Notes under the pieces: generated by a model
Databases searched by the model: none
Seen by the model: only the letters and a program-made list of their open reading frames with translations
What the model was told of the DNA's origin: nothing
Program-made: the position numbers and the translations under genes
Origin: a virus
Taxonomy: Duplodnaviria; Caudoviricetes
DNA: 61,322 nucleotides
Direction: 5' to 3' (one strand)
Virus record (IMG/VR): IMGVR_UViG_3300029319_006288
Span: 1 to 61,322 of that record
Part shown: positions 1-61,322 of the stretch, one piece after another
Layout: each line of letters opens with the position of its first letter
Position numbering within the stretch: the first letter of the stretch is position 1

Positions 1-1
1 C

Positions 2-3000
2 AAGGGTCTTGGTAGAAATCAGGGCGGTGTTATTCAGGCGTTCGCTAGGGGTGGTTTCGTTCCGGGGCAGGGCAACAGAGATACTGTACCCGCTATGCTT
101 ACTCCGGGCGAGTTTGTTATCAAGAAAAGTAGTGCCAAGAAGTTAGGTGCTGGCACACTACAGGCGATGAATCAGAATAGGTTTGCCCTTGGTGGAATCG
201 CAAAAGAAAAAGATGTCGCAATTGTAACACCAGACGTTATCACATCCGACTATTCTACAATAGGCGGTTCAGTAACTCTAAAAGTAAAGGATGCGTTAAA
301 AAAGAAGACTGGGTTCGGGACATTAAATTCTAAAACACTAGAAGATATCTACGCTAGTAGTTTAGGAAAAAATAAATCAGAAGGCAAAAAGAAGCTCTTA
401 GAGATTGCAAGTAGCCCTACGGTTGCAGGTTTTGGGCAAAAGACCTATAATACACTTACCGAGGGTGTTACAAAAGATGATAAAGACGCTTTTGATAAAG
501 CTGCCGATGAAGGAGTCTTATCTGGAATCAAGAGTGCTGCCGTTAGTTTTTCTAGAAGTCTTGGGGCAGAGATAAATGATAGTGATATTGTTGCTGATGA
601 GAAATTTTCCATTCCCGGAGGTCTCAAGGGTGAAATTTTTGAAGGTGTAATGGATGCTTTTAATGGACAGCCGCTCGGTAAAGAAACCTCAGAGGATAAA
701 AGACCATTCGACTTTACAAGAGGTCTTAAGCCAGTAGGAACTTTATTTGATACTGTTAACAAGCAGAAAATTAATTTTGTTGACGCTAAGGTTAGCAGAC
801 AGTCTGCAACAAAAACGGGGGAATTTGAAAAAAAGACCTTAAATCAATTAGCTGATGATTTACTAAATGATAAAGGTTTTCAGTCGGCAATACAAGCAGA
901 ACAACGCAAGGTAGAACAACAGAAACAACAAGCTGCTGCTGCAAAGGGAAGAGGTGTTCAGACTGCAAATAAGGGCGGTAGCATTGGCGGCTCTGGTGAT
1001 ACCGTTCCAGCCCTTCTGACTCCGGGTGAATTTGTCGTAAATAAGAAAGCTGCACAAAGTATCGGTTACGGCAATCTTAACAGCATGAACAGAACGGGCG
1101 TTGCTCGCTTCAACAAGGGCGGTGCTGTTCAAACGTTTGCTAACGGCGGCACTGCTGGTGGAGGTGGCGGTGTTAACCTTGAGTCAATTTTCTTCCTTAC
1201 GGCTGTTGCTGGAACCGCAAGTGCTGCCATTGAAAAACTTGGCGACAAAAGTATCGAAGCTAGTGATCAAACCGCAGCATGGACTATTGGATTAGGAAAT
1301 GCAGTCAAGGGTTTGATCCAACTTCTCACAATTGGTGCCCTCACACTCCAAGCTAGAAAATCTATAAAAGAGTGGGCAACTGCTACTGATGAATCGACAG
1401 CTAAATCAGAGGACGCTACAAATGCCACCAAAGATCTATCTCAATCAGCAAAAGACGCTGCCGATGCTCAGAAAAACGTTACGGAAACTGAAATTGCGGC
1501 TCAGGTTGTAAATGTTGATGGCAAGGTTTCTGATGCTGCTGGTGGTCCTACTTCCGAATCTTTAAGTGGTGTTCAAGCACAAAAGTTCGATCCGAACGCT
1601 GAAGGAGCAGACTTACAAGATTTTATTAAAAAGAATCAAGCAGGACAACTATTAACCCAAGCTGAAATAGATATCGCTGGCGATGAAGAGACAGCGGCTA
1701 AACGGAGGGCTGGTGCAGCAAAGGGTCGTCTGACACAAGGCGAAGGTAAGCTCTCAGTTATAGGTCAGGATATATCTACAAAGAAAGGTCAAGTAACTAA
1801 AGCCGTTAACGCTGCTGCTAAAGGTGACGCTGCTGCACAGGGTAAATTACCAGCACTACAGGAACAGCTAAAAAGATTAGAAGCAGAATATGCAGCACAA
1901 GAGGCGGTTGTCGCAAAGGCTCGTGATACTATTGCATCAGAAAACGCTGCTGTTGATGAAGCCGCATCCAAGAAGCAGGAGCTTACACGTATACAACAAG
2001 ACCTTGTTAATGCAGAGAACAATGCTGTTAAGGCGTCTCAGGCAAAAATTGCGGCAGATAAAGATGCGGCTCAAGCTGCTATAGATGCCAGAGGATCATT
2101 TGAGAATTTAGGAAGATCTGTAGGGGGTGCTGTTGCAAGTGGAGCATCTAAAGCAGCAACAAAAGCTGGAGAACTAGGAAAAGCATTACAGGATAAAGTA
2201 TCTGAGAAATTTGATAAATCAAAAAAAGCAGTAACAGGTTACGTCAAAGCTGCCGACAAAGCATTAAGGCTAGATAAAGCTAGGGGTGCTGTTACGAGAA
2301 CAGCGAAGGCTGCAATAGATGGATTTAATAAAAGCAATGCGAGACTTGCGAGAGCTACTAAAGCTACTGGGCGATTTATTGGAGGTATGGGCAAAGACGT
2401 AGTAAAAGCAGGAAAAGCTATAGGAGGACTAGCTCAAAGAATCAAAAAACTTGGTAGCAGAGCCGGTGGTGCCCTAAGAGGTGGTCTTGCTAAGGGGGGT
2501 GGATTAAGAAGGGGTATAGGTGCTGTTGGTGGAGCCGCAACTGCCGCTGTCGGTGCTGTCGCTGCCATTGCTGCTGTTGGTAGTCAAATTGCTGATGGGT
2601 TCCAGCAGTGGTTTAAGCGTGCAGAAGAGCAAGCCAAAGCCAGTGATAATATTGCCGGTGCAATCGAAGCTGCTGGTAAAGCCTCTGTAGCTGCTTCAAT
2701 TGGCGAAATATTCACTATCCAAGGGTTTCTTGAGGCTGTTACTGACCCGAAAGGTTTTGTAGAAAGAAGACAACAAAGAAAAGAACAAGCAGAATTTAAC
2801 TCAGCCCAATCATTTATTGCGACTAGACAGGAAGCATCTGCACAAAGAATTAAAGATGGGGGAGATATTGGAGAATCCCTAGCCGGTGTTAATGAGGCGT
2901 TTGCCAAATCCAGAGCAGAAGCTCAAGACTTGACCGGGGCTGCAAGAGAAAAAGCACTGCGATCACTAGATGCAAGAACTAGACTGGAGATTGGCAGGCT

Positions 3001-5095
3001 TGATAAACTTGGTCTAAGTGTTGGTGAATTAAGACAGCAAGCCGTAAACCTTGCTGGTGCAGATCAAGAGCTTCTTGACTCACTCAACAAACAGATTGAT
3101 ACAATTGAAGCGAATAGAGTAGCCCAAGAACAGCTAAATAAAGCTAATCTTGACGCCACTAAGATTGTTTCAGCTTTTGGTGCTGCTGCCAATGCTTCCG
3201 CTCGATTGGTTGCTGGATTAGAAACCGGTGCAAACAGCTTGGCCCTACTATCTGATGAGTTAGACAATGCTAGTGGAAAACTGGGCGTTGATGCTAGCGG
3301 TGCGATTACTGAAGCAGAATCTCAATTATTATCCAACTTACCTGCTAATTCCCCCTTGGCCGCTTCTATTCGTGGTCAGGCCGATGTTGCAAGGGGAACC
3401 AATGCGTTTGGATTAAATATTGCTTCAAATCTTGGCAACTTAGAACTTGCAAGAGGTGAAGAAGGAAAAGGGCAACTTGAAAAGGCATTATTTGATGCTA
3501 TTCCAACTGATGCAGACCCAGCGACTAGAGCCAAACTTGAGGCAGTTATTAGAAAGAATGTTGCCGGTATCGAGGGCGATGTTGCTAATGCCGACTTGGA
3601 TGCACTTACTCAGCAAATCTTAGCAGACGGTCAAGAATTATCTAAAGGTTTCCGAGAAGCAGTAAAACTTCAGTCGCAGCATAATGCTACCATGACAAAG
3701 TTGTATGCGGATCGTGAACAGTTAGAACAAAAAGCTGCTGCTGCTGCAAATCAAGCTATTGAGACACAACTAGAAGCAGCTAAAGTGTTTGAGTCATTTG
3801 GTGGCTCCAGACTTACTGGCGAACAACAACTTGGAGCTAGAATTGCTCAGTTTAATAATATTGGTGGACTAGGTGGTTTAGGGGCACAGCTTACAACGGG
3901 ATCTGCTGCTGACATCAACGCCGTTGCTGCTCAAATTGGTCAGACGTTCGCAGAGCAAACAGATCAAGTTATTGGTAGTACATTAGCTGCCGGTGCAGGA
4001 TTACAAAGAGGTGGTCCATTCCAAGGTGCTGGTGGATTTGCCGCAGACAAGAGACCAGAAGCTCAGGCTGCAAACAAGGCATTAATTCAGTTTACAAAAC
4101 AGCGTATCTCCTTACTCAAAGAAGAGCTTAATATTGTTAAGCAGAAAAATGCCGCAGAGAAAAGTGCTCTTGATAAATTAATTAGTGGAGATGTAGAAGG
4201 GTTCTTGGATCAGCAGGCCGCTGCTGGTGCTGGTGCTGCACTCGCATCTGGCAGTGCTGGGCTTGCTGGATTGTTTAGTGCCAGTGCTCTCGGTGCTGGA
4301 TTCAAAACGCTTGAGGGTCAAGGGTTATCTGCCCAAGAACTACGTGGTGCAGAAGACCTGACTTTACAAAGGTTCGGAATTCAGGGAACCGGTGTATTAT
4401 CTAATACAACAGCAGAGCAACAAGCATTAAATGCAGAAGGAAGAGAATTAGCTGGAGCATTGGGTGGACTAGCATCACAAGAAGCCGCCTTTGCCAAGGC
4501 TGAAATAGCAATTCAAGACGCTACAATTAATGCTGCTCAGTTGTCGTTTGATAGGAAGCTGGCAGATGTTCAACGTGCTCAAGGAATACAAGGTTTGGCG
4601 AGGGGTGGAATTGTTTATGCAAGCAGAGGAATGTTCGTACCTCGTGGAACAGATACGGTTCCAGCCATGTTAACTCCGGGAGAGTTTGTTGTTAATCGTG
4701 CGGCAGTTAATCGTGGTAATAACTTACAAATTTTAAGGGCGATGAATACCGGTGGTGGGGCAAGTGCTCCGGGTGCTTTGAGTGGCGGCGGTAGTGTTAG
4801 ATACTATAACGATGGCGGCTTTGTAGATGGTATCACTAGCGTATTCGCCAATGCACTTCCGGGCCTAACAAACATTTTCTCAGGATTTGCAGAAACGGTA
4901 GAGAAATTGGTAAACACTAAATTTAATGTGGCTTTAGACCCAACAAATATCAATGTTAACTTCAATGGTGCATCATTCCTTGAAACCTTGAAAGATGATA
5001 TCAAGGATGGACTGTTGACCGAAGTAGGAAATGAGATTCAAAAATACAAAGCAAATAATTCTGGTGATCTCATCAAGAAGGACTCTGTACTTTAG
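2..5095 (+). CDS. Phage tail tape measure protein, C-terminal part (5' truncated by the window edge)
   Basis: The frame is open from base 2 (KGLGRNQGGVIQAFARGGFVPGQGNRDTVPAM...), so the track start at 95 is internal. The protein is long, Ala/Gly/Lys/Gln-rich and helical or coiled-coil, with hydrophobic stretches. It has three copies of the DTVPA(M/L)LTPGEFV motif typical of tape measure C-termini and lies directly upstream of tail genes. Confidence 0.85.
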   Translation, partial: KGLGRNQGGVIQAFARGGFVPGQGNRDTVPAMLTPGEFVIKKSSAKKLGAGTLQAMNQNRFALGGIAKEKDVAIVTPDVITSDYSTIGGSVTLKVKDALKKKTGFGTLNSKTLEDIYASSLGKNKSEGKKKLLEIASSPTVAGFGQKTYNTLTEGVTKDDKDAFDKAADEGVLSGIKSAAVSFSRSLGAEINDSDIVADEKFSIPGGLKGEIFEGVMDAFNGQPLGKETSEDKRPFDFTRGLKPVGTLFDTVNKQKINFVDAKVSRQSATKTGEFEKKTLNQLADDLLNDKGFQSAIQAEQRKVEQQKQQAAAAKGRGVQTANKGGSIGGSGDTVPALLTPGEFVVNKKAAQSIGYGNLNSMNRTGVARFNKGGAVQTFANGGTAGGGGGVNLESIFFLTAVAGTASAAIEKLGDKSIEASDQTAAWTIGLGNAVKGLIQLLTIGALTLQARKSIKEWATATDESTAKSEDATNATKDLSQSAKDAADAQKNVTETEIAAQVVNVDGKVSDAAGGPTSESLSGVQAQKFDPNAEGADLQDFIKKNQAGQLLTQAEIDIAGDEETAAKRRAGAAKGRLTQGEGKLSVIGQDISTKKGQVTKAVNAAAKGDAAAQGKLPALQEQLKRLEAEYAAQEAVVAKARDTIASENAAVDEAASKKQELTRIQQDLVNAENNAVKASQAKIAADKDAAQAAIDARGSFENLGRSVGGAVASGASKAATKAGELGKALQDKVSEKFDKSKKAVTGYVKAADKALRLDKARGAVTRTAKAAIDGFNKSNARLARATKATGRFIGGMGKDVVKAGKAIGGLAQRIKKLGSRAGGALRGGLAKGGGLRRGIGAVGGAATAAVGAVAAIAAVGSQIADGFQQWFKRAEEQAKASDNIAGAIEAAGKASVAASIGEIFTIQGFLEAVTDPKGFVERRQQRKEQAEFNSAQSFIATRQEASAQRIKDGGDIGESLAGVNEAFAKSRAEAQDLTGAAREKALRSLDARTRLEIGRLDKLGLSVGELRQQAVNLAGADQELLDSLNKQIDTIEANRVAQEQLNKANLDATKIVSAFGAAANASARLVAGLETGANSLALLSDELDNASGKLGVDASGAITEAESQLLSNLPANSPLAASIRGQADVARGTNAFGLNIASNLGNLELARGEEGKGQLEKALFDAIPTDADPATRAKLEAVIRKNVAGIEGDVANADLDALTQQILADGQELSKGFREAVKLQSQHNATMTKLYADREQLEQKAAAAANQAIETQLEAAKVFESFGGSRLTGEQQLGARIAQFNNIGGLGGLGAQLTTGSAADINAVAAQIGQTFAEQTDQVIGSTLAAGAGLQRGGPFQGAGGFAADKRPEAQAANKALIQFTKQRISLLKEELNIVKQKNAAEKSALDKLISGDVEGFLDQQAAAGAGAALASGSAGLAGLFSASALGAGFKTLEGQGLSAQELRGAEDLTLQRFGIQGTGVLSNTTAEQQALNAEGRELAGALGGLASQEAAFAKAEIAIQDATINAAQLSFDRKLADVQRAQGIQGLARGGIVYASRGMFVPRGTDTVPAMLTPGEFVVNRAAVNRGNNLQILRAMNTGGGASAPGALSGGGSVRYYNDGGFVDGITSVFANALPGLTNIFSGFAETVEKLVNTKFNVALDPTNINVNFNGASFLETLKDDIKDGLLTEVGNEIQKYKANNSGDLIKKDSVL
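80..4690 (+). repeat. Three dispersed copies of the DTVPA(M/L)LTPGEFV coding motif (80-118, 998-1036, 4652-4690)
   Basis: Read directly from the DNA and translation. Each copy is preceded by an xxGG motif and followed by a short helix ending LxxMN. Confidence 0.9.
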
Positions 5096-5104
5096 GATAA
5101 ATAA

Positions 5105-8100
5105 ATGTCGGAACCATTCTTAAAAAGTCTTGAATGTTCGTGCATCAAGGGCACATCTGTTACCTGCCCCGGTGGTGGAGAAGTCGATGCATTTCTTGGT
5201 TTAAATGAGGGGGTACTTTCTGCCACTCTTGAGAACGATTCTAAAATTACTTCTCCGGGTGAAACTCTTACCGCAAATTTTAGTACAGTATTGGATGGAT
5301 CTGGTCCGTACTTTACTATCAGTGGATGTTCTGATCCAGAAAACTGTGAATTTGTAGAGGCTGGATGGGAAGTAACAATCTCTGGTCTAGCGGGTGCTGT
5401 GCCATTTACAGAGACAGCAAATGTCATAAATACATATGCTGATGGTTCTGCATTAATCTTTTATGGTGGCGGTGTTGATCTTACCAATGCCCAAATTGAC
5501 AGCGTAGTTGCTAGTGGTATAGGTCATCCCACTCCTCCAAATGCAACTATAGCGAAATCGTTTGGTATTGAAGATATTATACTAGAGGGCGAGGGCGAGC
5601 TATCTAGATTATTATCAGCCGAGATACCATTTCCTTTAGTGTCTATCGAGGGCGATGGAGAGATTGACGAAGACCTCATTGCCGACTATTCTATTTATCA
5701 GCAGGTTGTTGGTGAGGGCGATTTTGATAACACAGTAGACAAGATGGCTGGAGACTTTGGCGACTTCTACTGTCAGGGTAAGCTGTATCCTTCTGGCGAC
5801 CTTCCTGTTGTAGACGGGTTCGGGTCGTTTATTGCCCCATACAATCAATCCGGTAATCTTTGGTCCTACATTGATGAAGGTGTTTATGAAGGTATAGCAA
5901 AAGATGGTGGCAATTCTAACAATCTATCAGATGATCTCAATTCATATATTGAGCCGAATACAATACATACAGAAGGGCTTTTTCAATATAACTGCAACTT
6001 AACAAGTTTGAATGTTAGGCCAGATCATTCTGCGTTTAGAATTCGTGTATCCGCACCATTATCAAACCTAGAGTCTAAGACTGCTCCTCTTTATACGCTA
6101 TACAATATTCGACTTTCTGATCCCTCTGGGAACTTAATTGTAAAATATAATGATATACAGATAAAGGGCGATGCTAACGACGAGTATGAAAACTTTTCAA
6201 CATACTCTTCTTTACCAGAATTAAATGTCATATCAGATAAGTATGACTGGGAGAGACGTGGGTTCCCTCACATGCACGAAGACGTTGGATACCAACTGTC
6301 TTTTAGTGTTCGTGCTGTTTCTCTGGATGATCCATTTACAGAGGGTTTCGACGAGGGTTTTGAAGAAAACTATATTATTCCTGAAACGTTCTATGCTAGT
6401 GGAAATAATTATCTTGCCCTAGATGGTCAACCTTTATCGACTCAAGAAGTCCGCTTTATCAATCCAACAAGAGGTTTTAGAATCTCTGCTGTTGAGATCT
6501 GTAATAGTGGCGGATTCGGACCAAGGCCAGAAGAATATCTGCCATTCCAAATGGCGGTTAGGGAAAAGGGCAGGCGTCTTGAGAGATGTATTCAGCCTAA
6601 CTTTATGCCCCTCAATACATACGACACTACAATATACCCAGCGGTAAACAATAACATATGGGAAAACGATACCCTCAATGCAACAAATGAGGATGTATGC
6701 GGGGCACAAGAACTTATTAATATTCTTAAAGTTCAAAATGATGACCGCTACATCAAGTTGCAAACCGCACAGGGTGGAGATGTTGCCGACTCTGGTAAAC
6801 TCATACTGAAGTTTAAACATGGAAGATCAAAAGTAGATGAAATTACTCCGGGTGATTTTAACTTTGCATTTGATCAGGGCACAAAAAATATATGGTTCTC
6901 ACCTAGCGGTGCGTTTAACGTAGAAAAACGTACAGAAGAGATACAAGAAGATTCGCCTTACTTTAATGTAGAATCTTTAACACTCAAGGTTCTGGCTAAA
7001 AAACAAGTAGGCACCAGAGACTATGTACTTGATGTTGTTGGTTACAGCGACGATAAGTTGTTGAATGTAACAAGTCCGTCTGGAGGATTTATTCAAGATC
7101 CATCTGGTGTTTTCTTGAATGACCAATTTGTACCCCATACTGGACAGCATCCAGTTCTCTCAGGGTTCTACGGTGACAACTCAGACTGGACAATGGGTGG
7201 TGCAGGTCTGTCTGAGAGAGATGACTACTTTGAGGCCAGCGGTAATGACCATTATAAATTGGCCCAATACCCAGTGGTTAATACTACCGACTTCCAACTT
7301 TACGAAGTGCCCTTGGTCATACTTGATGATAATGTAAGATATGGAATATCTAGAGATTATAGTTTAAGCTCACTACTAGAACATTTATACTTAGACATTT
7401 ATCCACTTCCTAGTGGTGCTTCTATTGCATATATAGAACTTTGTGCCAGATATGCACCAGCAGACGGTCTCAACATCTATACCCAAGGTGGTGAGAAGAT
7501 AGGTAAAGCTCAAGCTGGTAGATCAGAAGGTGCGTTGTTCCCATCGGGCATGGAATCTTATGATGATATACTTAACGCTGGTTCTGGATATCAACCAATT
7601 TCTGCCATTACAGGTCTTCCCCATGCTTATAGTTCGCCTGATACAATTAAAACAAACTACTCTAGAAGATGGCGAGGTTCAGAAGGTACAGTTCGTGGAC
7701 CATACGATCTAGATTCCTTCGGTTTTGGTTTTGAGAACCCAACCATAGACTACCCATTCTTGTCAGGTTACTACAAGTTTGATTCGTTTGGGCCAGAAAA
7801 TAGATATGTATTGTCTGTTGATATGGGTCCATCCTCTCCTAGCGGCTTGGGTACTCTCAGTGGTCTGTGCTTGACCGATCCAGAGATTCACCATAATATT
7901 GGTTGGAGATTCGCAAGCGGCACACTGTTTAACGATCAACTTCCGGGCTACAGCGGTAACTACACTACTACTGACTGGACATCTCTATCCAATGGTTCTA
8001 CAACCTTTGTTGGCAACCCATTGTATGGAAAGATTGCCGACGCATTTGATAGAGTCATTAGAATCAGCGGTGAGGCTGGTGGTCAGAATATTGACTTTGG

Positions 8101-11100
8101 CCCTGTTGATGTATCTGGCGGTTTTGCTATCTTCACTAGATTCACACCAGACGCAAACGTTTCTGGAGTAGACTACGACCTGTTTGACAGTGGCGTTATT
8201 GTGTCTAAGTGGAGCACTGCTGAAGACATGGATTTTGCCCTCGGTTATGACGATGGATTCCTTTGTGGTTATGCCCAAGATGTCAACGGTAATATTATAA
8301 CAGTCAAAGATACTATCAAGTATAGCGGTTATCAATTCCCATTAAATACTATTCTTACATATAATGATAGTGGCAACCATAGACTTAGACTTTACACTGA
8401 TAATGAATTTGGTGGATCTGACTTTGATGTGCTGAGAGCTACATCCTCTCCTTTCCATAAAAACGCAAACGATGCAAATGTTATCTTAGGATATTCTGCT
8501 GGCTCTGGCGTGGGTATGAACATGCTGGTCAGTGAGTTTGGTGTTTCTACCTATAGCTCTGGTGTTGACACACTGTACGGATTTGGTACGAACATTGTAG
8601 CGTCTGGTGCAGATAAAACTTACAAGGGCGTTAACGCAGATGTATTCCTAGAAAATAGTCGTGCTAAGTTCTTTGATCCCGATGAGTCTCATACTAATGA
8701 TAGATATAAACTGTGGGACAGGGTAAACGAAGATACTTATAATGATTGGGCCATTGGTGACTTTAAGTTTTGTCAGTTTGGTATTGGGTTTGATCAGTGG
8801 CAAAAGCGTCCAAACGCAGAACATATTATCTTCGAATTAAATCATCATGGTTCTGGTTATTCACAAAACAACGATTTACCATTATTATCTAACGTAGACA
8901 GCGGTGTTGCATATCACACACAGATGGAAAGCGATTTCCTACGATTCCACTTGTCAGACGTTCAAGATTCATTCTATGCTGTAAACAGAAGAATAACTAA
9001 AAACCTACCAGTCGGATATAAATTCTCTGAACGTGCCCTTGTTGTCGAGACTGTTCTTGAGCATAAGACCGGTGCAGGCATAGAGTGGGCAGCATGTACT
9101 GATATCATGCCTTCTGGACCTCAGATGATCGTCAGTCTTTACACAAAGAAGCAGGAGCCATATTGGACTCCAGACGAACCAAACTGGGGTCTTGTAAACC
9201 GCAAAACTCACTACATCAAACCGTCTAGTTGTTTAATTAAACTTGACTCTGTTTTTGATTACGATTCCATCTGTGAAGAAACTGATGCTTGGACCATCTT
9301 CCCCGAAGAGCCAAGATTAAAAGACTTCTCAGAAAGATATTTCAAAGACGATGTAAATCAAATGTTTGTTCAGTATGACTTGGTTTATCCATCTGGACCA
9401 GCGTTTGATTCTAGGATTGAGATGCACTCTTCGCATGTCAGGATGCAGGATGTCAACATTTGTAAGACTGCTAATAGTGGTACATTTAATTTGTATTCTA
9501 GCGGTGCTTATCCTGCGTCCAATACTCTGAATATGAACATCGGCGGGTTCCCAAGAGAAGTCAACGATAGCTTAGATCTTACTATTCAGGTTCCTTTTGA
9601 TTACGATGTTATTGCAGAAGGAATGCCTTCTGGGTTCTCACTAAATGTTAGTGGTGCCTTCCAGAGAGAATCCTCGCTCAATCTCTTTATACCACCGCAA
9701 TCTGGCGAAATTTCGTTTAATCTTTTTGTTAGCGGTCAGTTCCCAGATGTAGCTTCTGGAAGTATGCCAATCGCCTTGCCGGTTGTTCTTGGTGCATTGG
9801 ATAACTCCTTGGATGGAAATCCAGATACTTCAGATCCAAACTCTCCAAATTACGGTAGCGGGAATATCTTTGGTCTTCCTCTTACTGTCTATAATGTAGA
9901 CTTTGGTGAAAGCCCAGAGGGTCCATTCCTCAATCTGAATATGTCTGCTTCTCTCGGTGATGCAACTAGTATATACCGATCAATTCCAATGTTCTTGTAT
10001 AATAAGTCTATTGGAAATACACAAGAGACTGCTGCAAGTGGATTTATTAACCTAAACATGTTTGGAAGAAACCAGATTCCGGGTTCACGAACAACGTCTA
10101 CCATGCCGTTGTATATTAACGCTCCAAACATAATTGATACAGATATGAATCTGTATCTTCACAACCCACTAGTAGAATCTTTACTGACAAGCACAGTTAA
10201 TCTTGTTACGGCAAGTTACAATGTAGGATCTAAAGGTACTGGATCTGCATTTGGATTATGGCACAATAATAACTATGGGACCGGAATTGAATTAGAAGAT
10301 AACTCTTATGCTTCTCTGTCCGCAGATAATGAGATTAGAGGTGTAGATTTAATAGGTTATGGATCTTGCACAGGAGACAGTCCAAGCAAAGCGATTGATG
10401 CAGAACTAAAAACAGACTGCACTGTTTGGAGAGAAGAGACATGCAATGAGGGTGGAATATTCCGAGCCAAAGCTACCTACACAAATTCTGGTGCAATTAA
10501 CTTTGAGGGTGGCTTAGGATACAGTGGAAACTACTATGGAATAAGGAAGTACACTCAACTTCTTCCTTCTACTCCATACTTTGCGACTATGAGTATTGTT
10601 ACCGGTTCTACCGACGCTATTCCTGTCCCAAGGACATTTGAGGAATGGGAATATGGAATGTGTGGTCCAGCTTGGTATGCAGACGGTAGTGGATGCTGCA
10701 CAGAAGATTGTGATGGAAACATTGTATTCTCTGGTGTCAAACTTATTGGAGATGATGCTGGCGGTGTTCCTCCTTCTGCAAATCTTTACTCTGACTCTGA
10801 CTTGATCGTTGCATCTGGTAGAAGTGCTGGTGACAAATTTGGTCAAACCGTTGCTGTCAGTGAAGATATCATGGCTGTCGCCGCACCTAATATCACAATT
10901 CCTGATTTTGGCCTTTATCCTTCCGGTGGTGATGTTGGAAACATAGATGTTAGTGGTGCTGGTGCCGTGTTCTTATATCGAAGAGGGCAAGACGAAGCTG
11001 GCAAGAAAGCTGACTGGGTTTTAGAAGAGCAGTTGATGCTACCATCTGGTTACAGAAAAGATTACATCCAGAGAACAACAGATAATCTATTATCATTTGG

Positions 11101-14100
11101 TGACTTTGCTATCTCTGGAAACAAGTGGCAAATTGGTCAAGAGGGTAGACAGTTTGGTGAATCATTATCATTGTCAGCCAGTGGTGATAGAGAAGTTATT
11201 GCTGTTGGAGCACCTCGTGCTAAGTGGTCAAGACAGTTTGATGACCTTGTTACGTCTGGTGTCCCAACTGCGGGAATGATTTTTGCCGACCTGTTTGCAT
11301 ATGATAAAGGTAAACTACAAGGTGTTGCTGCTTCTGCTGGTAAGTTCAATATTCTTTGGAAATACTTCTCAGCACCTTGGAACGCTGGCCCAGACGAATG
11401 GTATGCGGAAATCAAGCCAAACTTACTTGTCTTCCAATTAACTTATTCAAATAGAAACTATCCAAATGTACCAACCGATGAGTCTGATTGGTTTACACAT
11501 AGATACATTCCTAGACTGGATGACCTCGATCTCTTGACTGAGATTGGTTCTGGTGTACTTGGCGGATCAGGAACTCTCGCTGACTTTGTTGCTTCTGGTC
11601 AACCGGTTGTGTTTAACCAGATGTTCAGTGGTGTTCTAGATGGATTCTTTACAGCTTTCCCAAGTGGTAATCCAAACGCTGCTGCCTACAGCGGTATTCC
11701 AGCTATTATTGGTATGTTTAAAGAGCAGACAGGATCTACTGCTGGAGCGTTGCAGTATGCTGATGATAACGGCACAGTTTACAATATTTATGACGAGTTC
11801 CAAGACTTCTATGAGAAGCACTCGTTTGCCAGCGGTGTGACTGATTTTGTTCAGGGCATCCAACAAAGTGGTCATTTGCATACAGTTATAGGTAAATCTG
11901 AAGACTGGGCAGCTACATCTGTTGAGTTGATGCAAGATACTTTTGATAGTGGCCGCTTATCAACAACATTTACTAACACTACTTTAAATAGAAACTTTAT
12001 CACTAGCGGTGTTGGTCAAATCTGGGGCAATACTCACGGGTCAGTTGTTACTGAGTTCCAAGTTCCTCCTGCATCTGGCGGTAGAGTTTACTTGTTTGAA
12101 AAAGAGCGTGACAACTTTAACTGTGTTCAAGTTATTGTTTCACCTAATGATACGTCTGAACTTTTTGAAGATCCAGATATTACATTTGGTGCTTCTTATG
12201 GCAAGACATACAATGACCGTTTCGGACACTCTGTTTCTCTTAGTAAGAATTCAGAAGTATTAGCAATTGGGTCTCCTTGGAATAATAATCCATGCAAGAT
12301 TTACGAGAGAAGCGAATCACAGATTCAAAGAGTATACGATAACATTAGAGCATGGCTCGTATATAAGGGAGATCCATTTACTTACGCTGTAGAATATTAT
12401 GATTCTGTAGAGGGTGCTTCTGGTGCAGCAATTGCTAAGACAGCTACTTATGATTACATTAAATCTCCAGACAGATTTGAATATCGAAACGATATTGATT
12501 TCTGGGGTTCTTCATTGCCAGAGCCATATCAGTTAACATTTGAATATGGTCACAATGATGTAAGATACTTTGGAACAAGAAAGTTTCTCATCGACGAGTT
12601 TGCAGGAACATCCAGAATGGGATGGAGTTGCTCTGTAGACGAAGATGGCGAGATTGTAGCGTTTGGGGCACCCACAGACTCCTTCAACGAATTTGAAGAT
12701 ATTAACGTTTGGGGTGATAACGTACTGTCTTGGGCTTCTTACAACAATGCTGGTGCAGTAAGAATGTTCCACAATAGAAAATACTTCCCACACGATAAGG
12801 TTGTAGAGTTCGGTCGCTTTGGAAACTTAGACAGATCAACCCATGACTCAGAAAGAAATGCTGGATACTACGATGAAAGCAACTGGCCCTTAATCTTTGG
12901 TTCTGGATCTAGCGGATTTTCAGAGTACCAAGGTAGGGACTGGCGAAGGATGGATTTCTCAGAAATAGAAATTCCTCAAGAGGCTGGCCTCGCATTTATT
13001 ATTACGCCAGAGGTTGATGCTGCCAGCGATGAGATTATTGAAAACATAAAAGACTGGATGGAGCTTGGCGATAGAAATCTTGTCTTGGTTGGTAACGACC
13101 CAGTATGGGAAGACAACGGACTGTACAAAGATTCCAATGATGTCATTAATAAGATCCTAGAAAAGTTAGGTTCTAGGATGCGGATTCAGGCAGCTAAAGA
13201 TCAAAGCTACTCAATGCAAGGATGTGTCAGTCAGCAAGACCTAAATGACGAGAAGTACAATGCTACTGCATCATTCTTGCCAGCATACTCTACACCAAGA
13301 ACAATTGAATTTGATGGTGAATATTACGTTAAGGGCGTTGGCGATATCCGCATAGACCTGTCTAGAGATGGTCTAGAAGATTACTTCGCCACAATTAACT
13401 GTCCAGACGGAGCGAACTGTGACGGACCACCTCTGATTATTAATACGAAGTGCGAGTTTGCATTAGACGGTAATCGTGGAGACTTACGTGCAGAATGGAA
13501 CGACTCTTGTATCAAGACTACACCTAAAAGCTGTAAGATAGTTCGCTACCAAAGAAACTGGCCGTTCTTATTTAACAACTTCACTCCTAATTGTGATGAA
13601 ACACCTCAACCATTATTCTTTAAGAAGGATCAGTCACCAACACCTGTCTTGACAACTGCCGAACATCTTCCTGAGATTTACTGGTTTGACCCAGCTACGT
13701 CTGGACTTTTTTGTGATTATTTCCAGCCCTACAAATACAGGGTCACACGTAAGAACGAAGAAACAACTTTCCTCGCAGAAGTAAACGAAGACGAAATCGC
13801 CTTTTTAATCCAAGAGGATAGCGACTCTGATATATCTGGAGTATTTACTGATTATGCTCTGGGTGGAGACATGTTTGATCCAGATGCAATCAATGGACGA
13901 GATGGTTTGATGCAAGCTACTGGAACCTCTGCAACGAGCGTTGACGAAAGAACTGTTCGAGAAACTGTTTATCCAGACCATATCTTTGGATTAGTTGAGT
14001 CGGGCAAAAAGGCTGATGGAACACTTAACAATTCTAGGGTTTACATCTTGGCTGGTCAGTGGCCGGAAGATGACGCTAGTAGAGGTATCAGTCACCCAAC

Positions 14101-17100
14101 CAATAATGACGATAAGAATACAGAATTTTACCTCAACATGATTCGCAAGAGTTGTGACGAGGTTGCGAGGGGTATTCAAATTAATGGGTTTACAGGAAGA
14201 TCCTCATTAAACAATGCTTATTATCTTGAGGGTGATTCAAATGAGGGTCACGGTCTTGGTAATAAGATTAATATTGAGTTGTTGCTTGCTGGGGGGTACT
14301 TCAAGGAGAATCAAGCAATCACCGCATTAAACGACCAAATAGATTTTGCTTGGCTTGCCTTCCCATCTGGTAAACCTTCAAGTAGTGACCTATCTAAGAT
14401 CAATAACTGGTTGGACACAGGCGAGAAGAAACTTATTATCACATACAATGCAATATCTAACCCAGCTTCTCAGCAAACTGCTGATAGAATTGACCACCTT
14501 TGCAGTGGCCTTAATATTACAAGTAGACCTATGTTCTTACCAAAACAAGGTGAATATCATAGAAATTCAGTAATACAAAGCTACAACGAGCTTGGCGGAA
14601 CCCAAGTTGTTAATTACTCTACTGATAGCGTCAGTGGTTGTGATGATGGTTATGCATGGACATTCCCTAATTATCAGTTTGCTACGAGTTTGAGCGGCAT
14701 CGAGTTTAGCGAAGCTACTTCTGATCCAGAACAAGGTCATGGCGATTTTGGAGATGCTGACAAGAAGGCTATTGTACCACTGTCTGGCGGGTTAGATTTC
14801 GAAAGAATAATTTCTTTTAATGAGCCCGTTATTCAAACTTACAAAGAATACAGTAACAGAAACAACTGGACGATTGACGGGAATGGCTCTATTAAGTTCC
14901 CAATTGAACCGGGATCTGGATATAGAGTGTGGGTGAACTGGGTCTCTGAGACTAGATTTGAAGAATTTGGCATATGTCTAAATACTCCAACAGAAATTAT
15001 AAGAGAGGGTGAGTTTAACACTGGAGAATCTCAGTTTGATTCATGTGGAACTCTTACAGAATTAAACAAAACTACTACATATGTTCCTTCTCAGTTTGTA
15101 TTTGATTTTAGAACTGAAATAGAACAAGATATAAATGAATTAGAATTACAGTTCACTACCGATAAGTGGTCATCTTTCATAAACTCTGATTTGTTAGAGG
15201 GTATTCCTTTACCTCCATCAACTCCTCGTGTTCTTTCTGTATCTGGAGCACCGCTGGAAGTAATAACTGAGATTTCTACAACAACAAGTAGTGGGCTTGT
15301 TCCAGACGGTCCTCCTATCCCAATCAACTGTAGGTACATAGTTAATCCTGCTCAGAGCGGATACATTCCGGGTGAGTCAAGACCTGTAAAACATAAGAGC
15401 GAATTATACTGTGGAGATATTCCTTTCGGTGATAAAGATTGCTTAGAGGCTTCTGTAGGTTGGGCAAAAGAATTGATAGAAGATGGACCAATCGTTGCTG
15501 CGGAAGAATTCGAGAGCTTTACTTCGTTTAGGAATGGAACCAGAAGATCAAAGATCATCTTGATTTCAGACTCGACCTTGGTACAGGGTCAATGTCCTCA
15601 CTACAGAGCGTCTGCTACCGAGGGTAATCAAAGTTTTGTGAGAAATCTGTATCCTCCTTCTCCAGAAAATGTAAGAGACGGAAGCGATGGATTCGGTGGC
15701 GGCGGCGGTGCCCCACAGGGCGGCGGATTTGATATTAATAATCTAAGAAATACTGTTGCCGGTAAGAACTGGGAGTTCACGCAGAAGATACGTGCCCCTG
15801 AGCGGGGAAGCACAGCTAAGTATGTTGCCGTGAGTGGAGGCTCTATCGGTGCTGGTACTATTTGTCCAAGCCGACTTTGGGGTGGAAATGGCGTTGTGGG
15901 AAGTTTGGGTAATTATTCAGACAACGAAGATTCTTATGACCCAACAACTCTTAGTAGGCCAAAAGAAATAAAAGATCCAGACAAGATCCAAGCAAGAAAA
16001 GAGTCGTTCTTTAATAATGACGCCTTGGGCACTCATGGAATGTATCCAAGATTTAGTGGTGATTTCCTAGATATTGTAAATTATCAAGGTGGTATTTACC
16101 AAGACTACGACTACTTACTAGACCTTGCCGAAGAGACGGATAGAGACTTCATCCTTGATGCTGGTATCGGTGGCGGTCTGACAGAATTGATGAAGATAGA
16201 AAATGCAGACTATCTTGATTATGACATATTTAATTCTGGGTGTCCGGGTGATTTGTTTGGTTACTCTATTGAGATCAATGATGGTAAGTTAATTGTTGGA
16301 ACTCCTTACAACGCATTTGCTGCTGAAACCGCAATCAGTGGTGTTAGCGGTGTCGTACAGTGGCACGAAATTCAAAATGGGCCAGATGCCTCTGGCATGA
16401 AGATAGGTGCCGATGGTGGTGCTGGTGCCGCTTTCATATACAACAACACGGACAACGGCAAAAATGTAATTGCAGAGGGTTTGCCTTGGGAGTTTGGTGC
16501 CAAGATCAAGCCTGAAAATGTAAATGTCGGACTTTATGATTTCTCTCCAAGCCCAATTCAGGTTCTGGAAGCGGAGCGTGGTCCTCACCAAATCGCAGAT
16601 CCTAGCTTTATTCTTGAGTACGCGAGAAGAGGTGATAGATTTGGATTCTCTGTTTCTATGGATTGTGACATGGCAGCAATCGGTGCTCCTAATCACGATT
16701 TCGCTACTTTGCATCATCATATCTACAGCGGTGTGGTCGCTTACAATGGAAGTGGTTTGAGCACAGCTTTCCAAAGAAAGAGCTTTAACGGCGAATACGA
16801 CATTCCGTCTCATTCCTTCTATGACTTAGCCGACTCTGGTATACGTGTAGACCAGTTTAATAATAATAGCGGTCTTATGATCCTAAACGGTGGTGCTGTT
16901 TACAATTATAGAAATGAATTGATAGACTTTGGAGCCAGAACACAAGAATGGCAATTTGCTGAGAAGCTGTACGCAGCAGGATACCAAGAAAGAATTCAGA
17001 CAGATATTGATGACGATGGACTTGGAGGTTTCATTCTAACCGCTAGTGGATCTGACAATGATAACTTTGGAAAATCTGTAGCTATCTATCGCTCATACCG

Positions 17101-17779
17101 TGGAGATAGTGATTACACACTGGCAATTGGATCTCCATATCATGATTGGCCTACAAGTGGTAATCACCCAACGAGTGGGCTTGCAAGTGCTGGATCTGCA
17201 TATACCTTTGATGCTATGCTCAGAGAGCAAATTCCATCCATTCCAAATAGTGGCGGGTGGATAGATGCCCACGTATTTGGAAACAAAAAATCAAAAGAAA
17301 GTACAGACAGATTAGAGACTAGGGTTTACCAGAACACCTCTGGCGACCCAACTGAGTATAAAATTTCAGGAATTATATTTAGTAATCAAAATGGTGACAT
17401 TTTCTTGGAAGTCTCTGGCTTTGACCCCTCTAGAAAGGGTTTTGTGGCCCACAGACCATACGTCAAAGAGGTTGATCTGAAGATACTATTTGGAACCCCA
17501 GAAAGTGGATATATGCCGCTGGTTACCTCTGGTGAGCCGGTATTAGAGTCTGGAAACATGAATCTTTCTATGTTGGGGGCAAGCAGTGCAAATGTGTATA
17601 ATACTTTAGGACTGAACAATTTTGGCGTAAGTGGAATTGCTTCTGCCGATGGGATAGATCAAAGTGGATTGTTCTTGAACATATCAGCACCAAGCGGGCC
17701 ACTCCCAAGTTCATTAAATTTAGTCATGGGGAGCACTGCAACTACAGACTCTCTTGATTTAAGGATAAGAGGTTTTTAA
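5105..17779 (+). CDS. Giant (4224 aa) virion protein, probably tail-associated adhesin: LamG-like domain, beta-strand pseudo-repeats, 7 FG-GAP repeats
   Basis: Uninterrupted 12.7 kb ORF with a GGA-containing RBS-like element upstream, directly after the tape measure gene. FG-GAP motifs include GDKFGQTVAVSEDIMAVAAP, NDRFGHSVSLSKNSEVLAIGSP and GDRFGFSVSMDCDMAAIGAP. A LamG/ConA-like stretch lies at about 8.1-8.55 kb (GFAIFTRFTP..VIVSKW..ILTYND..LRLYTD). The protein is acidic and Ser/Gly-rich. Confidence 0.75.
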   Translation: MSEPFLKSLECSCIKGTSVTCPGGGEVDAFLGLNEGVLSATLENDSKITSPGETLTANFSTVLDGSGPYFTISGCSDPENCEFVEAGWEVTISGLAGAVPFTETANVINTYADGSALIFYGGGVDLTNAQIDSVVASGIGHPTPPNATIAKSFGIEDIILEGEGELSRLLSAEIPFPLVSIEGDGEIDEDLIADYSIYQQVVGEGDFDNTVDKMAGDFGDFYCQGKLYPSGDLPVVDGFGSFIAPYNQSGNLWSYIDEGVYEGIAKDGGNSNNLSDDLNSYIEPNTIHTEGLFQYNCNLTSLNVRPDHSAFRIRVSAPLSNLESKTAPLYTLYNIRLSDPSGNLIVKYNDIQIKGDANDEYENFSTYSSLPELNVISDKYDWERRGFPHMHEDVGYQLSFSVRAVSLDDPFTEGFDEGFEENYIIPETFYASGNNYLALDGQPLSTQEVRFINPTRGFRISAVEICNSGGFGPRPEEYLPFQMAVREKGRRLERCIQPNFMPLNTYDTTIYPAVNNNIWENDTLNATNEDVCGAQELINILKVQNDDRYIKLQTAQGGDVADSGKLILKFKHGRSKVDEITPGDFNFAFDQGTKNIWFSPSGAFNVEKRTEEIQEDSPYFNVESLTLKVLAKKQVGTRDYVLDVVGYSDDKLLNVTSPSGGFIQDPSGVFLNDQFVPHTGQHPVLSGFYGDNSDWTMGGAGLSERDDYFEASGNDHYKLAQYPVVNTTDFQLYEVPLVILDDNVRYGISRDYSLSSLLEHLYLDIYPLPSGASIAYIELCARYAPADGLNIYTQGGEKIGKAQAGRSEGALFPSGMESYDDILNAGSGYQPISAITGLPHAYSSPDTIKTNYSRRWRGSEGTVRGPYDLDSFGFGFENPTIDYPFLSGYYKFDSFGPENRYVLSVDMGPSSPSGLGTLSGLCLTDPEIHHNIGWRFASGTLFNDQLPGYSGNYTTTDWTSLSNGSTTFVGNPLYGKIADAFDRVIRISGEAGGQNIDFGPVDVSGGFAIFTRFTPDANVSGVDYDLFDSGVIVSKWSTAEDMDFALGYDDGFLCGYAQDVNGNIITVKDTIKYSGYQFPLNTILTYNDSGNHRLRLYTDNEFGGSDFDVLRATSSPFHKNANDANVILGYSAGSGVGMNMLVSEFGVSTYSSGVDTLYGFGTNIVASGADKTYKGVNADVFLENSRAKFFDPDESHTNDRYKLWDRVNEDTYNDWAIGDFKFCQFGIGFDQWQKRPNAEHIIFELNHHGSGYSQNNDLPLLSNVDSGVAYHTQMESDFLRFHLSDVQDSFYAVNRRITKNLPVGYKFSERALVVETVLEHKTGAGIEWAACTDIMPSGPQMIVSLYTKKQEPYWTPDEPNWGLVNRKTHYIKPSSCLIKLDSVFDYDSICEETDAWTIFPEEPRLKDFSERYFKDDVNQMFVQYDLVYPSGPAFDSRIEMHSSHVRMQDVNICKTANSGTFNLYSSGAYPASNTLNMNIGGFPREVNDSLDLTIQVPFDYDVIAEGMPSGFSLNVSGAFQRESSLNLFIPPQSGEISFNLFVSGQFPDVASGSMPIALPVVLGALDNSLDGNPDTSDPNSPNYGSGNIFGLPLTVYNVDFGESPEGPFLNLNMSASLGDATSIYRSIPMFLYNKSIGNTQETAASGFINLNMFGRNQIPGSRTTSTMPLYINAPNIIDTDMNLYLHNPLVESLLTSTVNLVTASYNVGSKGTGSAFGLWHNNNYGTGIELEDNSYASLSADNEIRGVDLIGYGSCTGDSPSKAIDAELKTDCTVWREETCNEGGIFRAKATYTNSGAINFEGGLGYSGNYYGIRKYTQLLPSTPYFATMSIVTGSTDAIPVPRTFEEWEYGMCGPAWYADGSGCCTEDCDGNIVFSGVKLIGDDAGGVPPSANLYSDSDLIVASGRSAGDKFGQTVAVSEDIMAVAAPNITIPDFGLYPSGGDVGNIDVSGAGAVFLYRRGQDEAGKKADWVLEEQLMLPSGYRKDYIQRTTDNLLSFGDFAISGNKWQIGQEGRQFGESLSLSASGDREVIAVGAPRAKWSRQFDDLVTSGVPTAGMIFADLFAYDKGKLQGVAASAGKFNILWKYFSAPWNAGPDEWYAEIKPNLLVFQLTYSNRNYPNVPTDESDWFTHRYIPRLDDLDLLTEIGSGVLGGSGTLADFVASGQPVVFNQMFSGVLDGFFTAFPSGNPNAAAYSGIPAIIGMFKEQTGSTAGALQYADDNGTVYNIYDEFQDFYEKHSFASGVTDFVQGIQQSGHLHTVIGKSEDWAATSVELMQDTFDSGRLSTTFTNTTLNRNFITSGVGQIWGNTHGSVVTEFQVPPASGGRVYLFEKERDNFNCVQVIVSPNDTSELFEDPDITFGASYGKTYNDRFGHSVSLSKNSEVLAIGSPWNNNPCKIYERSESQIQRVYDNIRAWLVYKGDPFTYAVEYYDSVEGASGAAIAKTATYDYIKSPDRFEYRNDIDFWGSSLPEPYQLTFEYGHNDVRYFGTRKFLIDEFAGTSRMGWSCSVDEDGEIVAFGAPTDSFNEFEDINVWGDNVLSWASYNNAGAVRMFHNRKYFPHDKVVEFGRFGNLDRSTHDSERNAGYYDESNWPLIFGSGSSGFSEYQGRDWRRMDFSEIEIPQEAGLAFIITPEVDAASDEIIENIKDWMELGDRNLVLVGNDPVWEDNGLYKDSNDVINKILEKLGSRMRIQAAKDQSYSMQGCVSQQDLNDEKYNATASFLPAYSTPRTIEFDGEYYVKGVGDIRIDLSRDGLEDYFATINCPDGANCDGPPLIINTKCEFALDGNRGDLRAEWNDSCIKTTPKSCKIVRYQRNWPFLFNNFTPNCDETPQPLFFKKDQSPTPVLTTAEHLPEIYWFDPATSGLFCDYFQPYKYRVTRKNEETTFLAEVNEDEIAFLIQEDSDSDISGVFTDYALGGDMFDPDAINGRDGLMQATGTSATSVDERTVRETVYPDHIFGLVESGKKADGTLNNSRVYILAGQWPEDDASRGISHPTNNDDKNTEFYLNMIRKSCDEVARGIQINGFTGRSSLNNAYYLEGDSNEGHGLGNKINIELLLAGGYFKENQAITALNDQIDFAWLAFPSGKPSSSDLSKINNWLDTGEKKLIITYNAISNPASQQTADRIDHLCSGLNITSRPMFLPKQGEYHRNSVIQSYNELGGTQVVNYSTDSVSGCDDGYAWTFPNYQFATSLSGIEFSEATSDPEQGHGDFGDADKKAIVPLSGGLDFERIISFNEPVIQTYKEYSNRNNWTIDGNGSIKFPIEPGSGYRVWVNWVSETRFEEFGICLNTPTEIIREGEFNTGESQFDSCGTLTELNKTTTYVPSQFVFDFRTEIEQDINELELQFTTDKWSSFINSDLLEGIPLPPSTPRVLSVSGAPLEVITEISTTTSSGLVPDGPPIPINCRYIVNPAQSGYIPGESRPVKHKSELYCGDIPFGDKDCLEASVGWAKELIEDGPIVAAEEFESFTSFRNGTRRSKIILISDSTLVQGQCPHYRASATEGNQSFVRNLYPPSPENVRDGSDGFGGGGGAPQGGGFDINNLRNTVAGKNWEFTQKIRAPERGSTAKYVAVSGGSIGAGTICPSRLWGGNGVVGSLGNYSDNEDSYDPTTLSRPKEIKDPDKIQARKESFFNNDALGTHGMYPRFSGDFLDIVNYQGGIYQDYDYLLDLAEETDRDFILDAGIGGGLTELMKIENADYLDYDIFNSGCPGDLFGYSIEINDGKLIVGTPYNAFAAETAISGVSGVVQWHEIQNGPDASGMKIGADGGAGAAFIYNNTDNGKNVIAEGLPWEFGAKIKPENVNVGLYDFSPSPIQVLEAERGPHQIADPSFILEYARRGDRFGFSVSMDCDMAAIGAPNHDFATLHHHIYSGVVAYNGSGLSTAFQRKSFNGEYDIPSHSFYDLADSGIRVDQFNNNSGLMILNGGAVYNYRNELIDFGARTQEWQFAEKLYAAGYQERIQTDIDDDGLGGFILTASGSDNDNFGKSVAIYRSYRGDSDYTLAIGSPYHDWPTSGNHPTSGLASAGSAYTFDAMLREQIPSIPNSGGWIDAHVFGNKKSKESTDRLETRVYQNTSGDPTEYKISGIIFSNQNGDIFLEVSGFDPSRKGFVAHRPYVKEVDLKILFGTPESGYMPLVTSGEPVLESGNMNLSMLGASSANVYNTLGLNNFGVSGIASADGIDQSGLFLNISAPSGPLPSSLNLVMGSTATTDSLDLRIRGF
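17592..17604 (+). promoter_or_regulatory. Putative late-promoter motif ATGTGTATAATAC (copy 1, inside the 3' end of the giant gene)
   Basis: The identical 13-mer recurs at 29956-29968 in the intergenic gap before another structural gene. This copy lies about 175 nt upstream of the 17780 start and contains TATAAT. Confidence 0.45.
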
Positions 17780-19582
17780 ATGCCTATAAAAGTACACTAT
17801 AAAAACGATCCAACACAGATTTGTTCGATACGGCCAACGCCATTTATACAAATCTCTGAGGCTGTACTGAAGAATAAGCAAGGTACTTTTGGTGCCACTT
17901 ATACCATTACATTGACGGGTACGTTACTCCCAGAGCATGGAACACCCTATGCCTTAAATTCTGCAACAGATCAGCCTTTTGGCTTCTTTACTGGCTACAG
18001 TCCAACGGATATTGGTTACAACTTTATTGGACCGTATGGGCAATTTGATAACGTTCCACTTTCAGTTAGGGATAAACCTCCTAGACAGCAGATCATAGAA
18101 GGTTCTAATCCCACAATTATTCAAAACACCAAGCCTGCTTCTGCTATTGTTAGCAAGCAGCGTGCTCTTCGGGCACTATTCGCCCAAGATGGTCAACGAG
18201 TAGAACTTTCTGATGTTTTAGATAATGCTGGTGCAACTGTTGTTTGTTATCCCAGAACTGTAAGTGTTGATTTTACAGAGGGTCCGTATCTTACAAAATC
18301 TGAATTTACTATCGTCCTAGAAGCAGATTATCTTCTTAGAGGTAATTTTGATGACGATCAATTGCTCGTAGACTTAGAAGGTACTTTTGCTAACAGCGGC
18401 GTTGATATAAGAAGTACGGCAACAACAATTCAAACGTTGCTAGATGATCAAGATACAGCCTTTATTGAGACTTATAGTGAAGATTGGAGCCTAGAGGCAG
18501 ACGAAGCTGGTGGAGAAAGCCCTGACAATCCGATAACATACAGAATTACGCATAATCTAAATGCCACAGGTAAAACCGTTTACGGTCCAGACGGTTTAGA
18601 CTACAACTTTAATCAAGATCCTTCTAACACGATCAATCGCCCCGCTTGGGAGCAGGCCAAGAATTTTGTTCAGAAGAAATTATCATATGGTGGCAGCGGT
18701 ATACCTTACCCTAATGTCGTAGGACAAATAGGTTCTGGAACTGTAAACTTAGTAGATTCTTACGGCGGGTATAACCACGTAAGAACTGAGCAGATCGGAG
18801 TTACTGAAGGTACTTATTCTGTATCTGAAAGTTGGGTTTTGAGTAGTGGCACTGCTAATGAAACGTTCAGCATGACCACTGCGACCTCCAATACAGATCC
18901 ATTTGTGTCGGTTAATATTGATGGAAACATTAAGGGTTTAAGAAGTATTTCTCCTTCTGGTTTTGGAGACCCATCTCTAAACGCCGCAAGCGGTGCTTAT
19001 GCTAATGCTCTTAGAAAATATAATCAAATATCCAATAGTGGTCAATTTGGACTGACTAGTGACGTATACAAACGTGCGAATAATCTCGTTGCTGTCGCAT
19101 TAAATTCTCAGCCCGTGTCGGTTAGCCTTGGAACCAATCAATACAACGGAGAGATCACCTACAGTTTAGCCTTTAATAACAGGCCAACAAATATTATCTC
19201 TGGTGTTATTGCCGAGAGTATTCAGGTTAATGATACATATCCGGGAGACGTATTTGCTATTATTCCAGTTATTGGTAGGGCAACCGGTCCTGTTCTACAA
19301 TACATTGGAGGACGAACAGAGTACAAAAGAGATGTGTCAATCAATCTCACAATGGACTACACTAAGATTCCATATGGAGATAAAAGAAATACCCTCATAC
19401 TTAAAAAGCCTAGCTTGGTAGAGCCTACAGCAAGTCAGATAGCAGAACTTCTTGGGGAACTTAGCCCAAAAGGTGAGCCGGGAGTTAGAAAGTATTTCAT
19501 TTCTCCACCTTCCGAAAGCTGGAACCCTAAAGAGGGCACTTATTCATTCAACATTTCTTGGACGTATGAGTTGGACCGATAA
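17780..19582 (+). CDS. Putative tail or baseplate structural protein (600 aa)
   Basis: Abuts the giant gene (TAA ATG). Beta-strand-rich with alternating patterns (TYTITLTGTL, TYSFNISWTYE). Located in the tail module. Confidence 0.55.
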   Translation: MPIKVHYKNDPTQICSIRPTPFIQISEAVLKNKQGTFGATYTITLTGTLLPEHGTPYALNSATDQPFGFFTGYSPTDIGYNFIGPYGQFDNVPLSVRDKPPRQQIIEGSNPTIIQNTKPASAIVSKQRALRALFAQDGQRVELSDVLDNAGATVVCYPRTVSVDFTEGPYLTKSEFTIVLEADYLLRGNFDDDQLLVDLEGTFANSGVDIRSTATTIQTLLDDQDTAFIETYSEDWSLEADEAGGESPDNPITYRITHNLNATGKTVYGPDGLDYNFNQDPSNTINRPAWEQAKNFVQKKLSYGGSGIPYPNVVGQIGSGTVNLVDSYGGYNHVRTEQIGVTEGTYSVSESWVLSSGTANETFSMTTATSNTDPFVSVNIDGNIKGLRSISPSGFGDPSLNAASGAYANALRKYNQISNSGQFGLTSDVYKRANNLVAVALNSQPVSVSLGTNQYNGEITYSLAFNNRPTNIISGVIAESIQVNDTYPGDVFAIIPVIGRATGPVLQYIGGRTEYKRDVSINLTMDYTKIPYGDKRNTLILKKPSLVEPTASQIAELLGELSPKGEPGVRKYFISPPSESWNPKEGTYSFNISWTYELDR

Positions 19583-19584
19583 TT

Positions 19585-20316
19585 ATGGCACATGCAGACA
19601 AACCACAGTGGTCAGATTTTTACGAAAATGATCCCCAATTGGGGCCATTATTACCGCTTACGTCTGGTCAAAGAGTACAGTTAATATCTGGCGTATTACC
19701 ATCTGGAGAGTCTTCGTTTTTTGACAATAGGCAGTTACATTCACAAAGACAAGAAACTATTGGTTTTAAAGGGTCTGGAATCAATGCACCGTTTCCATAC
19801 CCAAATCAGTCTACGAAAAACGAGTTCAAGTTCACAACGAATCTAGATCCATCGGGAGCAAGCGATTCGGGTGAAGATTCTCAATTTTCAGAAATGTTTA
19901 GTGATGAATGGTGGGCGGCATCTGGAATTATAAAAACATACCCAGCAGACGTTGTTGGCTACACGTCTGGCAATCCGGCCATGAACGCACAGGAAAGTGG
20001 CATCTTCCACTGGAACAGCGATGTAAATCCTGAAATTGCCCAACCAACGCCAGAAAGAACCATTATTGGCTGGGTAGTCCCAGAAGGTGAAGAGAGACCG
20101 ATAAGATTTTACACTCAGGACGAGTCACTCAAAGGATCTAAGTTTTCTAACGGAGAAGAGGCAAAGAGGTTGGCAAGAGAAGATTTTAATATCTTTAATA
20201 ATTACATTCATCACCAACATATGCCAGACAATGCTACTCCGGGGGAAACACTGAACATACCGTTCTTGTCTTCTTATAGAAAATCAATAGACTTGGATGT
20301 TTACAAACAAGGATAA
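19585..20316 (+). CDS. Hypothetical virion-module protein (243 aa), Ser-Gly rich
   Basis: Tightly packed ORF in the tail operon with 9 SG dipeptides in 243 aa. No family recognised. Confidence 0.6.
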   Translation: MAHADKPQWSDFYENDPQLGPLLPLTSGQRVQLISGVLPSGESSFFDNRQLHSQRQETIGFKGSGINAPFPYPNQSTKNEFKFTTNLDPSGASDSGEDSQFSEMFSDEWWAASGIIKTYPADVVGYTSGNPAMNAQESGIFHWNSDVNPEIAQPTPERTIIGWVVPEGEERPIRFYTQDESLKGSKFSNGEEAKRLAREDFNIFNNYIHHQHMPDNATPGETLNIPFLSSYRKSIDLDVYKQG

Positions 20317-20322
20317 GGAATT

Positions 20323-23300
20323 ATGATTGGAGATAATGTCTACGGGATAATACCGCCATCTGGCGAGTATAACAAAGATTGGCCTGTACATTTTAACCTA
20401 CCTCAAGGTGCGAGCGGCGAGCTTTCTACCGGAGGTTGGACTGCTGACGTACAAGTATCAGGAAACTATGGCAACGAGGGTTTTGTACAGCAGACCTTTT
20501 TAGGTGCATCTATTAGAGATTTTGATTTAAGTGCTGGGTTTGGTGACTCCGCATCTTCTATGACGATCAATCTCGTTAATGATGAATACAATGACTCGGA
20601 TCGTCAACCGTTAGGTTTAGGAGATGACCCATACCATAATGGTAACAGCGATCAATTCTTACCACCGGTTGTTGGTACGCCTGTGTATTTTAAGTTCGGT
20701 AAAAATCCGGCTACTATAGAACAGGCTTTTCGACAAACATATGACGATCTCTATGGAATTCAGACCCTTCCTGCAAAAGTTGCCCCTAATGCTTGGGGCT
20801 ATACGTTCCCAGAGATTCCTTGGGACGCAGAGGATTTTGATGAATTACCACCCTACTACTTGGTTGACAGAATAAACAATGTTGCTCAAGATAGAAGTTT
20901 ATTGTGGGACATAAATACAGAGTGGCGTGGTCGTGCCCATTTCAATTTTGGCGGTATCCTACAGAGTTACACTCAGAACAAAGGTCCGGGCGGCAAGCCA
21001 GTATACTCTGTCTCCATCACAGACCCAAGAGAAATCCTATCAAACGTAAATGTTCTTTTAAATAATTATCAAGACACTACTTTCAACTACAAAAATCTTA
21101 TCAATCTTTATGGGTTTTTAGAGTACGATCCTTCTACATCTCTCTTTACGGAATTTAGCACCAAAGCTCAAGGCATAGGTGTTATCGACAAGTTTACAAA
21201 CAATACAACTGGCGAGGTTTTATATGTTGGCGTAGATGCAGCTTGGGATGCTGAAGACGGTTTGGTAAAAGTAGAACCAAAAAATCCAGCGATGGTTCAA
21301 CCAGACCCACCAGACGGACCCTTTATAAATCTTAAAGACCAATATTATTTCGGTCAAATACCGTTTGCCCCAGACGTTTTGCCAGAGTATTTTCCAATTA
21401 CTGGTCAGGGTTTTTCACGACGCAGCGATAAAGGTATGCCTTGGTATAGAATATCTCAAGGTCTTGCTGCTATGTTCCAGTATTATGGGTTTTTACCACA
21501 AGAATACAAGGATGCAGGCTTTGGCGGTGCAATCAACTTTAGAGGGTTTAATTACGTTGTAGATTTTGGTGGTATTCCAACAGAAAAAATTCCCCTGCTG
21601 TACTACATGGATTTTGACCAGATTGATCTTCTCAGTTTGGCCCAAGAACTTTGTGACATTATTAGTCATGAATTATACGTTACCCTGCTTCCTGTTATAG
21701 ATCATCCTGCATCAAAGTTCCTGTTTGAATACAATAATTACCAAGCAGAGAATGGGTACAAAGAAAACATTATTGCTGGAATTATCAGACTAGACGCTAT
21801 AGATAAAACTCAGCAACCTCAATACGGTGCAATTAAATCGTATATAGAAGAACTACAAGATCGAGGAATCAATGTAGAAAATTCAGATGTTGGGTTTGAA
21901 TTGTCTAATGTTACTACTGATAAGTTTGTGGTTGGTGCCCAAGAAGTAGAAACTTATTTCTTCCACTCCGAAAGAGATAGAGACGAATTATGGACTGAAG
22001 CTCAGACCAATAACGTTGCAAACAGAGATTGGCTACAGCAGCATCAATGGGACATAAAAGTTCAAGAGCAGCAGCAAATGCTACCTTACTATGGGTTGCT
22101 AGGAAATAATGCCGTTTCAATTCCTAGAGGTTTTGGTTCTTATCAGCAGATTCTTTTGGATGCTACAAATCTTAATGCGTATGGCGTTGGCAATTATTAT
22201 GTCGCTACTGAATTAGAGTTGCGTGCCGCACTTGTCTCGTATCAGAAGTGGAAAGATTTCTTACTATCCTATAATGAGACTTACGTTGAAGACACTTCAG
22301 AACATAGAGCGTTTCTATCTGCACTGTCTTCCGATAAAAATCAAATCAATAAGGTCTTCCAAGATTTTAGAGATAGGGCCGATTTCGATAATCTGCCAGA
22401 TGGTACAGCAAAAACAAGAATTGACGAAATACTTACAGATTTAGAAAATAGACAGTACGCCGTTACTGTTCCTAGATGCGTGTGGCACTCTGATAAGCCA
22501 GTGGTAGACGAGTTTGGATATCCACAAAGTCCATGCTCACCACCATTTGGATATCCTCTGTATTATCGTCGTGCGACAGCTATAGGTATTGTAGAAGCTG
22601 GCGTTGGCAAGATTGTCAATGCCAAAACCAAGGTTGTCAAAGATACTGCTAATCTGAAAAAGTCTTTTGAAAATGTAAATAGTCCTTTGCTGAAGTTGCC
22701 CAAGAAAACTCTTTCTGAGAGAATGAAAGCTATTAGATCCGAAATAAATAAACTTGCAGAAGAAAATAAGGGCGATCCTAATTTCAAGACTCACAACAAG
22801 AGATACAGAGCTTTAGTCGAACAGCTAACTGAACACACGCAGATCATGAATAATTATGATAAGATGGCTGCTGCACTTAGATCCTCTAATGAATCTGTCG
22901 CTTTTGTTGAAGACTTAGAGAATGGCCCATTGGGTAAGTTTCTTTTCAATATAGAGAAGACAGCTAAAAAGCATGAAGAAAATGCAAAGAAGGTTTACAA
23001 TTTTGTTAAAAAGATTGCCGACGAATGTTTAGGTAAGAAGTTTCTTGTCAGAATTCCTAAGATCGCAAACGTGGGATACTCTAAAACAATCTCTACCTTT
23101 GATGGTACTGCAAACTTTAACATTAAAAATGGACCCTTTGGTTTTGTTCCAAGGCCAATATCATCAGACCCCAAAGCATTGGGAGAATTTTCTTATGACA
23201 TCAATACCCTTCCTATTTTCGATGCGGGGATGCCTAGTTTCGTAGAAGATTTAAATTTAGCTATTCAGAACAGATTAAGCGGTGGAAATGCAAGCAATCT

Positions 23301-25485
23301 TTGGCTTGACTACTTGCAAGATTATGAAAACCACAAAGACTTAAAACCAGATGACGAAAGAAAAATATCAGATCCAAGTCTTGTTCGTGCAGGTGCTCTA
23401 AAAGGTAATTATAACCCATTCTCTGAAAGTTGGGAATGGAATTACAAACCAGAACCTCAAGGTGGATTTTTCGGGTTTAACATATTTGGAGTGAATGTAT
23501 CTGCTTTACAGGCTTTGAGAGCGGGTGTTCCTTGGTCGAGTATGCCACCAGCCATCCAGCAAGGTCTTTGCCCAATTGATATGAACAACTTGATGAGTGA
23601 TTCAAACAGGATTGAGTGCTATGCTCGTTATAATCATAGTGAGACATTAGATTTTACGGGCGTTAGTGCCAGTGATATGGTTCAGCAAGTTATGACCAAA
23701 GGTGGTCAATTCATTCCAGACGTTGTTGAGGAACTACCAAATAATAACATTGACAACAAACTAAGATTTGAAGCTCTTGCTCAAACAAAAGAAGAACAGA
23801 GAAAGAAAGAGCGACAGCCAGATTCGATGGCGTTCGTAAAATGTAGTGTTGATGAAACATTGTACATGCCGCCCAAACTGAAAAAGTATAACTTAGACGT
23901 TTATGCGAATGAGTATGAGTTTACTCTTAGTATTCCAGAACCTGTAAGAACTGAGGGTAAAAACGAAGATTGTACTCCTAGAATTACTTATGACTATCCA
24001 AACGCTATACCTTTATTCTCTATACCAAGAGATGGAGGCGTAGATGGAAGAAATGAGGAATGGTACGACTTTAGAAGAGTGTACGATAAAGAGACAGAAT
24101 CTTGGATTATTGATAGCGACATAGAGAAATTAGACGACAAACATGTTTACGCACTTGTTACGGTTCCCGGAAGAGTCAGAAGTATTATTGACACAAGATG
24201 GAACGATGGGCAAAATCAAGAGTATCAGGCTTTACAACTCAAGCACTTGATGACTCAAGACACTGTTCAGATTCCACAGTTTAGCAAGCCAAATATACCA
24301 CAGCCCGGACAATCTAAGATTCCTTGTGGACCGCCACCGACAGCTTCCGGTCAAGCTGAAGCCCAAGCTATTGGTAGTGGTTATGGATTGATTGGTGCAA
24401 CAAAAATAGACAGTGTAAGATATCCTACTTTATGGGGTGTAGATTTTAGTTCATTAGACTATGACGCTTATATTCCGGGTAAAAAAGAAGATTGGCTTAG
24501 ATTTTCCCTAGAAGAAATTAGTTCAGCTAGATCATTAAGTAAGAAGGTTATCGAAGGTAGTATAACTAACAATCCAAATGTGAGAATAAATTACACTCAG
24601 CCTTCTCCTGTATTCCCAGACATTGTTGCTATACCAATGATGTCTCACGAAAGGTGTTATGGCCCTTGGTTGTCATCATCTCAACTAAACCCAAGTGGCG
24701 ACCCAAGAGTTAAGTTTGCAGACATTGGAGGCAAGGTAGAGTTTATCAAGGATGAGAATTTTGCCCCTTGGAATTTCGCAGGCTATCAATTGATGAATGA
24801 GGCTGGCTCTTTACAGGCACAGTTCTCAAATAGTCTTCTACTGTTTAGTGAGAGAGGTGGATTTGCTATTCCAGATGCACCAACAGGAATTGCTTTGGCT
24901 TCAGCTTTGAAGCAGGCAGGCCCACTGGTTACTTCTATAGGTGTTAATGTCTCACAAGGAGGAGTCAAAACAACCGTGAAGATGGATCTTTACACCGCCC
25001 AATGGGGTAAACTTGCAAAACAAAAAGAAATGGCAATTAGTCAGATCGCAAGAGAAAGGCAAAAATTAAAAGACGAGCAGAACAGTGCGATCAGAAGAGG
25101 ATTAGGAAAAAGATCGACCAGTACAGATCTCGTAAATTCTGTAATGAACGCTGGCGGTCAACAGGTATTGAATATAGTTAATGGCGTTACTCAACAAACT
25201 GAAGCAAATAGAGAGCTTGGAAAAGAAGTATCTGAAGGTGTTATAGCTCTGGGTGCAAATGGAGGCGTTGCATATAACGACCCTAAAGACTTGCAGAAAG
25301 CACTTAGTACAGCAGATCAAAACTTAATGAAGCAAGAGTTTGAAAGGTCTGTGGTTGCATCGGTTACTGATTTCTTTCAGGCATTTTCTAAAGACCCAAG
25401 TAAATTCTTACCAAGTTATTTGTTGAACACATATAAACCTCTAAACCATATGATTGACCCGGACAATCATACACCTGAAGAATAG
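20323..25485 (+). CDS. Large tail or baseplate hub-like protein (1720 aa) with central coiled coil
   Basis: AGGA RBS upstream. The N-terminus has hub-like strands (FDLSAGFGDSASSMTINLV; FGGILQSYTQ..YSVSITDPREIL). There is an internal coiled coil and a C-terminal GPLVTSIGVNVSQGGVKTT strand pattern. Function is inferred from position and pattern only. Confidence 0.5.
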   Translation: MIGDNVYGIIPPSGEYNKDWPVHFNLPQGASGELSTGGWTADVQVSGNYGNEGFVQQTFLGASIRDFDLSAGFGDSASSMTINLVNDEYNDSDRQPLGLGDDPYHNGNSDQFLPPVVGTPVYFKFGKNPATIEQAFRQTYDDLYGIQTLPAKVAPNAWGYTFPEIPWDAEDFDELPPYYLVDRINNVAQDRSLLWDINTEWRGRAHFNFGGILQSYTQNKGPGGKPVYSVSITDPREILSNVNVLLNNYQDTTFNYKNLINLYGFLEYDPSTSLFTEFSTKAQGIGVIDKFTNNTTGEVLYVGVDAAWDAEDGLVKVEPKNPAMVQPDPPDGPFINLKDQYYFGQIPFAPDVLPEYFPITGQGFSRRSDKGMPWYRISQGLAAMFQYYGFLPQEYKDAGFGGAINFRGFNYVVDFGGIPTEKIPLLYYMDFDQIDLLSLAQELCDIISHELYVTLLPVIDHPASKFLFEYNNYQAENGYKENIIAGIIRLDAIDKTQQPQYGAIKSYIEELQDRGINVENSDVGFELSNVTTDKFVVGAQEVETYFFHSERDRDELWTEAQTNNVANRDWLQQHQWDIKVQEQQQMLPYYGLLGNNAVSIPRGFGSYQQILLDATNLNAYGVGNYYVATELELRAALVSYQKWKDFLLSYNETYVEDTSEHRAFLSALSSDKNQINKVFQDFRDRADFDNLPDGTAKTRIDEILTDLENRQYAVTVPRCVWHSDKPVVDEFGYPQSPCSPPFGYPLYYRRATAIGIVEAGVGKIVNAKTKVVKDTANLKKSFENVNSPLLKLPKKTLSERMKAIRSEINKLAEENKGDPNFKTHNKRYRALVEQLTEHTQIMNNYDKMAAALRSSNESVAFVEDLENGPLGKFLFNIEKTAKKHEENAKKVYNFVKKIADECLGKKFLVRIPKIANVGYSKTISTFDGTANFNIKNGPFGFVPRPISSDPKALGEFSYDINTLPIFDAGMPSFVEDLNLAIQNRLSGGNASNLWLDYLQDYENHKDLKPDDERKISDPSLVRAGALKGNYNPFSESWEWNYKPEPQGGFFGFNIFGVNVSALQALRAGVPWSSMPPAIQQGLCPIDMNNLMSDSNRIECYARYNHSETLDFTGVSASDMVQQVMTKGGQFIPDVVEELPNNNIDNKLRFEALAQTKEEQRKKERQPDSMAFVKCSVDETLYMPPKLKKYNLDVYANEYEFTLSIPEPVRTEGKNEDCTPRITYDYPNAIPLFSIPRDGGVDGRNEEWYDFRRVYDKETESWIIDSDIEKLDDKHVYALVTVPGRVRSIIDTRWNDGQNQEYQALQLKHLMTQDTVQIPQFSKPNIPQPGQSKIPCGPPPTASGQAEAQAIGSGYGLIGATKIDSVRYPTLWGVDFSSLDYDAYIPGKKEDWLRFSLEEISSARSLSKKVIEGSITNNPNVRINYTQPSPVFPDIVAIPMMSHERCYGPWLSSSQLNPSGDPRVKFADIGGKVEFIKDENFAPWNFAGYQLMNEAGSLQAQFSNSLLLFSERGGFAIPDAPTGIALASALKQAGPLVTSIGVNVSQGGVKTTVKMDLYTAQWGKLAKQKEMAISQIARERQKLKDEQNSAIRRGLGKRSTSTDLVNSVMNAGGQQVLNIVNGVTQQTEANRELGKEVSEGVIALGANGGVAYNDPKDLQKALSTADQNLMKQEFERSVVASVTDFFQAFSKDPSKFLPSYLLNTYKPLNHMIDPDNHTPEE

Positions 25486-25494
25486 GAATAGGAA

Positions 25495-28400
25495 ATGAAG
25501 AACCCAGATAAAACAGATTTTCATGTTTTTGAAACTAACCATCCATATTTTATTGAATTGGGACTCGGTACGTTTACTACTGGCACTTTACTTGAGTGGT
25601 GGAATGAACGTGATAATCTAGGAAGATATCTAAACAGGCGTCATATCAATGTTCCTTTTGGTCCAACTGATAAACTGGATACTGTTACTAATACTCTACA
25701 AAACCTATTAGGCATAACTGACACTACAGAATTTTCTTGGTACGGATGGAAGCCAAATTTGGATACTCCAAATGCTGGAAGATTCGCAAAACAAAACCTT
25801 AAAGGTTTAGATTCTAACGCAGGTGGCGAAGACAGTTACATATGGTCATATGCTGGGAAAACAACTGTAGGAATAGGTGACATTCAATCCACCGTTGACA
25901 GGCTCAATTTAGACACAGAAAATCCGGTTATTGGAGTTTTTCTTAGCGGTGTCGATCCTGCGTATCCTGACGTTCAGCCGTTGTATGTCAGTGCAGCAGA
26001 CCCATTTGATCCTCCTAGTACCCCAGAAGAGATAAATGAAGCAACATCTGGAAACATTGCTCTTGCTGAGTATTATGCACCACTAAAAGATATATCCCCT
26101 TTGTACAGCTTGATTCAGCTTAACAAGTTTATAAATCATTTTGATGATTATTACCCAAGAGAAACTTGGGAATTGAATGCAGCGAATACATACCCCGGAC
26201 TAGAGAAGAAACAGGCTTTTGGCTCATACGCACTCTTAAATGAAATTAAATCAGCCAAAAGCAACCCAAGAATACAATGGTCTGGCGACGTTACATTCTT
26301 TATAAATCAAAACGATGGGCTCATACAAAACTGTGAGATAACTGACAATATTACATTTAGTCTTTACCTTAAAGACGAATCAATGACTGCAAAGACTGGC
26401 AAAGCAGTCACTATGAAGGAAATGTCGTTTGTTGGACCAAGGCGAGATGCTGTAGGTGCAATTGGTGGAGAAGATGGTGAGCGAGTATCTGACGATCAAG
26501 AAGATGTTACTAGGCAGGCTGCTGGAGAGGTAGATCTTCAATGGAATCCTGTGACTAAAAAGTGGCAAAGCGGAAACGTAAATATGCTTTGTAAACTTGT
26601 TACCCAGCTAAGACCCGGAAAAGTTCCCACACTAGACCATCTCTTAAATAACGACATTAGAGACACACTAGAAGAAGAAGATAATGCAAATTGCTATATT
26701 CCTTCTCGCGGTTCCGGTATGCTCATCAGGACACAGAACAGTATGCCCCTTCAATGGTCGCCCAACTATGCAGAAACAGCAGATACAAGATGTAAGGATG
26801 AAGGCAGAAACAAGCAAATCGTTCCTGTTTACAACTTCAACCCTAGAAAAACATATCCATCAGGCGAAGAAGTTTTGCTTACGCAGATTGACGGTGTTTG
26901 GCATGTTAGTGACTTGGGCAGGGGCGAGGAAGAAGAAGAAGCACCACCGGTCGCCGTAGGTATTGGAAGGTGGGGATCATTCACTTATACCATGACATCT
27001 AGTCAGTTTTTCTTCAAGGGCTTACCTAGCGGCAATACTACTAAGGAATATGTAGATATTACGCCTAGAGATGCAGAATTAAATTTTCATGTTAATTATT
27101 ATCTTTCCGCAAAAACTGACCCGAAACTTCAAGGTGCAGAAGATGCACTTTTAAATCTGTTTCGTAAATATGATAATCCCGGCGATGAAGTAACTGGAAG
27201 AACACCCAATGGTGGATACAACTTTACTCAACCATTCAATACTGCAAACTATGGACGATGGGGTGATGTGCCCGCATATTTTCAGCAAACATCATTTGAT
27301 TACCTAGATAGTCAAATTTTTGGAATACGTGGAAAAGATTCTTCAAGAACAACAGACGGTCCAGATAAGTGCTCAATAGCCTCTACTTCTGCTACACTTA
27401 ATTCTGCGGGTAAAGTCATTCCGTTTGAAGCTAGTGAATATCCGGATAGAAATGCCGCACACTGCGGTGCATTTTTTGGCTGTTTATTTCCTAATGGATA
27501 TCAGGGCACAGAAATATATGATGGAGATGATCCTAGAACTTTCCTCGTAGATGGAGAAAGTAGTCGTGATGCCAATTTTGAAGATTATTTTAATGTAGAC
27601 AACCAATCTATTACCACAAACCCATTTGATAGAGGGAATGGACTGGATGATAGAAATGATGTTAGCGTTCAAACACAGGCTCAAGTTAATCAACCATTTG
27701 AATCATGGAGTATAGAGCAAAATTCTTGGTCCAGAGGAACCTATGCTCATCAAGCTAATATCTTTTATCTTGACGCTGAAAATCAGCGTAAGAGTATGCC
27801 AGCAGATGTTATGCTTAATGCTTCTCCAGATGGAAAAAATGGAAGCCCAATCAAGCCAATAGGCGTGTTCAATGATATTTATCCCACAGGAGCACCCAAA
27901 ACTAAATGGGATGATCCTAGTTTTGATCTTGTTAAATCAGTACCAAATAAAGTTAATGAAGGTGTTTGGTTATATAGAGCACCAGAAACTGGAGAAGCAG
28001 ATATCAATGTGAGTGCATTTGATTTTCAACCGGTAACACGGTCCAATATCATGTTTAGACCTCTAAAAATGGAGGCTTATCTTGGTATGGGGCAATTAAG
28101 TGTTCCATTTAATAAGGTTGATGCGGATAGAAGCACTCTTATGGATGTAGATAAATGGGTTAAAGAGAGGAGTATTCCTAATTGGGGTGAATTTAAAACC
28201 AATCCGGCTACATTATTTACTGAAATAGCAACATCTACGGTAAGTAAAGAATTACCTATTGGTGGTTATGCATCTGACCGTGAGTTTCCAAACGCTAAAC
28301 ACAACTTTGCCGGATATGAAAGAGGAAATGCCTACCCTCAAGGCCCATTAAAGTGGGGTGCTTGGACAAAACACAAGCCAACCTACACCAGATTGCATGA

Positions 28401-29946
28401 ATATAACTATTGGGAACGAAGCATTGCTGGCGGGGGAATGTACTTCGCCAATGAGTTTATCACGGGTGGCGATCCGTACCGGATGGAAGGTGATTACGAT
28501 AGTAACTGGAAAGGTGCGGGAGCTTTTGGAATTATTACAACGAGCCTCAAAGTATCAGCAAATACCATAATAGAATTTACCACAAAAAATCTGTATGGTA
28601 TGGGTGCAGCAGCCGCTGGCGAGTTTACCATTCAGGGTGGTCACGCTGAACAGAATAAGAGTTGGGGCGTCAGTAACTTTATAGAAAGCTATAAACAAGA
28701 AAACATTATAGATCTTAGTGTTAGAATTTATCAGGGGCATCCTACGGAGCAAACTCTTTATGACCCAAGATACTTTGCAGTCCACCATTTTAATCCGGGT
28801 GTAGACTTTGCGTTTGATTTATATCAGGGTACAGGTGTTATCCCAGTAAACGCCTTGGGACAAGGTAAACCTATTCCAAGAAATTACCTGTCTGATGATT
28901 TTAAAAATCTGAGGGATGGTAATGGTGATCTTTTAGATACTGTAACTTATGTCTTCCCAGAGGCTAGTGGTGCCGATATTGGAATTCCAAGTAGGTGGGA
29001 GAAGCACATCGACCCTACAGTTTCTGGTGACAATCTTCACCATGTAGATGGAGGAACTTTTAGTCCAATTGAACTTGCCAACTACAGTCGTGTTTTCAAA
29101 GATGCTACGGCAGAAGGAGTGTTTGGCCTGCTTTCGGCTCCCAAGCCACCATTGATGAATGAAGAATATTGGTTGCCAGATACAAAAAGAAATGGTAAAT
29201 TATTGCCTTATAGGTACTACGCAAAAACACTAGGTGTTCCCATTCCTCATCTGATCTCAGATAATCCTTCTGTTACTATGGTTGCAGAAAAAGATGTTGA
29301 AGGTGAACCAGCTTGGAACCACGCAGGCTCACTAATTGTTACTAATTCTGGCACAGGGTTCTCCGTAGACGAGGCGGTTGGTATATTTGAAAATGACATT
29401 ATCTTGAGAGTTACAGCAGTAGGCGAGGGTGGTTCCGTCGCGGGATTGTCAGTGGAAAGATTTGGATCTGGTATTCCGGTCAATAAAACGAGAGGTAGTG
29501 GAGATCTAATTGGTAGCTTTACGTCTAATTTTACAATATCTCCGCTTGTTGGTGCTGGTGAAGGGTTCAATGGATACTTTGTTTCTGCTGGACTGCAAAA
29601 TAGTATTCAATATGATGACAAACCATTCCTTATAAAAAGAAATGGTCAGGAAATAAATAGGATCGCTGCTAACGAACCCGGACCAAAACATCTTTCTACT
29701 GGAAAATCAAGTGCAGCAGAACCACTTGCGTTCATTGAAGATACTGAGACCGTTCAATATATTATTCCTGAATTACTCAAGACTAACGATGGCTCATATG
29801 ACATTTTCTTCCATTTTCATAATGATATAACTATGACTTGGTTTGCTTGCGGTAGTAGATCTAGCCAAACACCGTGGGGCGATTTCGACAACAATGCCGA
29901 AGCCAACGAACAGTATATTTCAATTGAGGGCATAAACTTACTCTAA
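25495..29946 (+). CDS. Large tail-associated structural protein (1483 aa)
   Basis: AGGA RBS upstream. The C-terminal VTNSGTGF...VTAVGEGGSVAGLSVERFGSG segment resembles the Gly-rich beta repeats of phage baseplate and tail-fibre proteins. Confidence 0.5.
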   Translation: MKNPDKTDFHVFETNHPYFIELGLGTFTTGTLLEWWNERDNLGRYLNRRHINVPFGPTDKLDTVTNTLQNLLGITDTTEFSWYGWKPNLDTPNAGRFAKQNLKGLDSNAGGEDSYIWSYAGKTTVGIGDIQSTVDRLNLDTENPVIGVFLSGVDPAYPDVQPLYVSAADPFDPPSTPEEINEATSGNIALAEYYAPLKDISPLYSLIQLNKFINHFDDYYPRETWELNAANTYPGLEKKQAFGSYALLNEIKSAKSNPRIQWSGDVTFFINQNDGLIQNCEITDNITFSLYLKDESMTAKTGKAVTMKEMSFVGPRRDAVGAIGGEDGERVSDDQEDVTRQAAGEVDLQWNPVTKKWQSGNVNMLCKLVTQLRPGKVPTLDHLLNNDIRDTLEEEDNANCYIPSRGSGMLIRTQNSMPLQWSPNYAETADTRCKDEGRNKQIVPVYNFNPRKTYPSGEEVLLTQIDGVWHVSDLGRGEEEEEAPPVAVGIGRWGSFTYTMTSSQFFFKGLPSGNTTKEYVDITPRDAELNFHVNYYLSAKTDPKLQGAEDALLNLFRKYDNPGDEVTGRTPNGGYNFTQPFNTANYGRWGDVPAYFQQTSFDYLDSQIFGIRGKDSSRTTDGPDKCSIASTSATLNSAGKVIPFEASEYPDRNAAHCGAFFGCLFPNGYQGTEIYDGDDPRTFLVDGESSRDANFEDYFNVDNQSITTNPFDRGNGLDDRNDVSVQTQAQVNQPFESWSIEQNSWSRGTYAHQANIFYLDAENQRKSMPADVMLNASPDGKNGSPIKPIGVFNDIYPTGAPKTKWDDPSFDLVKSVPNKVNEGVWLYRAPETGEADINVSAFDFQPVTRSNIMFRPLKMEAYLGMGQLSVPFNKVDADRSTLMDVDKWVKERSIPNWGEFKTNPATLFTEIATSTVSKELPIGGYASDREFPNAKHNFAGYERGNAYPQGPLKWGAWTKHKPTYTRLHEYNYWERSIAGGGMYFANEFITGGDPYRMEGDYDSNWKGAGAFGIITTSLKVSANTIIEFTTKNLYGMGAAAAGEFTIQGGHAEQNKSWGVSNFIESYKQENIIDLSVRIYQGHPTEQTLYDPRYFAVHHFNPGVDFAFDLYQGTGVIPVNALGQGKPIPRNYLSDDFKNLRDGNGDLLDTVTYVFPEASGADIGIPSRWEKHIDPTVSGDNLHHVDGGTFSPIELANYSRVFKDATAEGVFGLLSAPKPPLMNEEYWLPDTKRNGKLLPYRYYAKTLGVPIPHLISDNPSVTMVAEKDVEGEPAWNHAGSLIVTNSGTGFSVDEAVGIFENDIILRVTAVGEGGSVAGLSVERFGSGIPVNKTRGSGDLIGSFTSNFTISPLVGAGEGFNGYFVSAGLQNSIQYDDKPFLIKRNGQEINRIAANEPGPKHLSTGKSSAAEPLAFIEDTETVQYIIPELLKTNDGSYDIFFHFHNDITMTWFACGSRSSQTPWGDFDNNAEANEQYISIEGINLL

Positions 29947-29955
29947 ATCAATTTT

Positions 29956-29990
29956 ATGTGTATAATACATTGTAAATCTTTACAAGGAGA
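29956..29990 (+). promoter_or_regulatory. Putative late promoter ATGTGTATAATAC (copy 2), inverted repeat TTGTAAA-TC-TTTACAA and AGGAG RBS
   Basis: All in the 52-nt intergenic gap: 13-mer at 29956-29968, perfect 7-bp inverted repeat at 29970-29985, AGGAGA at 29985-29990, ATG at 29999. Confidence 0.6.
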
Positions 29991-29998
29991 TTAAAACT

Positions 29999-30748
29999 AT
30001 GGCGACAATAACATTTCACGCAAATAACGAAAATATCTATACAGAGGGCACTGGAAACCAGCCAGACCTTATCAATAGTAACGCTGGATCGGGTCTAGGG
30101 TTCTTTGGTGGAGGTTTTGGTATTTCTGTTCCAGTTAGCCAGTATCAGGATTCTACATATGTTACTGATGCAAACGGCACTACTTCTGGTATCAAGTGCT
30201 CTAATTTAAAGTATTCGACTGACACAACTGCTTTTATTCAGGGCGAGGGATCAGACAGTGTAGTTTCTGGTATTCCAAATATCGCTGCACCACTGAATAT
30301 TAGGTTTGAGAATAGCGATGCTGTACGTGTCCAGAACTGCAAATTAAGAATTTTTGACCGTCAGAGCATTGATAACCATGCGAGTGGCGTTGTAACTAAG
30401 GTCTACGAAATTAGACACCCACATCCAGTTATTGGTGTAGATTTTGGTGCAAATAAAGGGCCACTCAAGTTTAGGGGTGTTGCAGACGATCACGAGTGGG
30501 AACAGTTTACTGACGGGTTTGCGATGGCAGATTACGTTATGACGCCCGGACCCGGACCTAGTGGTTTAAATACCTCGTCAGATGACCCTCTGGCAACTGG
30601 TGATGGCACACACTTTAATCATATTGCTCAATCTGGTGAGGCTTGTCGTGCTAATCGTCACGACTGGTATGTTGCTTTGAGTGCATCGCCAAACAGTATT
30701 GGGAGCAAGACAGACTTCGGACTTTATTTCACGTTAGAATATCTATAG
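29999..30748 (+). CDS. Putative virion structural protein (249 aa)
   Basis: Strong RBS and its own promoter-like motif. Starts MATITF, is beta-rich and has 6 SG dipeptides. No family recognised. Confidence 0.55.
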   Translation: MATITFHANNENIYTEGTGNQPDLINSNAGSGLGFFGGGFGISVPVSQYQDSTYVTDANGTTSGIKCSNLKYSTDTTAFIQGEGSDSVVSGIPNIAAPLNIRFENSDAVRVQNCKLRIFDRQSIDNHASGVVTKVYEIRHPHPVIGVDFGANKGPLKFRGVADDHEWEQFTDGFAMADYVMTPGPGPSGLNTSSDDPLATGDGTHFNHIAQSGEACRANRHDWYVALSASPNSIGSKTDFGLYFTLEYL

Positions 30749-30756
30749 GAGATAAG

Positions 30757-30897
30757 ATGCCTTTATTCAATGGCCCCATCATGACCTTTGTAAGAAAGCA
30801 CAGACTTGTAAGACGCACAGCCGCAATTGGCGGTGCCCTAGTCGGGATTTACTTCCTTGGTGCTTGGCAAGGATGGTGGGATAGATTCTTGTTTTAA
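30757..30897 (+). CDS. Small single-pass membrane protein (46 aa, not in the ORF track)
   Basis: AGGAGA at 30747-30752, ATG at 30757, TAA at 30895-30897. Translation: MPLFNGPIMTFVRKHRLVRRTAAIGGALVGIYFLGAWQGWWDRFLF (basic patch, hydrophobic helix, Trp belt). Confidence 0.7.
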   Translation: MPLFNGPIMTFVRKHRLVRRTAAIGGALVGIYFLGAWQGWWDRFLF

Positions 30898-30932
30898 GAC
30901 CTGTGATCTTTTGAGCAGGCTTAATTCCTTGT

Positions 30933-30975
30933 AAAAGAAAAAGGTCGGGGCTTTTAAACCCCGGCCTTCTTTTTT
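30933..30975. terminator. Bidirectional intrinsic terminator between the convergent arms
   Basis: AAAAGAAAAAGGTCGGGG-CTTTTAAA-CCCCGGCCTTCTTTTTT: a GC-rich stem with an A-tract on one side and a T-tract on the other, lying between the convergent stops at 30897 and 30987. Confidence 0.9.
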
Positions 30976-30986
30976 AGATCTCCTTT

Positions 30987-31319
30987 TTATTCGTTCTTTT
31001 CAGTTTTAGGGTTCCACTTGACCCAACCTCTGTCGGGCAACCAGTTGTCGCCATCTTTCCTCTTTGGAAATAGACCACCTCCCTTCTTATGAGAACCAAA
31101 GGACAACCTTGCTCCGCAATCCGCACAACGAAGCTCATAATATAGATTATCATCTACATTTCTAACAACGAAGCGGATATTCTCAGAGCCACATTTACCG
31201 CACGCAGTTTCCTCAAATACCTCTTGGAACCGCGAAATTTGCTCGAAAATTTCTTTTTGAGAGTCGCCCTCAAGCTGAACGCTTAGACGACCATTTTTAG
31301 TTTGGTAGTTTACTTTCAT
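30987..31319 (-). CDS. Zinc-ribbon protein (110 aa)
   Basis: Two CxxC pairs (CGKC, CADC). Last gene of the minus arm. Confidence 0.65.
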   Translation of the reverse strand: MKVNYQTKNGRLSVQLEGDSQKEIFEQISRFQEVFEETACGKCGSENIRFVVRNVDDNLYYELRCADCGARLSFGSHKKGGGLFPKRKDGDNWLPDRGWVKWNPKTEKNE

Positions 31320-31322
31320 TAT

Positions 31323-32084
31323 TTAGTCTCTCCAATCGGACTTATAACCCATGAAATTAGTAATTAGACTTTTGTCTTTCTGATAATCACCGCCCAACAA
31401 CTGAATAGCATCGCTGGCCTGACTCTTTGTCACTTTACGCTTTACATTTGTCTCGAATACCTCCCGGAAAAATGCTTCCACATCTATATTTAACTGTTTA
31501 CACTTACCATCAATAAATCTAGCCTGTGGATCAGTCATTCTTGATGAGTCATCGTACTCACCATCTGTATTCTCCATCGCTTTAGTTTGGCTAATACTAC
31601 GTACAATATTAGCAGTATTCTTCTTGGTCATCTCTTCAGCGGCTACAGTTTTGAGTCTAAGAGCCTTTCTTAAAGCACGCCCTTCAGCCCTTGTTGCTGC
31701 TGTAGCGGTGTTAAACACACAAAATGTGTCGTCTGTGTTGCCTTCCCAGCAATCAGCCACATCACTAAATACACTACCATCTTCAAACGCTACTTCCCAG
31801 ATAACAGTAGCCCTACCAATAGAATCTGCCTCTGTGGGGGGAAACACTTGAGTTGGTCTACTACTAACAATCCTTCCTAGCAGAAGCTCTGCTACTCTCC
31901 TCAATCCTGCACACAATGGTCGCCCATCGTACATTTCCTTCTCATCAAACAACCCTAAAACATAGTCATTCCATTCTACATCAGTAGGGCTTGGTCCTTC
32001 TGTCACGATCTCGTCCTTTACACTAGTGTCAACATTTTGTGGAGTATCAAGAGCAACGCCCTCAAACAAATCATCATTATGCAT
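31323..32084 (-). CDS. Putative single-strand annealing (recombination) protein, Rad52/Rad22-like
   Basis: The pattern ATVIWEV..FSDVADC..ATAATRAEGRALRKAL..AAEEM matches phage SSAP cores. There is a C-terminal MTDPQARFI..TKSQASDAI helical module. Confidence 0.55.
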   Translation of the reverse strand: MHNDDLFEGVALDTPQNVDTSVKDEIVTEGPSPTDVEWNDYVLGLFDEKEMYDGRPLCAGLRRVAELLLGRIVSSRPTQVFPPTEADSIGRATVIWEVAFEDGSVFSDVADCWEGNTDDTFCVFNTATAATRAEGRALRKALRLKTVAAEEMTKKNTANIVRSISQTKAMENTDGEYDDSSRMTDPQARFIDGKCKQLNIDVEAFFREVFETNVKRKVTKSQASDAIQLLGGDYQKDKSLITNFMGYKSDWRD

Positions 32085-32848
32085 TATTCAACCTCAATAA
32101 AACGCTTACTCTTTGGCGGAAACTTTTTAGAGATCTTAGATACTTCATCTACTACAGACGATAACATCTCTTCACGCTTCGCCAAACTTTCCTGTCCCAG
32201 TGACTTCAAACGGATCACTGCATATCCTTTAGACAAAAGGGCACCTGACTTTCTCAAGTCTGCATTTACCTGTTTCTGGAGCTTTTCCTCTCCCCAGATA
32301 GGTAAGAAATGACTTGGCCCGTCTACCTCTATTATAGTCTTCAAATCAGGAATATACAAGTCAATTTCCAGATTTTCTGCCGGAATTATTAAAACATGCA
32401 TCCTGACCAAGAAACCAGCTTCTTCTAGTTTATCTTTTACCCATCGCTCCATTTTAGAACCTTCTTTTGCGGCAGTTCTAATTGCAGCAATACCCTTGGA
32501 TCGCATTTCTTCTTTCTGTTTTGCAGACATATTTTGCCAATTATTTTTTGCCTGCTTGACTCGTCGAGCTTTCTCTTTGTCACTCATTTCCTCCCAGTAG
32601 CTCACGAGACTCTGGCTGATTGCGATTTTTTCAGCGTCAGTTCTTTTTTTACCGGCAGTAGGATGAGAACTGCGACCAGATTTTAGTGCAGCTTTTTGTG
32701 CCGCACTCTTATCCTTCAACTCATACCCATGCTTAATTAATGTCCGCCTAATCTTATTTGGATAAGTGTTTAACTGTTTCGCAATCTCATACGTACTTTT
32801 ATTTTGCTCATTATACAAGCTAATAACTTTATCTTCAAAACTAGCCAT
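32084..32848 (-). CDS. Homing-endonuclease-like protein: HTH, NUMOD3-like repeat and Vsr/DUF559 PD-(D/E)xK domain
   Basis: N-terminal HTH (STYEIAKQLNTYPNKIRR), NUMOD3-like GKKRTDAEKIAIS, and C-terminal EIDLYIPDLKTIIEVDGPSH...GYAVIRL. Confidence 0.75.
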   Translation of the reverse strand: MASFEDKVISLYNEQNKSTYEIAKQLNTYPNKIRRTLIKHGYELKDKSAAQKAALKSGRSSHPTAGKKRTDAEKIAISQSLVSYWEEMSDKEKARRVKQAKNNWQNMSAKQKEEMRSKGIAAIRTAAKEGSKMERWVKDKLEEAGFLVRMHVLIIPAENLEIDLYIPDLKTIIEVDGPSHFLPIWGEEKLQKQVNADLRKSGALLSKGYAVIRLKSLGQESLAKREEMLSSVVDEVSKISKKFPPKSKRFIEVE

Positions 32849-33281
32849 TGAAAATCTCCTTTAATTTATCAACCGACCAATCCTCTACGAGAACCGGTTT
32901 GTGCCCTGTTAGTCTATAAAACGTGTTGTAGTCTACTAGGTTATCTACGAGTACCTTGTATGTCTGTGCTATGCCAACAAAGTCAAACAAGTTTCTTTCT
33001 ATATCTTCACTGGAACTAAAGAGATATGCAAGTTTAATACTATTAACAGTTGACACGGCCCTTCTTAAATTATCTATTGTGGTACAAATTAGGTTGCCGT
33101 TAAAACTCCACATATCAGCAGAGTCAAACATTCCAAACTTAGGAGCTACTGGATTAAAACCAGTGTCGTTGAAAAATACAGAAGCAGAGGTGAGGTCTGC
33201 AACTGATTTGTTTAGAAAGTTGTAAATCTTTGTATTTTGTGGAGTGCCAGCACTAGTAGGTACGAAAAATCCTAAATTCAT
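32841..33281 (-). CDS. Hypothetical protein (146 aa), possibly a glycosyltransferase-like half domain
   Basis: Alpha/beta pattern starting MNLGFFV. Coupled to the glycan island by a one-base overlap. The family call is weak. Confidence 0.45.
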   Translation of the reverse strand: MNLGFFVPTSAGTPQNTKIYNFLNKSVADLTSASVFFNDTGFNPVAPKFGMFDSADMWSFNGNLICTTIDNLRRAVSTVNSIKLAYLFSSSEDIERNLFDFVGIAQTYKVLVDNLVDYNTFYRLTGHKPVLVEDWSVDKLKEIFNG

Positions 33282-34234
33282 TATTTATTCTCCTTTAAAA
33301 ACCATTCAATTGTATGTTTAAGTCCAGTTTGTAAATCTGTTGAAGCTATAAAGTCCAAATTCTCATTAGCCTGATGGGTGTCTAGACAGCGACGAGGTTG
33401 CCCATCGGGTTTGTCTGTTTCCCATTTGATCGTTCCTTCATAACCCATTTGCTCTGCGATCTCAACCACTAAGTCGTGGATTGTGATCTCTTTACCAGTC
33501 CCAATATTGATTGGTTCTGGCCCAACGTCTTTGTGAATAGCGGCGTGGATAGCTTTTGCACAATCTTCAGCGTACAAAAACTCTCTTGATGCTTTGCCAG
33601 TGCCCCACACTTTGACTTCTTGTTCACCGTTTTTAATGGCGTTATAAAACTTCAAAATAAGGGCAGGTATTACATGGCTACTTGTGAGATTAAAATGATC
33701 GTATGGACCGTACATGTTTACAGGAATGAGATTAACAATATTCATCCCATATTGTTCATGATAAGTCTCGCCCATCTTCATCAAAGTCTTCTTAGCGATA
33801 CCATAAGGTGCGTTGGTTTCTTCTGGATAACCTTCCCATAGGTAGCTTTCCAAGAATGGTGTAGGTGTGTGCTTTGGATATGCACAAACTGTACCTAGCA
33901 TAATAAACTTTATATCGTTCTGATTTACATCTCGGTATTGCCGAGTACGCTCAATCATGTTCATACCCATAGCAAGATTGTCATACATAAACTTGCCGGG
34001 ATTTTCACGGTTAGCTAGAATACCACCAACACTACCAGCAGCATGAACAACAACATCAGGATTATAATGTTGTAATGCTTTCTTGCAAGCGTAGTTATCT
34101 CTAAGATCATAGACATTACTACCAAGTGGCATAACAGAGTAAGTCAAGTGCGGATTCGCTAAGTTCACCGACTTGAAATAATTTACAATATTTTTCCCTA
34201 GAAATCCGGTTCCACCAGTTATTAGTATTCTCAT
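33281..34234 (-). CDS. fcl: GDP-L-fucose synthase (GDP-4-keto-6-deoxymannose epimerase/reductase)
   Basis: ILITGGTGFLG, HAAGSVGGILAN, LGTVCAYPK, TNAPYGIAKK, NMYGPYDHF..SSHVIPALI, WGTGKASREFLY and KPDGQPRR are all Fcl/WcaG signatures. Confidence 0.92.
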   Translation of the reverse strand: MRILITGGTGFLGKNIVNYFKSVNLANPHLTYSVMPLGSNVYDLRDNYACKKALQHYNPDVVVHAAGSVGGILANRENPGKFMYDNLAMGMNMIERTRQYRDVNQNDIKFIMLGTVCAYPKHTPTPFLESYLWEGYPEETNAPYGIAKKTLMKMGETYHEQYGMNIVNLIPVNMYGPYDHFNLTSSHVIPALILKFYNAIKNGEQEVKVWGTGKASREFLYAEDCAKAIHAAIHKDVGPEPINIGTGKEITIHDLVVEIAEQMGYEGTIKWETDKPDGQPRRCLDTHQANENLDFIASTDLQTGLKHTIEWFLKENK

Positions 34235-34941
34235 TTAGCGGCTCCTCTAAACAATAAGTGTGTCTTACGAATTAGTTCTGGATTGATTGTATGACAGAAA
34301 TAATGGTGGTAACAGTGCCTATTCCAAGAGTTTTTTAATTCTTGCTCATTAGAAGCCATAACCCTGTGACCATCCCCTGTACCCTCAATTCCTACAGAAT
34401 AAAGATACTGGGCGAGACTAACATCGTCCATCATTTTCCAACCATCTAAATTGATTTTATCTTGGTTCTCCACTATCAATTCTACAACATCTCTGCTGAA
34501 CAACATACATGCACCAGAAATAAATGGAATACCATTGTGATCGCCAAGCATACCTCCATAATATTTTTCTCTTGGTCTATCCTGTAAAAATTCATACAAT
34601 AAGTCTGTTTTGATGTAGCTACCACAGTTTGGTCTAAAAACATAGTCCAAATCTGGATGCTTCAATAGGGCACATTCCATGCCCTTAATTGTTTTGAATA
34701 GTAGATTCGCCCTATGTTCCTCCGTATTTATCAAAAGGTCATTTTCTTGAGTTAGTATCCATTCTCCTTCTTTTATTTTTGTTGTAATGTAAGGTTGGTA
34801 TGTTCTACCCCAAGTAGAAATAACTTCTACATTGGGATGCCTGTTCGCGATCCATGTCTCTTTACAGGCAGTTACCATGTCCATGTAAGAACGCCCATTT
34901 TCCTCATTGTTCGAGGCGAGCATAAGCCCGACTAATCTCAT
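34231..34941 (-). CDS. GT31/Fringe-like glycosyltransferase
   Basis: CKETW, LFKTIKGM, DYVFRPN..SYI, FISGACMLFSRDVV and DDVSLAQYL follow the beta-1,3-GT/Fringe pattern. The canonical DDD is replaced by NCG. Confidence 0.6.
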   Translation of the reverse strand: MRLVGLMLASNNEENGRSYMDMVTACKETWIANRHPNVEVISTWGRTYQPYITTKIKEGEWILTQENDLLINTEEHRANLLFKTIKGMECALLKHPDLDYVFRPNCGSYIKTDLLYEFLQDRPREKYYGGMLGDHNGIPFISGACMLFSRDVVELIVENQDKINLDGWKMMDDVSLAQYLYSVGIEGTGDGHRVMASNEQELKNSWNRHCYHHYFCHTINPELIRKTHLLFRGAAK

Positions 34942-35756
34942 ATCATCTCCAAAATTGTTTGTGCTCTATTTTTGTATGTATGATGTTTCTTTACTAGTTC
35001 GTATCCTTCTTTAGAAATATCATCTCGATAGTTATCATTATCAAGGGCGTATCTTGCCTTGTTAATCATCTCCATTGTATTGCCATAAGTAACACAGTTT
35101 ACCCCGTCTTTAATCCCAAGCGAGTCGTAGGCTGGGTGTTCAGAGGTTAAAAGCATTGTTTGACAACCCATTGTTTCAAAGTTTCTGTAATTTACGTCAA
35201 CCCCAATATTAGCGTTCCAATGCACAAGATATGAGTTGACTGCCTCGACCATATCCGCCCCAATCACAAATTCGTCAAATCTAAACTGTGGGAAGTTAGC
35301 CTTCAATATATCAATGTATGGCTGTCTATTTACTACATTGCCACAAAAACCAATTCCGATACTTTTGTAGTATAAATTTTCTAACGGGTAAATAATAGTG
35401 TCATCATAACAGTTTGGAAGCCAGCAGTCTTTTTCTGCAAACGCAGGTGAGGCATGTAGCACCTTGTCAAATCCATACTGTTCGTAGACTCGTGGGCCTT
35501 TACAATGTGCGTCAATTGCCCAGATAAATTTAGGAACACGAACTTTGGTCACATCTGGTAGCCAGTCCCAGTTCTCAATAGCAAAGATTAGATCATAAGA
35601 CTCCCAGACTGGCTCTGTATCGAAACCATCATGCCCTTTACCCCAAATATCTACTTTAGCACCATGATGCTTAAAGCCACGCTTGAGACAAAAGCACTCT
35701 CTAAAATTTCTGTTTAGGTCATGATGACCGTTTTCTTGTATAACTAAGATCTTCAT
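34938..35756 (-). CDS. Glycosyltransferase, CgeB/Glyco_trans_1_2-like (GT-B)
   Basis: IGFCGN, DVNYRNFETMGC, ISKEGYELVKKHHTYKNRA. The start was moved to MKILV at 35756 because of a TAATG overlap with the upstream stop. Confidence 0.8.
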   Translation of the reverse strand: MKILVIQENGHHDLNRNFRECFCLKRGFKHHGAKVDIWGKGHDGFDTEPVWESYDLIFAIENWDWLPDVTKVRVPKFIWAIDAHCKGPRVYEQYGFDKVLHASPAFAEKDCWLPNCYDDTIIYPLENLYYKSIGIGFCGNVVNRQPYIDILKANFPQFRFDEFVIGADMVEAVNSYLVHWNANIGVDVNYRNFETMGCQTMLLTSEHPAYDSLGIKDGVNCVTYGNTMEMINKARYALDNDNYRDDISKEGYELVKKHHTYKNRAQTILEMI

Positions 35757-36631
35757 TACCAATATCCTTTTGGTTGATAGTCTGCACACACCAAATCAGG
35801 GTGTGTATTAGGACACTGCCCACCGCAGTGAACACAAAATTCAAATTCGCCAGTTCTGATAGACTTTGCAATTCTTTCTGCAATCGGACAGTCACCGGTA
35901 ATACCCCTATTGATGTATGCTGGCTGCTCATAGACAACGTTTGGATAGTGACCTTCTCTTGGTCCTCTAATGCCAATCTCTGCCCTGATACCAGTCATAT
36001 GTAGCTTCATTTGCTCTAATGCCATGAGGCATAAAGGCTCTGCCAATCTAAAATTAAAACCGATGTTTACATGGTTGTACTTACCTTCCTGCCCTTGATT
36101 ACAAATAGATCGTATCTTTCCAGCATCTAATTTAGAGTTTGGAGGAACACAAATCATCCCACCCTCAAACGTTGAGATGTTTTTGGTTTTGTAGAACGAG
36201 AAGCACCCAGCATCGCTCATAAATCCCGCATCGCCAGAACCGAAAGCCTGAGCAGTATCTTCAATTACAACTAGGTTATGTTTTTCGGCAATAGCATTGA
36301 TCTTCTCCATATCACAAATCCTACCATACAAATGTACTGGCATGATGGCTTTCGTATTCGGTGTAATTGCAGCTTCGATTTTTTCAGGATCAATGAGATA
36401 GCTGATTGGATCAATATCTACGAACACGGGTTTTCCACCAGCAATCAAGATAGCATTACTGGTAGCGATGTAGGTAAACGGAGTTGTAATAACCTCATCT
36501 TCTGGCCCTAGATCCATAGACCACAACGTTGCGATCAGTGCAGATGTGCCACTGTTTACGGCAATACAATCATCTACAGAGTATGTTTCTTTTACGTAGT
36601 TCTCAAATATGTCTCTTACGACCTGTGGCAT
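35756..36631 (-). CDS. DegT/DnrJ/EryC1/StrS family PLP-dependent sugar aminotransferase (compact)
   Basis: AVNSGTSAL, DEVITTPFTYIAT, IMPVHLYG, IEDTAQAFG, FSFYKTKNISTFEGG and GFNFRL. Shorter than typical members at both ends. Confidence 0.92.
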   Translation of the reverse strand: MPQVVRDIFENYVKETYSVDDCIAVNSGTSALIATLWSMDLGPEDEVITTPFTYIATSNAILIAGGKPVFVDIDPISYLIDPEKIEAAITPNTKAIMPVHLYGRICDMEKINAIAEKHNLVVIEDTAQAFGSGDAGFMSDAGCFSFYKTKNISTFEGGMICVPPNSKLDAGKIRSICNQGQEGKYNHVNIGFNFRLAEPLCLMALEQMKLHMTGIRAEIGIRGPREGHYPNVVYEQPAYINRGITGDCPIAERIAKSIRTGEFEFCVHCGGQCPNTHPDLVCADYQPKGYW

Positions 36632-37677
36632 AATTCCTCACTCCTTACCAATCTAGGTTCGCGATCAATTGATCTAATCCAGTATTGTTCACCTTCAAGC
36701 GAATTGACTTTTTGCTCTGGAGAATAATAACCAATACTATCTAAAGTAGCGAGACAGTATTCCAATGGCGTGTTGACCCCAAGGTATGCAAAGAAATCGC
36801 TCGTTGTAAAAAATCTTCCGTAATTTACTTCTGTGGGAATGATTTCTCCAACACCGTTTGTTTTTAAGTCCACACAGTAGATACCGTGAGGAACATCGAC
36901 AATAGATCTCACTGCCTCATGTGCTACTCCATAAACTTTGTTGTCTGACACGGTACGAGCCACTGATGGTGAACTGCTTTGTCCAGAAGGCATAATGTTT
37001 CCGAACATGTACTCTACTCGCTCTCTTGCCTGACTATGGATAAGTTTGCCATTCAGCCAGAAGGTCTGAACTGCATACTCTTTACCCGGAAGAAATTCAC
37101 AAAGCATAAAGTCATCTATAGAAAAACCCTTATAGTCTACCCAGTATTTTGCCCAATTCTCTGCGTGTTCTAGGCTTGTCATTGGTAGTGCAGCTTTTGA
37201 TCCCGCACCACGCCACGCCCTAAACCAAACAGTTGGACAGTGCTGCTGCAACTCACTAAATAAATTGGGATTTTCCAGAACATTCTTTAGAAAGTAACAT
37301 TTAAATCCAAGTGATAGCTTTGTAGCCCAATGCTTCTGACACAGCATTTTATTTGAAAAAGTATGCCACTGAACGATAGAGTGGTCAAAAATCTTAGCGT
37401 CAATATCGTCTTTGTTCTCAATTAGAAACTTGACCTCTTGATCTGGCTGTGCATGTACCATATCTATCTCAAACTCTTTAATGAACCGATTTATTGTAGC
37501 AACTTTAGTATCGTTGTCTAATTGTGGGTCCAAGAGCACTGCATCATCAGTATTACATTTGGCGATTCCATATGCACTAACATCTACGCCCAAACTGTAG
37601 ACTTGCATATCCATATCCAAGGATTTACAAAAATTAATACCAGCATTTCCGCCAGCACCTAGTACCATGATTCTCAT
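36616..37677 (-). CDS. ATP-grasp family ligase (sugar/amine acylation type)
   Basis: VLGAGGNAG, AQPDQE, GAGSK, CEFLPGKEYAV, CVDLK and PTEVNYGRF match the ATP-grasp pattern. Confidence 0.75.
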   Translation of the reverse strand: MRIMVLGAGGNAGINFCKSLDMDMQVYSLGVDVSAYGIAKCNTDDAVLLDPQLDNDTKVATINRFIKEFEIDMVHAQPDQEVKFLIENKDDIDAKIFDHSIVQWHTFSNKMLCQKHWATKLSLGFKCYFLKNVLENPNLFSELQQHCPTVWFRAWRGAGSKAALPMTSLEHAENWAKYWVDYKGFSIDDFMLCEFLPGKEYAVQTFWLNGKLIHSQARERVEYMFGNIMPSGQSSSPSVARTVSDNKVYGVAHEAVRSIVDVPHGIYCVDLKTNGVGEIIPTEVNYGRFFTTSDFFAYLGVNTPLEYCLATLDSIGYYSPEQKVNSLEGEQYWIRSIDREPRLVRSEELCHRS

Positions 37678-38270
37678 ACTACTTGCTCCGAGTTTTTCAA
37701 AATAAGAAGACCGTTATTATTGAAGAACCGTTCTGCTTCAACCCATTTAGTATTTTCTGCCCTGAATTCACTAATTGCCCTATTGATTCCTTGACCCGGA
37801 ACCTTTGTTCCTCCACCGCCATGCCCTTCATAACCATAAAGAACAGTGTCGTGAAAAATGATGAACTTCTTAATCTTATGACCCCAATGGGCGAGTTCTG
37901 CCTTAACGACATCATAAGTGTGTTGAGTGTCTACAAACAAAAGGTCAACTTCTTTAGCGTCGATTTCGGCAGTTCTTGAATCACCCAAAATAAACTTGTA
38001 GTCAATTCCCTGATCGTTTGCTGCCTTTAAAACGTTTTCAAAATCATGATTTGCACTGTCTCCCCAACGATTAGACTCTGGCCTTTCAATGTCTACACTC
38101 CATAGTCTCGATGGTTCTGCCGCAAGAAAAGAATACGTAGAAAGCAACCATCTGGTTCCTAGCTCAACTACGGAGTCGGACCTCAAAGCATATTCATATA
38201 GCTTGTGTAGATGCTCGTTAATATCAGAGGGCTCATTCGCCTTCTCATTCATAATTTTCACAAAGTCCAT
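37674..38270 (-). CDS. Class I SAM-dependent methyltransferase (Methyltransf_24-like)
   Basis: SDINEHL, VVELGTR, ILGDS, DLLFVDTQHTY, IIFHDT and NNNGLLIL. The start was moved to MDFVK at 38270 (TAATG overlap). Confidence 0.85.
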   Translation of the reverse strand: MDFVKIMNEKANEPSDINEHLHKLYEYALRSDSVVELGTRWLLSTYSFLAAEPSRLWSVDIERPESNRWGDSANHDFENVLKAANDQGIDYKFILGDSRTAEIDAKEVDLLFVDTQHTYDVVKAELAHWGHKIKKFIIFHDTVLYGYEGHGGGGTKVPGQGINRAISEFRAENTKWVEAERFFNNNGLLILKNSEQVV

Positions 38271-38620
38271 TACAACCTTTCCTTTATCCAGTTTTGTGTA
38301 GAGTTCCAATCTGTAAACCTCAAACCTTTGTCGTCGATGTATAAGTCAACCCTTGGCTTTGTATAGAATAATATGTAGTCATACGAAATGTCCCAGCGGT
38401 TGAGTATTTTCTCCATGTATTTCCTGTGGTAGTCGGGTCGGCATGTAAAGATCAAAATTTCAAAACCTCGATCCTTCAGGAACCTAGTGCTTTCTCTGGC
38501 ACCATCCATAGCCTTTAACAATGTATGCTTTTCAAAATCTTCGTTGATATCATTTGACTCTTCTACCAATGTTCCATCAAAATCAATCGCAACTCTTTTG
38601 TGACGAAATGTTTCGCTCAT
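38270..38620 (-). CDS. HAD-superfamily phosphatase (capsule-biosynthesis phosphatase-like)
   Basis: AIDFDGTL, IFTCR and KPRVDLYIDDK. Confidence 0.85.
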   Translation of the reverse strand: MSETFRHKRVAIDFDGTLVEESNDINEDFEKHTLLKAMDGARESTRFLKDRGFEILIFTCRPDYHRKYMEKILNRWDISYDYILFYTKPRVDLYIDDKGLRFTDWNSTQNWIKERL

Positions 38621-39477
38621 TCTGTAAAGTTTCCTCGCAAATCGTGGTCTCCTATAATTTTCAGAACGGCACCATCACATTCCTCGTAAACTTCTCTCTC
38701 AGATGTTGATAAGAAGATTTCGTATTGTCTGTCACCTCTTCTTCTAGGAATTAATACCTTTTCTCTGTTTGGGTAAATATCTTCTGCAATATCCTCTATG
38801 CGTCTTGGGTTTGGGGTATTTACAATAAACCGTCCATTATTAAACATAGCATAAATAATAAGACCCGTTGCTTCGTCGGCACTAATAAAATATCTTTTGC
38901 ACCCTTCAACGACTTTAATTGGTTCGTTGGTCGGCACTTTGTCCCAAATTTCAAAAACATTTCCTTGAGATTGAATAACATTGAAGAATCTAGCTACACT
39001 GCCGCCAGCATTGATGACCATTCTTTCTGCGATCAATTTAGTCGCACCGTAAACAATTTCTGGATTGGCAGATTTACAAGTAGAGGTCAAGACAACCTTG
39101 CATCCCTTTGGGGCAGCATCAATGAGGTTTTTTGTACCCTCTACGTTTACCTGTACAGTTCTCCATGCCTGATGCTCAGACTTTGTTGCATACTTAAGAC
39201 CAGCAATATTTACAATATAGTCTGGCTGAAAATTATTAATATGCCTTACACAGTCTCCAAAATTAGTAATATCTAAATACTCAAGGTTCCCATCAATGTC
39301 TGTGGCTAAATATTCCACACCTATCGAATCAAAAACCTCGCGTAGATGCGTACCAACTGATCCGTTGGCACCGGTAATTAAAACTTTGCCGAAGCAACTC
39401 TTGGTAAATCCTGCTTGGTTCAAAAGGCAAGAAAATTCTGGTCTCCCAAGAATTGTTTCTACATCATATTTTACCAT
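38617..39477 (-). CDS. UDP-GlcNAc 4,6-dehydratase, CapD/PglF/PseB-like
   Basis: VLITGANGSVG, AGLKY, VNVEGTKNL, STCKSANP..YGATKLIAER, ARFFNVIQSQG and RYFISADEA. Confidence 0.8.
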   Translation of the reverse strand: MVKYDVETILGRPEFSCLLNQAGFTKSCFGKVLITGANGSVGTHLREVFDSIGVEYLATDIDGNLEYLDITNFGDCVRHINNFQPDYIVNIAGLKYATKSEHQAWRTVQVNVEGTKNLIDAAPKGCKVVLTSTCKSANPEIVYGATKLIAERMVINAGGSVARFFNVIQSQGNVFEIWDKVPTNEPIKVVEGCKRYFISADEATGLIIYAMFNNGRFIVNTPNPRRIEDIAEDIYPNREKVLIPRRRGDRQYEIFLSTSEREVYEECDGAVLKIIGDHDLRGNFTE

Positions 39478-40295
39478 ATTCCCATGTCCTTTAACAGTTT
39501 AGTCACCTTATCCATATTCCGTTCGTCCGTCAGTGGTCTTGGTATGTGAGCGAATGAATACTCTTTATTATTTAATTTGTCTAGATCGTAATCAAAACCC
39601 TCTGCCCTATTTATTTTTGTGCCTTGAATCTTATCCTTTACAAAGTTGTCTTCTAGAAACACAACATCTGGATGGTCGTGTACAAAACAAGACATGTACG
39701 CCTCATCCATACCCCACCAACGCTGCCAACCGTTTAGGTTTGCATGGTTAGATGGAAATTGACTCGCAAACATGTGCCTATTTCCCCATAACTTATAGAG
39801 TTCTTCTTGTAAGTTGTCTGACATATGGAAGATCTTTTTCAGGGTCTTTCCTTTACCGCAATTGTATCCATTTGCGATAATATGCTTTGTGCCATCAACT
39901 GAGGGTATATTGTATGGGTTTTTACCCAAAGGAATTACATATTTATCATCTGGTATCTCTCTCATGGAATCCCATAGAATAGTTGAGATTGGAAGATCAT
40001 CAATACCTGAAAACAAACATACGTCTTCTGGATAATAATGGGCAGCACCCCAATACAAACTCCAAGCAACGGTCCAGTCCAACTGTGGATTTACTATTAC
40101 CTCTGGGTACTTTGGAAGCAGAACTACTTCGCCATAGTCCCTTTTGACTTCGCTATCTAGCTCTTCTTGTGTTCCACAGAAAAATAGAGTGGGTATAAAT
40201 TCTGTTGTCTTAGTATAGACCTCAGAGAAAATATCCCACATACCAGTATATAAAGGTGATGAATTGAGGCAGACACAAATTCTTTTAATTTTCAA
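39471..40295 (-). CDS. Putative GT-A fold glycosyltransferase
   Basis: A DxD-like GIDDLP follows a strand, with later WGMDEAY and AHIPRP. Located in the glycan island. Confidence 0.5.
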   Translation of the reverse strand: MKIKRICVCLNSSPLYTGMWDIFSEVYTKTTEFIPTLFFCGTQEELDSEVKRDYGEVVLLPKYPEVIVNPQLDWTVAWSLYWGAAHYYPEDVCLFSGIDDLPISTILWDSMREIPDDKYVIPLGKNPYNIPSVDGTKHIIANGYNCGKGKTLKKIFHMSDNLQEELYKLWGNRHMFASQFPSNHANLNGWQRWWGMDEAYMSCFVHDHPDVVFLEDNFVKDKIQGTKINRAEGFDYDLDKLNNKEYSFAHIPRPLTDERNMDKVTKLLKDMGIW

Positions 40296-40915
40296 AACTG
40301 CATTTCCTCACGCTCATTGTATACTTGACCAACAAAATCACCGACAAATTGTCTTTTTGTTGGGAAGGGCTTTTTTTCAAAGTATTCATCATGAACCATT
40401 GCTTTATCTTTAACCAGTGGGTAGACCACCTCTCTTAAAAAGTTCTGGTCATTCTGATATGTCTGATCGTAGTCTCTCATGTCGTAGTTAAATACCATAT
40501 CTTTGATGTCACTAAGGATGCCATTTCTACAGCCCCACATTCCCGCAAGGATCTCTGTTTGGTGATATGGGTGGTCACGCATAATGTGAAAGTCTTTATC
40601 ACTAGCAAGCCATTCGTCTACTGCCGCCTTCTCTCTTGGGTTTAATCTAGAATCTGTATCTCTTGAAACAAAAACATCGGCTTTATCAGCAGATAAGAAA
40701 CGCCAGAATGTAGCGTTCCAGCCCGATCCATCCATCAGAATAACAGTGTTATCAGGGGATAGGGTATCAATAACATCTTGTGGAACACCATCACCAATAT
40801 AAAAGTGACACTCCCACCCCGGATAAATTTTTCGTGCTAGTTGTGCATTTCTGGTAGCACCAACTGTATACTTCGGATTGTCTCCCCAGAGAGAGAAACC
40901 AATGACTTTAGTCAT
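40292..40915 (-). CDS. Putative GT-A-like glycosyltransferase (FSLWG...RDxDSR family)
   Basis: FSLWGDNPKY, FWRF, VSRDTDSR, FHIMRDHPYH, ILAGMWG and DQNFL. This pattern recurs in glycan clusters. Confidence 0.65.
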   Translation of the reverse strand: MTKVIGFSLWGDNPKYTVGATRNAQLARKIYPGWECHFYIGDGVPQDVIDTLSPDNTVILMDGSGWNATFWRFLSADKADVFVSRDTDSRLNPREKAAVDEWLASDKDFHIMRDHPYHQTEILAGMWGCRNGILSDIKDMVFNYDMRDYDQTYQNDQNFLREVVYPLVKDKAMVHDEYFEKKPFPTKRQFVGDFVGQVYNEREEMQF

Positions 40916-41618
40916 TTGTTATCTTCTCCTTTGGAAATCCTCTTCTCTTCCTTTCCTCAAATACTTGCTGATCTCGCCCAGAGTAGTGCAGGGTTTTTTG
41001 AACAGCGATATCTGCTTGATTATGATTCTCAGAACCTTCGATACTCCAATGCTCATGGGAGATAATAACTTTATTGATATACTTCTCTTTACCCATACGT
41101 CTTACCTCTTGCGTAAACTCATTGTCGCAATAAAGACTTTTGTAATCTGGGTGATAGATATAACCAAAGTGGTCATACAATGCTTTACCAAGAATAGAAA
41201 AAGTGATAAGTTCCCCATCTGTGTTCCCATCGTTAAAATGAACACACCCATCTAATTCTGGAAAGTGTTCCATCATAGCAATAGCGATCTCATTGTCCCA
41301 ACCCCAAGCCTTGGGAACCATGTCGTCGCTGGCACAAATAATGATATCAAACTCATATTTGTCAACATGATCGTTAATTGCACTAATTTTGTTAGTATCC
41401 TCATCATAATTAACTACGCCATCTACATTTGGCAGCTTCCTCAAGATGAACTTAATCCTTTCTTGGATGTAAGCATTTGTCATAGTTAAATCATTCAGAT
41501 CACAATTAATATTAAAAAATACGTCATGATGTGAACTCATCGTTTCGACGTATTTATTAAGTACACGGAGGAATTTCTCCGCTCTGCCGTATGTTGGAAA
41601 TTGTACCAATAGTTTCAT
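40908..41618 (-). CDS. GT2-like glycosyltransferase
   Basis: FPTYGR, KISAIN, ICASDDMVP, LYCDNEF and IISHEH. Start placed at the TGATG overlap. Confidence 0.75.
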   Translation of the reverse strand: MKLLVQFPTYGRAEKFLRVLNKYVETMSSHHDVFFNINCDLNDLTMTNAYIQERIKFILRKLPNVDGVVNYDEDTNKISAINDHVDKYEFDIIICASDDMVPKAWGWDNEIAIAMMEHFPELDGCVHFNDGNTDGELITFSILGKALYDHFGYIYHPDYKSLYCDNEFTQEVRRMGKEKYINKVIISHEHWSIEGSENHNQADIAVQKTLHYSGRDQQVFEERKRRGFPKEKITND

Positions 41619-42511
41619 CACATATCCTTAATTAGTGTTGGCAGTTGATTTTTTACGCTGTCAATTTTAGACATTGCATCTTTGTCACCCAAAAATTTCA
41701 TGAACCTCCAAGCTCTATGAAATGGCGTATGCCTATCTTTGATTTGATTTCTAATTTCGCCCAACAAGTTGTTTTCATGTTTACCTGTTTCTTGGAATAC
41801 ATTTTCCAAAAACTTATTGAACCCTTCTTGGTCCGAACTTCTGATGACTGGATTGTTACAATACATTGCCATATCAAAGAACAACTGAGAGCAACACAAA
41901 TCATTGCCTCCAACTAAACACATCTTGTCATACACCTTGTAAAGCTGGGAAAGGTTTCTGACATTTACCCTTATGTCGAAGTTGCTGTCTTTGTCTCCCT
42001 CTGTAATATATAATAGGTTAAAAACGTCCTTTTCACCAATATAATTCTCAACATTTTCGTCAAATTTATCAGAAACTACGGCTTCTGGCAAAACAGACTT
42101 AACATTCTGTTGCGGTGGAAGGTTAAACAGGTCTGCCGCAGGGTAAAGATTGTGTAGCTTGAGTTTTGTTTTTAGTTTATTTTCAAAACTATTTGTAAAC
42201 AAGAAAGCTACCTTGATGCCCGCCTTCTCTAACTCTTTCTCAATAGATTCAATTTGTGACTGAGATGCACCAGTCACATTCAACACCAGAGAGCAGCCAC
42301 TATTCTGCTGCATGTATTGAAAAATGTCTTGACTAAATGTTTTAAAGTGTGTTACAAATACATCCGGCTTTGTAGTGTCAAAAACATCGTAAGCACTCAT
42401 ATTGGGATCGGCCCAAATAAAGCTCTCTACTCCGCATTTTTGCAATGCATTATGAAGGTATAGAGGTTCTGTAGAGGTTGAATTTGAGTAATTATGGAAC
42501 AAAATTTTCAT
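41618..42511 (-). CDS. Hypothetical protein, degenerate GT-B-like (297 aa)
   Basis: MKILF start, KPDVFV and C-terminal HTPFHRA resemble CgeB-type GTs, but the nucleotide-binding motif is not recognisable. Confidence 0.45.
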   Translation of the reverse strand: MKILFHNYSNSTSTEPLYLHNALQKCGVESFIWADPNMSAYDVFDTTKPDVFVTHFKTFSQDIFQYMQQNSGCSLVLNVTGASQSQIESIEKELEKAGIKVAFLFTNSFENKLKTKLKLHNLYPAADLFNLPPQQNVKSVLPEAVVSDKFDENVENYIGEKDVFNLLYITEGDKDSNFDIRVNVRNLSQLYKVYDKMCLVGGNDLCCSQLFFDMAMYCNNPVIRSSDQEGFNKFLENVFQETGKHENNLLGEIRNQIKDRHTPFHRAWRFMKFLGDKDAMSKIDSVKNQLPTLIKDM

Positions 42512-43253
42512 TGTTTATCCTTTTGAGAGTTTTTATGTTATCAATTTTAAATATTGGGTCAGAATCGTTTTCAAAAATACTCAGTTGCCTTCTGCCCTTC
42601 CATGAGTTTATAGCCTCAAACAGAAATTTGTTTTTAAGTTCTGCTTTGGATATTAAATTATAAAAAGATTTTACTAGTGGCTCTCCTGTCAAGTATAATA
42701 GTTCGGTCCATACATTATCTTTAATTGCGAGAGACATCGTTTCTAATCTTGAATCGTTTGGTATTACTCCTATTTCAAATGTATCCTCTCTTTTACCTCC
42801 TTGAGTCAGTATTGACGGTTTTCTAAGATTTAAACTCTTTAAGAAACTTGGGGTTAGAACCACTCCACCGCCACACACAAGTATCTTATTGTTGGTTGTA
42901 TTGTTCATACATAGTCTTAGACCTTCACAGCAATTAGAGTGATAATAAACTTGGTTCTCTACTATCCTAATGTTATAACTGTTTGGGAATTTAGAATTTA
43001 CAAAGTGGTAAACTTTATTTGTTTCAAATCCAGAACATAAAATTATTTCAGAATCCAAGAAAACAGACCTAATCGCTTCTACCTGTCTTTCTAGTAACGT
43101 TTTACCTTCAAATTCTATCAAAGAGATGGGACCGTAAGATTTCATTCTGTAGCCATAATTTTCAGCTAGGAGTATTACAGTTATTTTTTCATCCCTATGT
43201 GCTCCAGAATTATTAGATTTAGCGTTTGTTATGAAGCGATTAGATTTTTTCAT
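42492..43253 (-). CDS. Nucleotidyltransferase-like protein (LicC/GlmU fold), degenerate
   Basis: VILLAENYGYRMKSYGPISLIEFEGKTLLERQ corresponds to LAAGxGxR..PKxL with substitutions. Also IVENQVY..N and KIDNIKTL. Confidence 0.7.
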   Translation of the reverse strand: MKKSNRFITNAKSNNSGAHRDEKITVILLAENYGYRMKSYGPISLIEFEGKTLLERQVEAIRSVFLDSEIILCSGFETNKVYHFVNSKFPNSYNIRIVENQVYYHSNCCEGLRLCMNNTTNNKILVCGGGVVLTPSFLKSLNLRKPSILTQGGKREDTFEIGVIPNDSRLETMSLAIKDNVWTELLYLTGEPLVKSFYNLISKAELKNKFLFEAINSWKGRRQLSIFENDSDPIFKIDNIKTLKRINNENFVP

Positions 43254-43953
43254 ATTTATCTTGCTCCACAGAGATTGTTTTCAAGCCCTCCACAGCGTTT
43301 TCGTAGCTTTCGTAATTGTAATATATTTGCTGAATGACACTCTTTAGCACGATATATACTGAATTATTTTCTATGAAACATACATGCTTCATTTCTTCAT
43401 TGATTAGATTATCTACTGTTTCAAAAACTTCTAGGCTAAACCTGTCTTTCACGCTCATTTTTACGAAATAGGTAGCTTTTAGCAATTTCTTAAACGTTTC
43501 ATTGTCTCTTGCATTTCCTTCGTTATGCAAATGTAGAACTAACTCTGCTGCGATGAAATTTTCCTTTAGCACCCTAAAGCTATGCAATAGACTATCTGCA
43601 TATTTTAGACCGCTAGGTGCTGAAATTATGATCTTCAGCTTTTCCTTTGGATATTTCAAAGACTCAAGATGCCTACATAGTTCGTCAACTTCTTCAAGAG
43701 TATCTTCAGGTTTAAGAGATACAACAATTCCAAATAGAGGCATTATATTGTATCTCTGTTCTTTAATATCGCAATCCTCTTCTCTGTACATGTTGCAAAA
43801 CTGGGTCAATTCATATGAGGTAGATCCAAACTCTCTTATCGCTCTACCCTTATCAATGAACTTTTGTAGTCTACCTGCTTTACATCCAACTTGACCACCA
43901 CTCATAGACGGTCCATCGTCCATAATGTTAAATATACACTTACTACAATCCAT
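43240..43953 (-). CDS. Hypothetical protein with Cys-rich N-terminus and degenerate GT2-like domain
   Basis: CSKC..C..C at the N-terminus. LESLKYPKEKLKIII resembles the GT2 N-terminal motif, but no DxD is visible. Confidence 0.45.
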   Translation of the reverse strand: MDCSKCIFNIMDDGPSMSGGQVGCKAGRLQKFIDKGRAIREFGSTSYELTQFCNMYREEDCDIKEQRYNIMPLFGIVVSLKPEDTLEEVDELCRHLESLKYPKEKLKIIISAPSGLKYADSLLHSFRVLKENFIAAELVLHLHNEGNARDNETFKKLLKATYFVKMSVKDRFSLEVFETVDNLINEEMKHVCFIENNSVYIVLKSVIQQIYYNYESYENAVEGLKTISVEQDKYEKI

Positions 43954-44372
43954 TATTTCCTCACTGCTTTGACTTCATAGTGTAGTCCATCCATATGCAC
44001 AGTGAGAATTTCTAAACCTAGATTTTTCAGTGCCTCTACAACCATATCAGAAGTAGACATGGAATATGCAGCGGTAATAATTTGACACGCACTCTCTACA
44101 TCAAGAAGACCGTTCACCAGAAATTTAGAGAAAAATCTAACGTCTGTTCCACCAATAGAGACCTCACCGCCAAGCCTAAGTTTAGATATTAGGGCTTGAC
44201 AAACTTGTTGCACAGCATTAGAACTGAAAGAATCCATTAAATCTGCCGCTAGAATAGATTCACAAGAATTGTCTACAACATGGGACAACTCAAGCGAATT
44301 AGGCTGTGTAATTTGTACTATATCGTATCCACCAATCGTGTCTTGCTCTGGTCTGATAATTTGTAGTTTCAT
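43953..44372 (-). CDS. Truncated methyltransferase-fold protein (139 aa)
   Basis: DNSCESILA..KLRLGGEVSIGGTD resembles the C-terminal half of class I MTases. The GxGxG SAM motif is absent. Confidence 0.45.
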   Translation of the reverse strand: MKLQIIRPEQDTIGGYDIVQITQPNSLELSHVVDNSCESILAADLMDSFSSNAVQQVCQALISKLRLGGEVSIGGTDVRFFSKFLVNGLLDVESACQIITAAYSMSTSDMVVEALKNLGLEILTVHMDGLHYEVKAVRK

Positions 44373-45349
44373 CTAATTACTCCATATGTTTTGTCAAAAA
44401 TAGTGTTCCACTCATTAATAAACCTATCTTCTGAGAATTTTTCTAGAATAGTTTGTCTGGCAGATTCGCCCATTTTCTTTGCAAGTTCTGGATCAGCTAA
44501 TAGTTTTTCAATATAGCCTCTCAATTCGCCTTCATCGTTGCTCAGGAAGCCGTTCTCGCCGTGTTTAATAATATTTGGAATATCACACGTATTTGTAGAA
44601 ACGACCGCACAGCCGCACGACATGGCCTCTAACATGGACGTAGGAACAGGACTGAGAGTGCTTGGATTAATATAAACCAAAGACTCTTGATATTTCCTGA
44701 CCAATTCATCTACCGATGCTGCTGCTTTGGATAACCCTTCTGTTTCCCCAACTACAACTCTATTCATTCCATCTGTAATCCTATTCCAACCATTGAAGTT
44801 TAAAGCATAGTCACGATTAACAAAGTCATGAGCAACGGTTAGGACTTGAGGTTTACGTTCAACGTCAGACGGTTTAAATAACTCCGCATCAATAGAGTGG
44901 TAAATCACCTCACCGGGGATGCCCCATTTACCTTTAGAATATTCTGTAATGAATACGTTGAAATCGCCACGCATTTTCTGGAACTGTAGAAGGTGTTCCG
45001 CAGGCCAGTTTAGATGCGGTAGCGTATGCTCCAAGCACAATACTGGCAACTGCAAAGAAGAGTTGATCTGTGCAGCAGTTTGATATTGTCCGAACTTACT
45101 ATTGACAAAAATAAAGTCAAAGGTGATACCCGGAAAAATAGCATTTTTTGGAAGTTGATAGTAATTACTTGGCATGGGTGCATGTTCGGTAATCCAATCT
45201 TTCCCACCATCAAAATTAAATGCGTAAAAATTATGACCAGTTTTTGCGACTTGAGTCTGGTAACGCTCATGAGTATTGAACGTTAAGATATTGTAAGGCT
45301 TGTCTTTTGGTCTTTGCACTTTTTGAATCAAAGAGTGAACTTTAAACAT
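44369..45349 (-). CDS. GT4 family glycosyltransferase
   Basis: IYHSIDAELF, YINPS..SPVPTSMLEAMSCGCAVVST, IIKHGENGFL and MGESARQTILEKFS. Confidence 0.9.
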   Translation of the reverse strand: MFKVHSLIQKVQRPKDKPYNILTFNTHERYQTQVAKTGHNFYAFNFDGGKDWITEHAPMPSNYYQLPKNAIFPGITFDFIFVNSKFGQYQTAAQINSSLQLPVLCLEHTLPHLNWPAEHLLQFQKMRGDFNVFITEYSKGKWGIPGEVIYHSIDAELFKPSDVERKPQVLTVAHDFVNRDYALNFNGWNRITDGMNRVVVGETEGLSKAAASVDELVRKYQESLVYINPSTLSPVPTSMLEAMSCGCAVVSTNTCDIPNIIKHGENGFLSNDEGELRGYIEKLLADPELAKKMGESARQTILEKFSEDRFINEWNTIFDKTYGVIR

Positions 45350-46436
45350 TTAGATTCTCCTTCATATTATTTCCTACATTTTCTAGCGAAAATACTTCCA
45401 ATCGTTCAAATGCCTCTCTTTTTCTATTTACACCATAAATGACTGGGTTTTCTGACCAAGCATTGTATAATTTTCTCATCGCCTCTTTCATTTCTTTTTC
45501 GCAAGGTATGATAACATAGTCTTTACCATTATTCAAGTCCGGCCACATTTTTGATCGGTTTGTATTTGTTTGATAGATAGATGATATACCGCAATCATCA
45601 AAGTATACCTCTGCATCTGTTCCCTCTGGTACAATTGGCGTGTTACCAAAAGCGAAGGCGTGAAATTCCTCTAGATTCAAGCATCTTTGGGTTTCACAGC
45701 TAACATAGCAATCTGCAAAAACATGAAGTGGCTCATGAGAACCGCTTAGTCTTGGAACGAATATATCTTTCCTGTAATCGGATGCTCGCGGGTGGAGACC
45801 CAAGTCTGTTTTTACTTTTTCAATCTTTTCGTCGATAAGTTGCTTGTTGCATGATTCGTCTACACCTAACAAAAGTACAGCATTGTCTGTGTCATTAAAC
45901 TCGGAATGGAAACATCTCAATACTCTCTCTACTCCATTACCCTCATTGTTGATAATAGTGTAGAATCTAAACTTATCTTTTGTCTCAAATCCTCCATCTA
46001 CTGGAGTAGTAGTGACTTTGTAGTTATCCTTGTTAAATGCATATGGGACTCGTTTAACCTTATCTTTAATGGGCGTATCCTTAAAAGCAATTTCGGCCCA
46101 TGAGCTTGGAACCCAAACCTGATCGAAACGATCTAGCTTTTCTATAATAGTAGAGTGTTTAGCTTCAACAAATTCATTTGCTAAAATAGCGATGTTTTTC
46201 TTGAATTTAGACGATGGAAGCATATGATCTGGGAATACGTGCTGTATACAGACATCGCAATCTTCAATGTCTTTTGCTTCAAACCTTCTCATTTCTTCTG
46301 GTGTATGGTCAATTCCAAACACAACTGACCGACATGCAACATCTACGCCAGCAGAATCTAGGGCTAAAATGTTATTCCTAGCAGTTTGACCCCAATCGCT
46401 ATGTTCTTTGTAATATCCAATGTATAAAACTTTCAT
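45342..46436 (-). CDS. GT4-like glycosyltransferase (divergent)
   Basis: MKVLYIG, DQVWVPSSW, FRFYTI, ADCYVS and FSLENVG. The catalytic EGF..P..EA motif is eroded. Confidence 0.7.
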   Translation of the reverse strand: MKVLYIGYYKEHSDWGQTARNNILALDSAGVDVACRSVVFGIDHTPEEMRRFEAKDIEDCDVCIQHVFPDHMLPSSKFKKNIAILANEFVEAKHSTIIEKLDRFDQVWVPSSWAEIAFKDTPIKDKVKRVPYAFNKDNYKVTTTPVDGGFETKDKFRFYTIINNEGNGVERVLRCFHSEFNDTDNAVLLLGVDESCNKQLIDEKIEKVKTDLGLHPRASDYRKDIFVPRLSGSHEPLHVFADCYVSCETQRCLNLEEFHAFAFGNTPIVPEGTDAEVYFDDCGISSIYQTNTNRSKMWPDLNNGKDYVIIPCEKEMKEAMRKLYNAWSENPVIYGVNRKREAFERLEVFSLENVGNNMKENLNV

Positions 46437-47065
46437 TATTTTCTCCTCCTAATTGCCCAATCAGGAAATGGCATATCGCTGCTAACTAAGGCACACATCT
46501 CAACTACCGGAGTCGCCTCTAAATATTCGTCTACGGCCTGTTTAATTCCGTATCCAAGTTGATTGGTATAGGTAACGCCTTCTTGAACAAAAAACGTTTC
46601 CTGACTGATGTAATCGTGACCACCCAAAACACCTTCGGGTTGTACTTTCCTTGCATAGCACTCGATGTCTTTCTTTACAGACTCATACAAATGACAACCA
46701 TCTAAATAAACAAAGTCAAAGTATGCTGGTTCAAATTCATCGACTAGTTCGTGAGAGTATCCTCTGTGGATATGAACTCTACCTTCTGCGATTTCTTTTT
46801 CGTACTTTCTCTCTAGCACAATCTGCATGTTCACATTACTATGAGCAGTAGGTACATTTCTCATATGACCTTCTTGATAGACCAGTCCATTGTTGGGATT
46901 CCACTCCCAAGGGTCTAACAGGTGAAGTTCTGATGGTTCCAGAATTTTCATAATCTTCTCTGAAAAATGCCCATGCTCTACACCAATCTCCAGAACTTTC
47001 GGGTTTTCTGGAAGCATTGTTTTGATGTAGTCTAGATATTCATCTCTCGTATCTAAAACTTTCAT
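46436..47065 (-). CDS. Class I SAM-dependent methyltransferase (Methyltransf_24-like)
   Basis: VLEIGVEHGHFS, LLDPW, FDFVYLDGCHLYESV, GVLGGHDY and GIKQAVDE. Confidence 0.9.
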   Translation of the reverse strand: MKVLDTRDEYLDYIKTMLPENPKVLEIGVEHGHFSEKIMKILEPSELHLLDPWEWNPNNGLVYQEGHMRNVPTAHSNVNMQIVLERKYEKEIAEGRVHIHRGYSHELVDEFEPAYFDFVYLDGCHLYESVKKDIECYARKVQPEGVLGGHDYISQETFFVQEGVTYTNQLGYGIKQAVDEYLEATPVVEMCALVSSDMPFPDWAIRRRK

Positions 47066-47820
47066 ACCATTCCTTTTAAATCGTAGTCTTTAATAAATTC
47101 CATACCCGCTGAATTAAACTCGCCGTGAAAACCAAAAGAGTTGTAGCTAAACAGCATATTTCTATTAAAGTTGCCGAAAGGTGTTGGATGTTCTTTAGAA
47201 AATTGTGCTGCTAGTTCTGGTGGTGCAAACTTAATTCCTGCGGAGGTCATAGTGTCATAATTGAAAACACAAATATTGAGGTCTTCGTTTTTATGTTCCC
47301 ATCCTAGTTTTGCTGATTCCTCTACAAACGCTCGTGTTCTCAAAGAAAACCCTCCGTTGCCAACAACGTTCGGGATTTCTTCTATGCGTCCAGCAACCAT
47401 ATCGCTCGCCTGAATGATATGCATCGGCCAAGGAGCACCGATATAGTCATAGTGCATGAAGCGGTTGTCCCACTTCTCTATATCTATTATAGTTGAATCA
47501 TGCTGAATATTCAAACAGAAATCGTCAAAAATATACTTATTTGTCTGTTGAATAAAAGACTGATTAAAACCTACTCGATTCTTATCATCATTCGACATGT
47601 TGTCATTGAGATCGACACTCATATCACACACTTCGATCTTGTGCCTATCAATGACTTGACCGAATAACGACAAATCTGTTTTACTACTATCGGTAATTAA
47701 GACATGCCTCTTGAAATCTACCTGATCCATCGCAATCAGCATGGCTTTAAGAGATTTTTCTACATGCTCTGTTCCCCAGCAAAAGCTAAAAACTGTTACA
47801 TCTGGTAATTGTAATTTCAT
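47062..47820 (-). CDS. DUF5672-type putative glycosyltransferase
   Basis: LNIQHDS, YDYIGAPWP, VGNGGFSLR, NEDL, AAQFSKE and SFGFHG. Confidence 0.8.
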   Translation of the reverse strand: MKLQLPDVTVFSFCWGTEHVEKSLKAMLIAMDQVDFKRHVLITDSSKTDLSLFGQVIDRHKIEVCDMSVDLNDNMSNDDKNRVGFNQSFIQQTNKYIFDDFCLNIQHDSTIIDIEKWDNRFMHYDYIGAPWPMHIIQASDMVAGRIEEIPNVVGNGGFSLRTRAFVEESAKLGWEHKNEDLNICVFNYDTMTSAGIKFAPPELAAQFSKEHPTPFGNFNRNMLFSYNSFGFHGEFNSAGMEFIKDYDLKGMV

Positions 47821-48449
47821 TGAACCTCTAAACTTTCTTCAAATTCCATTTTGTCAAAAACTGTTTCTTTAGTATCCATGCATGTATTATAAATCTTCAT
47901 ACCATTCGATTCAAAAAACTCTTTATATAGTTTAAATGTAAAGCTCATAGCATCTCTGACACCATCAATGATATCGTCACCAATTGATTTAAATTTACTG
48001 TTAAAAAATTGCCCCTGATTGTCATGATTGCAACCAATAAGAAATGCATTTTTAACTCTTAATTTCATACAAAGAGGAAAAGCTACATCGTTGACCGTTC
48101 CATAACTCCAAGGCATTACATCTTGATCTATCATATCCATAGAAATTTCACTAATATCTTTGAGTCTCTTGGGCATCACGCGAACTTTATAACCATGAAA
48201 GTTAGTGATGTCGGTAGCTGTAGCTAGGTAAACCTTTTCATCTGGAAGTTGCTGGACCCAAGGTAAAACATCATTGACTGTACTTAAATCACCACAGGCG
48301 TAATAGATATCATTACTATTATCTATTTTATTTAAAGCTAATATAGTCCTAGAACAAGAGATTACTATGCTATTTTTAATCTTTGTTAGGTCCACCTCGT
48401 TAAGATGAGGACCAGAGAGCAGAATGTATGCATTACTTCCAGTAGTCAT
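47817..48449 (-). CDS. Maf/DUF115-like (MptE-like) putative nonulosonate transferase
   Basis: AYILLSGPHLNEVDLTKIKNSIVISCSR, YYACGD, GTV...AFLIGCNH and KIYN match the GxGPSL pattern. The start was moved to 48449, where there is an AAGGA RBS. Confidence 0.6.
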   Translation of the reverse strand: MTTGSNAYILLSGPHLNEVDLTKIKNSIVISCSRTILALNKIDNSNDIYYACGDLSTVNDVLPWVQQLPDEKVYLATATDITNFHGYKVRVMPKRLKDISEISMDMIDQDVMPWSYGTVNDVAFPLCMKLRVKNAFLIGCNHDNQGQFFNSKFKSIGDDIIDGVRDAMSFTFKLYKEFFESNGMKIYNTCMDTKETVFDKMEFEESLEVQ

Positions 48450-49449
48450 ATATTCCTTTCTCAACTTCGTAGTCCATTTTCTTTTGCTCTCGCTGTGGTT
48501 GATGCATAGCCCATTTAAACATCTCATCAACCGTCTCTTCTAGATTGGTATCGTCACTAAAGTTCAGCATTTCTTTTGCTTTGGTGTGGTCACAAAAAGC
48601 GTGTTTAGCTTCGTGACGACCCTCTACATGCTTCTTTTCTGCTTCAAAGCCATTCTTCCAAGCTACACGCTGAACTGTATCTGCAAGTTCATTGATTGTG
48701 TATGCCTTGTCTGCACCAATATTGAAAAGCTCGTCATCGTGACCGTCAATAAGTTGCTCAAAAGGCTTCATGTAATACTTGATATCAGAGAACGCACGAG
48801 TCTGTTCACCGTCTCCGTAGATGAGCATTGGCTCACCAGCGAGGACGCGACGAATAAAAATGCCTGCAACGTTGCGGTACTTGTCCCAGATATTCTGATA
48901 AATACCAACAACATTATGTGGACGAATAATATTATAGCGTAATCCATGTTGCTCACGAGCCACTCTGATATCTTGTTCAATGGCATACTTTGCAATTCCA
49001 TAGGGATCAATAGGGGCTGGCCCCATAGCCTCAAAAAATGGTGGGTAGTGATTTCCGTATACAGCCATACTACTAGTGAAGATTAACTTCACATTGTGAT
49101 TGATGCACTGATTGATAACATTCACGCTTCCTAAAACATTATTTGTATAATTGAAATGACGGATAAAGGGCGATAATCCTTCTGCTGCATAGGCGGCAAA
49201 ATGGTAACATGCCACAATATCACGGCGAGGGTCGATGAAAATATGCTCTAGTGATCTTGGTGCCCATTCACCGTCACTCAAGTCCAAGGGCCAGAATTCA
49301 AATTGTTCTGGAGTTGCTTTTGGAAGATAGTCTGAGTATCCACCGCTAAGGTCATCAATCCCAATAACTTTATAACCTTTACTCAGAAGATGTCGGCTAA
49401 AGTGTGAACCTAATAGTCCCGCACATCCTGTTACTACGATTGTTTTCAT
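48433..49449 (-). CDS. NAD-dependent nucleotide-sugar epimerase/dehydratase
   Basis: VVTGCAGLLGSH, GIDDLSGG, YHFAAYAAEGLS, FTSSMAVYG, PYGIAKY and IYGDGEQTRAFS. Confidence 0.92.
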   Translation of the reverse strand: MKTIVVTGCAGLLGSHFSRHLLSKGYKVIGIDDLSGGYSDYLPKATPEQFEFWPLDLSDGEWAPRSLEHIFIDPRRDIVACYHFAAYAAEGLSPFIRHFNYTNNVLGSVNVINQCINHNVKLIFTSSMAVYGNHYPPFFEAMGPAPIDPYGIAKYAIEQDIRVAREQHGLRYNIIRPHNVVGIYQNIWDKYRNVAGIFIRRVLAGEPMLIYGDGEQTRAFSDIKYYMKPFEQLIDGHDDELFNIGADKAYTINELADTVQRVAWKNGFEAEKKHVEGRHEAKHAFCDHTKAKEMLNFSDDTNLEETVDEMFKWAMHQPQREQKKMDYEVEKGIYDYWK

Positions 49450-51134
49450 TTAATAACCCCTTTATTTTTTAACACCTCGATTCGTTTCTGTTCCCAAGTA
49501 TTGATTCTATGTCTTTGTGCTACCATAGAATCATAAGCAATATGGAAATCAAAACCCTGTCTCTGATTTGTACCATCAAATGCCTGACTAGATTCATTAA
49601 AGTACATACCGCCAGTTGATCCCGTAGACGATTTGTAAGTTAAGTCTCTAATCATTCTAGATTCAAAAAATGTTCCCGCCCTTAATGGGTCTCTCAGAAC
49701 ATTTCCGATAAGGTACTGAGCCTGCATAGTTGGACTTACATTCTGCAATTGGTCATCTGGAATCTTATCTGCGGGTTCTAGAACTCGTGGAGGCGAAGCC
49801 CAAGTTTGCTCAATAGGTCTAATAGGAGTAGCGTCAAAGATTTGCTCCCACTTGTTTCCACTAAGGTGCCATTGGAAGTGCTTTTCAAAGTTCTTCCTTG
49901 TTCGCTTACCTTCTGCGACACGTTCTTCTTCGGTTTTATTTTGAAAGAAGTGAAGGAAATATTCCGCTGCCGCATCATTATCTGGGACAGCACGAAGACA
50001 ACCAGTCTCTAACTCTTTATAAAGTGCAGCCGGTTTAATGGGATGCCCTTGCAGTTTACGAATCTCACTCTCCATAGCAGAGTAGTCAGTTCCGCACACT
50101 GGAACACCACAAGCGGCAGCTTCTACATAGGGCAAACCAAAACCTTCAGAGTTAGCATATTGAATGTAAAGATCAAACAGGTTCTGGATTCGAGACAGAT
50201 CCTCGTAAGACGCACCATTCTTCACATTTGATAGAGTAGAGCCCCATTTTCCAGTATATGGAGACTGTGTTACAGCACCCTTAAACAAGGATGGGAATGG
50301 CTTCTTTGTCTCAGGGCAGATATAGGTGAACAAAACATGTGAAGACAAGTTGTTTTGCAAGATCAACTCTGGGATGTCCCAACCAAGATCAGGATAAGAA
50401 GTATGACAATAAAGATAATACTTCTTGCTTTCTGACTTATCCAAAAATTTCCTAAATGCTTCAAACAAATCTGGATATAGTTTACGTCGTTGATTACGCA
50501 TAACAGTTCCAAGGATTTTATACTCTGGGTCAATCCCCATAGATAGCTTGTGTGCTTTCTTGTCTTCAATGGGATGATATGCTGGATGGGCAGAAGGCGG
50601 TGAAGATCCATGATACTTAATTTTACCACCAGATTGATCTGCAAGTACAGTTCCGGCCCAATCAGAATATGTCAGACAAGCATCAGCACCAGCATATGTT
50701 GAAACCCACTGTCGTGCTTGCGGTCTAGCATCGACCGTTGGCATAATTACCCAATCGAAATAGGGTCGAAAAGGACTTCTCTCTGCGAAGTCGAGCATCC
50801 AAAAGTCTCGAATGTCGCATACAATATCAGGCAAGAAATCCAAGCAAACATGTTCAAAGATCCATTCTCCAAATTGATTTGTAGCAGATGATCCAAACGC
50901 CTGAAGTTCTTCCTGACTTGCCTTTGGTTCGCAGTCTGTGTTTGGTTGAACACCGTAAAACTTCCAAGGAATATTTGCTGCCCTTGGGTCATTTCGTTGA
51001 CCATAGGATGCCATTTCAGCAAGCTCATACTTTCCAGTAGAGTGCAAGTAATTCAAAATCTCACGAGTATAGGTAGCGTATCCAGTGTTCAGGAAGGTAG
51101 CTTCGCTACAGAACAGAATTCGTTTCTTTCTCAT
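49446..51134 (-). CDS. Large GT4 family glycosyltransferase
   Basis: LNTGYATY, GTVMRNQRRK and FDLYIQYANSEGFGLPYVEAAACGVPV. The start was moved to MRKKR at 51134 (AAGGA RBS). Confidence 0.88.
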   Translation of the reverse strand: MRKKRILFCSEATFLNTGYATYTREILNYLHSTGKYELAEMASYGQRNDPRAANIPWKFYGVQPNTDCEPKASQEELQAFGSSATNQFGEWIFEHVCLDFLPDIVCDIRDFWMLDFAERSPFRPYFDWVIMPTVDARPQARQWVSTYAGADACLTYSDWAGTVLADQSGGKIKYHGSSPPSAHPAYHPIEDKKAHKLSMGIDPEYKILGTVMRNQRRKLYPDLFEAFRKFLDKSESKKYYLYCHTSYPDLGWDIPELILQNNLSSHVLFTYICPETKKPFPSLFKGAVTQSPYTGKWGSTLSNVKNGASYEDLSRIQNLFDLYIQYANSEGFGLPYVEAAACGVPVCGTDYSAMESEIRKLQGHPIKPAALYKELETGCLRAVPDNDAAAEYFLHFFQNKTEEERVAEGKRTRKNFEKHFQWHLSGNKWEQIFDATPIRPIEQTWASPPRVLEPADKIPDDQLQNVSPTMQAQYLIGNVLRDPLRAGTFFESRMIRDLTYKSSTGSTGGMYFNESSQAFDGTNQRQGFDFHIAYDSMVAQRHRINTWEQKRIEVLKNKGVIK

Positions 51135-51135
51135 T

Positions 51136-51453
51136 TTATTCCTTGTCCAAGCATCCAAAGTCGAATTGATTAACTCTAAAAATAATATCGTCCACGGAGT
51201 CGGTTTTCATGACACCGTTTCTGGCAGAGGCGTGTACGGTCATTTTCATGCCCTTCTTTCCTAGTTTAGCGATTGCGTCTGCACCACTATCAAAGGCTTG
51301 GAAGGTCACAGTCGTTGGATAACGCTTCTTATCACCACGCTTGTTTCTTGTGTACTCGTATGTCACCAGCTTAAAAACGCAAACTGATGGGTTTTTTTCA
51401 TAACCTATATCTGGGTCAAACAATAGATACCCTGTAAAAATACAATGGTTCAT
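51136..51453 (-). CDS. ssb: Single-stranded DNA-binding protein (OB fold, short)
   Basis: MNHCIFTGYLLFDP..VFKLVT..TFQAFDSGADAIAKLGKKG follows the SSB pattern (NxVxLxGxLxxDP). AAGGAG RBS. No long acidic tail. Confidence 0.7.
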   Translation of the reverse strand: MNHCIFTGYLLFDPDIGYEKNPSVCVFKLVTYEYTRNKRGDKKRYPTTVTFQAFDSGADAIAKLGKKGMKMTVHASARNGVMKTDSVDDIIFRVNQFDFGCLDKE

Positions 51454-51464
51454 GTGTACTCCTT

Positions 51465-51493
51465 ATTATAGTCCGCTAGTCGGTTTTTCACAA
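51465..51493 (-). promoter_or_regulatory. Sigma70-type promoter TTGTGA-N17-TATAAT upstream of ssb and the glycan island
   Basis: On the minus strand, the -35 is at 51493-51488, the spacer is 17 nt and the perfect -10 is at 51470-51465, in the context GACTATAATA. Confidence 0.7.
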
Positions 51494-53059
51494 CTAAATT
51501 TCGTGAATTTTCTCAACAATAAATGAATTATCCTTTTCAATATCTCCGCAAAGCATGAGATTGGCACCTTCGTAAAGAACAAACTGGTATTTGTCTCTTG
51601 CGTCTGGGAAAATGATTACATTGTCTAGGGAGCAAGTGGCATCTTCAATTGTGAGGAACGACATGATCCGCCCTTTTTGCTTGCTATCCTTCTTGTTGAT
51701 CTTATGATTAGCTACACGTTGAACATTCGCTACAATGCAAATATCCTTACCAAACTTACCATTGGCTACTTCTTGACATGTAGTATTAGCAATTGATGCG
51801 TCGATAGCATCTGTATACTGATATGACACTGGGCAACCCAAGAGTTTAACCTCTTCTGCGATAACCCACTGTGGCTCGTCAGACATATCATATGGTGGAT
51901 TTTTTAGCATATCAATCTCACCGTACACAATCTGACTACGATTGGCGTTGCTACATCCACCACCCATTTTCTTGGTAGGAGACAGATCTCTGAAACAATC
52001 CTGTAGTTTTGACCACTTCTTTTTAGAGTAGTTCTCTGTTACCCACTTTACCTCTGCCTTTGTTAGCTCACGCCAGATGAGATACTCGTACAATGCTTGA
52101 TTTCTAGTGACACCAGTTTTCTTTGTTGAGAAGAATCCAATACCAGCAAGTGCCTTGAAAGCCGTAGACGTAATCTTGGGGGCGATGTAGATAAGCACAT
52201 CCATCCAAGTAAACTCATCAGCAGGTTTGCCCAATTCTTCTGTAGCATCACCAATAGCCTTCAAGACTTTCTCGCCAGTGACACCAGTAAGACCTTTAAC
52301 GTCACGAACTCCAAACTGAATGTCATCACCAAAGATGGCAAACTTCTCAGAGAACCTGTTTAGTTTAGGAGTCTTTACTAGTATATTGAATAGTTTAGCT
52401 TCGTTTACTAGCTCATAGATTTCCTGATGAGGATCTTGCTTTTCATTCGCATAGTACAGGTAGGACAAGAAGAACTCTTTTGTATAGTTCGCCTTGTAGT
52501 ACGCAGACCAGTACGAGTCGAGTGCGTAGGCAACGGCATGAGACTTGTTGAAAGAATAACGAGACGACTTTTCAATCCAGTCAAAAATCTGGTTTGCAGT
52601 GTCTTCATCTACAAGTCCAACCTTTTCACAGCCTTCGATGAATTGTCCACGAATCTCAGCCATGAGAGACGCTTTCTTTTTACCAATAGCTTTACGAAGA
52701 TTGTCTGCCTCCATCTCATTGAATCCCGCAGCTTTGACCGCGATGAGCATAGCCTGTTCTTGGTATACAAGCACACCATGCGTAGTCTTTAGAATTTCTT
52801 CTAGACTAGGATCAAGATAGACAACATCCTCTCTTTTATGTTTACGGTCTACAAAGTGCTGAGTCATAGACTTGCCCTCGCTAACCGCCTTCAACGTTCC
52901 GGGCCTGATGATAGCGATCAATGCCGCTAGTTCCTCAAGGTTTTCCGGTGCAACTCTTTTGGACCATGCACGACCAAGGTTACTCTCAAGTTGGAACAAG
53001 CCTTTGGTCAATCCATCTTTGTACAAGGTCCAAGCCTTTGGGTCATTTCTGTCAATCAT
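51494..53059 (-). CDS. dnaE: DNA polymerase III alpha, C-terminal half (fingers, HhH, OB)
   Basis: TKGLFQLES, LIAIIRPG, THGVLVYQEQAM, ADNLRKAIGKK, YSFNKSHAVAY, EVKLLG and OB-fold MSFLTIED..IIFP. Confidence 0.92.
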   Translation of the reverse strand: MIDRNDPKAWTLYKDGLTKGLFQLESNLGRAWSKRVAPENLEELAALIAIIRPGTLKAVSEGKSMTQHFVDRKHKREDVVYLDPSLEEILKTTHGVLVYQEQAMLIAVKAAGFNEMEADNLRKAIGKKKASLMAEIRGQFIEGCEKVGLVDEDTANQIFDWIEKSSRYSFNKSHAVAYALDSYWSAYYKANYTKEFFLSYLYYANEKQDPHQEIYELVNEAKLFNILVKTPKLNRFSEKFAIFGDDIQFGVRDVKGLTGVTGEKVLKAIGDATEELGKPADEFTWMDVLIYIAPKITSTAFKALAGIGFFSTKKTGVTRNQALYEYLIWRELTKAEVKWVTENYSKKKWSKLQDCFRDLSPTKKMGGGCSNANRSQIVYGEIDMLKNPPYDMSDEPQWVIAEEVKLLGCPVSYQYTDAIDASIANTTCQEVANGKFGKDICIVANVQRVANHKINKKDSKQKGRIMSFLTIEDATCSLDNVIIFPDARDKYQFVLYEGANLMLCGDIEKDNSFIVEKIHEI

Positions 53060-53326
53060 TTAAATTCCAATAAAATACTTCAGAGCAAAATAAGAAGCCG
53101 CTGTAACAACAAATCCAACAATAAGTCCAGTAGCAAGGCCGGTTAAATAACCATCATATGGAACGGCTATTTCTTCTGGAATGTCTTCTGGGTTTTTATC
53201 TGCACGCTTCTTTGCTTCTTGCAATGCACTGTCAGTAAACAAGTAGTCAATCTCCTTGTCTCGAATGTGCCAGTAGTAACCCTGTGCGGTCTTGTACCGA
53301 CCTTTATTTTCTACTTCTCTAAACAT
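53060..53326 (-). CDS. Small protein with C-terminal transmembrane helix (88 aa)
   Basis: GGAG RBS upstream. Hydrophobic LTGLATGLIVGFVVTAASYFAL segment. Confidence 0.65.
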   Translation of the reverse strand: MFREVENKGRYKTAQGYYWHIRDKEIDYLFTDSALQEAKKRADKNPEDIPEEIAVPYDGYLTGLATGLIVGFVVTAASYFALKYFIGI

Positions 53327-53335
53327 AATAATCTC

Positions 53336-53857
53336 CTAAATAAATATTCTTTTCCAAAACGGGGTAACTTGATTTCTTTTTGCTGAACCCAACCAATCAA
53401 TTTTGCTTTTGCCGTGTTTTGACACACTCAGCTTTTTGTCCCTATTCATTCCTTTGGTTAGATTATCTGCTGTTGTTCTTAAAAGTCCATAGCTGACCTC
53501 GTTTGCGTCCTTAACCTTTGTCAGTAAGCAGATCCCATCAATGCGATAGCACTCAGGCGGAATATACCATTGAGGATTTTTCAATGCTGTAAACTTAATG
53601 TCAAAGTCAATTCCTTTATGGCTACAATCAAGGTCGTCGCCATCTGCAAGTTTAGCTTCAAGAACTAAGTATCTCTCAAACTTAATTCCAATAATAGACT
53701 TCTCTGTTTTGGTGAGTTCCTTCATGTCAGTGAACCCTGTACGCTTCGTATCCAATGTAAAGTCTATCGCATCAAATGCTGCCTTCGCAACCTTTAAATC
53801 AAACTTTGGTATAGACAAAATATACCTTTTAATTTCTTCTAATTCACTGTCACTCAT
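53336..53857 (-). CDS. NaeI-family restriction endonuclease, catalytic domain only
   Basis: RTG..ELTKTEKSIIGIKFE..DGDDLD..GIDFDIKF..WYIPPE..ICLL..NRDKKLSVSKHG aligns by eye to the NaeI N-terminal Endo domain. At 173 aa it lacks the C-terminal domain. Confidence 0.8.
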   Translation of the reverse strand: MSDSELEEIKRYILSIPKFDLKVAKAAFDAIDFTLDTKRTGFTDMKELTKTEKSIIGIKFERYLVLEAKLADGDDLDCSHKGIDFDIKFTALKNPQWYIPPECYRIDGICLLTKVKDANEVSYGLLRTTADNLTKGMNRDKKLSVSKHGKSKIDWLGSAKRNQVTPFWKRIFI

Positions 53858-54528
53858 ACGAATAGTTTTCCGTCCGCGAACGCTTTTTCAAACTTCATGT
53901 TCCGGTAGACTGCTCGTCTGGACTTTTGCAGTTTGATCCAGATGTTTGCAGTGTCCTTAACGTCTTGGAGAGCGTCGTGAGCGTTTTCACTGGACAGTCC
54001 CATTCTTTCTCGTAAGCTATCCATACTAATAGACTTAACATTTGGATCTCCTTCTGTCCACAGCCACACATCATCCATTACGTCAATTTTATAAATTTGG
54101 TGAAAGAGTTTTTGGCACTGACGTTTGTCGTCGTATGGTCCGTATTCTTTACACAGTCTATTTACGATGTGCATATCATAACCAAGGATATTAAATCCAC
54201 ATGGAATGGGTGCGAAGAACGATGTACCTTTCCAATTATATTTGTCTACAAACGCACAGAACTTTTTCCACACACCTTTTGGAAGTGGTGCCTTGGCAAG
54301 TTTCTCTCTGGTCTGACCGGTTACTTTCAAAGCACCTTCTTCTAGCGGGTCAACGCCAGCTTTGATTGCTTTCTCGTCGTCGATAATGGGACGCATGAGA
54401 CTATTGAATTGTCCCTTGAGTCTAAAGTTCCTACCGTCAAGTGCGATAGCAGCAATCTGTGTAGGTTGACACTTGTGGGGATTACGCCCACCAGTCTCAA
54501 AGTCAAATACAATAATATCTCTATTCAT
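53854..54528 (-). CDS. DEDDh 3'-5' exonuclease (DnaQ/epsilon-like)
   Basis: ExoI VFDFETGG, ExoII GFNILGYD and ExoIII AHDALQD. Overlaps the stop of the dnaE N-half. Confidence 0.88.
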   Translation of the reverse strand: MNRDIIVFDFETGGRNPHKCQPTQIAAIALDGRNFRLKGQFNSLMRPIIDDEKAIKAGVDPLEEGALKVTGQTREKLAKAPLPKGVWKKFCAFVDKYNWKGTSFFAPIPCGFNILGYDMHIVNRLCKEYGPYDDKRQCQKLFHQIYKIDVMDDVWLWTEGDPNVKSISMDSLRERMGLSSENAHDALQDVKDTANIWIKLQKSRRAVYRNMKFEKAFADGKLFV

Positions 54529-56149
54529 TAATTAGCTCCTTGATAAACATCAATTTGTCCAATAAGTTCAACCCAAGAAGGTCAAACTTAACGTGACCTA
54601 ATGCTTCTAGGTCGTTCATTTCCAATCCCGCAATCTTCTCACCGCCACTCTTCTGATTCACCATAGGGCAAACTCTGTATAGTGGTTCGGCAGAGATGAC
54701 AACGCCAGCAGCGTGTTTTCCCTGTGTCTTAAATGTACCTTCAATATCAATAGCCTGCTGAAAGTATTCTGCAAAATCTCCCTGTAATCTACCCTCCTCG
54801 TCGATATGACAGTAGTCCATCAAATCGTCTGCACGATTCTGTAGTGTCCAGCGAATGATAGAACGATCTTCTTCGTCCATCTGCGATAGTTGGTCAGAGA
54901 TAGCAGCTTCGTCTGGAATGTACTTTGTAATCTCATTCATTTCAGCAAAACCACAAGCATCATTCACACGAAGAACTTCTTTCATCGCACTTCGCCCTTG
55001 CAGTCTACCAAACGTGAGCATCTGACTAACGTTGTCAGCACCGTATGTTTCTTTTAGTCTGGCTACAATTTCATCACGCTTATTTCCGGGAACGTCCATA
55101 TCAATATCAGGAAGAGATATATGGTCATCTGTATTACGACCCTCATTGTAGAAACGCTCAAACAGTAGATCAAACTCGATAGGGTCAATCTGTGTGATAC
55201 CAATTAGATAGGAGATAAGGCATCCAGCAGCAGAACCTCGTCCGGGTCCAACCATCCACCCTTGTTCGCGACACCAATTTAAAATGTCCCAAACGATGAG
55301 GAAATACCCAAATAGATTTGCCTTTTCAAAAACCTCAAACTCTTTTCTAAAACGGTCACCGTATACCTGACGTTCCTCTTGGCCGGTGACTTTATCACCA
55401 AGAAGTTTTTTCCAGCCATTTCTTGCCAGTTCCCGCAAGTAATCCTTCTCTGACTGTCCGTTCGGAGTCTCAAAGACTGGCAACATTGGCTTGCTCAGGA
55501 TGTTATAATTATCACACTTATTAAATATTTCCTTAAAGTCTTCCATTCGTGGGTCGTCTATAACCAGCTTGGATGACTCTAGTTTATCTTTAATGTAGAA
55601 GTCGTCTGACTCAAAGAATACTCCGTACTGATCATCTGCTTCTGATAGTCCGTTTTTCTTAACCTTACTAAGTGTAGTCTTGAGTTTACCACAAAGTACA
55701 ATTCTATGCAGTTCTGCTTGATCTTTAGTTGCATAGTGACTCTTATTAAAAGCCTCAGACCAGATATAGAAATCATCACCTGTAACGGGAGACAGAGCCT
55801 CAGAGTTGGCAATGCAGATAAGGTTGCCCTGTCGTGCGAGGCGAACCATAGTGCTGCGATCCTCATTACCATCTGCATCAATTGTAGATACAATCTCAAT
55901 GAGGTTCAGCCATCCCGCATGGTTTTTGGCAAAAAGAGCAAAGCCATCGAAAGAACAACCAATGATCGGTTTGATATCATTGTCCATGCAGGCTTTGTAA
56001 AAAGATATGGCACCGCTAATAGTCTTATAGTCAGCGATGCCGCAGGCGGGATAAGAATTCTGCTTGCACTTCTTGGCAAGATCGCTTGGCTTGGAAAAGC
56101 CATATTGTAGTGAATAGTGGGTGTAGTTCAGTAGCGGAAACCACTTCAT
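54521..56149 (-). CDS. dnaE: DNA polymerase III alpha, N-terminal half (reduced PHP, palm and thumb)
   Basis: THYSL, IKPIIGC, GPGRGSAAGCLISYLIGITQIDP, LLFERF, SLPDIDMD, GKHAAGVVIS and VKFDLLGL. All three catalytic Asp positions are present. GAGG RBS. Confidence 0.93.
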   Translation of the reverse strand: MKWFPLLNYTHYSLQYGFSKPSDLAKKCKQNSYPACGIADYKTISGAISFYKACMDNDIKPIIGCSFDGFALFAKNHAGWLNLIEIVSTIDADGNEDRSTMVRLARQGNLICIANSEALSPVTGDDFYIWSEAFNKSHYATKDQAELHRIVLCGKLKTTLSKVKKNGLSEADDQYGVFFESDDFYIKDKLESSKLVIDDPRMEDFKEIFNKCDNYNILSKPMLPVFETPNGQSEKDYLRELARNGWKKLLGDKVTGQEERQVYGDRFRKEFEVFEKANLFGYFLIVWDILNWCREQGWMVGPGRGSAAGCLISYLIGITQIDPIEFDLLFERFYNEGRNTDDHISLPDIDMDVPGNKRDEIVARLKETYGADNVSQMLTFGRLQGRSAMKEVLRVNDACGFAEMNEITKYIPDEAAISDQLSQMDEEDRSIIRWTLQNRADDLMDYCHIDEEGRLQGDFAEYFQQAIDIEGTFKTQGKHAAGVVISAEPLYRVCPMVNQKSGGEKIAGLEMNDLEALGHVKFDLLGLNLLDKLMFIKELINE

Positions 56150-56209
56150 GGTTTATCCTCTCAATGTTAAAATTCAATATTACTAAACGATTCTGAACCG
56201 CTTTACCAT

Positions 56210-56238
56210 ATTATAGTCTTATATCGACTATTTTCCAA
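56210..56238 (-). promoter_or_regulatory. Sigma70-type promoter TTGGAA-N17-TATAAT upstream of the dnaE N-half
   Basis: On the minus strand, the -35 is at 56238-56233, the spacer is 17 nt and the -10 is at 56215-56210. Same GACTATAATA context as the ssb promoter. Confidence 0.7.
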
Positions 56239-56956
56239 TGTCTTTTTTGAAAATTTGTCGAAAAAGCCTCTGTGCATCTTCAAATTGCCAAGGCTCGTCA
56301 ATGTCAATTGATCGCACCATTAGATCGTCTGGATGACTGCCATAAAGGTAGGGTTTACTACCAATATAATAATTATGTTTTAAGTAGTCTTTTTTAAGCA
56401 TAATGTGGATAGCCTGCTCCAATGTGTACCAAGTTTCTAGGTCTTGACTCCACTCATGCCACCGTCCAAAGTTATAATTTACTGGGCGACCCTTGTCGTT
56501 TAAGATGAAATGTTGTATGGGACGCACAGTTATAATAGAATCGTACTGGTTCCATTTAGTAGAGAACGCACCTTCTCGACTTTGAATCTGTCTCCAATAC
56601 TCAAATATTTTCTGATATTCGTCTGGGCCAAACAATGGCGTAGTGGCTTGTACCCAAGCGATTGATTCATCGTCTTCGGCATCTACGGATGAGACGAGTG
56701 TAGTGATAACATCTGACCAATGCATATCATCTTTTGTGTTTGCAGCATCTCTAAGGACAAACTTTGCACCCAGTTGCTCTACTTTACTTCTTTTGGATTC
56801 TTGTTCACAAAAAACATTGATGTCTGCTGCGTTGATACCCGCCTCAAGAAGTTGCCCAATCTTGATTTCAACTAAACATTTTCCATCCACAAATTCACGC
56901 CAGTTCTTATTTAAAGTCCTAGAACTGTTACACTTTGCTGGAATGATAACCTTCAT
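56228..56956 (-). CDS. Acylneuraminate (nonulosonate) cytidylyltransferase, NeuA/PseF-like
   Basis: VIIPAKCNSSRTLNKN, WVQATTPL, SQDL and SIDIDEPWQFEDA. AGGAGG RBS. Confidence 0.82.
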   Translation of the reverse strand: MKVIIPAKCNSSRTLNKNWREFVDGKCLVEIKIGQLLEAGINAADINVFCEQESKRSKVEQLGAKFVLRDAANTKDDMHWSDVITTLVSSVDAEDDESIAWVQATTPLFGPDEYQKIFEYWRQIQSREGAFSTKWNQYDSIITVRPIQHFILNDKGRPVNYNFGRWHEWSQDLETWYTLEQAIHIMLKKDYLKHNYYIGSKPYLYGSHPDDLMVRSIDIDEPWQFEDAQRLFRQIFKKDIGK

Positions 56957-56974
56957 AATATCCTCCTAAAATCA

Positions 56975-58852
56975 TCAGTAAACACTTTCTCTGTCAATGG
57001 AAACCACATACTTTCCTTTATTCTTGTTTTTTGCTATGAATTTAGATTGTATATCACAGCTTTCTACAAAGATAATAGATTGAGATTCATTAAACTTTTC
57101 AGATTTAAATGCGGCAACATTCTTTGAGTGTAATCCTCCCGCATCTCTCTCCTCTTTTGTTCCCGGCCACATGTGAAGATCGTTATATTTTATACCATGT
57201 AATTTTAACCAATATTCTGTTTGTTTTCTGTATTTCTCTGGTCTACCTGTGCATATTGCATCAGCAGGATGAGATAATGGAAGTCTATGTTTTATCGGTT
57301 TAACACTCAGCATCCAATCAATATACATTTCTTCATTCGCATCTATTTCTACAGTGCAATCAGCATTAAACACACCATCCATATCGAACATTGTGTGCTC
57401 AGTTTGATAGGTGTTGAATAGGTTCCATTGTAAGATATGAGGAAACGGAAGCTCTATATTCCATGCGTCTAAAATAGGTAATGTATCGTTGTACTTTTTA
57501 AACTCTAAAGACGGTTCATGATACACAGACGTATAAATGAATTTTTTTTCTGGGTAATTTTGTTCTAGGTTATTCCTTGTTCTAATCATAGCTCCACCAG
57601 AGAATGACGTATCGTCTATAACAAGAAATGGAAGATCAATGTTTTCTTTCTGTTCAGACATTCTAGCACCACCATTTTTCGAGATGCTATTCAGTTTTAC
57701 AATTTTTCCATCAGAAATACCATATAGTGGGAGGGAAAGCACTGTGGCTATAGTTGTGGCGGGCGTCATACCAGACCTTGGAATACCAACTACTCCAGCT
57801 ACCGGAGGAATTTGATCCAACAGTTTGATGGAGTCTCTTACTAATTCTTCATTAGATATAAATTTTACTGGGTAAATTTCGTTTGCAATTTTCTTAAAAT
57901 TTCCATTAGCAAACCTTTTGAGTAACCCTTTTCTTAAATCCAATATCTTTTGCAATCCATTTACATGAACAAAGTTAGCATCACCAATTGTTTCCCAAAA
58001 TTCATGTGGTACAGGAGACTTTGGTCTTGAGTTAGTGGGACCGGCTGTTCTGCAATTCCACTTATCGTCGAGGATTTCAAACTTATCTTTATCAACATTA
58101 AGTGCGAGCCAATGTTGATCAAAACACCACTGTTTCGGATAAACAACCTCTGGTTGGCAATAAAGTTTTGAGCAAGAATTCGGTATTACCATCACTCCAG
58201 CATTTGGTTCAAAATTAGATGTAAATTTTCCATTCACAACCATTTTATGGGAATTTTTAAAGATCTTATGTATTAAGAGTTCTTGTTCTTTTTGAATCCA
58301 ATCTGTATCATTCCATTGTGCAAATGATTTGAAGTCATCGCATAATGAAATTTTATCATCAGGAGTGCAATCAAATATATTTTCTGCATCTTCTTTTACT
58401 ACGACATCGCAATCTAAATACAACGTCTTTTCATAGACAGAAGTTACATTATACAACCTATATTTGTTAGCCATCGGCCATTCTGGATGCTGGTCGCCAG
58501 TCAGTTCGATGTAATCCGCACCGCATTTTTCAGCATAAGTTTTAATTGTTTCTCTTGTTATGTCCAAGAGATCCATAGCGGATTGATTAGCTGGAATTAC
58601 GCAAACTGCGTAATCGCTTGTTGGGGTAGGAATATCATCGACGAAGTTTATTAGATCAACCATCATCTCTGATGATGCCCGCTTAAGTGTTCTTGTTTTT
58701 CCATTCACACTGTCGTGATATTGTTTTCTTTCTTCTTCTGTTAATCCTTGACACCACTGCCAATTAGGAGGGGTGGCGGTCATTTCTTTTTTAAGAAGAT
58801 CGCACCACCCCGCCTGCGGACATTGACATTTAGAAAAGTTCTTTTCTACCAC
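56975..58852 (-). CDS. Multidomain protein: Cys-rich N-terminus, GT8-like, phosphoribosyltransferase and HAD domains
   Basis: GT8-like LYLDCDVVV, NAGVMV, FDQ, WN and FVH. PRTase VVGIPRSGM and LVIDDTSFSG. HAD MFDMDGV and CTGRPE. Confidence 0.75.
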   Translation of the reverse strand: MVEKNFSKCQCPQAGWCDLLKKEMTATPPNWQWCQGLTEEERKQYHDSVNGKTRTLKRASSEMMVDLINFVDDIPTPTSDYAVCVIPANQSAMDLLDITRETIKTYAEKCGADYIELTGDQHPEWPMANKYRLYNVTSVYEKTLYLDCDVVVKEDAENIFDCTPDDKISLCDDFKSFAQWNDTDWIQKEQELLIHKIFKNSHKMVVNGKFTSNFEPNAGVMVIPNSCSKLYCQPEVVYPKQWCFDQHWLALNVDKDKFEILDDKWNCRTAGPTNSRPKSPVPHEFWETIGDANFVHVNGLQKILDLRKGLLKRFANGNFKKIANEIYPVKFISNEELVRDSIKLLDQIPPVAGVVGIPRSGMTPATTIATVLSLPLYGISDGKIVKLNSISKNGGARMSEQKENIDLPFLVIDDTSFSGGAMIRTRNNLEQNYPEKKFIYTSVYHEPSLEFKKYNDTLPILDAWNIELPFPHILQWNLFNTYQTEHTMFDMDGVFNADCTVEIDANEEMYIDWMLSVKPIKHRLPLSHPADAICTGRPEKYRKQTEYWLKLHGIKYNDLHMWPGTKEERDAGGLHSKNVAAFKSEKFNESQSIIFVESCDIQSKFIAKNKNKGKYVVSIDRESVY

Positions 58853-60219
58853 TTACGGCAACTCCAATATCGTGCTTTGTGACGAGGGCCGGGATTATCA
58901 CAGTTGTGCCTAGCTCGGAACGACTTGCGACGAGCGGGGTCAGACTTCTTGATCTTCATGTTAGGATCACCAAAGTTGACTTTGACAACATTACCTTTGG
59001 GGTTCTTCACATAAACGCTAAACTTCTTTGGACCCTTTGGAGTACGGAAAGGTTTACCAAGCTGAACTTTACGGCCTTGATATTCCGCAGCACGAGCAGG
59101 AATAAGAGTGCGACCGTCTTTCTTGTAGATGCCTTTTCGTTCGTACTCGTAAATCTGACCGGTCTTAGGGTCTTGATACTTAAAGCCTGCTTCTGCCTCT
59201 TCCGCTTTAGACTTTTTAGGATGACCTTTTGGTAGTAGGTCATTATCTGTAGTGTAGGCAGAGTTAGATGGCTTTCCAGTTCTGAGCAACGTCAAGAAGG
59301 CGTTGACTCTAGCGATAGCCCAACCGTGTCGGCTCATCTTGGGTGCGTGACTTGTTGAGTAAGCACCAGCACCGCGACGATACACTGCTTTCAACATGCC
59401 AAGTGTAGCTTTAGAACCTTTGCCCTTGGCGTTGTGTTCCTTAACTTTATTTTGTAGTTGCTGCGTTACTTCTTTGCTAAAAGTGATTTTACCTTTACCA
59501 TCTTTTGCACTATCAGGCTTGTTCTTCTTAGAGCCTTTCTTCTGATCCTTCTTTGGTGCAGGAGTTCTGCGAGGATCATCTTTTCCGGGCTTGTCTGCTT
59601 CTGCGTGATCTGCATACGAAGCAACCAGTTCAGCTTTGCTTTTATCACGCACAGCGTCCATATACTCTTCATGGGTTTTTCCCGGCATAAAAATCGGTTT
59701 GCCATTTTTACCCTTGTGAGTATGGATGTCTTCCAAGCCAAGTTGCTTGGCTCTATTCATAGCTTCACCCGGATTGTCAAAAACATCATCGCCAATTTCT
59801 TTGCTTTGGGCACGCTTGAGTTGTTCTTGAGTAGGTCTGCCTTCCTTCTCAGTTTTGGCAGGCTTATAATTTTTACCCATTCTTTCTTTCTTACGTCGGA
59901 TATTCTCCCAGAGTCCGGGTTTGGCTTCTGAAATATCCCACTCTTCTGTAGGCTCATTCCAGTCAATATCTGTTTCATACTCTGCTTCCGCAGGACAGTA
60001 CCAGTTATCTTCTGTAATCTCTTCTGTAAATCCATACTCTTCAAAGTTGATCTGGAAGTCAGCAGCTTCAATATGAGACATGTCCTCACAGGCTTTGCTC
60101 ATACAGACCGCTGTACGCTGCTTCTGATCTGGATATTCTTTGTTGATTTTAGGATCGCTCATGCAACGAGCAATAAACTGTCCCGGCTTTTCACCGTCAC
60201 GTTTTTCTGGTAAAGGCAT
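58846..60219 (-). CDS. Modular, highly charged phage protein (457 aa), possibly an internal head protein
   Basis: A string of short modules familiar from large marine phage proteins: FIARCMSD..EYPDQKQRTAVC; KPGLWENIRRK; FMPGKTHEEY; LKAVYRRGAGAY..WAIARVNAFL; AEYQGRKV..VNFGD..SFRARHNC..ARYWSC. Confidence 0.55.
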   Translation of the reverse strand: MPLPEKRDGEKPGQFIARCMSDPKINKEYPDQKQRTAVCMSKACEDMSHIEAADFQINFEEYGFTEEITEDNWYCPAEAEYETDIDWNEPTEEWDISEAKPGLWENIRRKKERMGKNYKPAKTEKEGRPTQEQLKRAQSKEIGDDVFDNPGEAMNRAKQLGLEDIHTHKGKNGKPIFMPGKTHEEYMDAVRDKSKAELVASYADHAEADKPGKDDPRRTPAPKKDQKKGSKKNKPDSAKDGKGKITFSKEVTQQLQNKVKEHNAKGKGSKATLGMLKAVYRRGAGAYSTSHAPKMSRHGWAIARVNAFLTLLRTGKPSNSAYTTDNDLLPKGHPKKSKAEEAEAGFKYQDPKTGQIYEYERKGIYKKDGRTLIPARAAEYQGRKVQLGKPFRTPKGPKKFSVYVKNPKGNVVKVNFGDPNMKIKKSDPARRKSFRARHNCDNPGPRHKARYWSCRKW

Positions 60220-61322
60220 TATACAATCTCCTTCAAGATGTTTTTAGAGTCTTCTTTAACGATATCGTGTGGTCTACCATCTGTTGCGGTATACCTTGTA
60301 TTTTTAGGCATGTTTAAGTGGTCAAAAATAGTCCAAGCCAAATCTTCTGGCGTTGCTCTACCTTGGTCGAAATCGTCGGCATTTGCACTGGTAGTGCCGA
60401 CAGTTCGGCCCATTTCATAACTTCCGCAGCTAATCATTAGCGGTGCGAGTTTTCCGAAATGGTCGCGACCACCATTTGAGTTGACCTTTGGAGTGCGACC
60501 AAACTCAGAAGTAACAACAAGCATAACACGCTCATACATTCCCCTTTGTTCTAGAGTGTCCATAATTTTAGCAAGGTATGTATCAAGGACGGTCTGTCTA
60601 TTCTGTAATCCGCCAGCAATGTTGTTGTGCATATCCCAGCCGCCATAGCTGAGTGTTACAAACTTAGAACCAGCTTCTAACAGTCTAATCGCTGTGAGTG
60701 CATCAGTCCCAAGAGAATCGCCCTTAAAGTTGTTATAGTCTCTGTCTTCTTCGACCCTAAAAGCCTTGGAAGCATTACCAAGAATAATATCTACTGATTG
60801 GTTTTTAAGATCCTGCCAGTCTTTTGCCATCTGCTGATCTCTGGCTTTAAAGCCTCTGTCAACAGTGTCTAAAACTCTCAGTCTCATTTTGAAACGATTG
60901 TTGTTACCAAGAAGCTGTAGGTCTTTACGTCCCTCTCTGGTGGCATCAAACCCCATATACTTGCCGCCCAACCAAGCTGCATCGTCATGCTGGAATCCAC
61001 CAATCTTAATATATGTAGGCAGCCCATCAGCGGTGTTGACACCGTGGTGTACGCTCATCATGCTACCATAACTAGGCCACTTAGAACTTGTGCCAGCACC
61101 AAAGTTGGCCTCGCCAGTAACTACCCAGTGTACGGAAGATGCGTGGTTTTGATCTCTATGACCAAATGCTCTAGGAATGACGATCTTATCTGTGCGTTTT
61201 GCTAGTTCTTTAAACAGACCACCAACCTCGATACCCTGAACATTGGTCTTAATTGCACCAGTTACAGACCGCCTATCAGCAGGAGCAAGAGGTATAGGAT
61301 TAAAAGTCTCAATATGACTAGC
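60219..61322 (-). CDS. DUF1501 domain protein (5' end beyond the window)
   Basis: The frame is open to the window edge: ASHIETFNPIPLAP..IKTNVQG..LAKRTDKI..WPSYGS. It continues with AIRLLEAGSKFVTL, GGWDMH, VTSEFGRTPKVN..GGRDHF and TPEDLAWTI, which are DUF1501 signatures. Confidence 0.88.
   Translation of the reverse strand, partial: ASHIETFNPIPLAPADRRSVTGAIKTNVQGIEVGGLFKELAKRTDKIVIPRAFGHRDQNHASSVHWVVTGEANFGAGTSSKWPSYGSMMSVHHGVNTADGLPTYIKIGGFQHDDAAWLGGKYMGFDATREGRKDLQLLGNNNRFKMRLRVLDTVDRGFKARDQQMAKDWQDLKNQSVDIILGNASKAFRVEEDRDYNNFKGDSLGTDALTAIRLLEAGSKFVTLSYGGWDMHNNIAGGLQNRQTVLDTYLAKIMDTLEQRGMYERVMLVVTSEFGRTPKVNSNGGRDHFGKLAPLMISCGSYEMGRTVGTTSANADDFDQGRATPEDLAWTIFDHLNMPKNTRYTATDGRPHDIVKEDSKNILKEIV

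What the first reader, a model, noticed from the sequence alone, without database searches (positions are those of the whole stretch)
5105..30748. Ser-Gly over-representation in structural proteins: candidate sequon for phage-encoded virion O-glycosylation
Seen (hand counts): the 4224-aa protein has about 105 SG against about 37 GS, a roughly 2.8-fold asymmetry that composition cannot explain. The sites run along the whole chain, often as (A/P/V/T/D/N)SG. SG density is similar in the 243-aa (9) and 249-aa (6) proteins, intermediate in the 600-aa protein (about 8), and low in the 1720-aa (about 7) and 1483-aa (about 12) proteins. The Gly-rich, internal tape measure has only about 11 in 1666 aa. 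Synonymous codons vary (tct, agt, agc, tcc; ggN), so selection is on the protein. Established: Ser-Gly is the glycosaminoglycan attachment site of animal proteoglycans. Some mycobacteriophages O-glycosylate virion serines with their own GTs, and chloroviruses and mimiviruses glycosylate their own particles. Inference: the adjacent glycan island decorates many SG serines to give a proteoglycan-like coat. I know of no described sequon-directed phage system of this kind.
Basis: partly seen in the sequence, partly recalled or inferred. Interest (0 to 1): 0.9.

Follow-up and report, generated by a model that had tools for sequence, protein, structure and literature searches.

The report
Ser-Gly excess in phage virion proteins
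A family of large uncultured phages carries two to three times more Ser-Gly pairs than expected at conserved sites in many of its particle proteins; this is real and unusual, but whether those serines carry sugars made by the neighbouring sugar genes is still untested.

Summary
The 4224-aa protein has 105 SG against 37.7 expected and 37 GS. SG is its only outlier dipeptide (z about 11; maximum 58 in 5000 shuffles). The excess is in frame and uses both serine codon families.

It is ancient and family-wide. All 77 related viral contigs show it (median 2.3-fold, range 1.41-3.09). So do 59 distant homologues pooled (2.22) and the 243-aa family (4.1). In two complete relatives, every ORF with p below 0.001 lies in the structural block. 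T4 and T5 structural proteins give 1.17 and 1.18.

SG serines are far more conserved than other serines (77% against 47%). They are rarely replaced by Thr. At depth they exchange mainly with Asn/Asp, and the Gly does too, which is turn-like behaviour.

The sugar island is real, entirely soluble and present in all 35 relatives tested, so no GT-less comparator exists. Lineages with a truncated or undetected 326-aa GT have the lowest SG ratios, but some GT-intact lineages lose SG serines equally.

Best reading: a family-specific structural Ser-Gly idiom (0.40). The glycosylation sequon stays live (0.30). Nothing shows that the island acts on proteins.

The parts
95..5095 (+). 1666-aa Gly-rich ORF upstream (open at the 5' end of the window).
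   Evidence: SG 11 vs 11.7 expected. No Pfam family. The tape-measure label rests on position only.
5105..17779 (+). 4224-aa giant virion protein with 105 SG sites spread along the whole chain; contains FG-GAP-type propeller repeats.
   Evidence: Pfam FG-GAP_2 E 8.5e-22. No PHROG. No internal repeats by self-BLAST. 127 homologues at E up to 0.001.
17780..19582 (+). 600-aa protein with moderate SG excess.
   Evidence: 8 vs 4.5. Homologues 1.44-1.99 in 11 loci.
19585..20316 (+). 243-aa protein. Its most conserved columns are SG motifs (SGVLPSGE, GSGIN, ASGI, ESGIF). No confident fold.
   Evidence: 9 vs 2.0. Alignment A1 of 33 of the 35 homologues. Family pooled 231 vs 56.4. AF2 mean pLDDT 46.9.
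20323..25485 (+). 1720-aa distal, fibre-like protein. It is SG-poor here and SG-depleted in most relatives.
   Evidence: 7 vs 8.2. Relatives 0.28-1.16, with 8 of 10 full-length rows below 0.8.
25495..29946 (+). 1483-aa protein without SG excess.
   Evidence: 12 vs 8.9. Full-length relatives 0.61-0.94.
29999..30748 (+). 249-aa protein with SG excess.
   Evidence: 6 vs 2.5. Homologues 2.66-3.47 in the 5 loci that reach it.
33281..51158 (-). Sugar island: epimerases/dehydratases, DegT aminotransferase, ATP-grasp, methyltransferases, NTP transferase, DUF5672, several GT1/GT4-type transferases and unassigned ORFs. All are predicted soluble.
   Evidence: Pfam. No hydrophobic 19-mer at or above 1.6 in any of the 35 minus-strand ORFs.
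44369..45349 (-). 326-aa GT1/GT4-type transferase, a core gene of the family. It is truncated or not detected in the lineages with the lowest SG ratios.
   Evidence: Pfam Glycos_transf_1 E 4e-17. Full length in 30 of 40 records, the 10 without a match being 19-57% complete fragments. N-terminal half only in G022, G031, G032; a weak remnant in G033; none in G034. Generic GT4 relatives in the PDB.
49446..51158 (-). 570-aa protein with a GT1 domain. ORFs of 550-597 aa with a GT1 match recur in the relatives.
   Evidence: Pfam. Matches with open frames of 550-597 aa. One weak PDB hit to Gtf1 (5e9t, E 0.004).
56228..58852 (-). Cytidylyltransferase-like ORF (242 aa) and a 625-aa ORF with weak GT8 and phosphoribosyltransferase matches, beyond the polymerase genes.
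   Evidence: Pfam.

Best explanation
SG marks conserved structural positions in a subset of the virion proteins of this phage family: tight turns, strand ends and helix caps. The Ser hydroxyl can cap the backbone in place of Asn/Asp, and the Gly takes the left-handed conformation. The family uses Ser-Gly where other phages use a mix of residues. On this reading the excess is a lineage-specific structural idiom held by purifying selection, and no modification is needed. Shown: the excess, its conservation, its restriction to virion proteins and the substitution pattern. Inferred: the backbone geometry and the capping role of Ser. No coordinates were available to check them.
For: Against six homologues at 52-65% identity, SG serines are 77% conserved against 47% for other serines, and SG glycines 87% against 64%. 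Against 51 homologues at 26-62% identity, the figures for Ser are 57% against 26%, with 37% for all columns. In that deeper set the replacements at the Ser are mostly Asn and Asp, and those at the Gly are mostly Asn and Asp, as at turn positions. Some sites flip as a pair: site 2196 has N 25 / S 19 at the first position and N 25 / G 20 at the second. AGY codons, one transition from Asn AAY, make up 54 of 105 SG serines against 70 of 271 other serines. The flanks are hydrophobic: L/I at -3, A/V/F at -2, P/A/V at -1, V/N/Y after the Gly. In the confident part of the model, SG sits at two hairpin turns (1950, 2026), a helix C-cap (2243) and a helix N-cap (2282). Twenty-two FG-GAP-only proteins hit weakly by the query also show a milder excess (277 vs 181, 1.53). 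A published virion-protein predictor ranks SG 10th among virion-favoured dipeptides (PMC7072630, passage read).
Against: It does not explain why the excess is specific to this lineage. T4 and T5 structural proteins give only 1.17 and 1.18. It does not explain why proteins without BLAST-detectable homology share the excess. The contexts are mixed, not one motif: of 17 SG in the confident region, 8 are in loops, 6 in helices and 3 in strands. The 243-aa protein has no confident fold, yet its SG motifs are its most conserved columns and recur as SG followed by V or I, which looks like a recognised linear motif. Thr is disfavoured before Gly (12 vs 24.3). Only two outside phages were used as baseline.
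Confidence: 0.4

Rival explanations
1. SG serines are acceptor sites for O-glycosylation in the cytoplasm by the phage's own soluble GT-B transferases, fed by the island's sugar-nucleotide pathway. On this reading many virion proteins, above all the giant protein, leave the cell heavily glycosylated. The sites sit in turns because the enzyme reads folded loops.
For: A diffuse short-motif excess across mostly non-homologous proteins is what a trans-acting recogniser gives. The excess is limited to virion-module proteins: G004 block 360 vs 187.5 against 126 vs 109.3 for the rest, and all ORFs with p below 0.001 lie in the structural block in G004 and G019. Ser is required and Thr is disfavoured (TG 12 vs 24.3; Ser to Thr in 10 of 420 cells). 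The distal 1720-aa protein is SG-depleted in most relatives, which could be avoidance. The island is conserved in 35 of 35 relatives tested. It has no membrane protein, priming transferase, flippase or polymerase, which suits a soluble acceptor. The five records whose 326-aa GT is truncated or undetected have giant SG ratios of 1.41-1.67, which are five of the six lowest among 77 loci. Precedent: TibC heptosylates serine, not threonine, in loops of the TibA beta-helix, and one mapped site is an N-S-G-G context (PMC4358343, passages read).
Against: No result shows that the island acts on protein. SG serines exchange with Asn/Asp more than with Thr. Flanks are hydrophobic, and some sites are modelled inside helices and strands. 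Non-virion proteins are not clearly SG-depleted (1.15 in G004, 1.27 in G019), so SG alone cannot be the whole determinant. GT-intact lineages L085, L059 and L058 lose core SG serines as much as the GT-less ones do (odds ratios 0.40-0.56 against 0.40-0.67). The GT-less records fall in only two clades of an unresolved polytomy. Co-occurrence within one phage family is a single evolutionary observation.
Confidence: 0.3
2. SG, often as SG followed by V, I or L, is a short linear motif read by something other than a glycosyltransferase: another modifying enzyme, an assembly chaperone, or repeated docking sites between virion subunits.
For: In the 243-aa family the invariant and near-invariant columns cluster in four or five SG motifs with conserved neighbours (S35 G36 L38 P39 S40 G41 E42; S64 G65 I66 N67; S113 G114 I115; S138 G139 I140 F141), while the protein has no confident fold. 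V is 2.8-fold enriched after SG in the giant. The poorly modelled part of the giant shows short strands bracketed by SG on both sides.
Against: No candidate reader was identified. The motif context in the giant is loose. The idea is not separable from the other readings with the tools at hand.
Confidence: 0.15
3. Ser-Gly replaces Asn-Gly and Asp-Gly at turns because those pairs deamidate or isomerise with time. Long-lived free particles with very large proteins are selected for the chemically stable pair.
For: NG is below expectation in all 56 distinct giant homologues (mean 0.71, range 0.43-0.96). The SG ratio falls as the DG ratio rises (rho -0.50) and as the NG ratio rises (rho -0.28). In the window, NG is low in every structural set (0.32-0.76) against 1.06 in non-structural ORFs. 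S and N exchange at SG sites.
Against: SG density ranges from 10 to 27 per 1000 residues, whereas NG ranges only from 2 to 6 and DG from 3 to 7. The two SG-poor distal proteins share the particle's lifetime. It does not explain the conserved SG motifs of the 243-aa family.
Confidence: 0.08
4. The excess is a by-product of composition, codon or DNA-level bias, or of a repeated domain.
For: None found.
Against: Shuffles never exceed 58. Out-of-frame counts are 13 and 20. GS is at expectation. Self-BLAST found no internal repeats. The sites are conserved across homologues.
Confidence: 0.02

Closest known systems
Autotransporter heptosyltransferases (TibC/AAH) acting on TibA and AIDA-I
   Same: A soluble cytoplasmic GT-B enzyme places many sugars on serine, not threonine, in loops of a folded beta-rich surface protein. 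One mapped TibA site has Ser followed by Gly-Gly (PMC4358343, passages read).
   Different: No GT9-type heptosyltransferase family was found in the window. The acceptors here are phage virion proteins without sequence repeats. Modification here is unproven. The heptosylation motifs of Lu et al. 2014 and the figure supplements were not seen.
Virion glycosylation by mycobacteriophage-encoded glycosyltransferases
   Same: Phage-encoded transferases lie next to structural genes and are thought to decorate virion proteins. An announcement abstract states that phage Maravista's two putative GTs suggest capsid glycosylation (PMC11256854, search listing and abstract start only).
   Different: As I recall from Freeman et al. 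2023 (not held, not read), the sugars there sit on Ser/Thr-rich C-terminal extensions of capsid and tail-tube subunits, not on a dispersed dipeptide. Those phages carry two or so GT genes, not an island of about 20 genes.
Self-encoded glycosylation in giant viruses (chloroviruses, mimiviruses)
   Same: A virus-encoded sugar-nucleotide pathway plus transferases decorates the virus's own particle at non-canonical sites (recalled, not read here).
   Different: Those are eukaryotic viruses with N- or fibril-linked glycans. No sequence relation was tested.
Glycosaminoglycan attachment at Ser-Gly in animal proteoglycans
   Same: The acceptor is the Ser of a Ser-Gly pair.
   Different: That site has acidic neighbours (recalled). 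Here D and E are depleted next to SG (0.49-0.73) and the flanks are hydrophobic. No xylosyltransferase-type family was found. There is one sub-threshold GT31 match (22.3 bits against a cut-off of 23).
FG-GAP / integrin-alpha type beta-propeller repeats
   Same: Parts of the giant protein match FG-GAP_2 (E 8.5e-22). FG-GAP-only proteins hit weakly by the query show a mild SG excess (1.53).
   Different: Pfam reports only two matched stretches in 4224 aa. The SG sites run along the whole chain and also occur in proteins with no FG-GAP match.

Membership tests
Sequon-directed protein O-glycosylation (any type) | Sugar shown on the acceptor residue, or enzyme shown to act on the protein | not testable with these tools
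   It needs mass spectrometry or co-expression. No such data exist for these uncultured phages.
Sequon-directed protein O-glycosylation (any type) | Motif enriched in target proteins relative to non-targets of the same genome | tested here: met
   Window: 2.57-2.78 in four virion proteins against 0.72 in 35 other ORFs. G004: 1.92 against 1.15. G019, weaker: 1.56 against 1.27.
Sequon-directed protein O-glycosylation (any type) | Motif density follows presence of the transferase across lineages | tested here: inconclusive
   All 35 relatives tested have GT1 genes. The five records with a truncated or undetected 326-aa GT have five of the six lowest ratios. They form at most two clades, and three GT-intact lineages lose core SG serines equally.
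Autotransporter heptosyltransferase (BAHT) system | GT9-type heptosyltransferase gene next to its substrate gene | tested here: not met
   Pfam scans of all 35 minus-strand ORFs and the 7 plus-strand ORFs gave no Glyco_transf_9 match.
Autotransporter heptosyltransferase (BAHT) system | Serine-only acceptors in loops of a beta-rich fold | tested here: inconclusive
   Ser rather than Thr is preferred. Only 8 of the 17 SG sites modelled with confidence are in loops.
Proteoglycan GAG-attachment site | Acidic residues flanking Ser-Gly | tested here: not met
   Upstream D 0.73 and E 0.50; downstream D 0.49 and E 0.50 relative to composition. The rule itself is recalled.
Lipid-carrier polysaccharide (LPS/capsule-type) gene cluster | Priming phosphoglycosyl transferase, flippase, polymerase or ligase with membrane spans | tested here: not met
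   No such Pfam family and no hydrophobic 19-residue segment in any of the 35 ORFs. Host enzymes could still supply these steps.
FG-GAP beta-propeller repeat proteins | Match to the FG-GAP profile above its curated cut-off | tested here: met
   FG-GAP_2 77.5 bits against a cut-off of 23, in two stretches. This applies to parts of the giant only.
Turn or cap position with left-handed Gly | Gly exchanges with Asn/Asp, and the preceding residue exchanges among Ser/Asn/Asp | tested here: met
   Per-site substitution lists over 51 homologues. Backbone angles themselves could not be read because no coordinates are given.

The most novel reading that the evidence does not exclude
A whole family of 160-175 kb uncultured phages uses Ser-Gly as a sequon. 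Conserved soluble GT4-type enzymes, supplied by a phage-encoded pathway of about 20 genes for an unusual sugar, would O-glycosylate on the order of a hundred serines on the giant tail protein and many more on other particle proteins, while the distal receptor-side proteins avoid the motif. That would be the first sequon-defined, virion-wide glycosylation system in phages, with a coat comparable to a proteoglycan.
Probability: 0.3. Interest if true: 0.85.

Novelty: new variant of a known kind. Interest (0 to 1): 0.6.

Why it matters
If the serines are glycosylated, this would extend phage-encoded virion glycosylation from a few actinophages to an abundant uncultured family. It would give a readable sequence signature for predicting glycosylated virion proteins from metagenomes, and it would assign a function to a large sugar island that is a core feature of the family. 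If they are not glycosylated, the family still offers more than a hundred conserved Ser-Gly sites as a natural data set on how one dipeptide can become a lineage-wide structural idiom. It would also caution against reading motif excess next to glycosyltransferases as a sequon. Either way the question is now sharply testable with one small protein (243 aa) and one candidate enzyme (326 aa).

Tried and rejected
- **DNA-level motif or codon bias:** rejected by frame counts and mixed codons.
- **Tandem or internal repeats:** self-BLAST of the giant found none.
- **One shared domain:** BLAST among 24 G004 virion ORFs links only p1503/p660/p804/p398 and p536/p595, and never the giant.
- **FG-GAP fold alone:** FG-GAP-only proteins reach 1.53, not 2.2-2.8.
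- **Asn-Gly replacement as the whole cause:** the numbers are too small.
- **Naming the proteins:**
  - Pfam found only FG-GAP_2 in the seven plus-strand proteins.
  - PHROGs found nothing in six of them; the 1666-aa ORF was not sent.
  - Pfam gave only coiled-coil-type matches in one ORF and a terminase in another among 19 G004 ORFs.
  - PHROGs gave virion, head, tail-fibre or baseplate hits in 5 of 10 G004 ORFs, plus one family of unknown function.
  - NCBIfam named only the ATP-grasp among 10 island ORFs.
- **Cultured relatives:** tblastn against 50,697 phage records found nothing for the 600-aa and 243-aa proteins. The 326-aa GT gave only two weak partial hits.
- **Fold of the 243-aa protein:** pLDDT 46.9, unusable. 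The protein atlas gave only unnamed viral clusters below 0.9.
- **Fold of giant residues 1430-2330:** only about 1909-2330 is confident. Foldseek against the PDB found nothing at E 0.001 or better.
- **Solvent exposure of SG serines:** not computable, because the fold tool returns no coordinates.
- **DNA as the sugar acceptor via a thymidylate-synthase-like hydroxymethylase:** present in only 2 of 5 complete genomes. This is not family-wide, and other routes were not tested.
- **GT loss against SG loss:** inconclusive.
- **Other:** no tRNA in the window. Earlier findings were not open. No complex prediction was run, because enzyme-substrate pairs are a poor use of that tool.
Full report
**Observation.**

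| Protein | SG observed | SG expected |
|---|---|---|
| 4224-aa (5105-17779) | 105 (GS 37) | 37.7 |
| 243-aa | 9 | 2.0 |
| 249-aa | 6 | 2.5 |
| 600-aa | 8 | 4.5 |
| 1720-aa | 7 | 8.2 |
| 1483-aa | 12 | 8.9 |
| 1666-aa upstream ORF | 11 | 11.7 |

Five thousand shuffles of the giant gave a mean of 37.7, sd 5.6 and a maximum of 58. SG is the only outlier of 400 dipeptides (z 10.9; the next is 3.6).

The signal is at protein level. There are 105 in-frame SG hexamers against 13 and 20 out of frame, and both serine codon families are used. AGY codons are over-represented at SG sites (54 of 105, against 70 of 271 other serines).

P, A and V are enriched before SG, and V and N after it. D, E, K and R are depleted or absent beside it. 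TG, PG and NG are depleted.

The sites are spread along the chain, and self-BLAST finds no internal repeats.

**Setting.**

The record held for this genome is the window itself. The plus-strand proteins have no Pfam or PHROG family except FG-GAP_2 in the giant.

The minus strand carries a real sugar island:
- three epimerase/dehydratase-type enzymes plus a Polysacc_synt_2 enzyme;
- a DegT aminotransferase, an ATP-grasp enzyme and two methyltransferases;
- an NTP transferase, a cytidylyltransferase and a DUF5672 protein;
- GT1/GT4-type transferases of 283, 326 and 570 aa;
- weak GT31, GT8 and MptE-like matches, and several unassigned ORFs.

None of the 35 minus-strand ORFs has a hydrophobic 19-residue segment. 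No priming transferase, flippase, polymerase or ligase family was found. The pathway therefore looks wholly soluble.

**The excess is family-wide and old.**

- The 243-aa protein has 35 homologues.
- Eleven viral contigs share the gene order. In them the giant's homologue has 2.53-2.86 times the expected SG.
- In those contigs the 243-aa homologue has 1.83-5.67, the 600-aa 1.44-1.99 and the 249-aa 2.66-3.47.
- The 1720-aa homologue has 0.28-1.16 and the full-length 1483-aa homologue 0.61-0.94.
- My own sum over nine distinct 1720-aa homologues, from the rows, is 50 against 83.7.
- A full-library search with giant residues 1430-2330 found 127 proteins, 73 of them below 1e-30.
- The 59 strong hits of at least 1000 aa pool to 3318 against 1496 (2.22; minimum 1.45; GS 1.10). 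The 243-aa family pools to 231 against 56.4.
- A further scan gave 77 viral loci, and the giant ORF's ratio there has median 2.3 and range 1.41-3.09.

**Which proteins.**

In the complete 173-kb relative G004, every ORF with Poisson p below 0.001 lies in the structural block: 4141 aa at 2.72, 1503 aa at 2.39 and 536 aa at 2.78.

| Set | SG observed vs expected | Ratio |
|---|---|---|
| G004 structural block | 360 vs 187.5 | 1.92 |
| G004 block without the giant | 270 vs 154.4 (still the top dipeptide, z 9.3) | 1.75 |
| G004 other 122 ORFs | 126 vs 109.3 | 1.15 |
| G019 structural block | 292 vs 186.9 | 1.56 |
| G019 rest | 145 vs 114.0 | 1.27 |

G019 is a complete genome from the other main clade. 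It repeats the pattern more weakly: some proteins are strongly enriched and others are poor, for example 1051 aa at 0.45.

The SG-rich proteins are mostly not homologous at BLAST level. PHROGs names several of them as virion, head, tail-fibre or baseplate proteins.

Outside baselines are T4 structural proteins at 50 vs 42.6 (1.17) and T5 at 63 vs 53.3 (1.18). Only these two outside phages were examined.

**Conservation.**

Against six homologues at 52-65% identity:
- SG serines are 77% conserved, with 41% invariant; other serines are 47% and 21%.
- SG glycines are 87% conserved, against 64% for other glycines.
- 29 of 112 SG columns are shared by all seven sequences, against 5 of 93 GS columns.
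- Ser to Thr accounts for 10 of 420 cells.

Against 51 homologues at 26-62% identity, SG serines are 57% conserved against 26% for other serines. The usual replacements are Asn and Asp at both positions. This is how turn positions with a left-handed second residue behave.

In the 243-aa family the invariant columns are the SG motifs themselves.

**Structure.**

The 243-aa protein did not fold (pLDDT 46.9). The giant segment folded confidently only for residues about 1909-2330.

There, 17 SG sites fall in 8 loops, 6 helix positions and 3 strand positions. They include two hairpin turns and two helix caps. So there is no single motif.

Exposure could not be computed. Foldseek found no solved relative.

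**Link to the island.**

GT1 genes are present in 35 of 35 records tested, including 11 of 11 that are at least 90% complete.

The 326-aa GT is a core gene:
- It is full length in 30 of 40 records searched by protein. The 10 without a match are fragments 19-57% complete.
- Only its N-terminal half remains in G022, G031 and G032. There is a weak remnant in G033 and nothing in G034.
- Those five records have giant SG ratios of 1.41-1.67, which are five of the six lowest.

On a tree they form two starred clades inside an unresolved polytomy. One clade has a GT-intact sister with ratio 2.12.

Core SG serines, defined on the other main clade, are kept at 39-51% in the GT-less lineages, against 61-64% for other conserved columns. 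But GT-intact L085, L059 and L058 show the same loss. I count this as a lead, not as evidence.

A thymidylate-synthase-like gene, which could point to DNA as the sugar acceptor, is in only 2 of 5 complete genomes.

**Comparison with known systems.**

The nearest working analogue is the TibC/AAH family. It is a soluble GT-B enzyme that hyper-heptosylates serine, not threonine, in loops of a beta-helix adhesin. One of the two mapped TibA sites is followed by Gly-Gly and the other by Ala (PMC4358343, passages read). No GT9-type gene is present here.

Mycobacteriophage virion glycosylation is known to me from memory (Freeman et al. 2023, not read) and from one announcement abstract (PMC11256854).

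The proteoglycan analogy fails on flanking residues. A virion-protein predictor ranks SG among its top 20 dipeptides (PMC7072630), in line with the mild general excess seen in T4 and T5.

**Verdict.**

The mechanism is open. My odds are:

| Reading | Probability |
|---|---|
| Structural-only | 0.40 |
| Glycosylation sequon | 0.30 |
| Another recogniser of the motif | 0.15 |
| Asn-Gly/Asp-Gly avoidance | 0.08 |
| Artefact | 0.02 |

The searches I ran turned up no paper describing an SG-directed phage system.

Noticed in passing
window 51494-56149 (-): The DNA polymerase III alpha gene is split. The PHP and NTPase domains lie in one ORF (54521-56149) and the finger domain in another (51494-53059). 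Between them sit a DnaQ/RNase T-like exonuclease (53854-54528) and a NaeI-like endonuclease fragment (53336-53857).
   Followed up: no
window 60219-61322 (-): A DUF1501 (sulfatase-superfamily) protein runs off the window's end (E 2e-48). This is unusual cargo for a phage.
   Followed up: no
window 56975-58852 (-): A 625-aa ORF has weak GT8 and phosphoribosyltransferase matches, and the neighbouring ORF matches DUF5824. Its function is unknown, and it sits apart from the main island.
   Followed up: no
window 19585-20316 (+): The 243-aa family (35 members) has no confident fold but very strongly conserved short motifs, including a W-W pair and PFPYPN besides the SG motifs. It looks like a chain that folds only on a partner.
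   Followed up: partly
window 20323-25485 (+) and homologues in L001-L011: The 1720-aa distal protein is SG-depleted in most relatives (as low as 2 vs 7.2), while GS is not depleted to the same degree. This is the opposite of its neighbours.
   Followed up: partly
G022, G031, G032 (records of L084, L086, L093): The ortholog of the 326-aa GT survives only as an ORF of 174-178 aa covering the N-terminal half. The donor-binding C-terminal domain is gone.
   Followed up: partly
window 9479-9760 (giant residues about 1458-1551) and 17504-17779 (its C-terminal end): Short predicted strands with an N-L pair are bracketed by SG on both sides, for example SG, six residues, SG. This may be a small repeated structural unit too short for BLAST to find.
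   Followed up: no
G004 75773-84355 (-) against window 95-5095: The ORF upstream of the giant is 2860 aa in G004. In the window it is at least 1666 aa and is cut by the window edge, so its true length is unknown.
   Followed up: no
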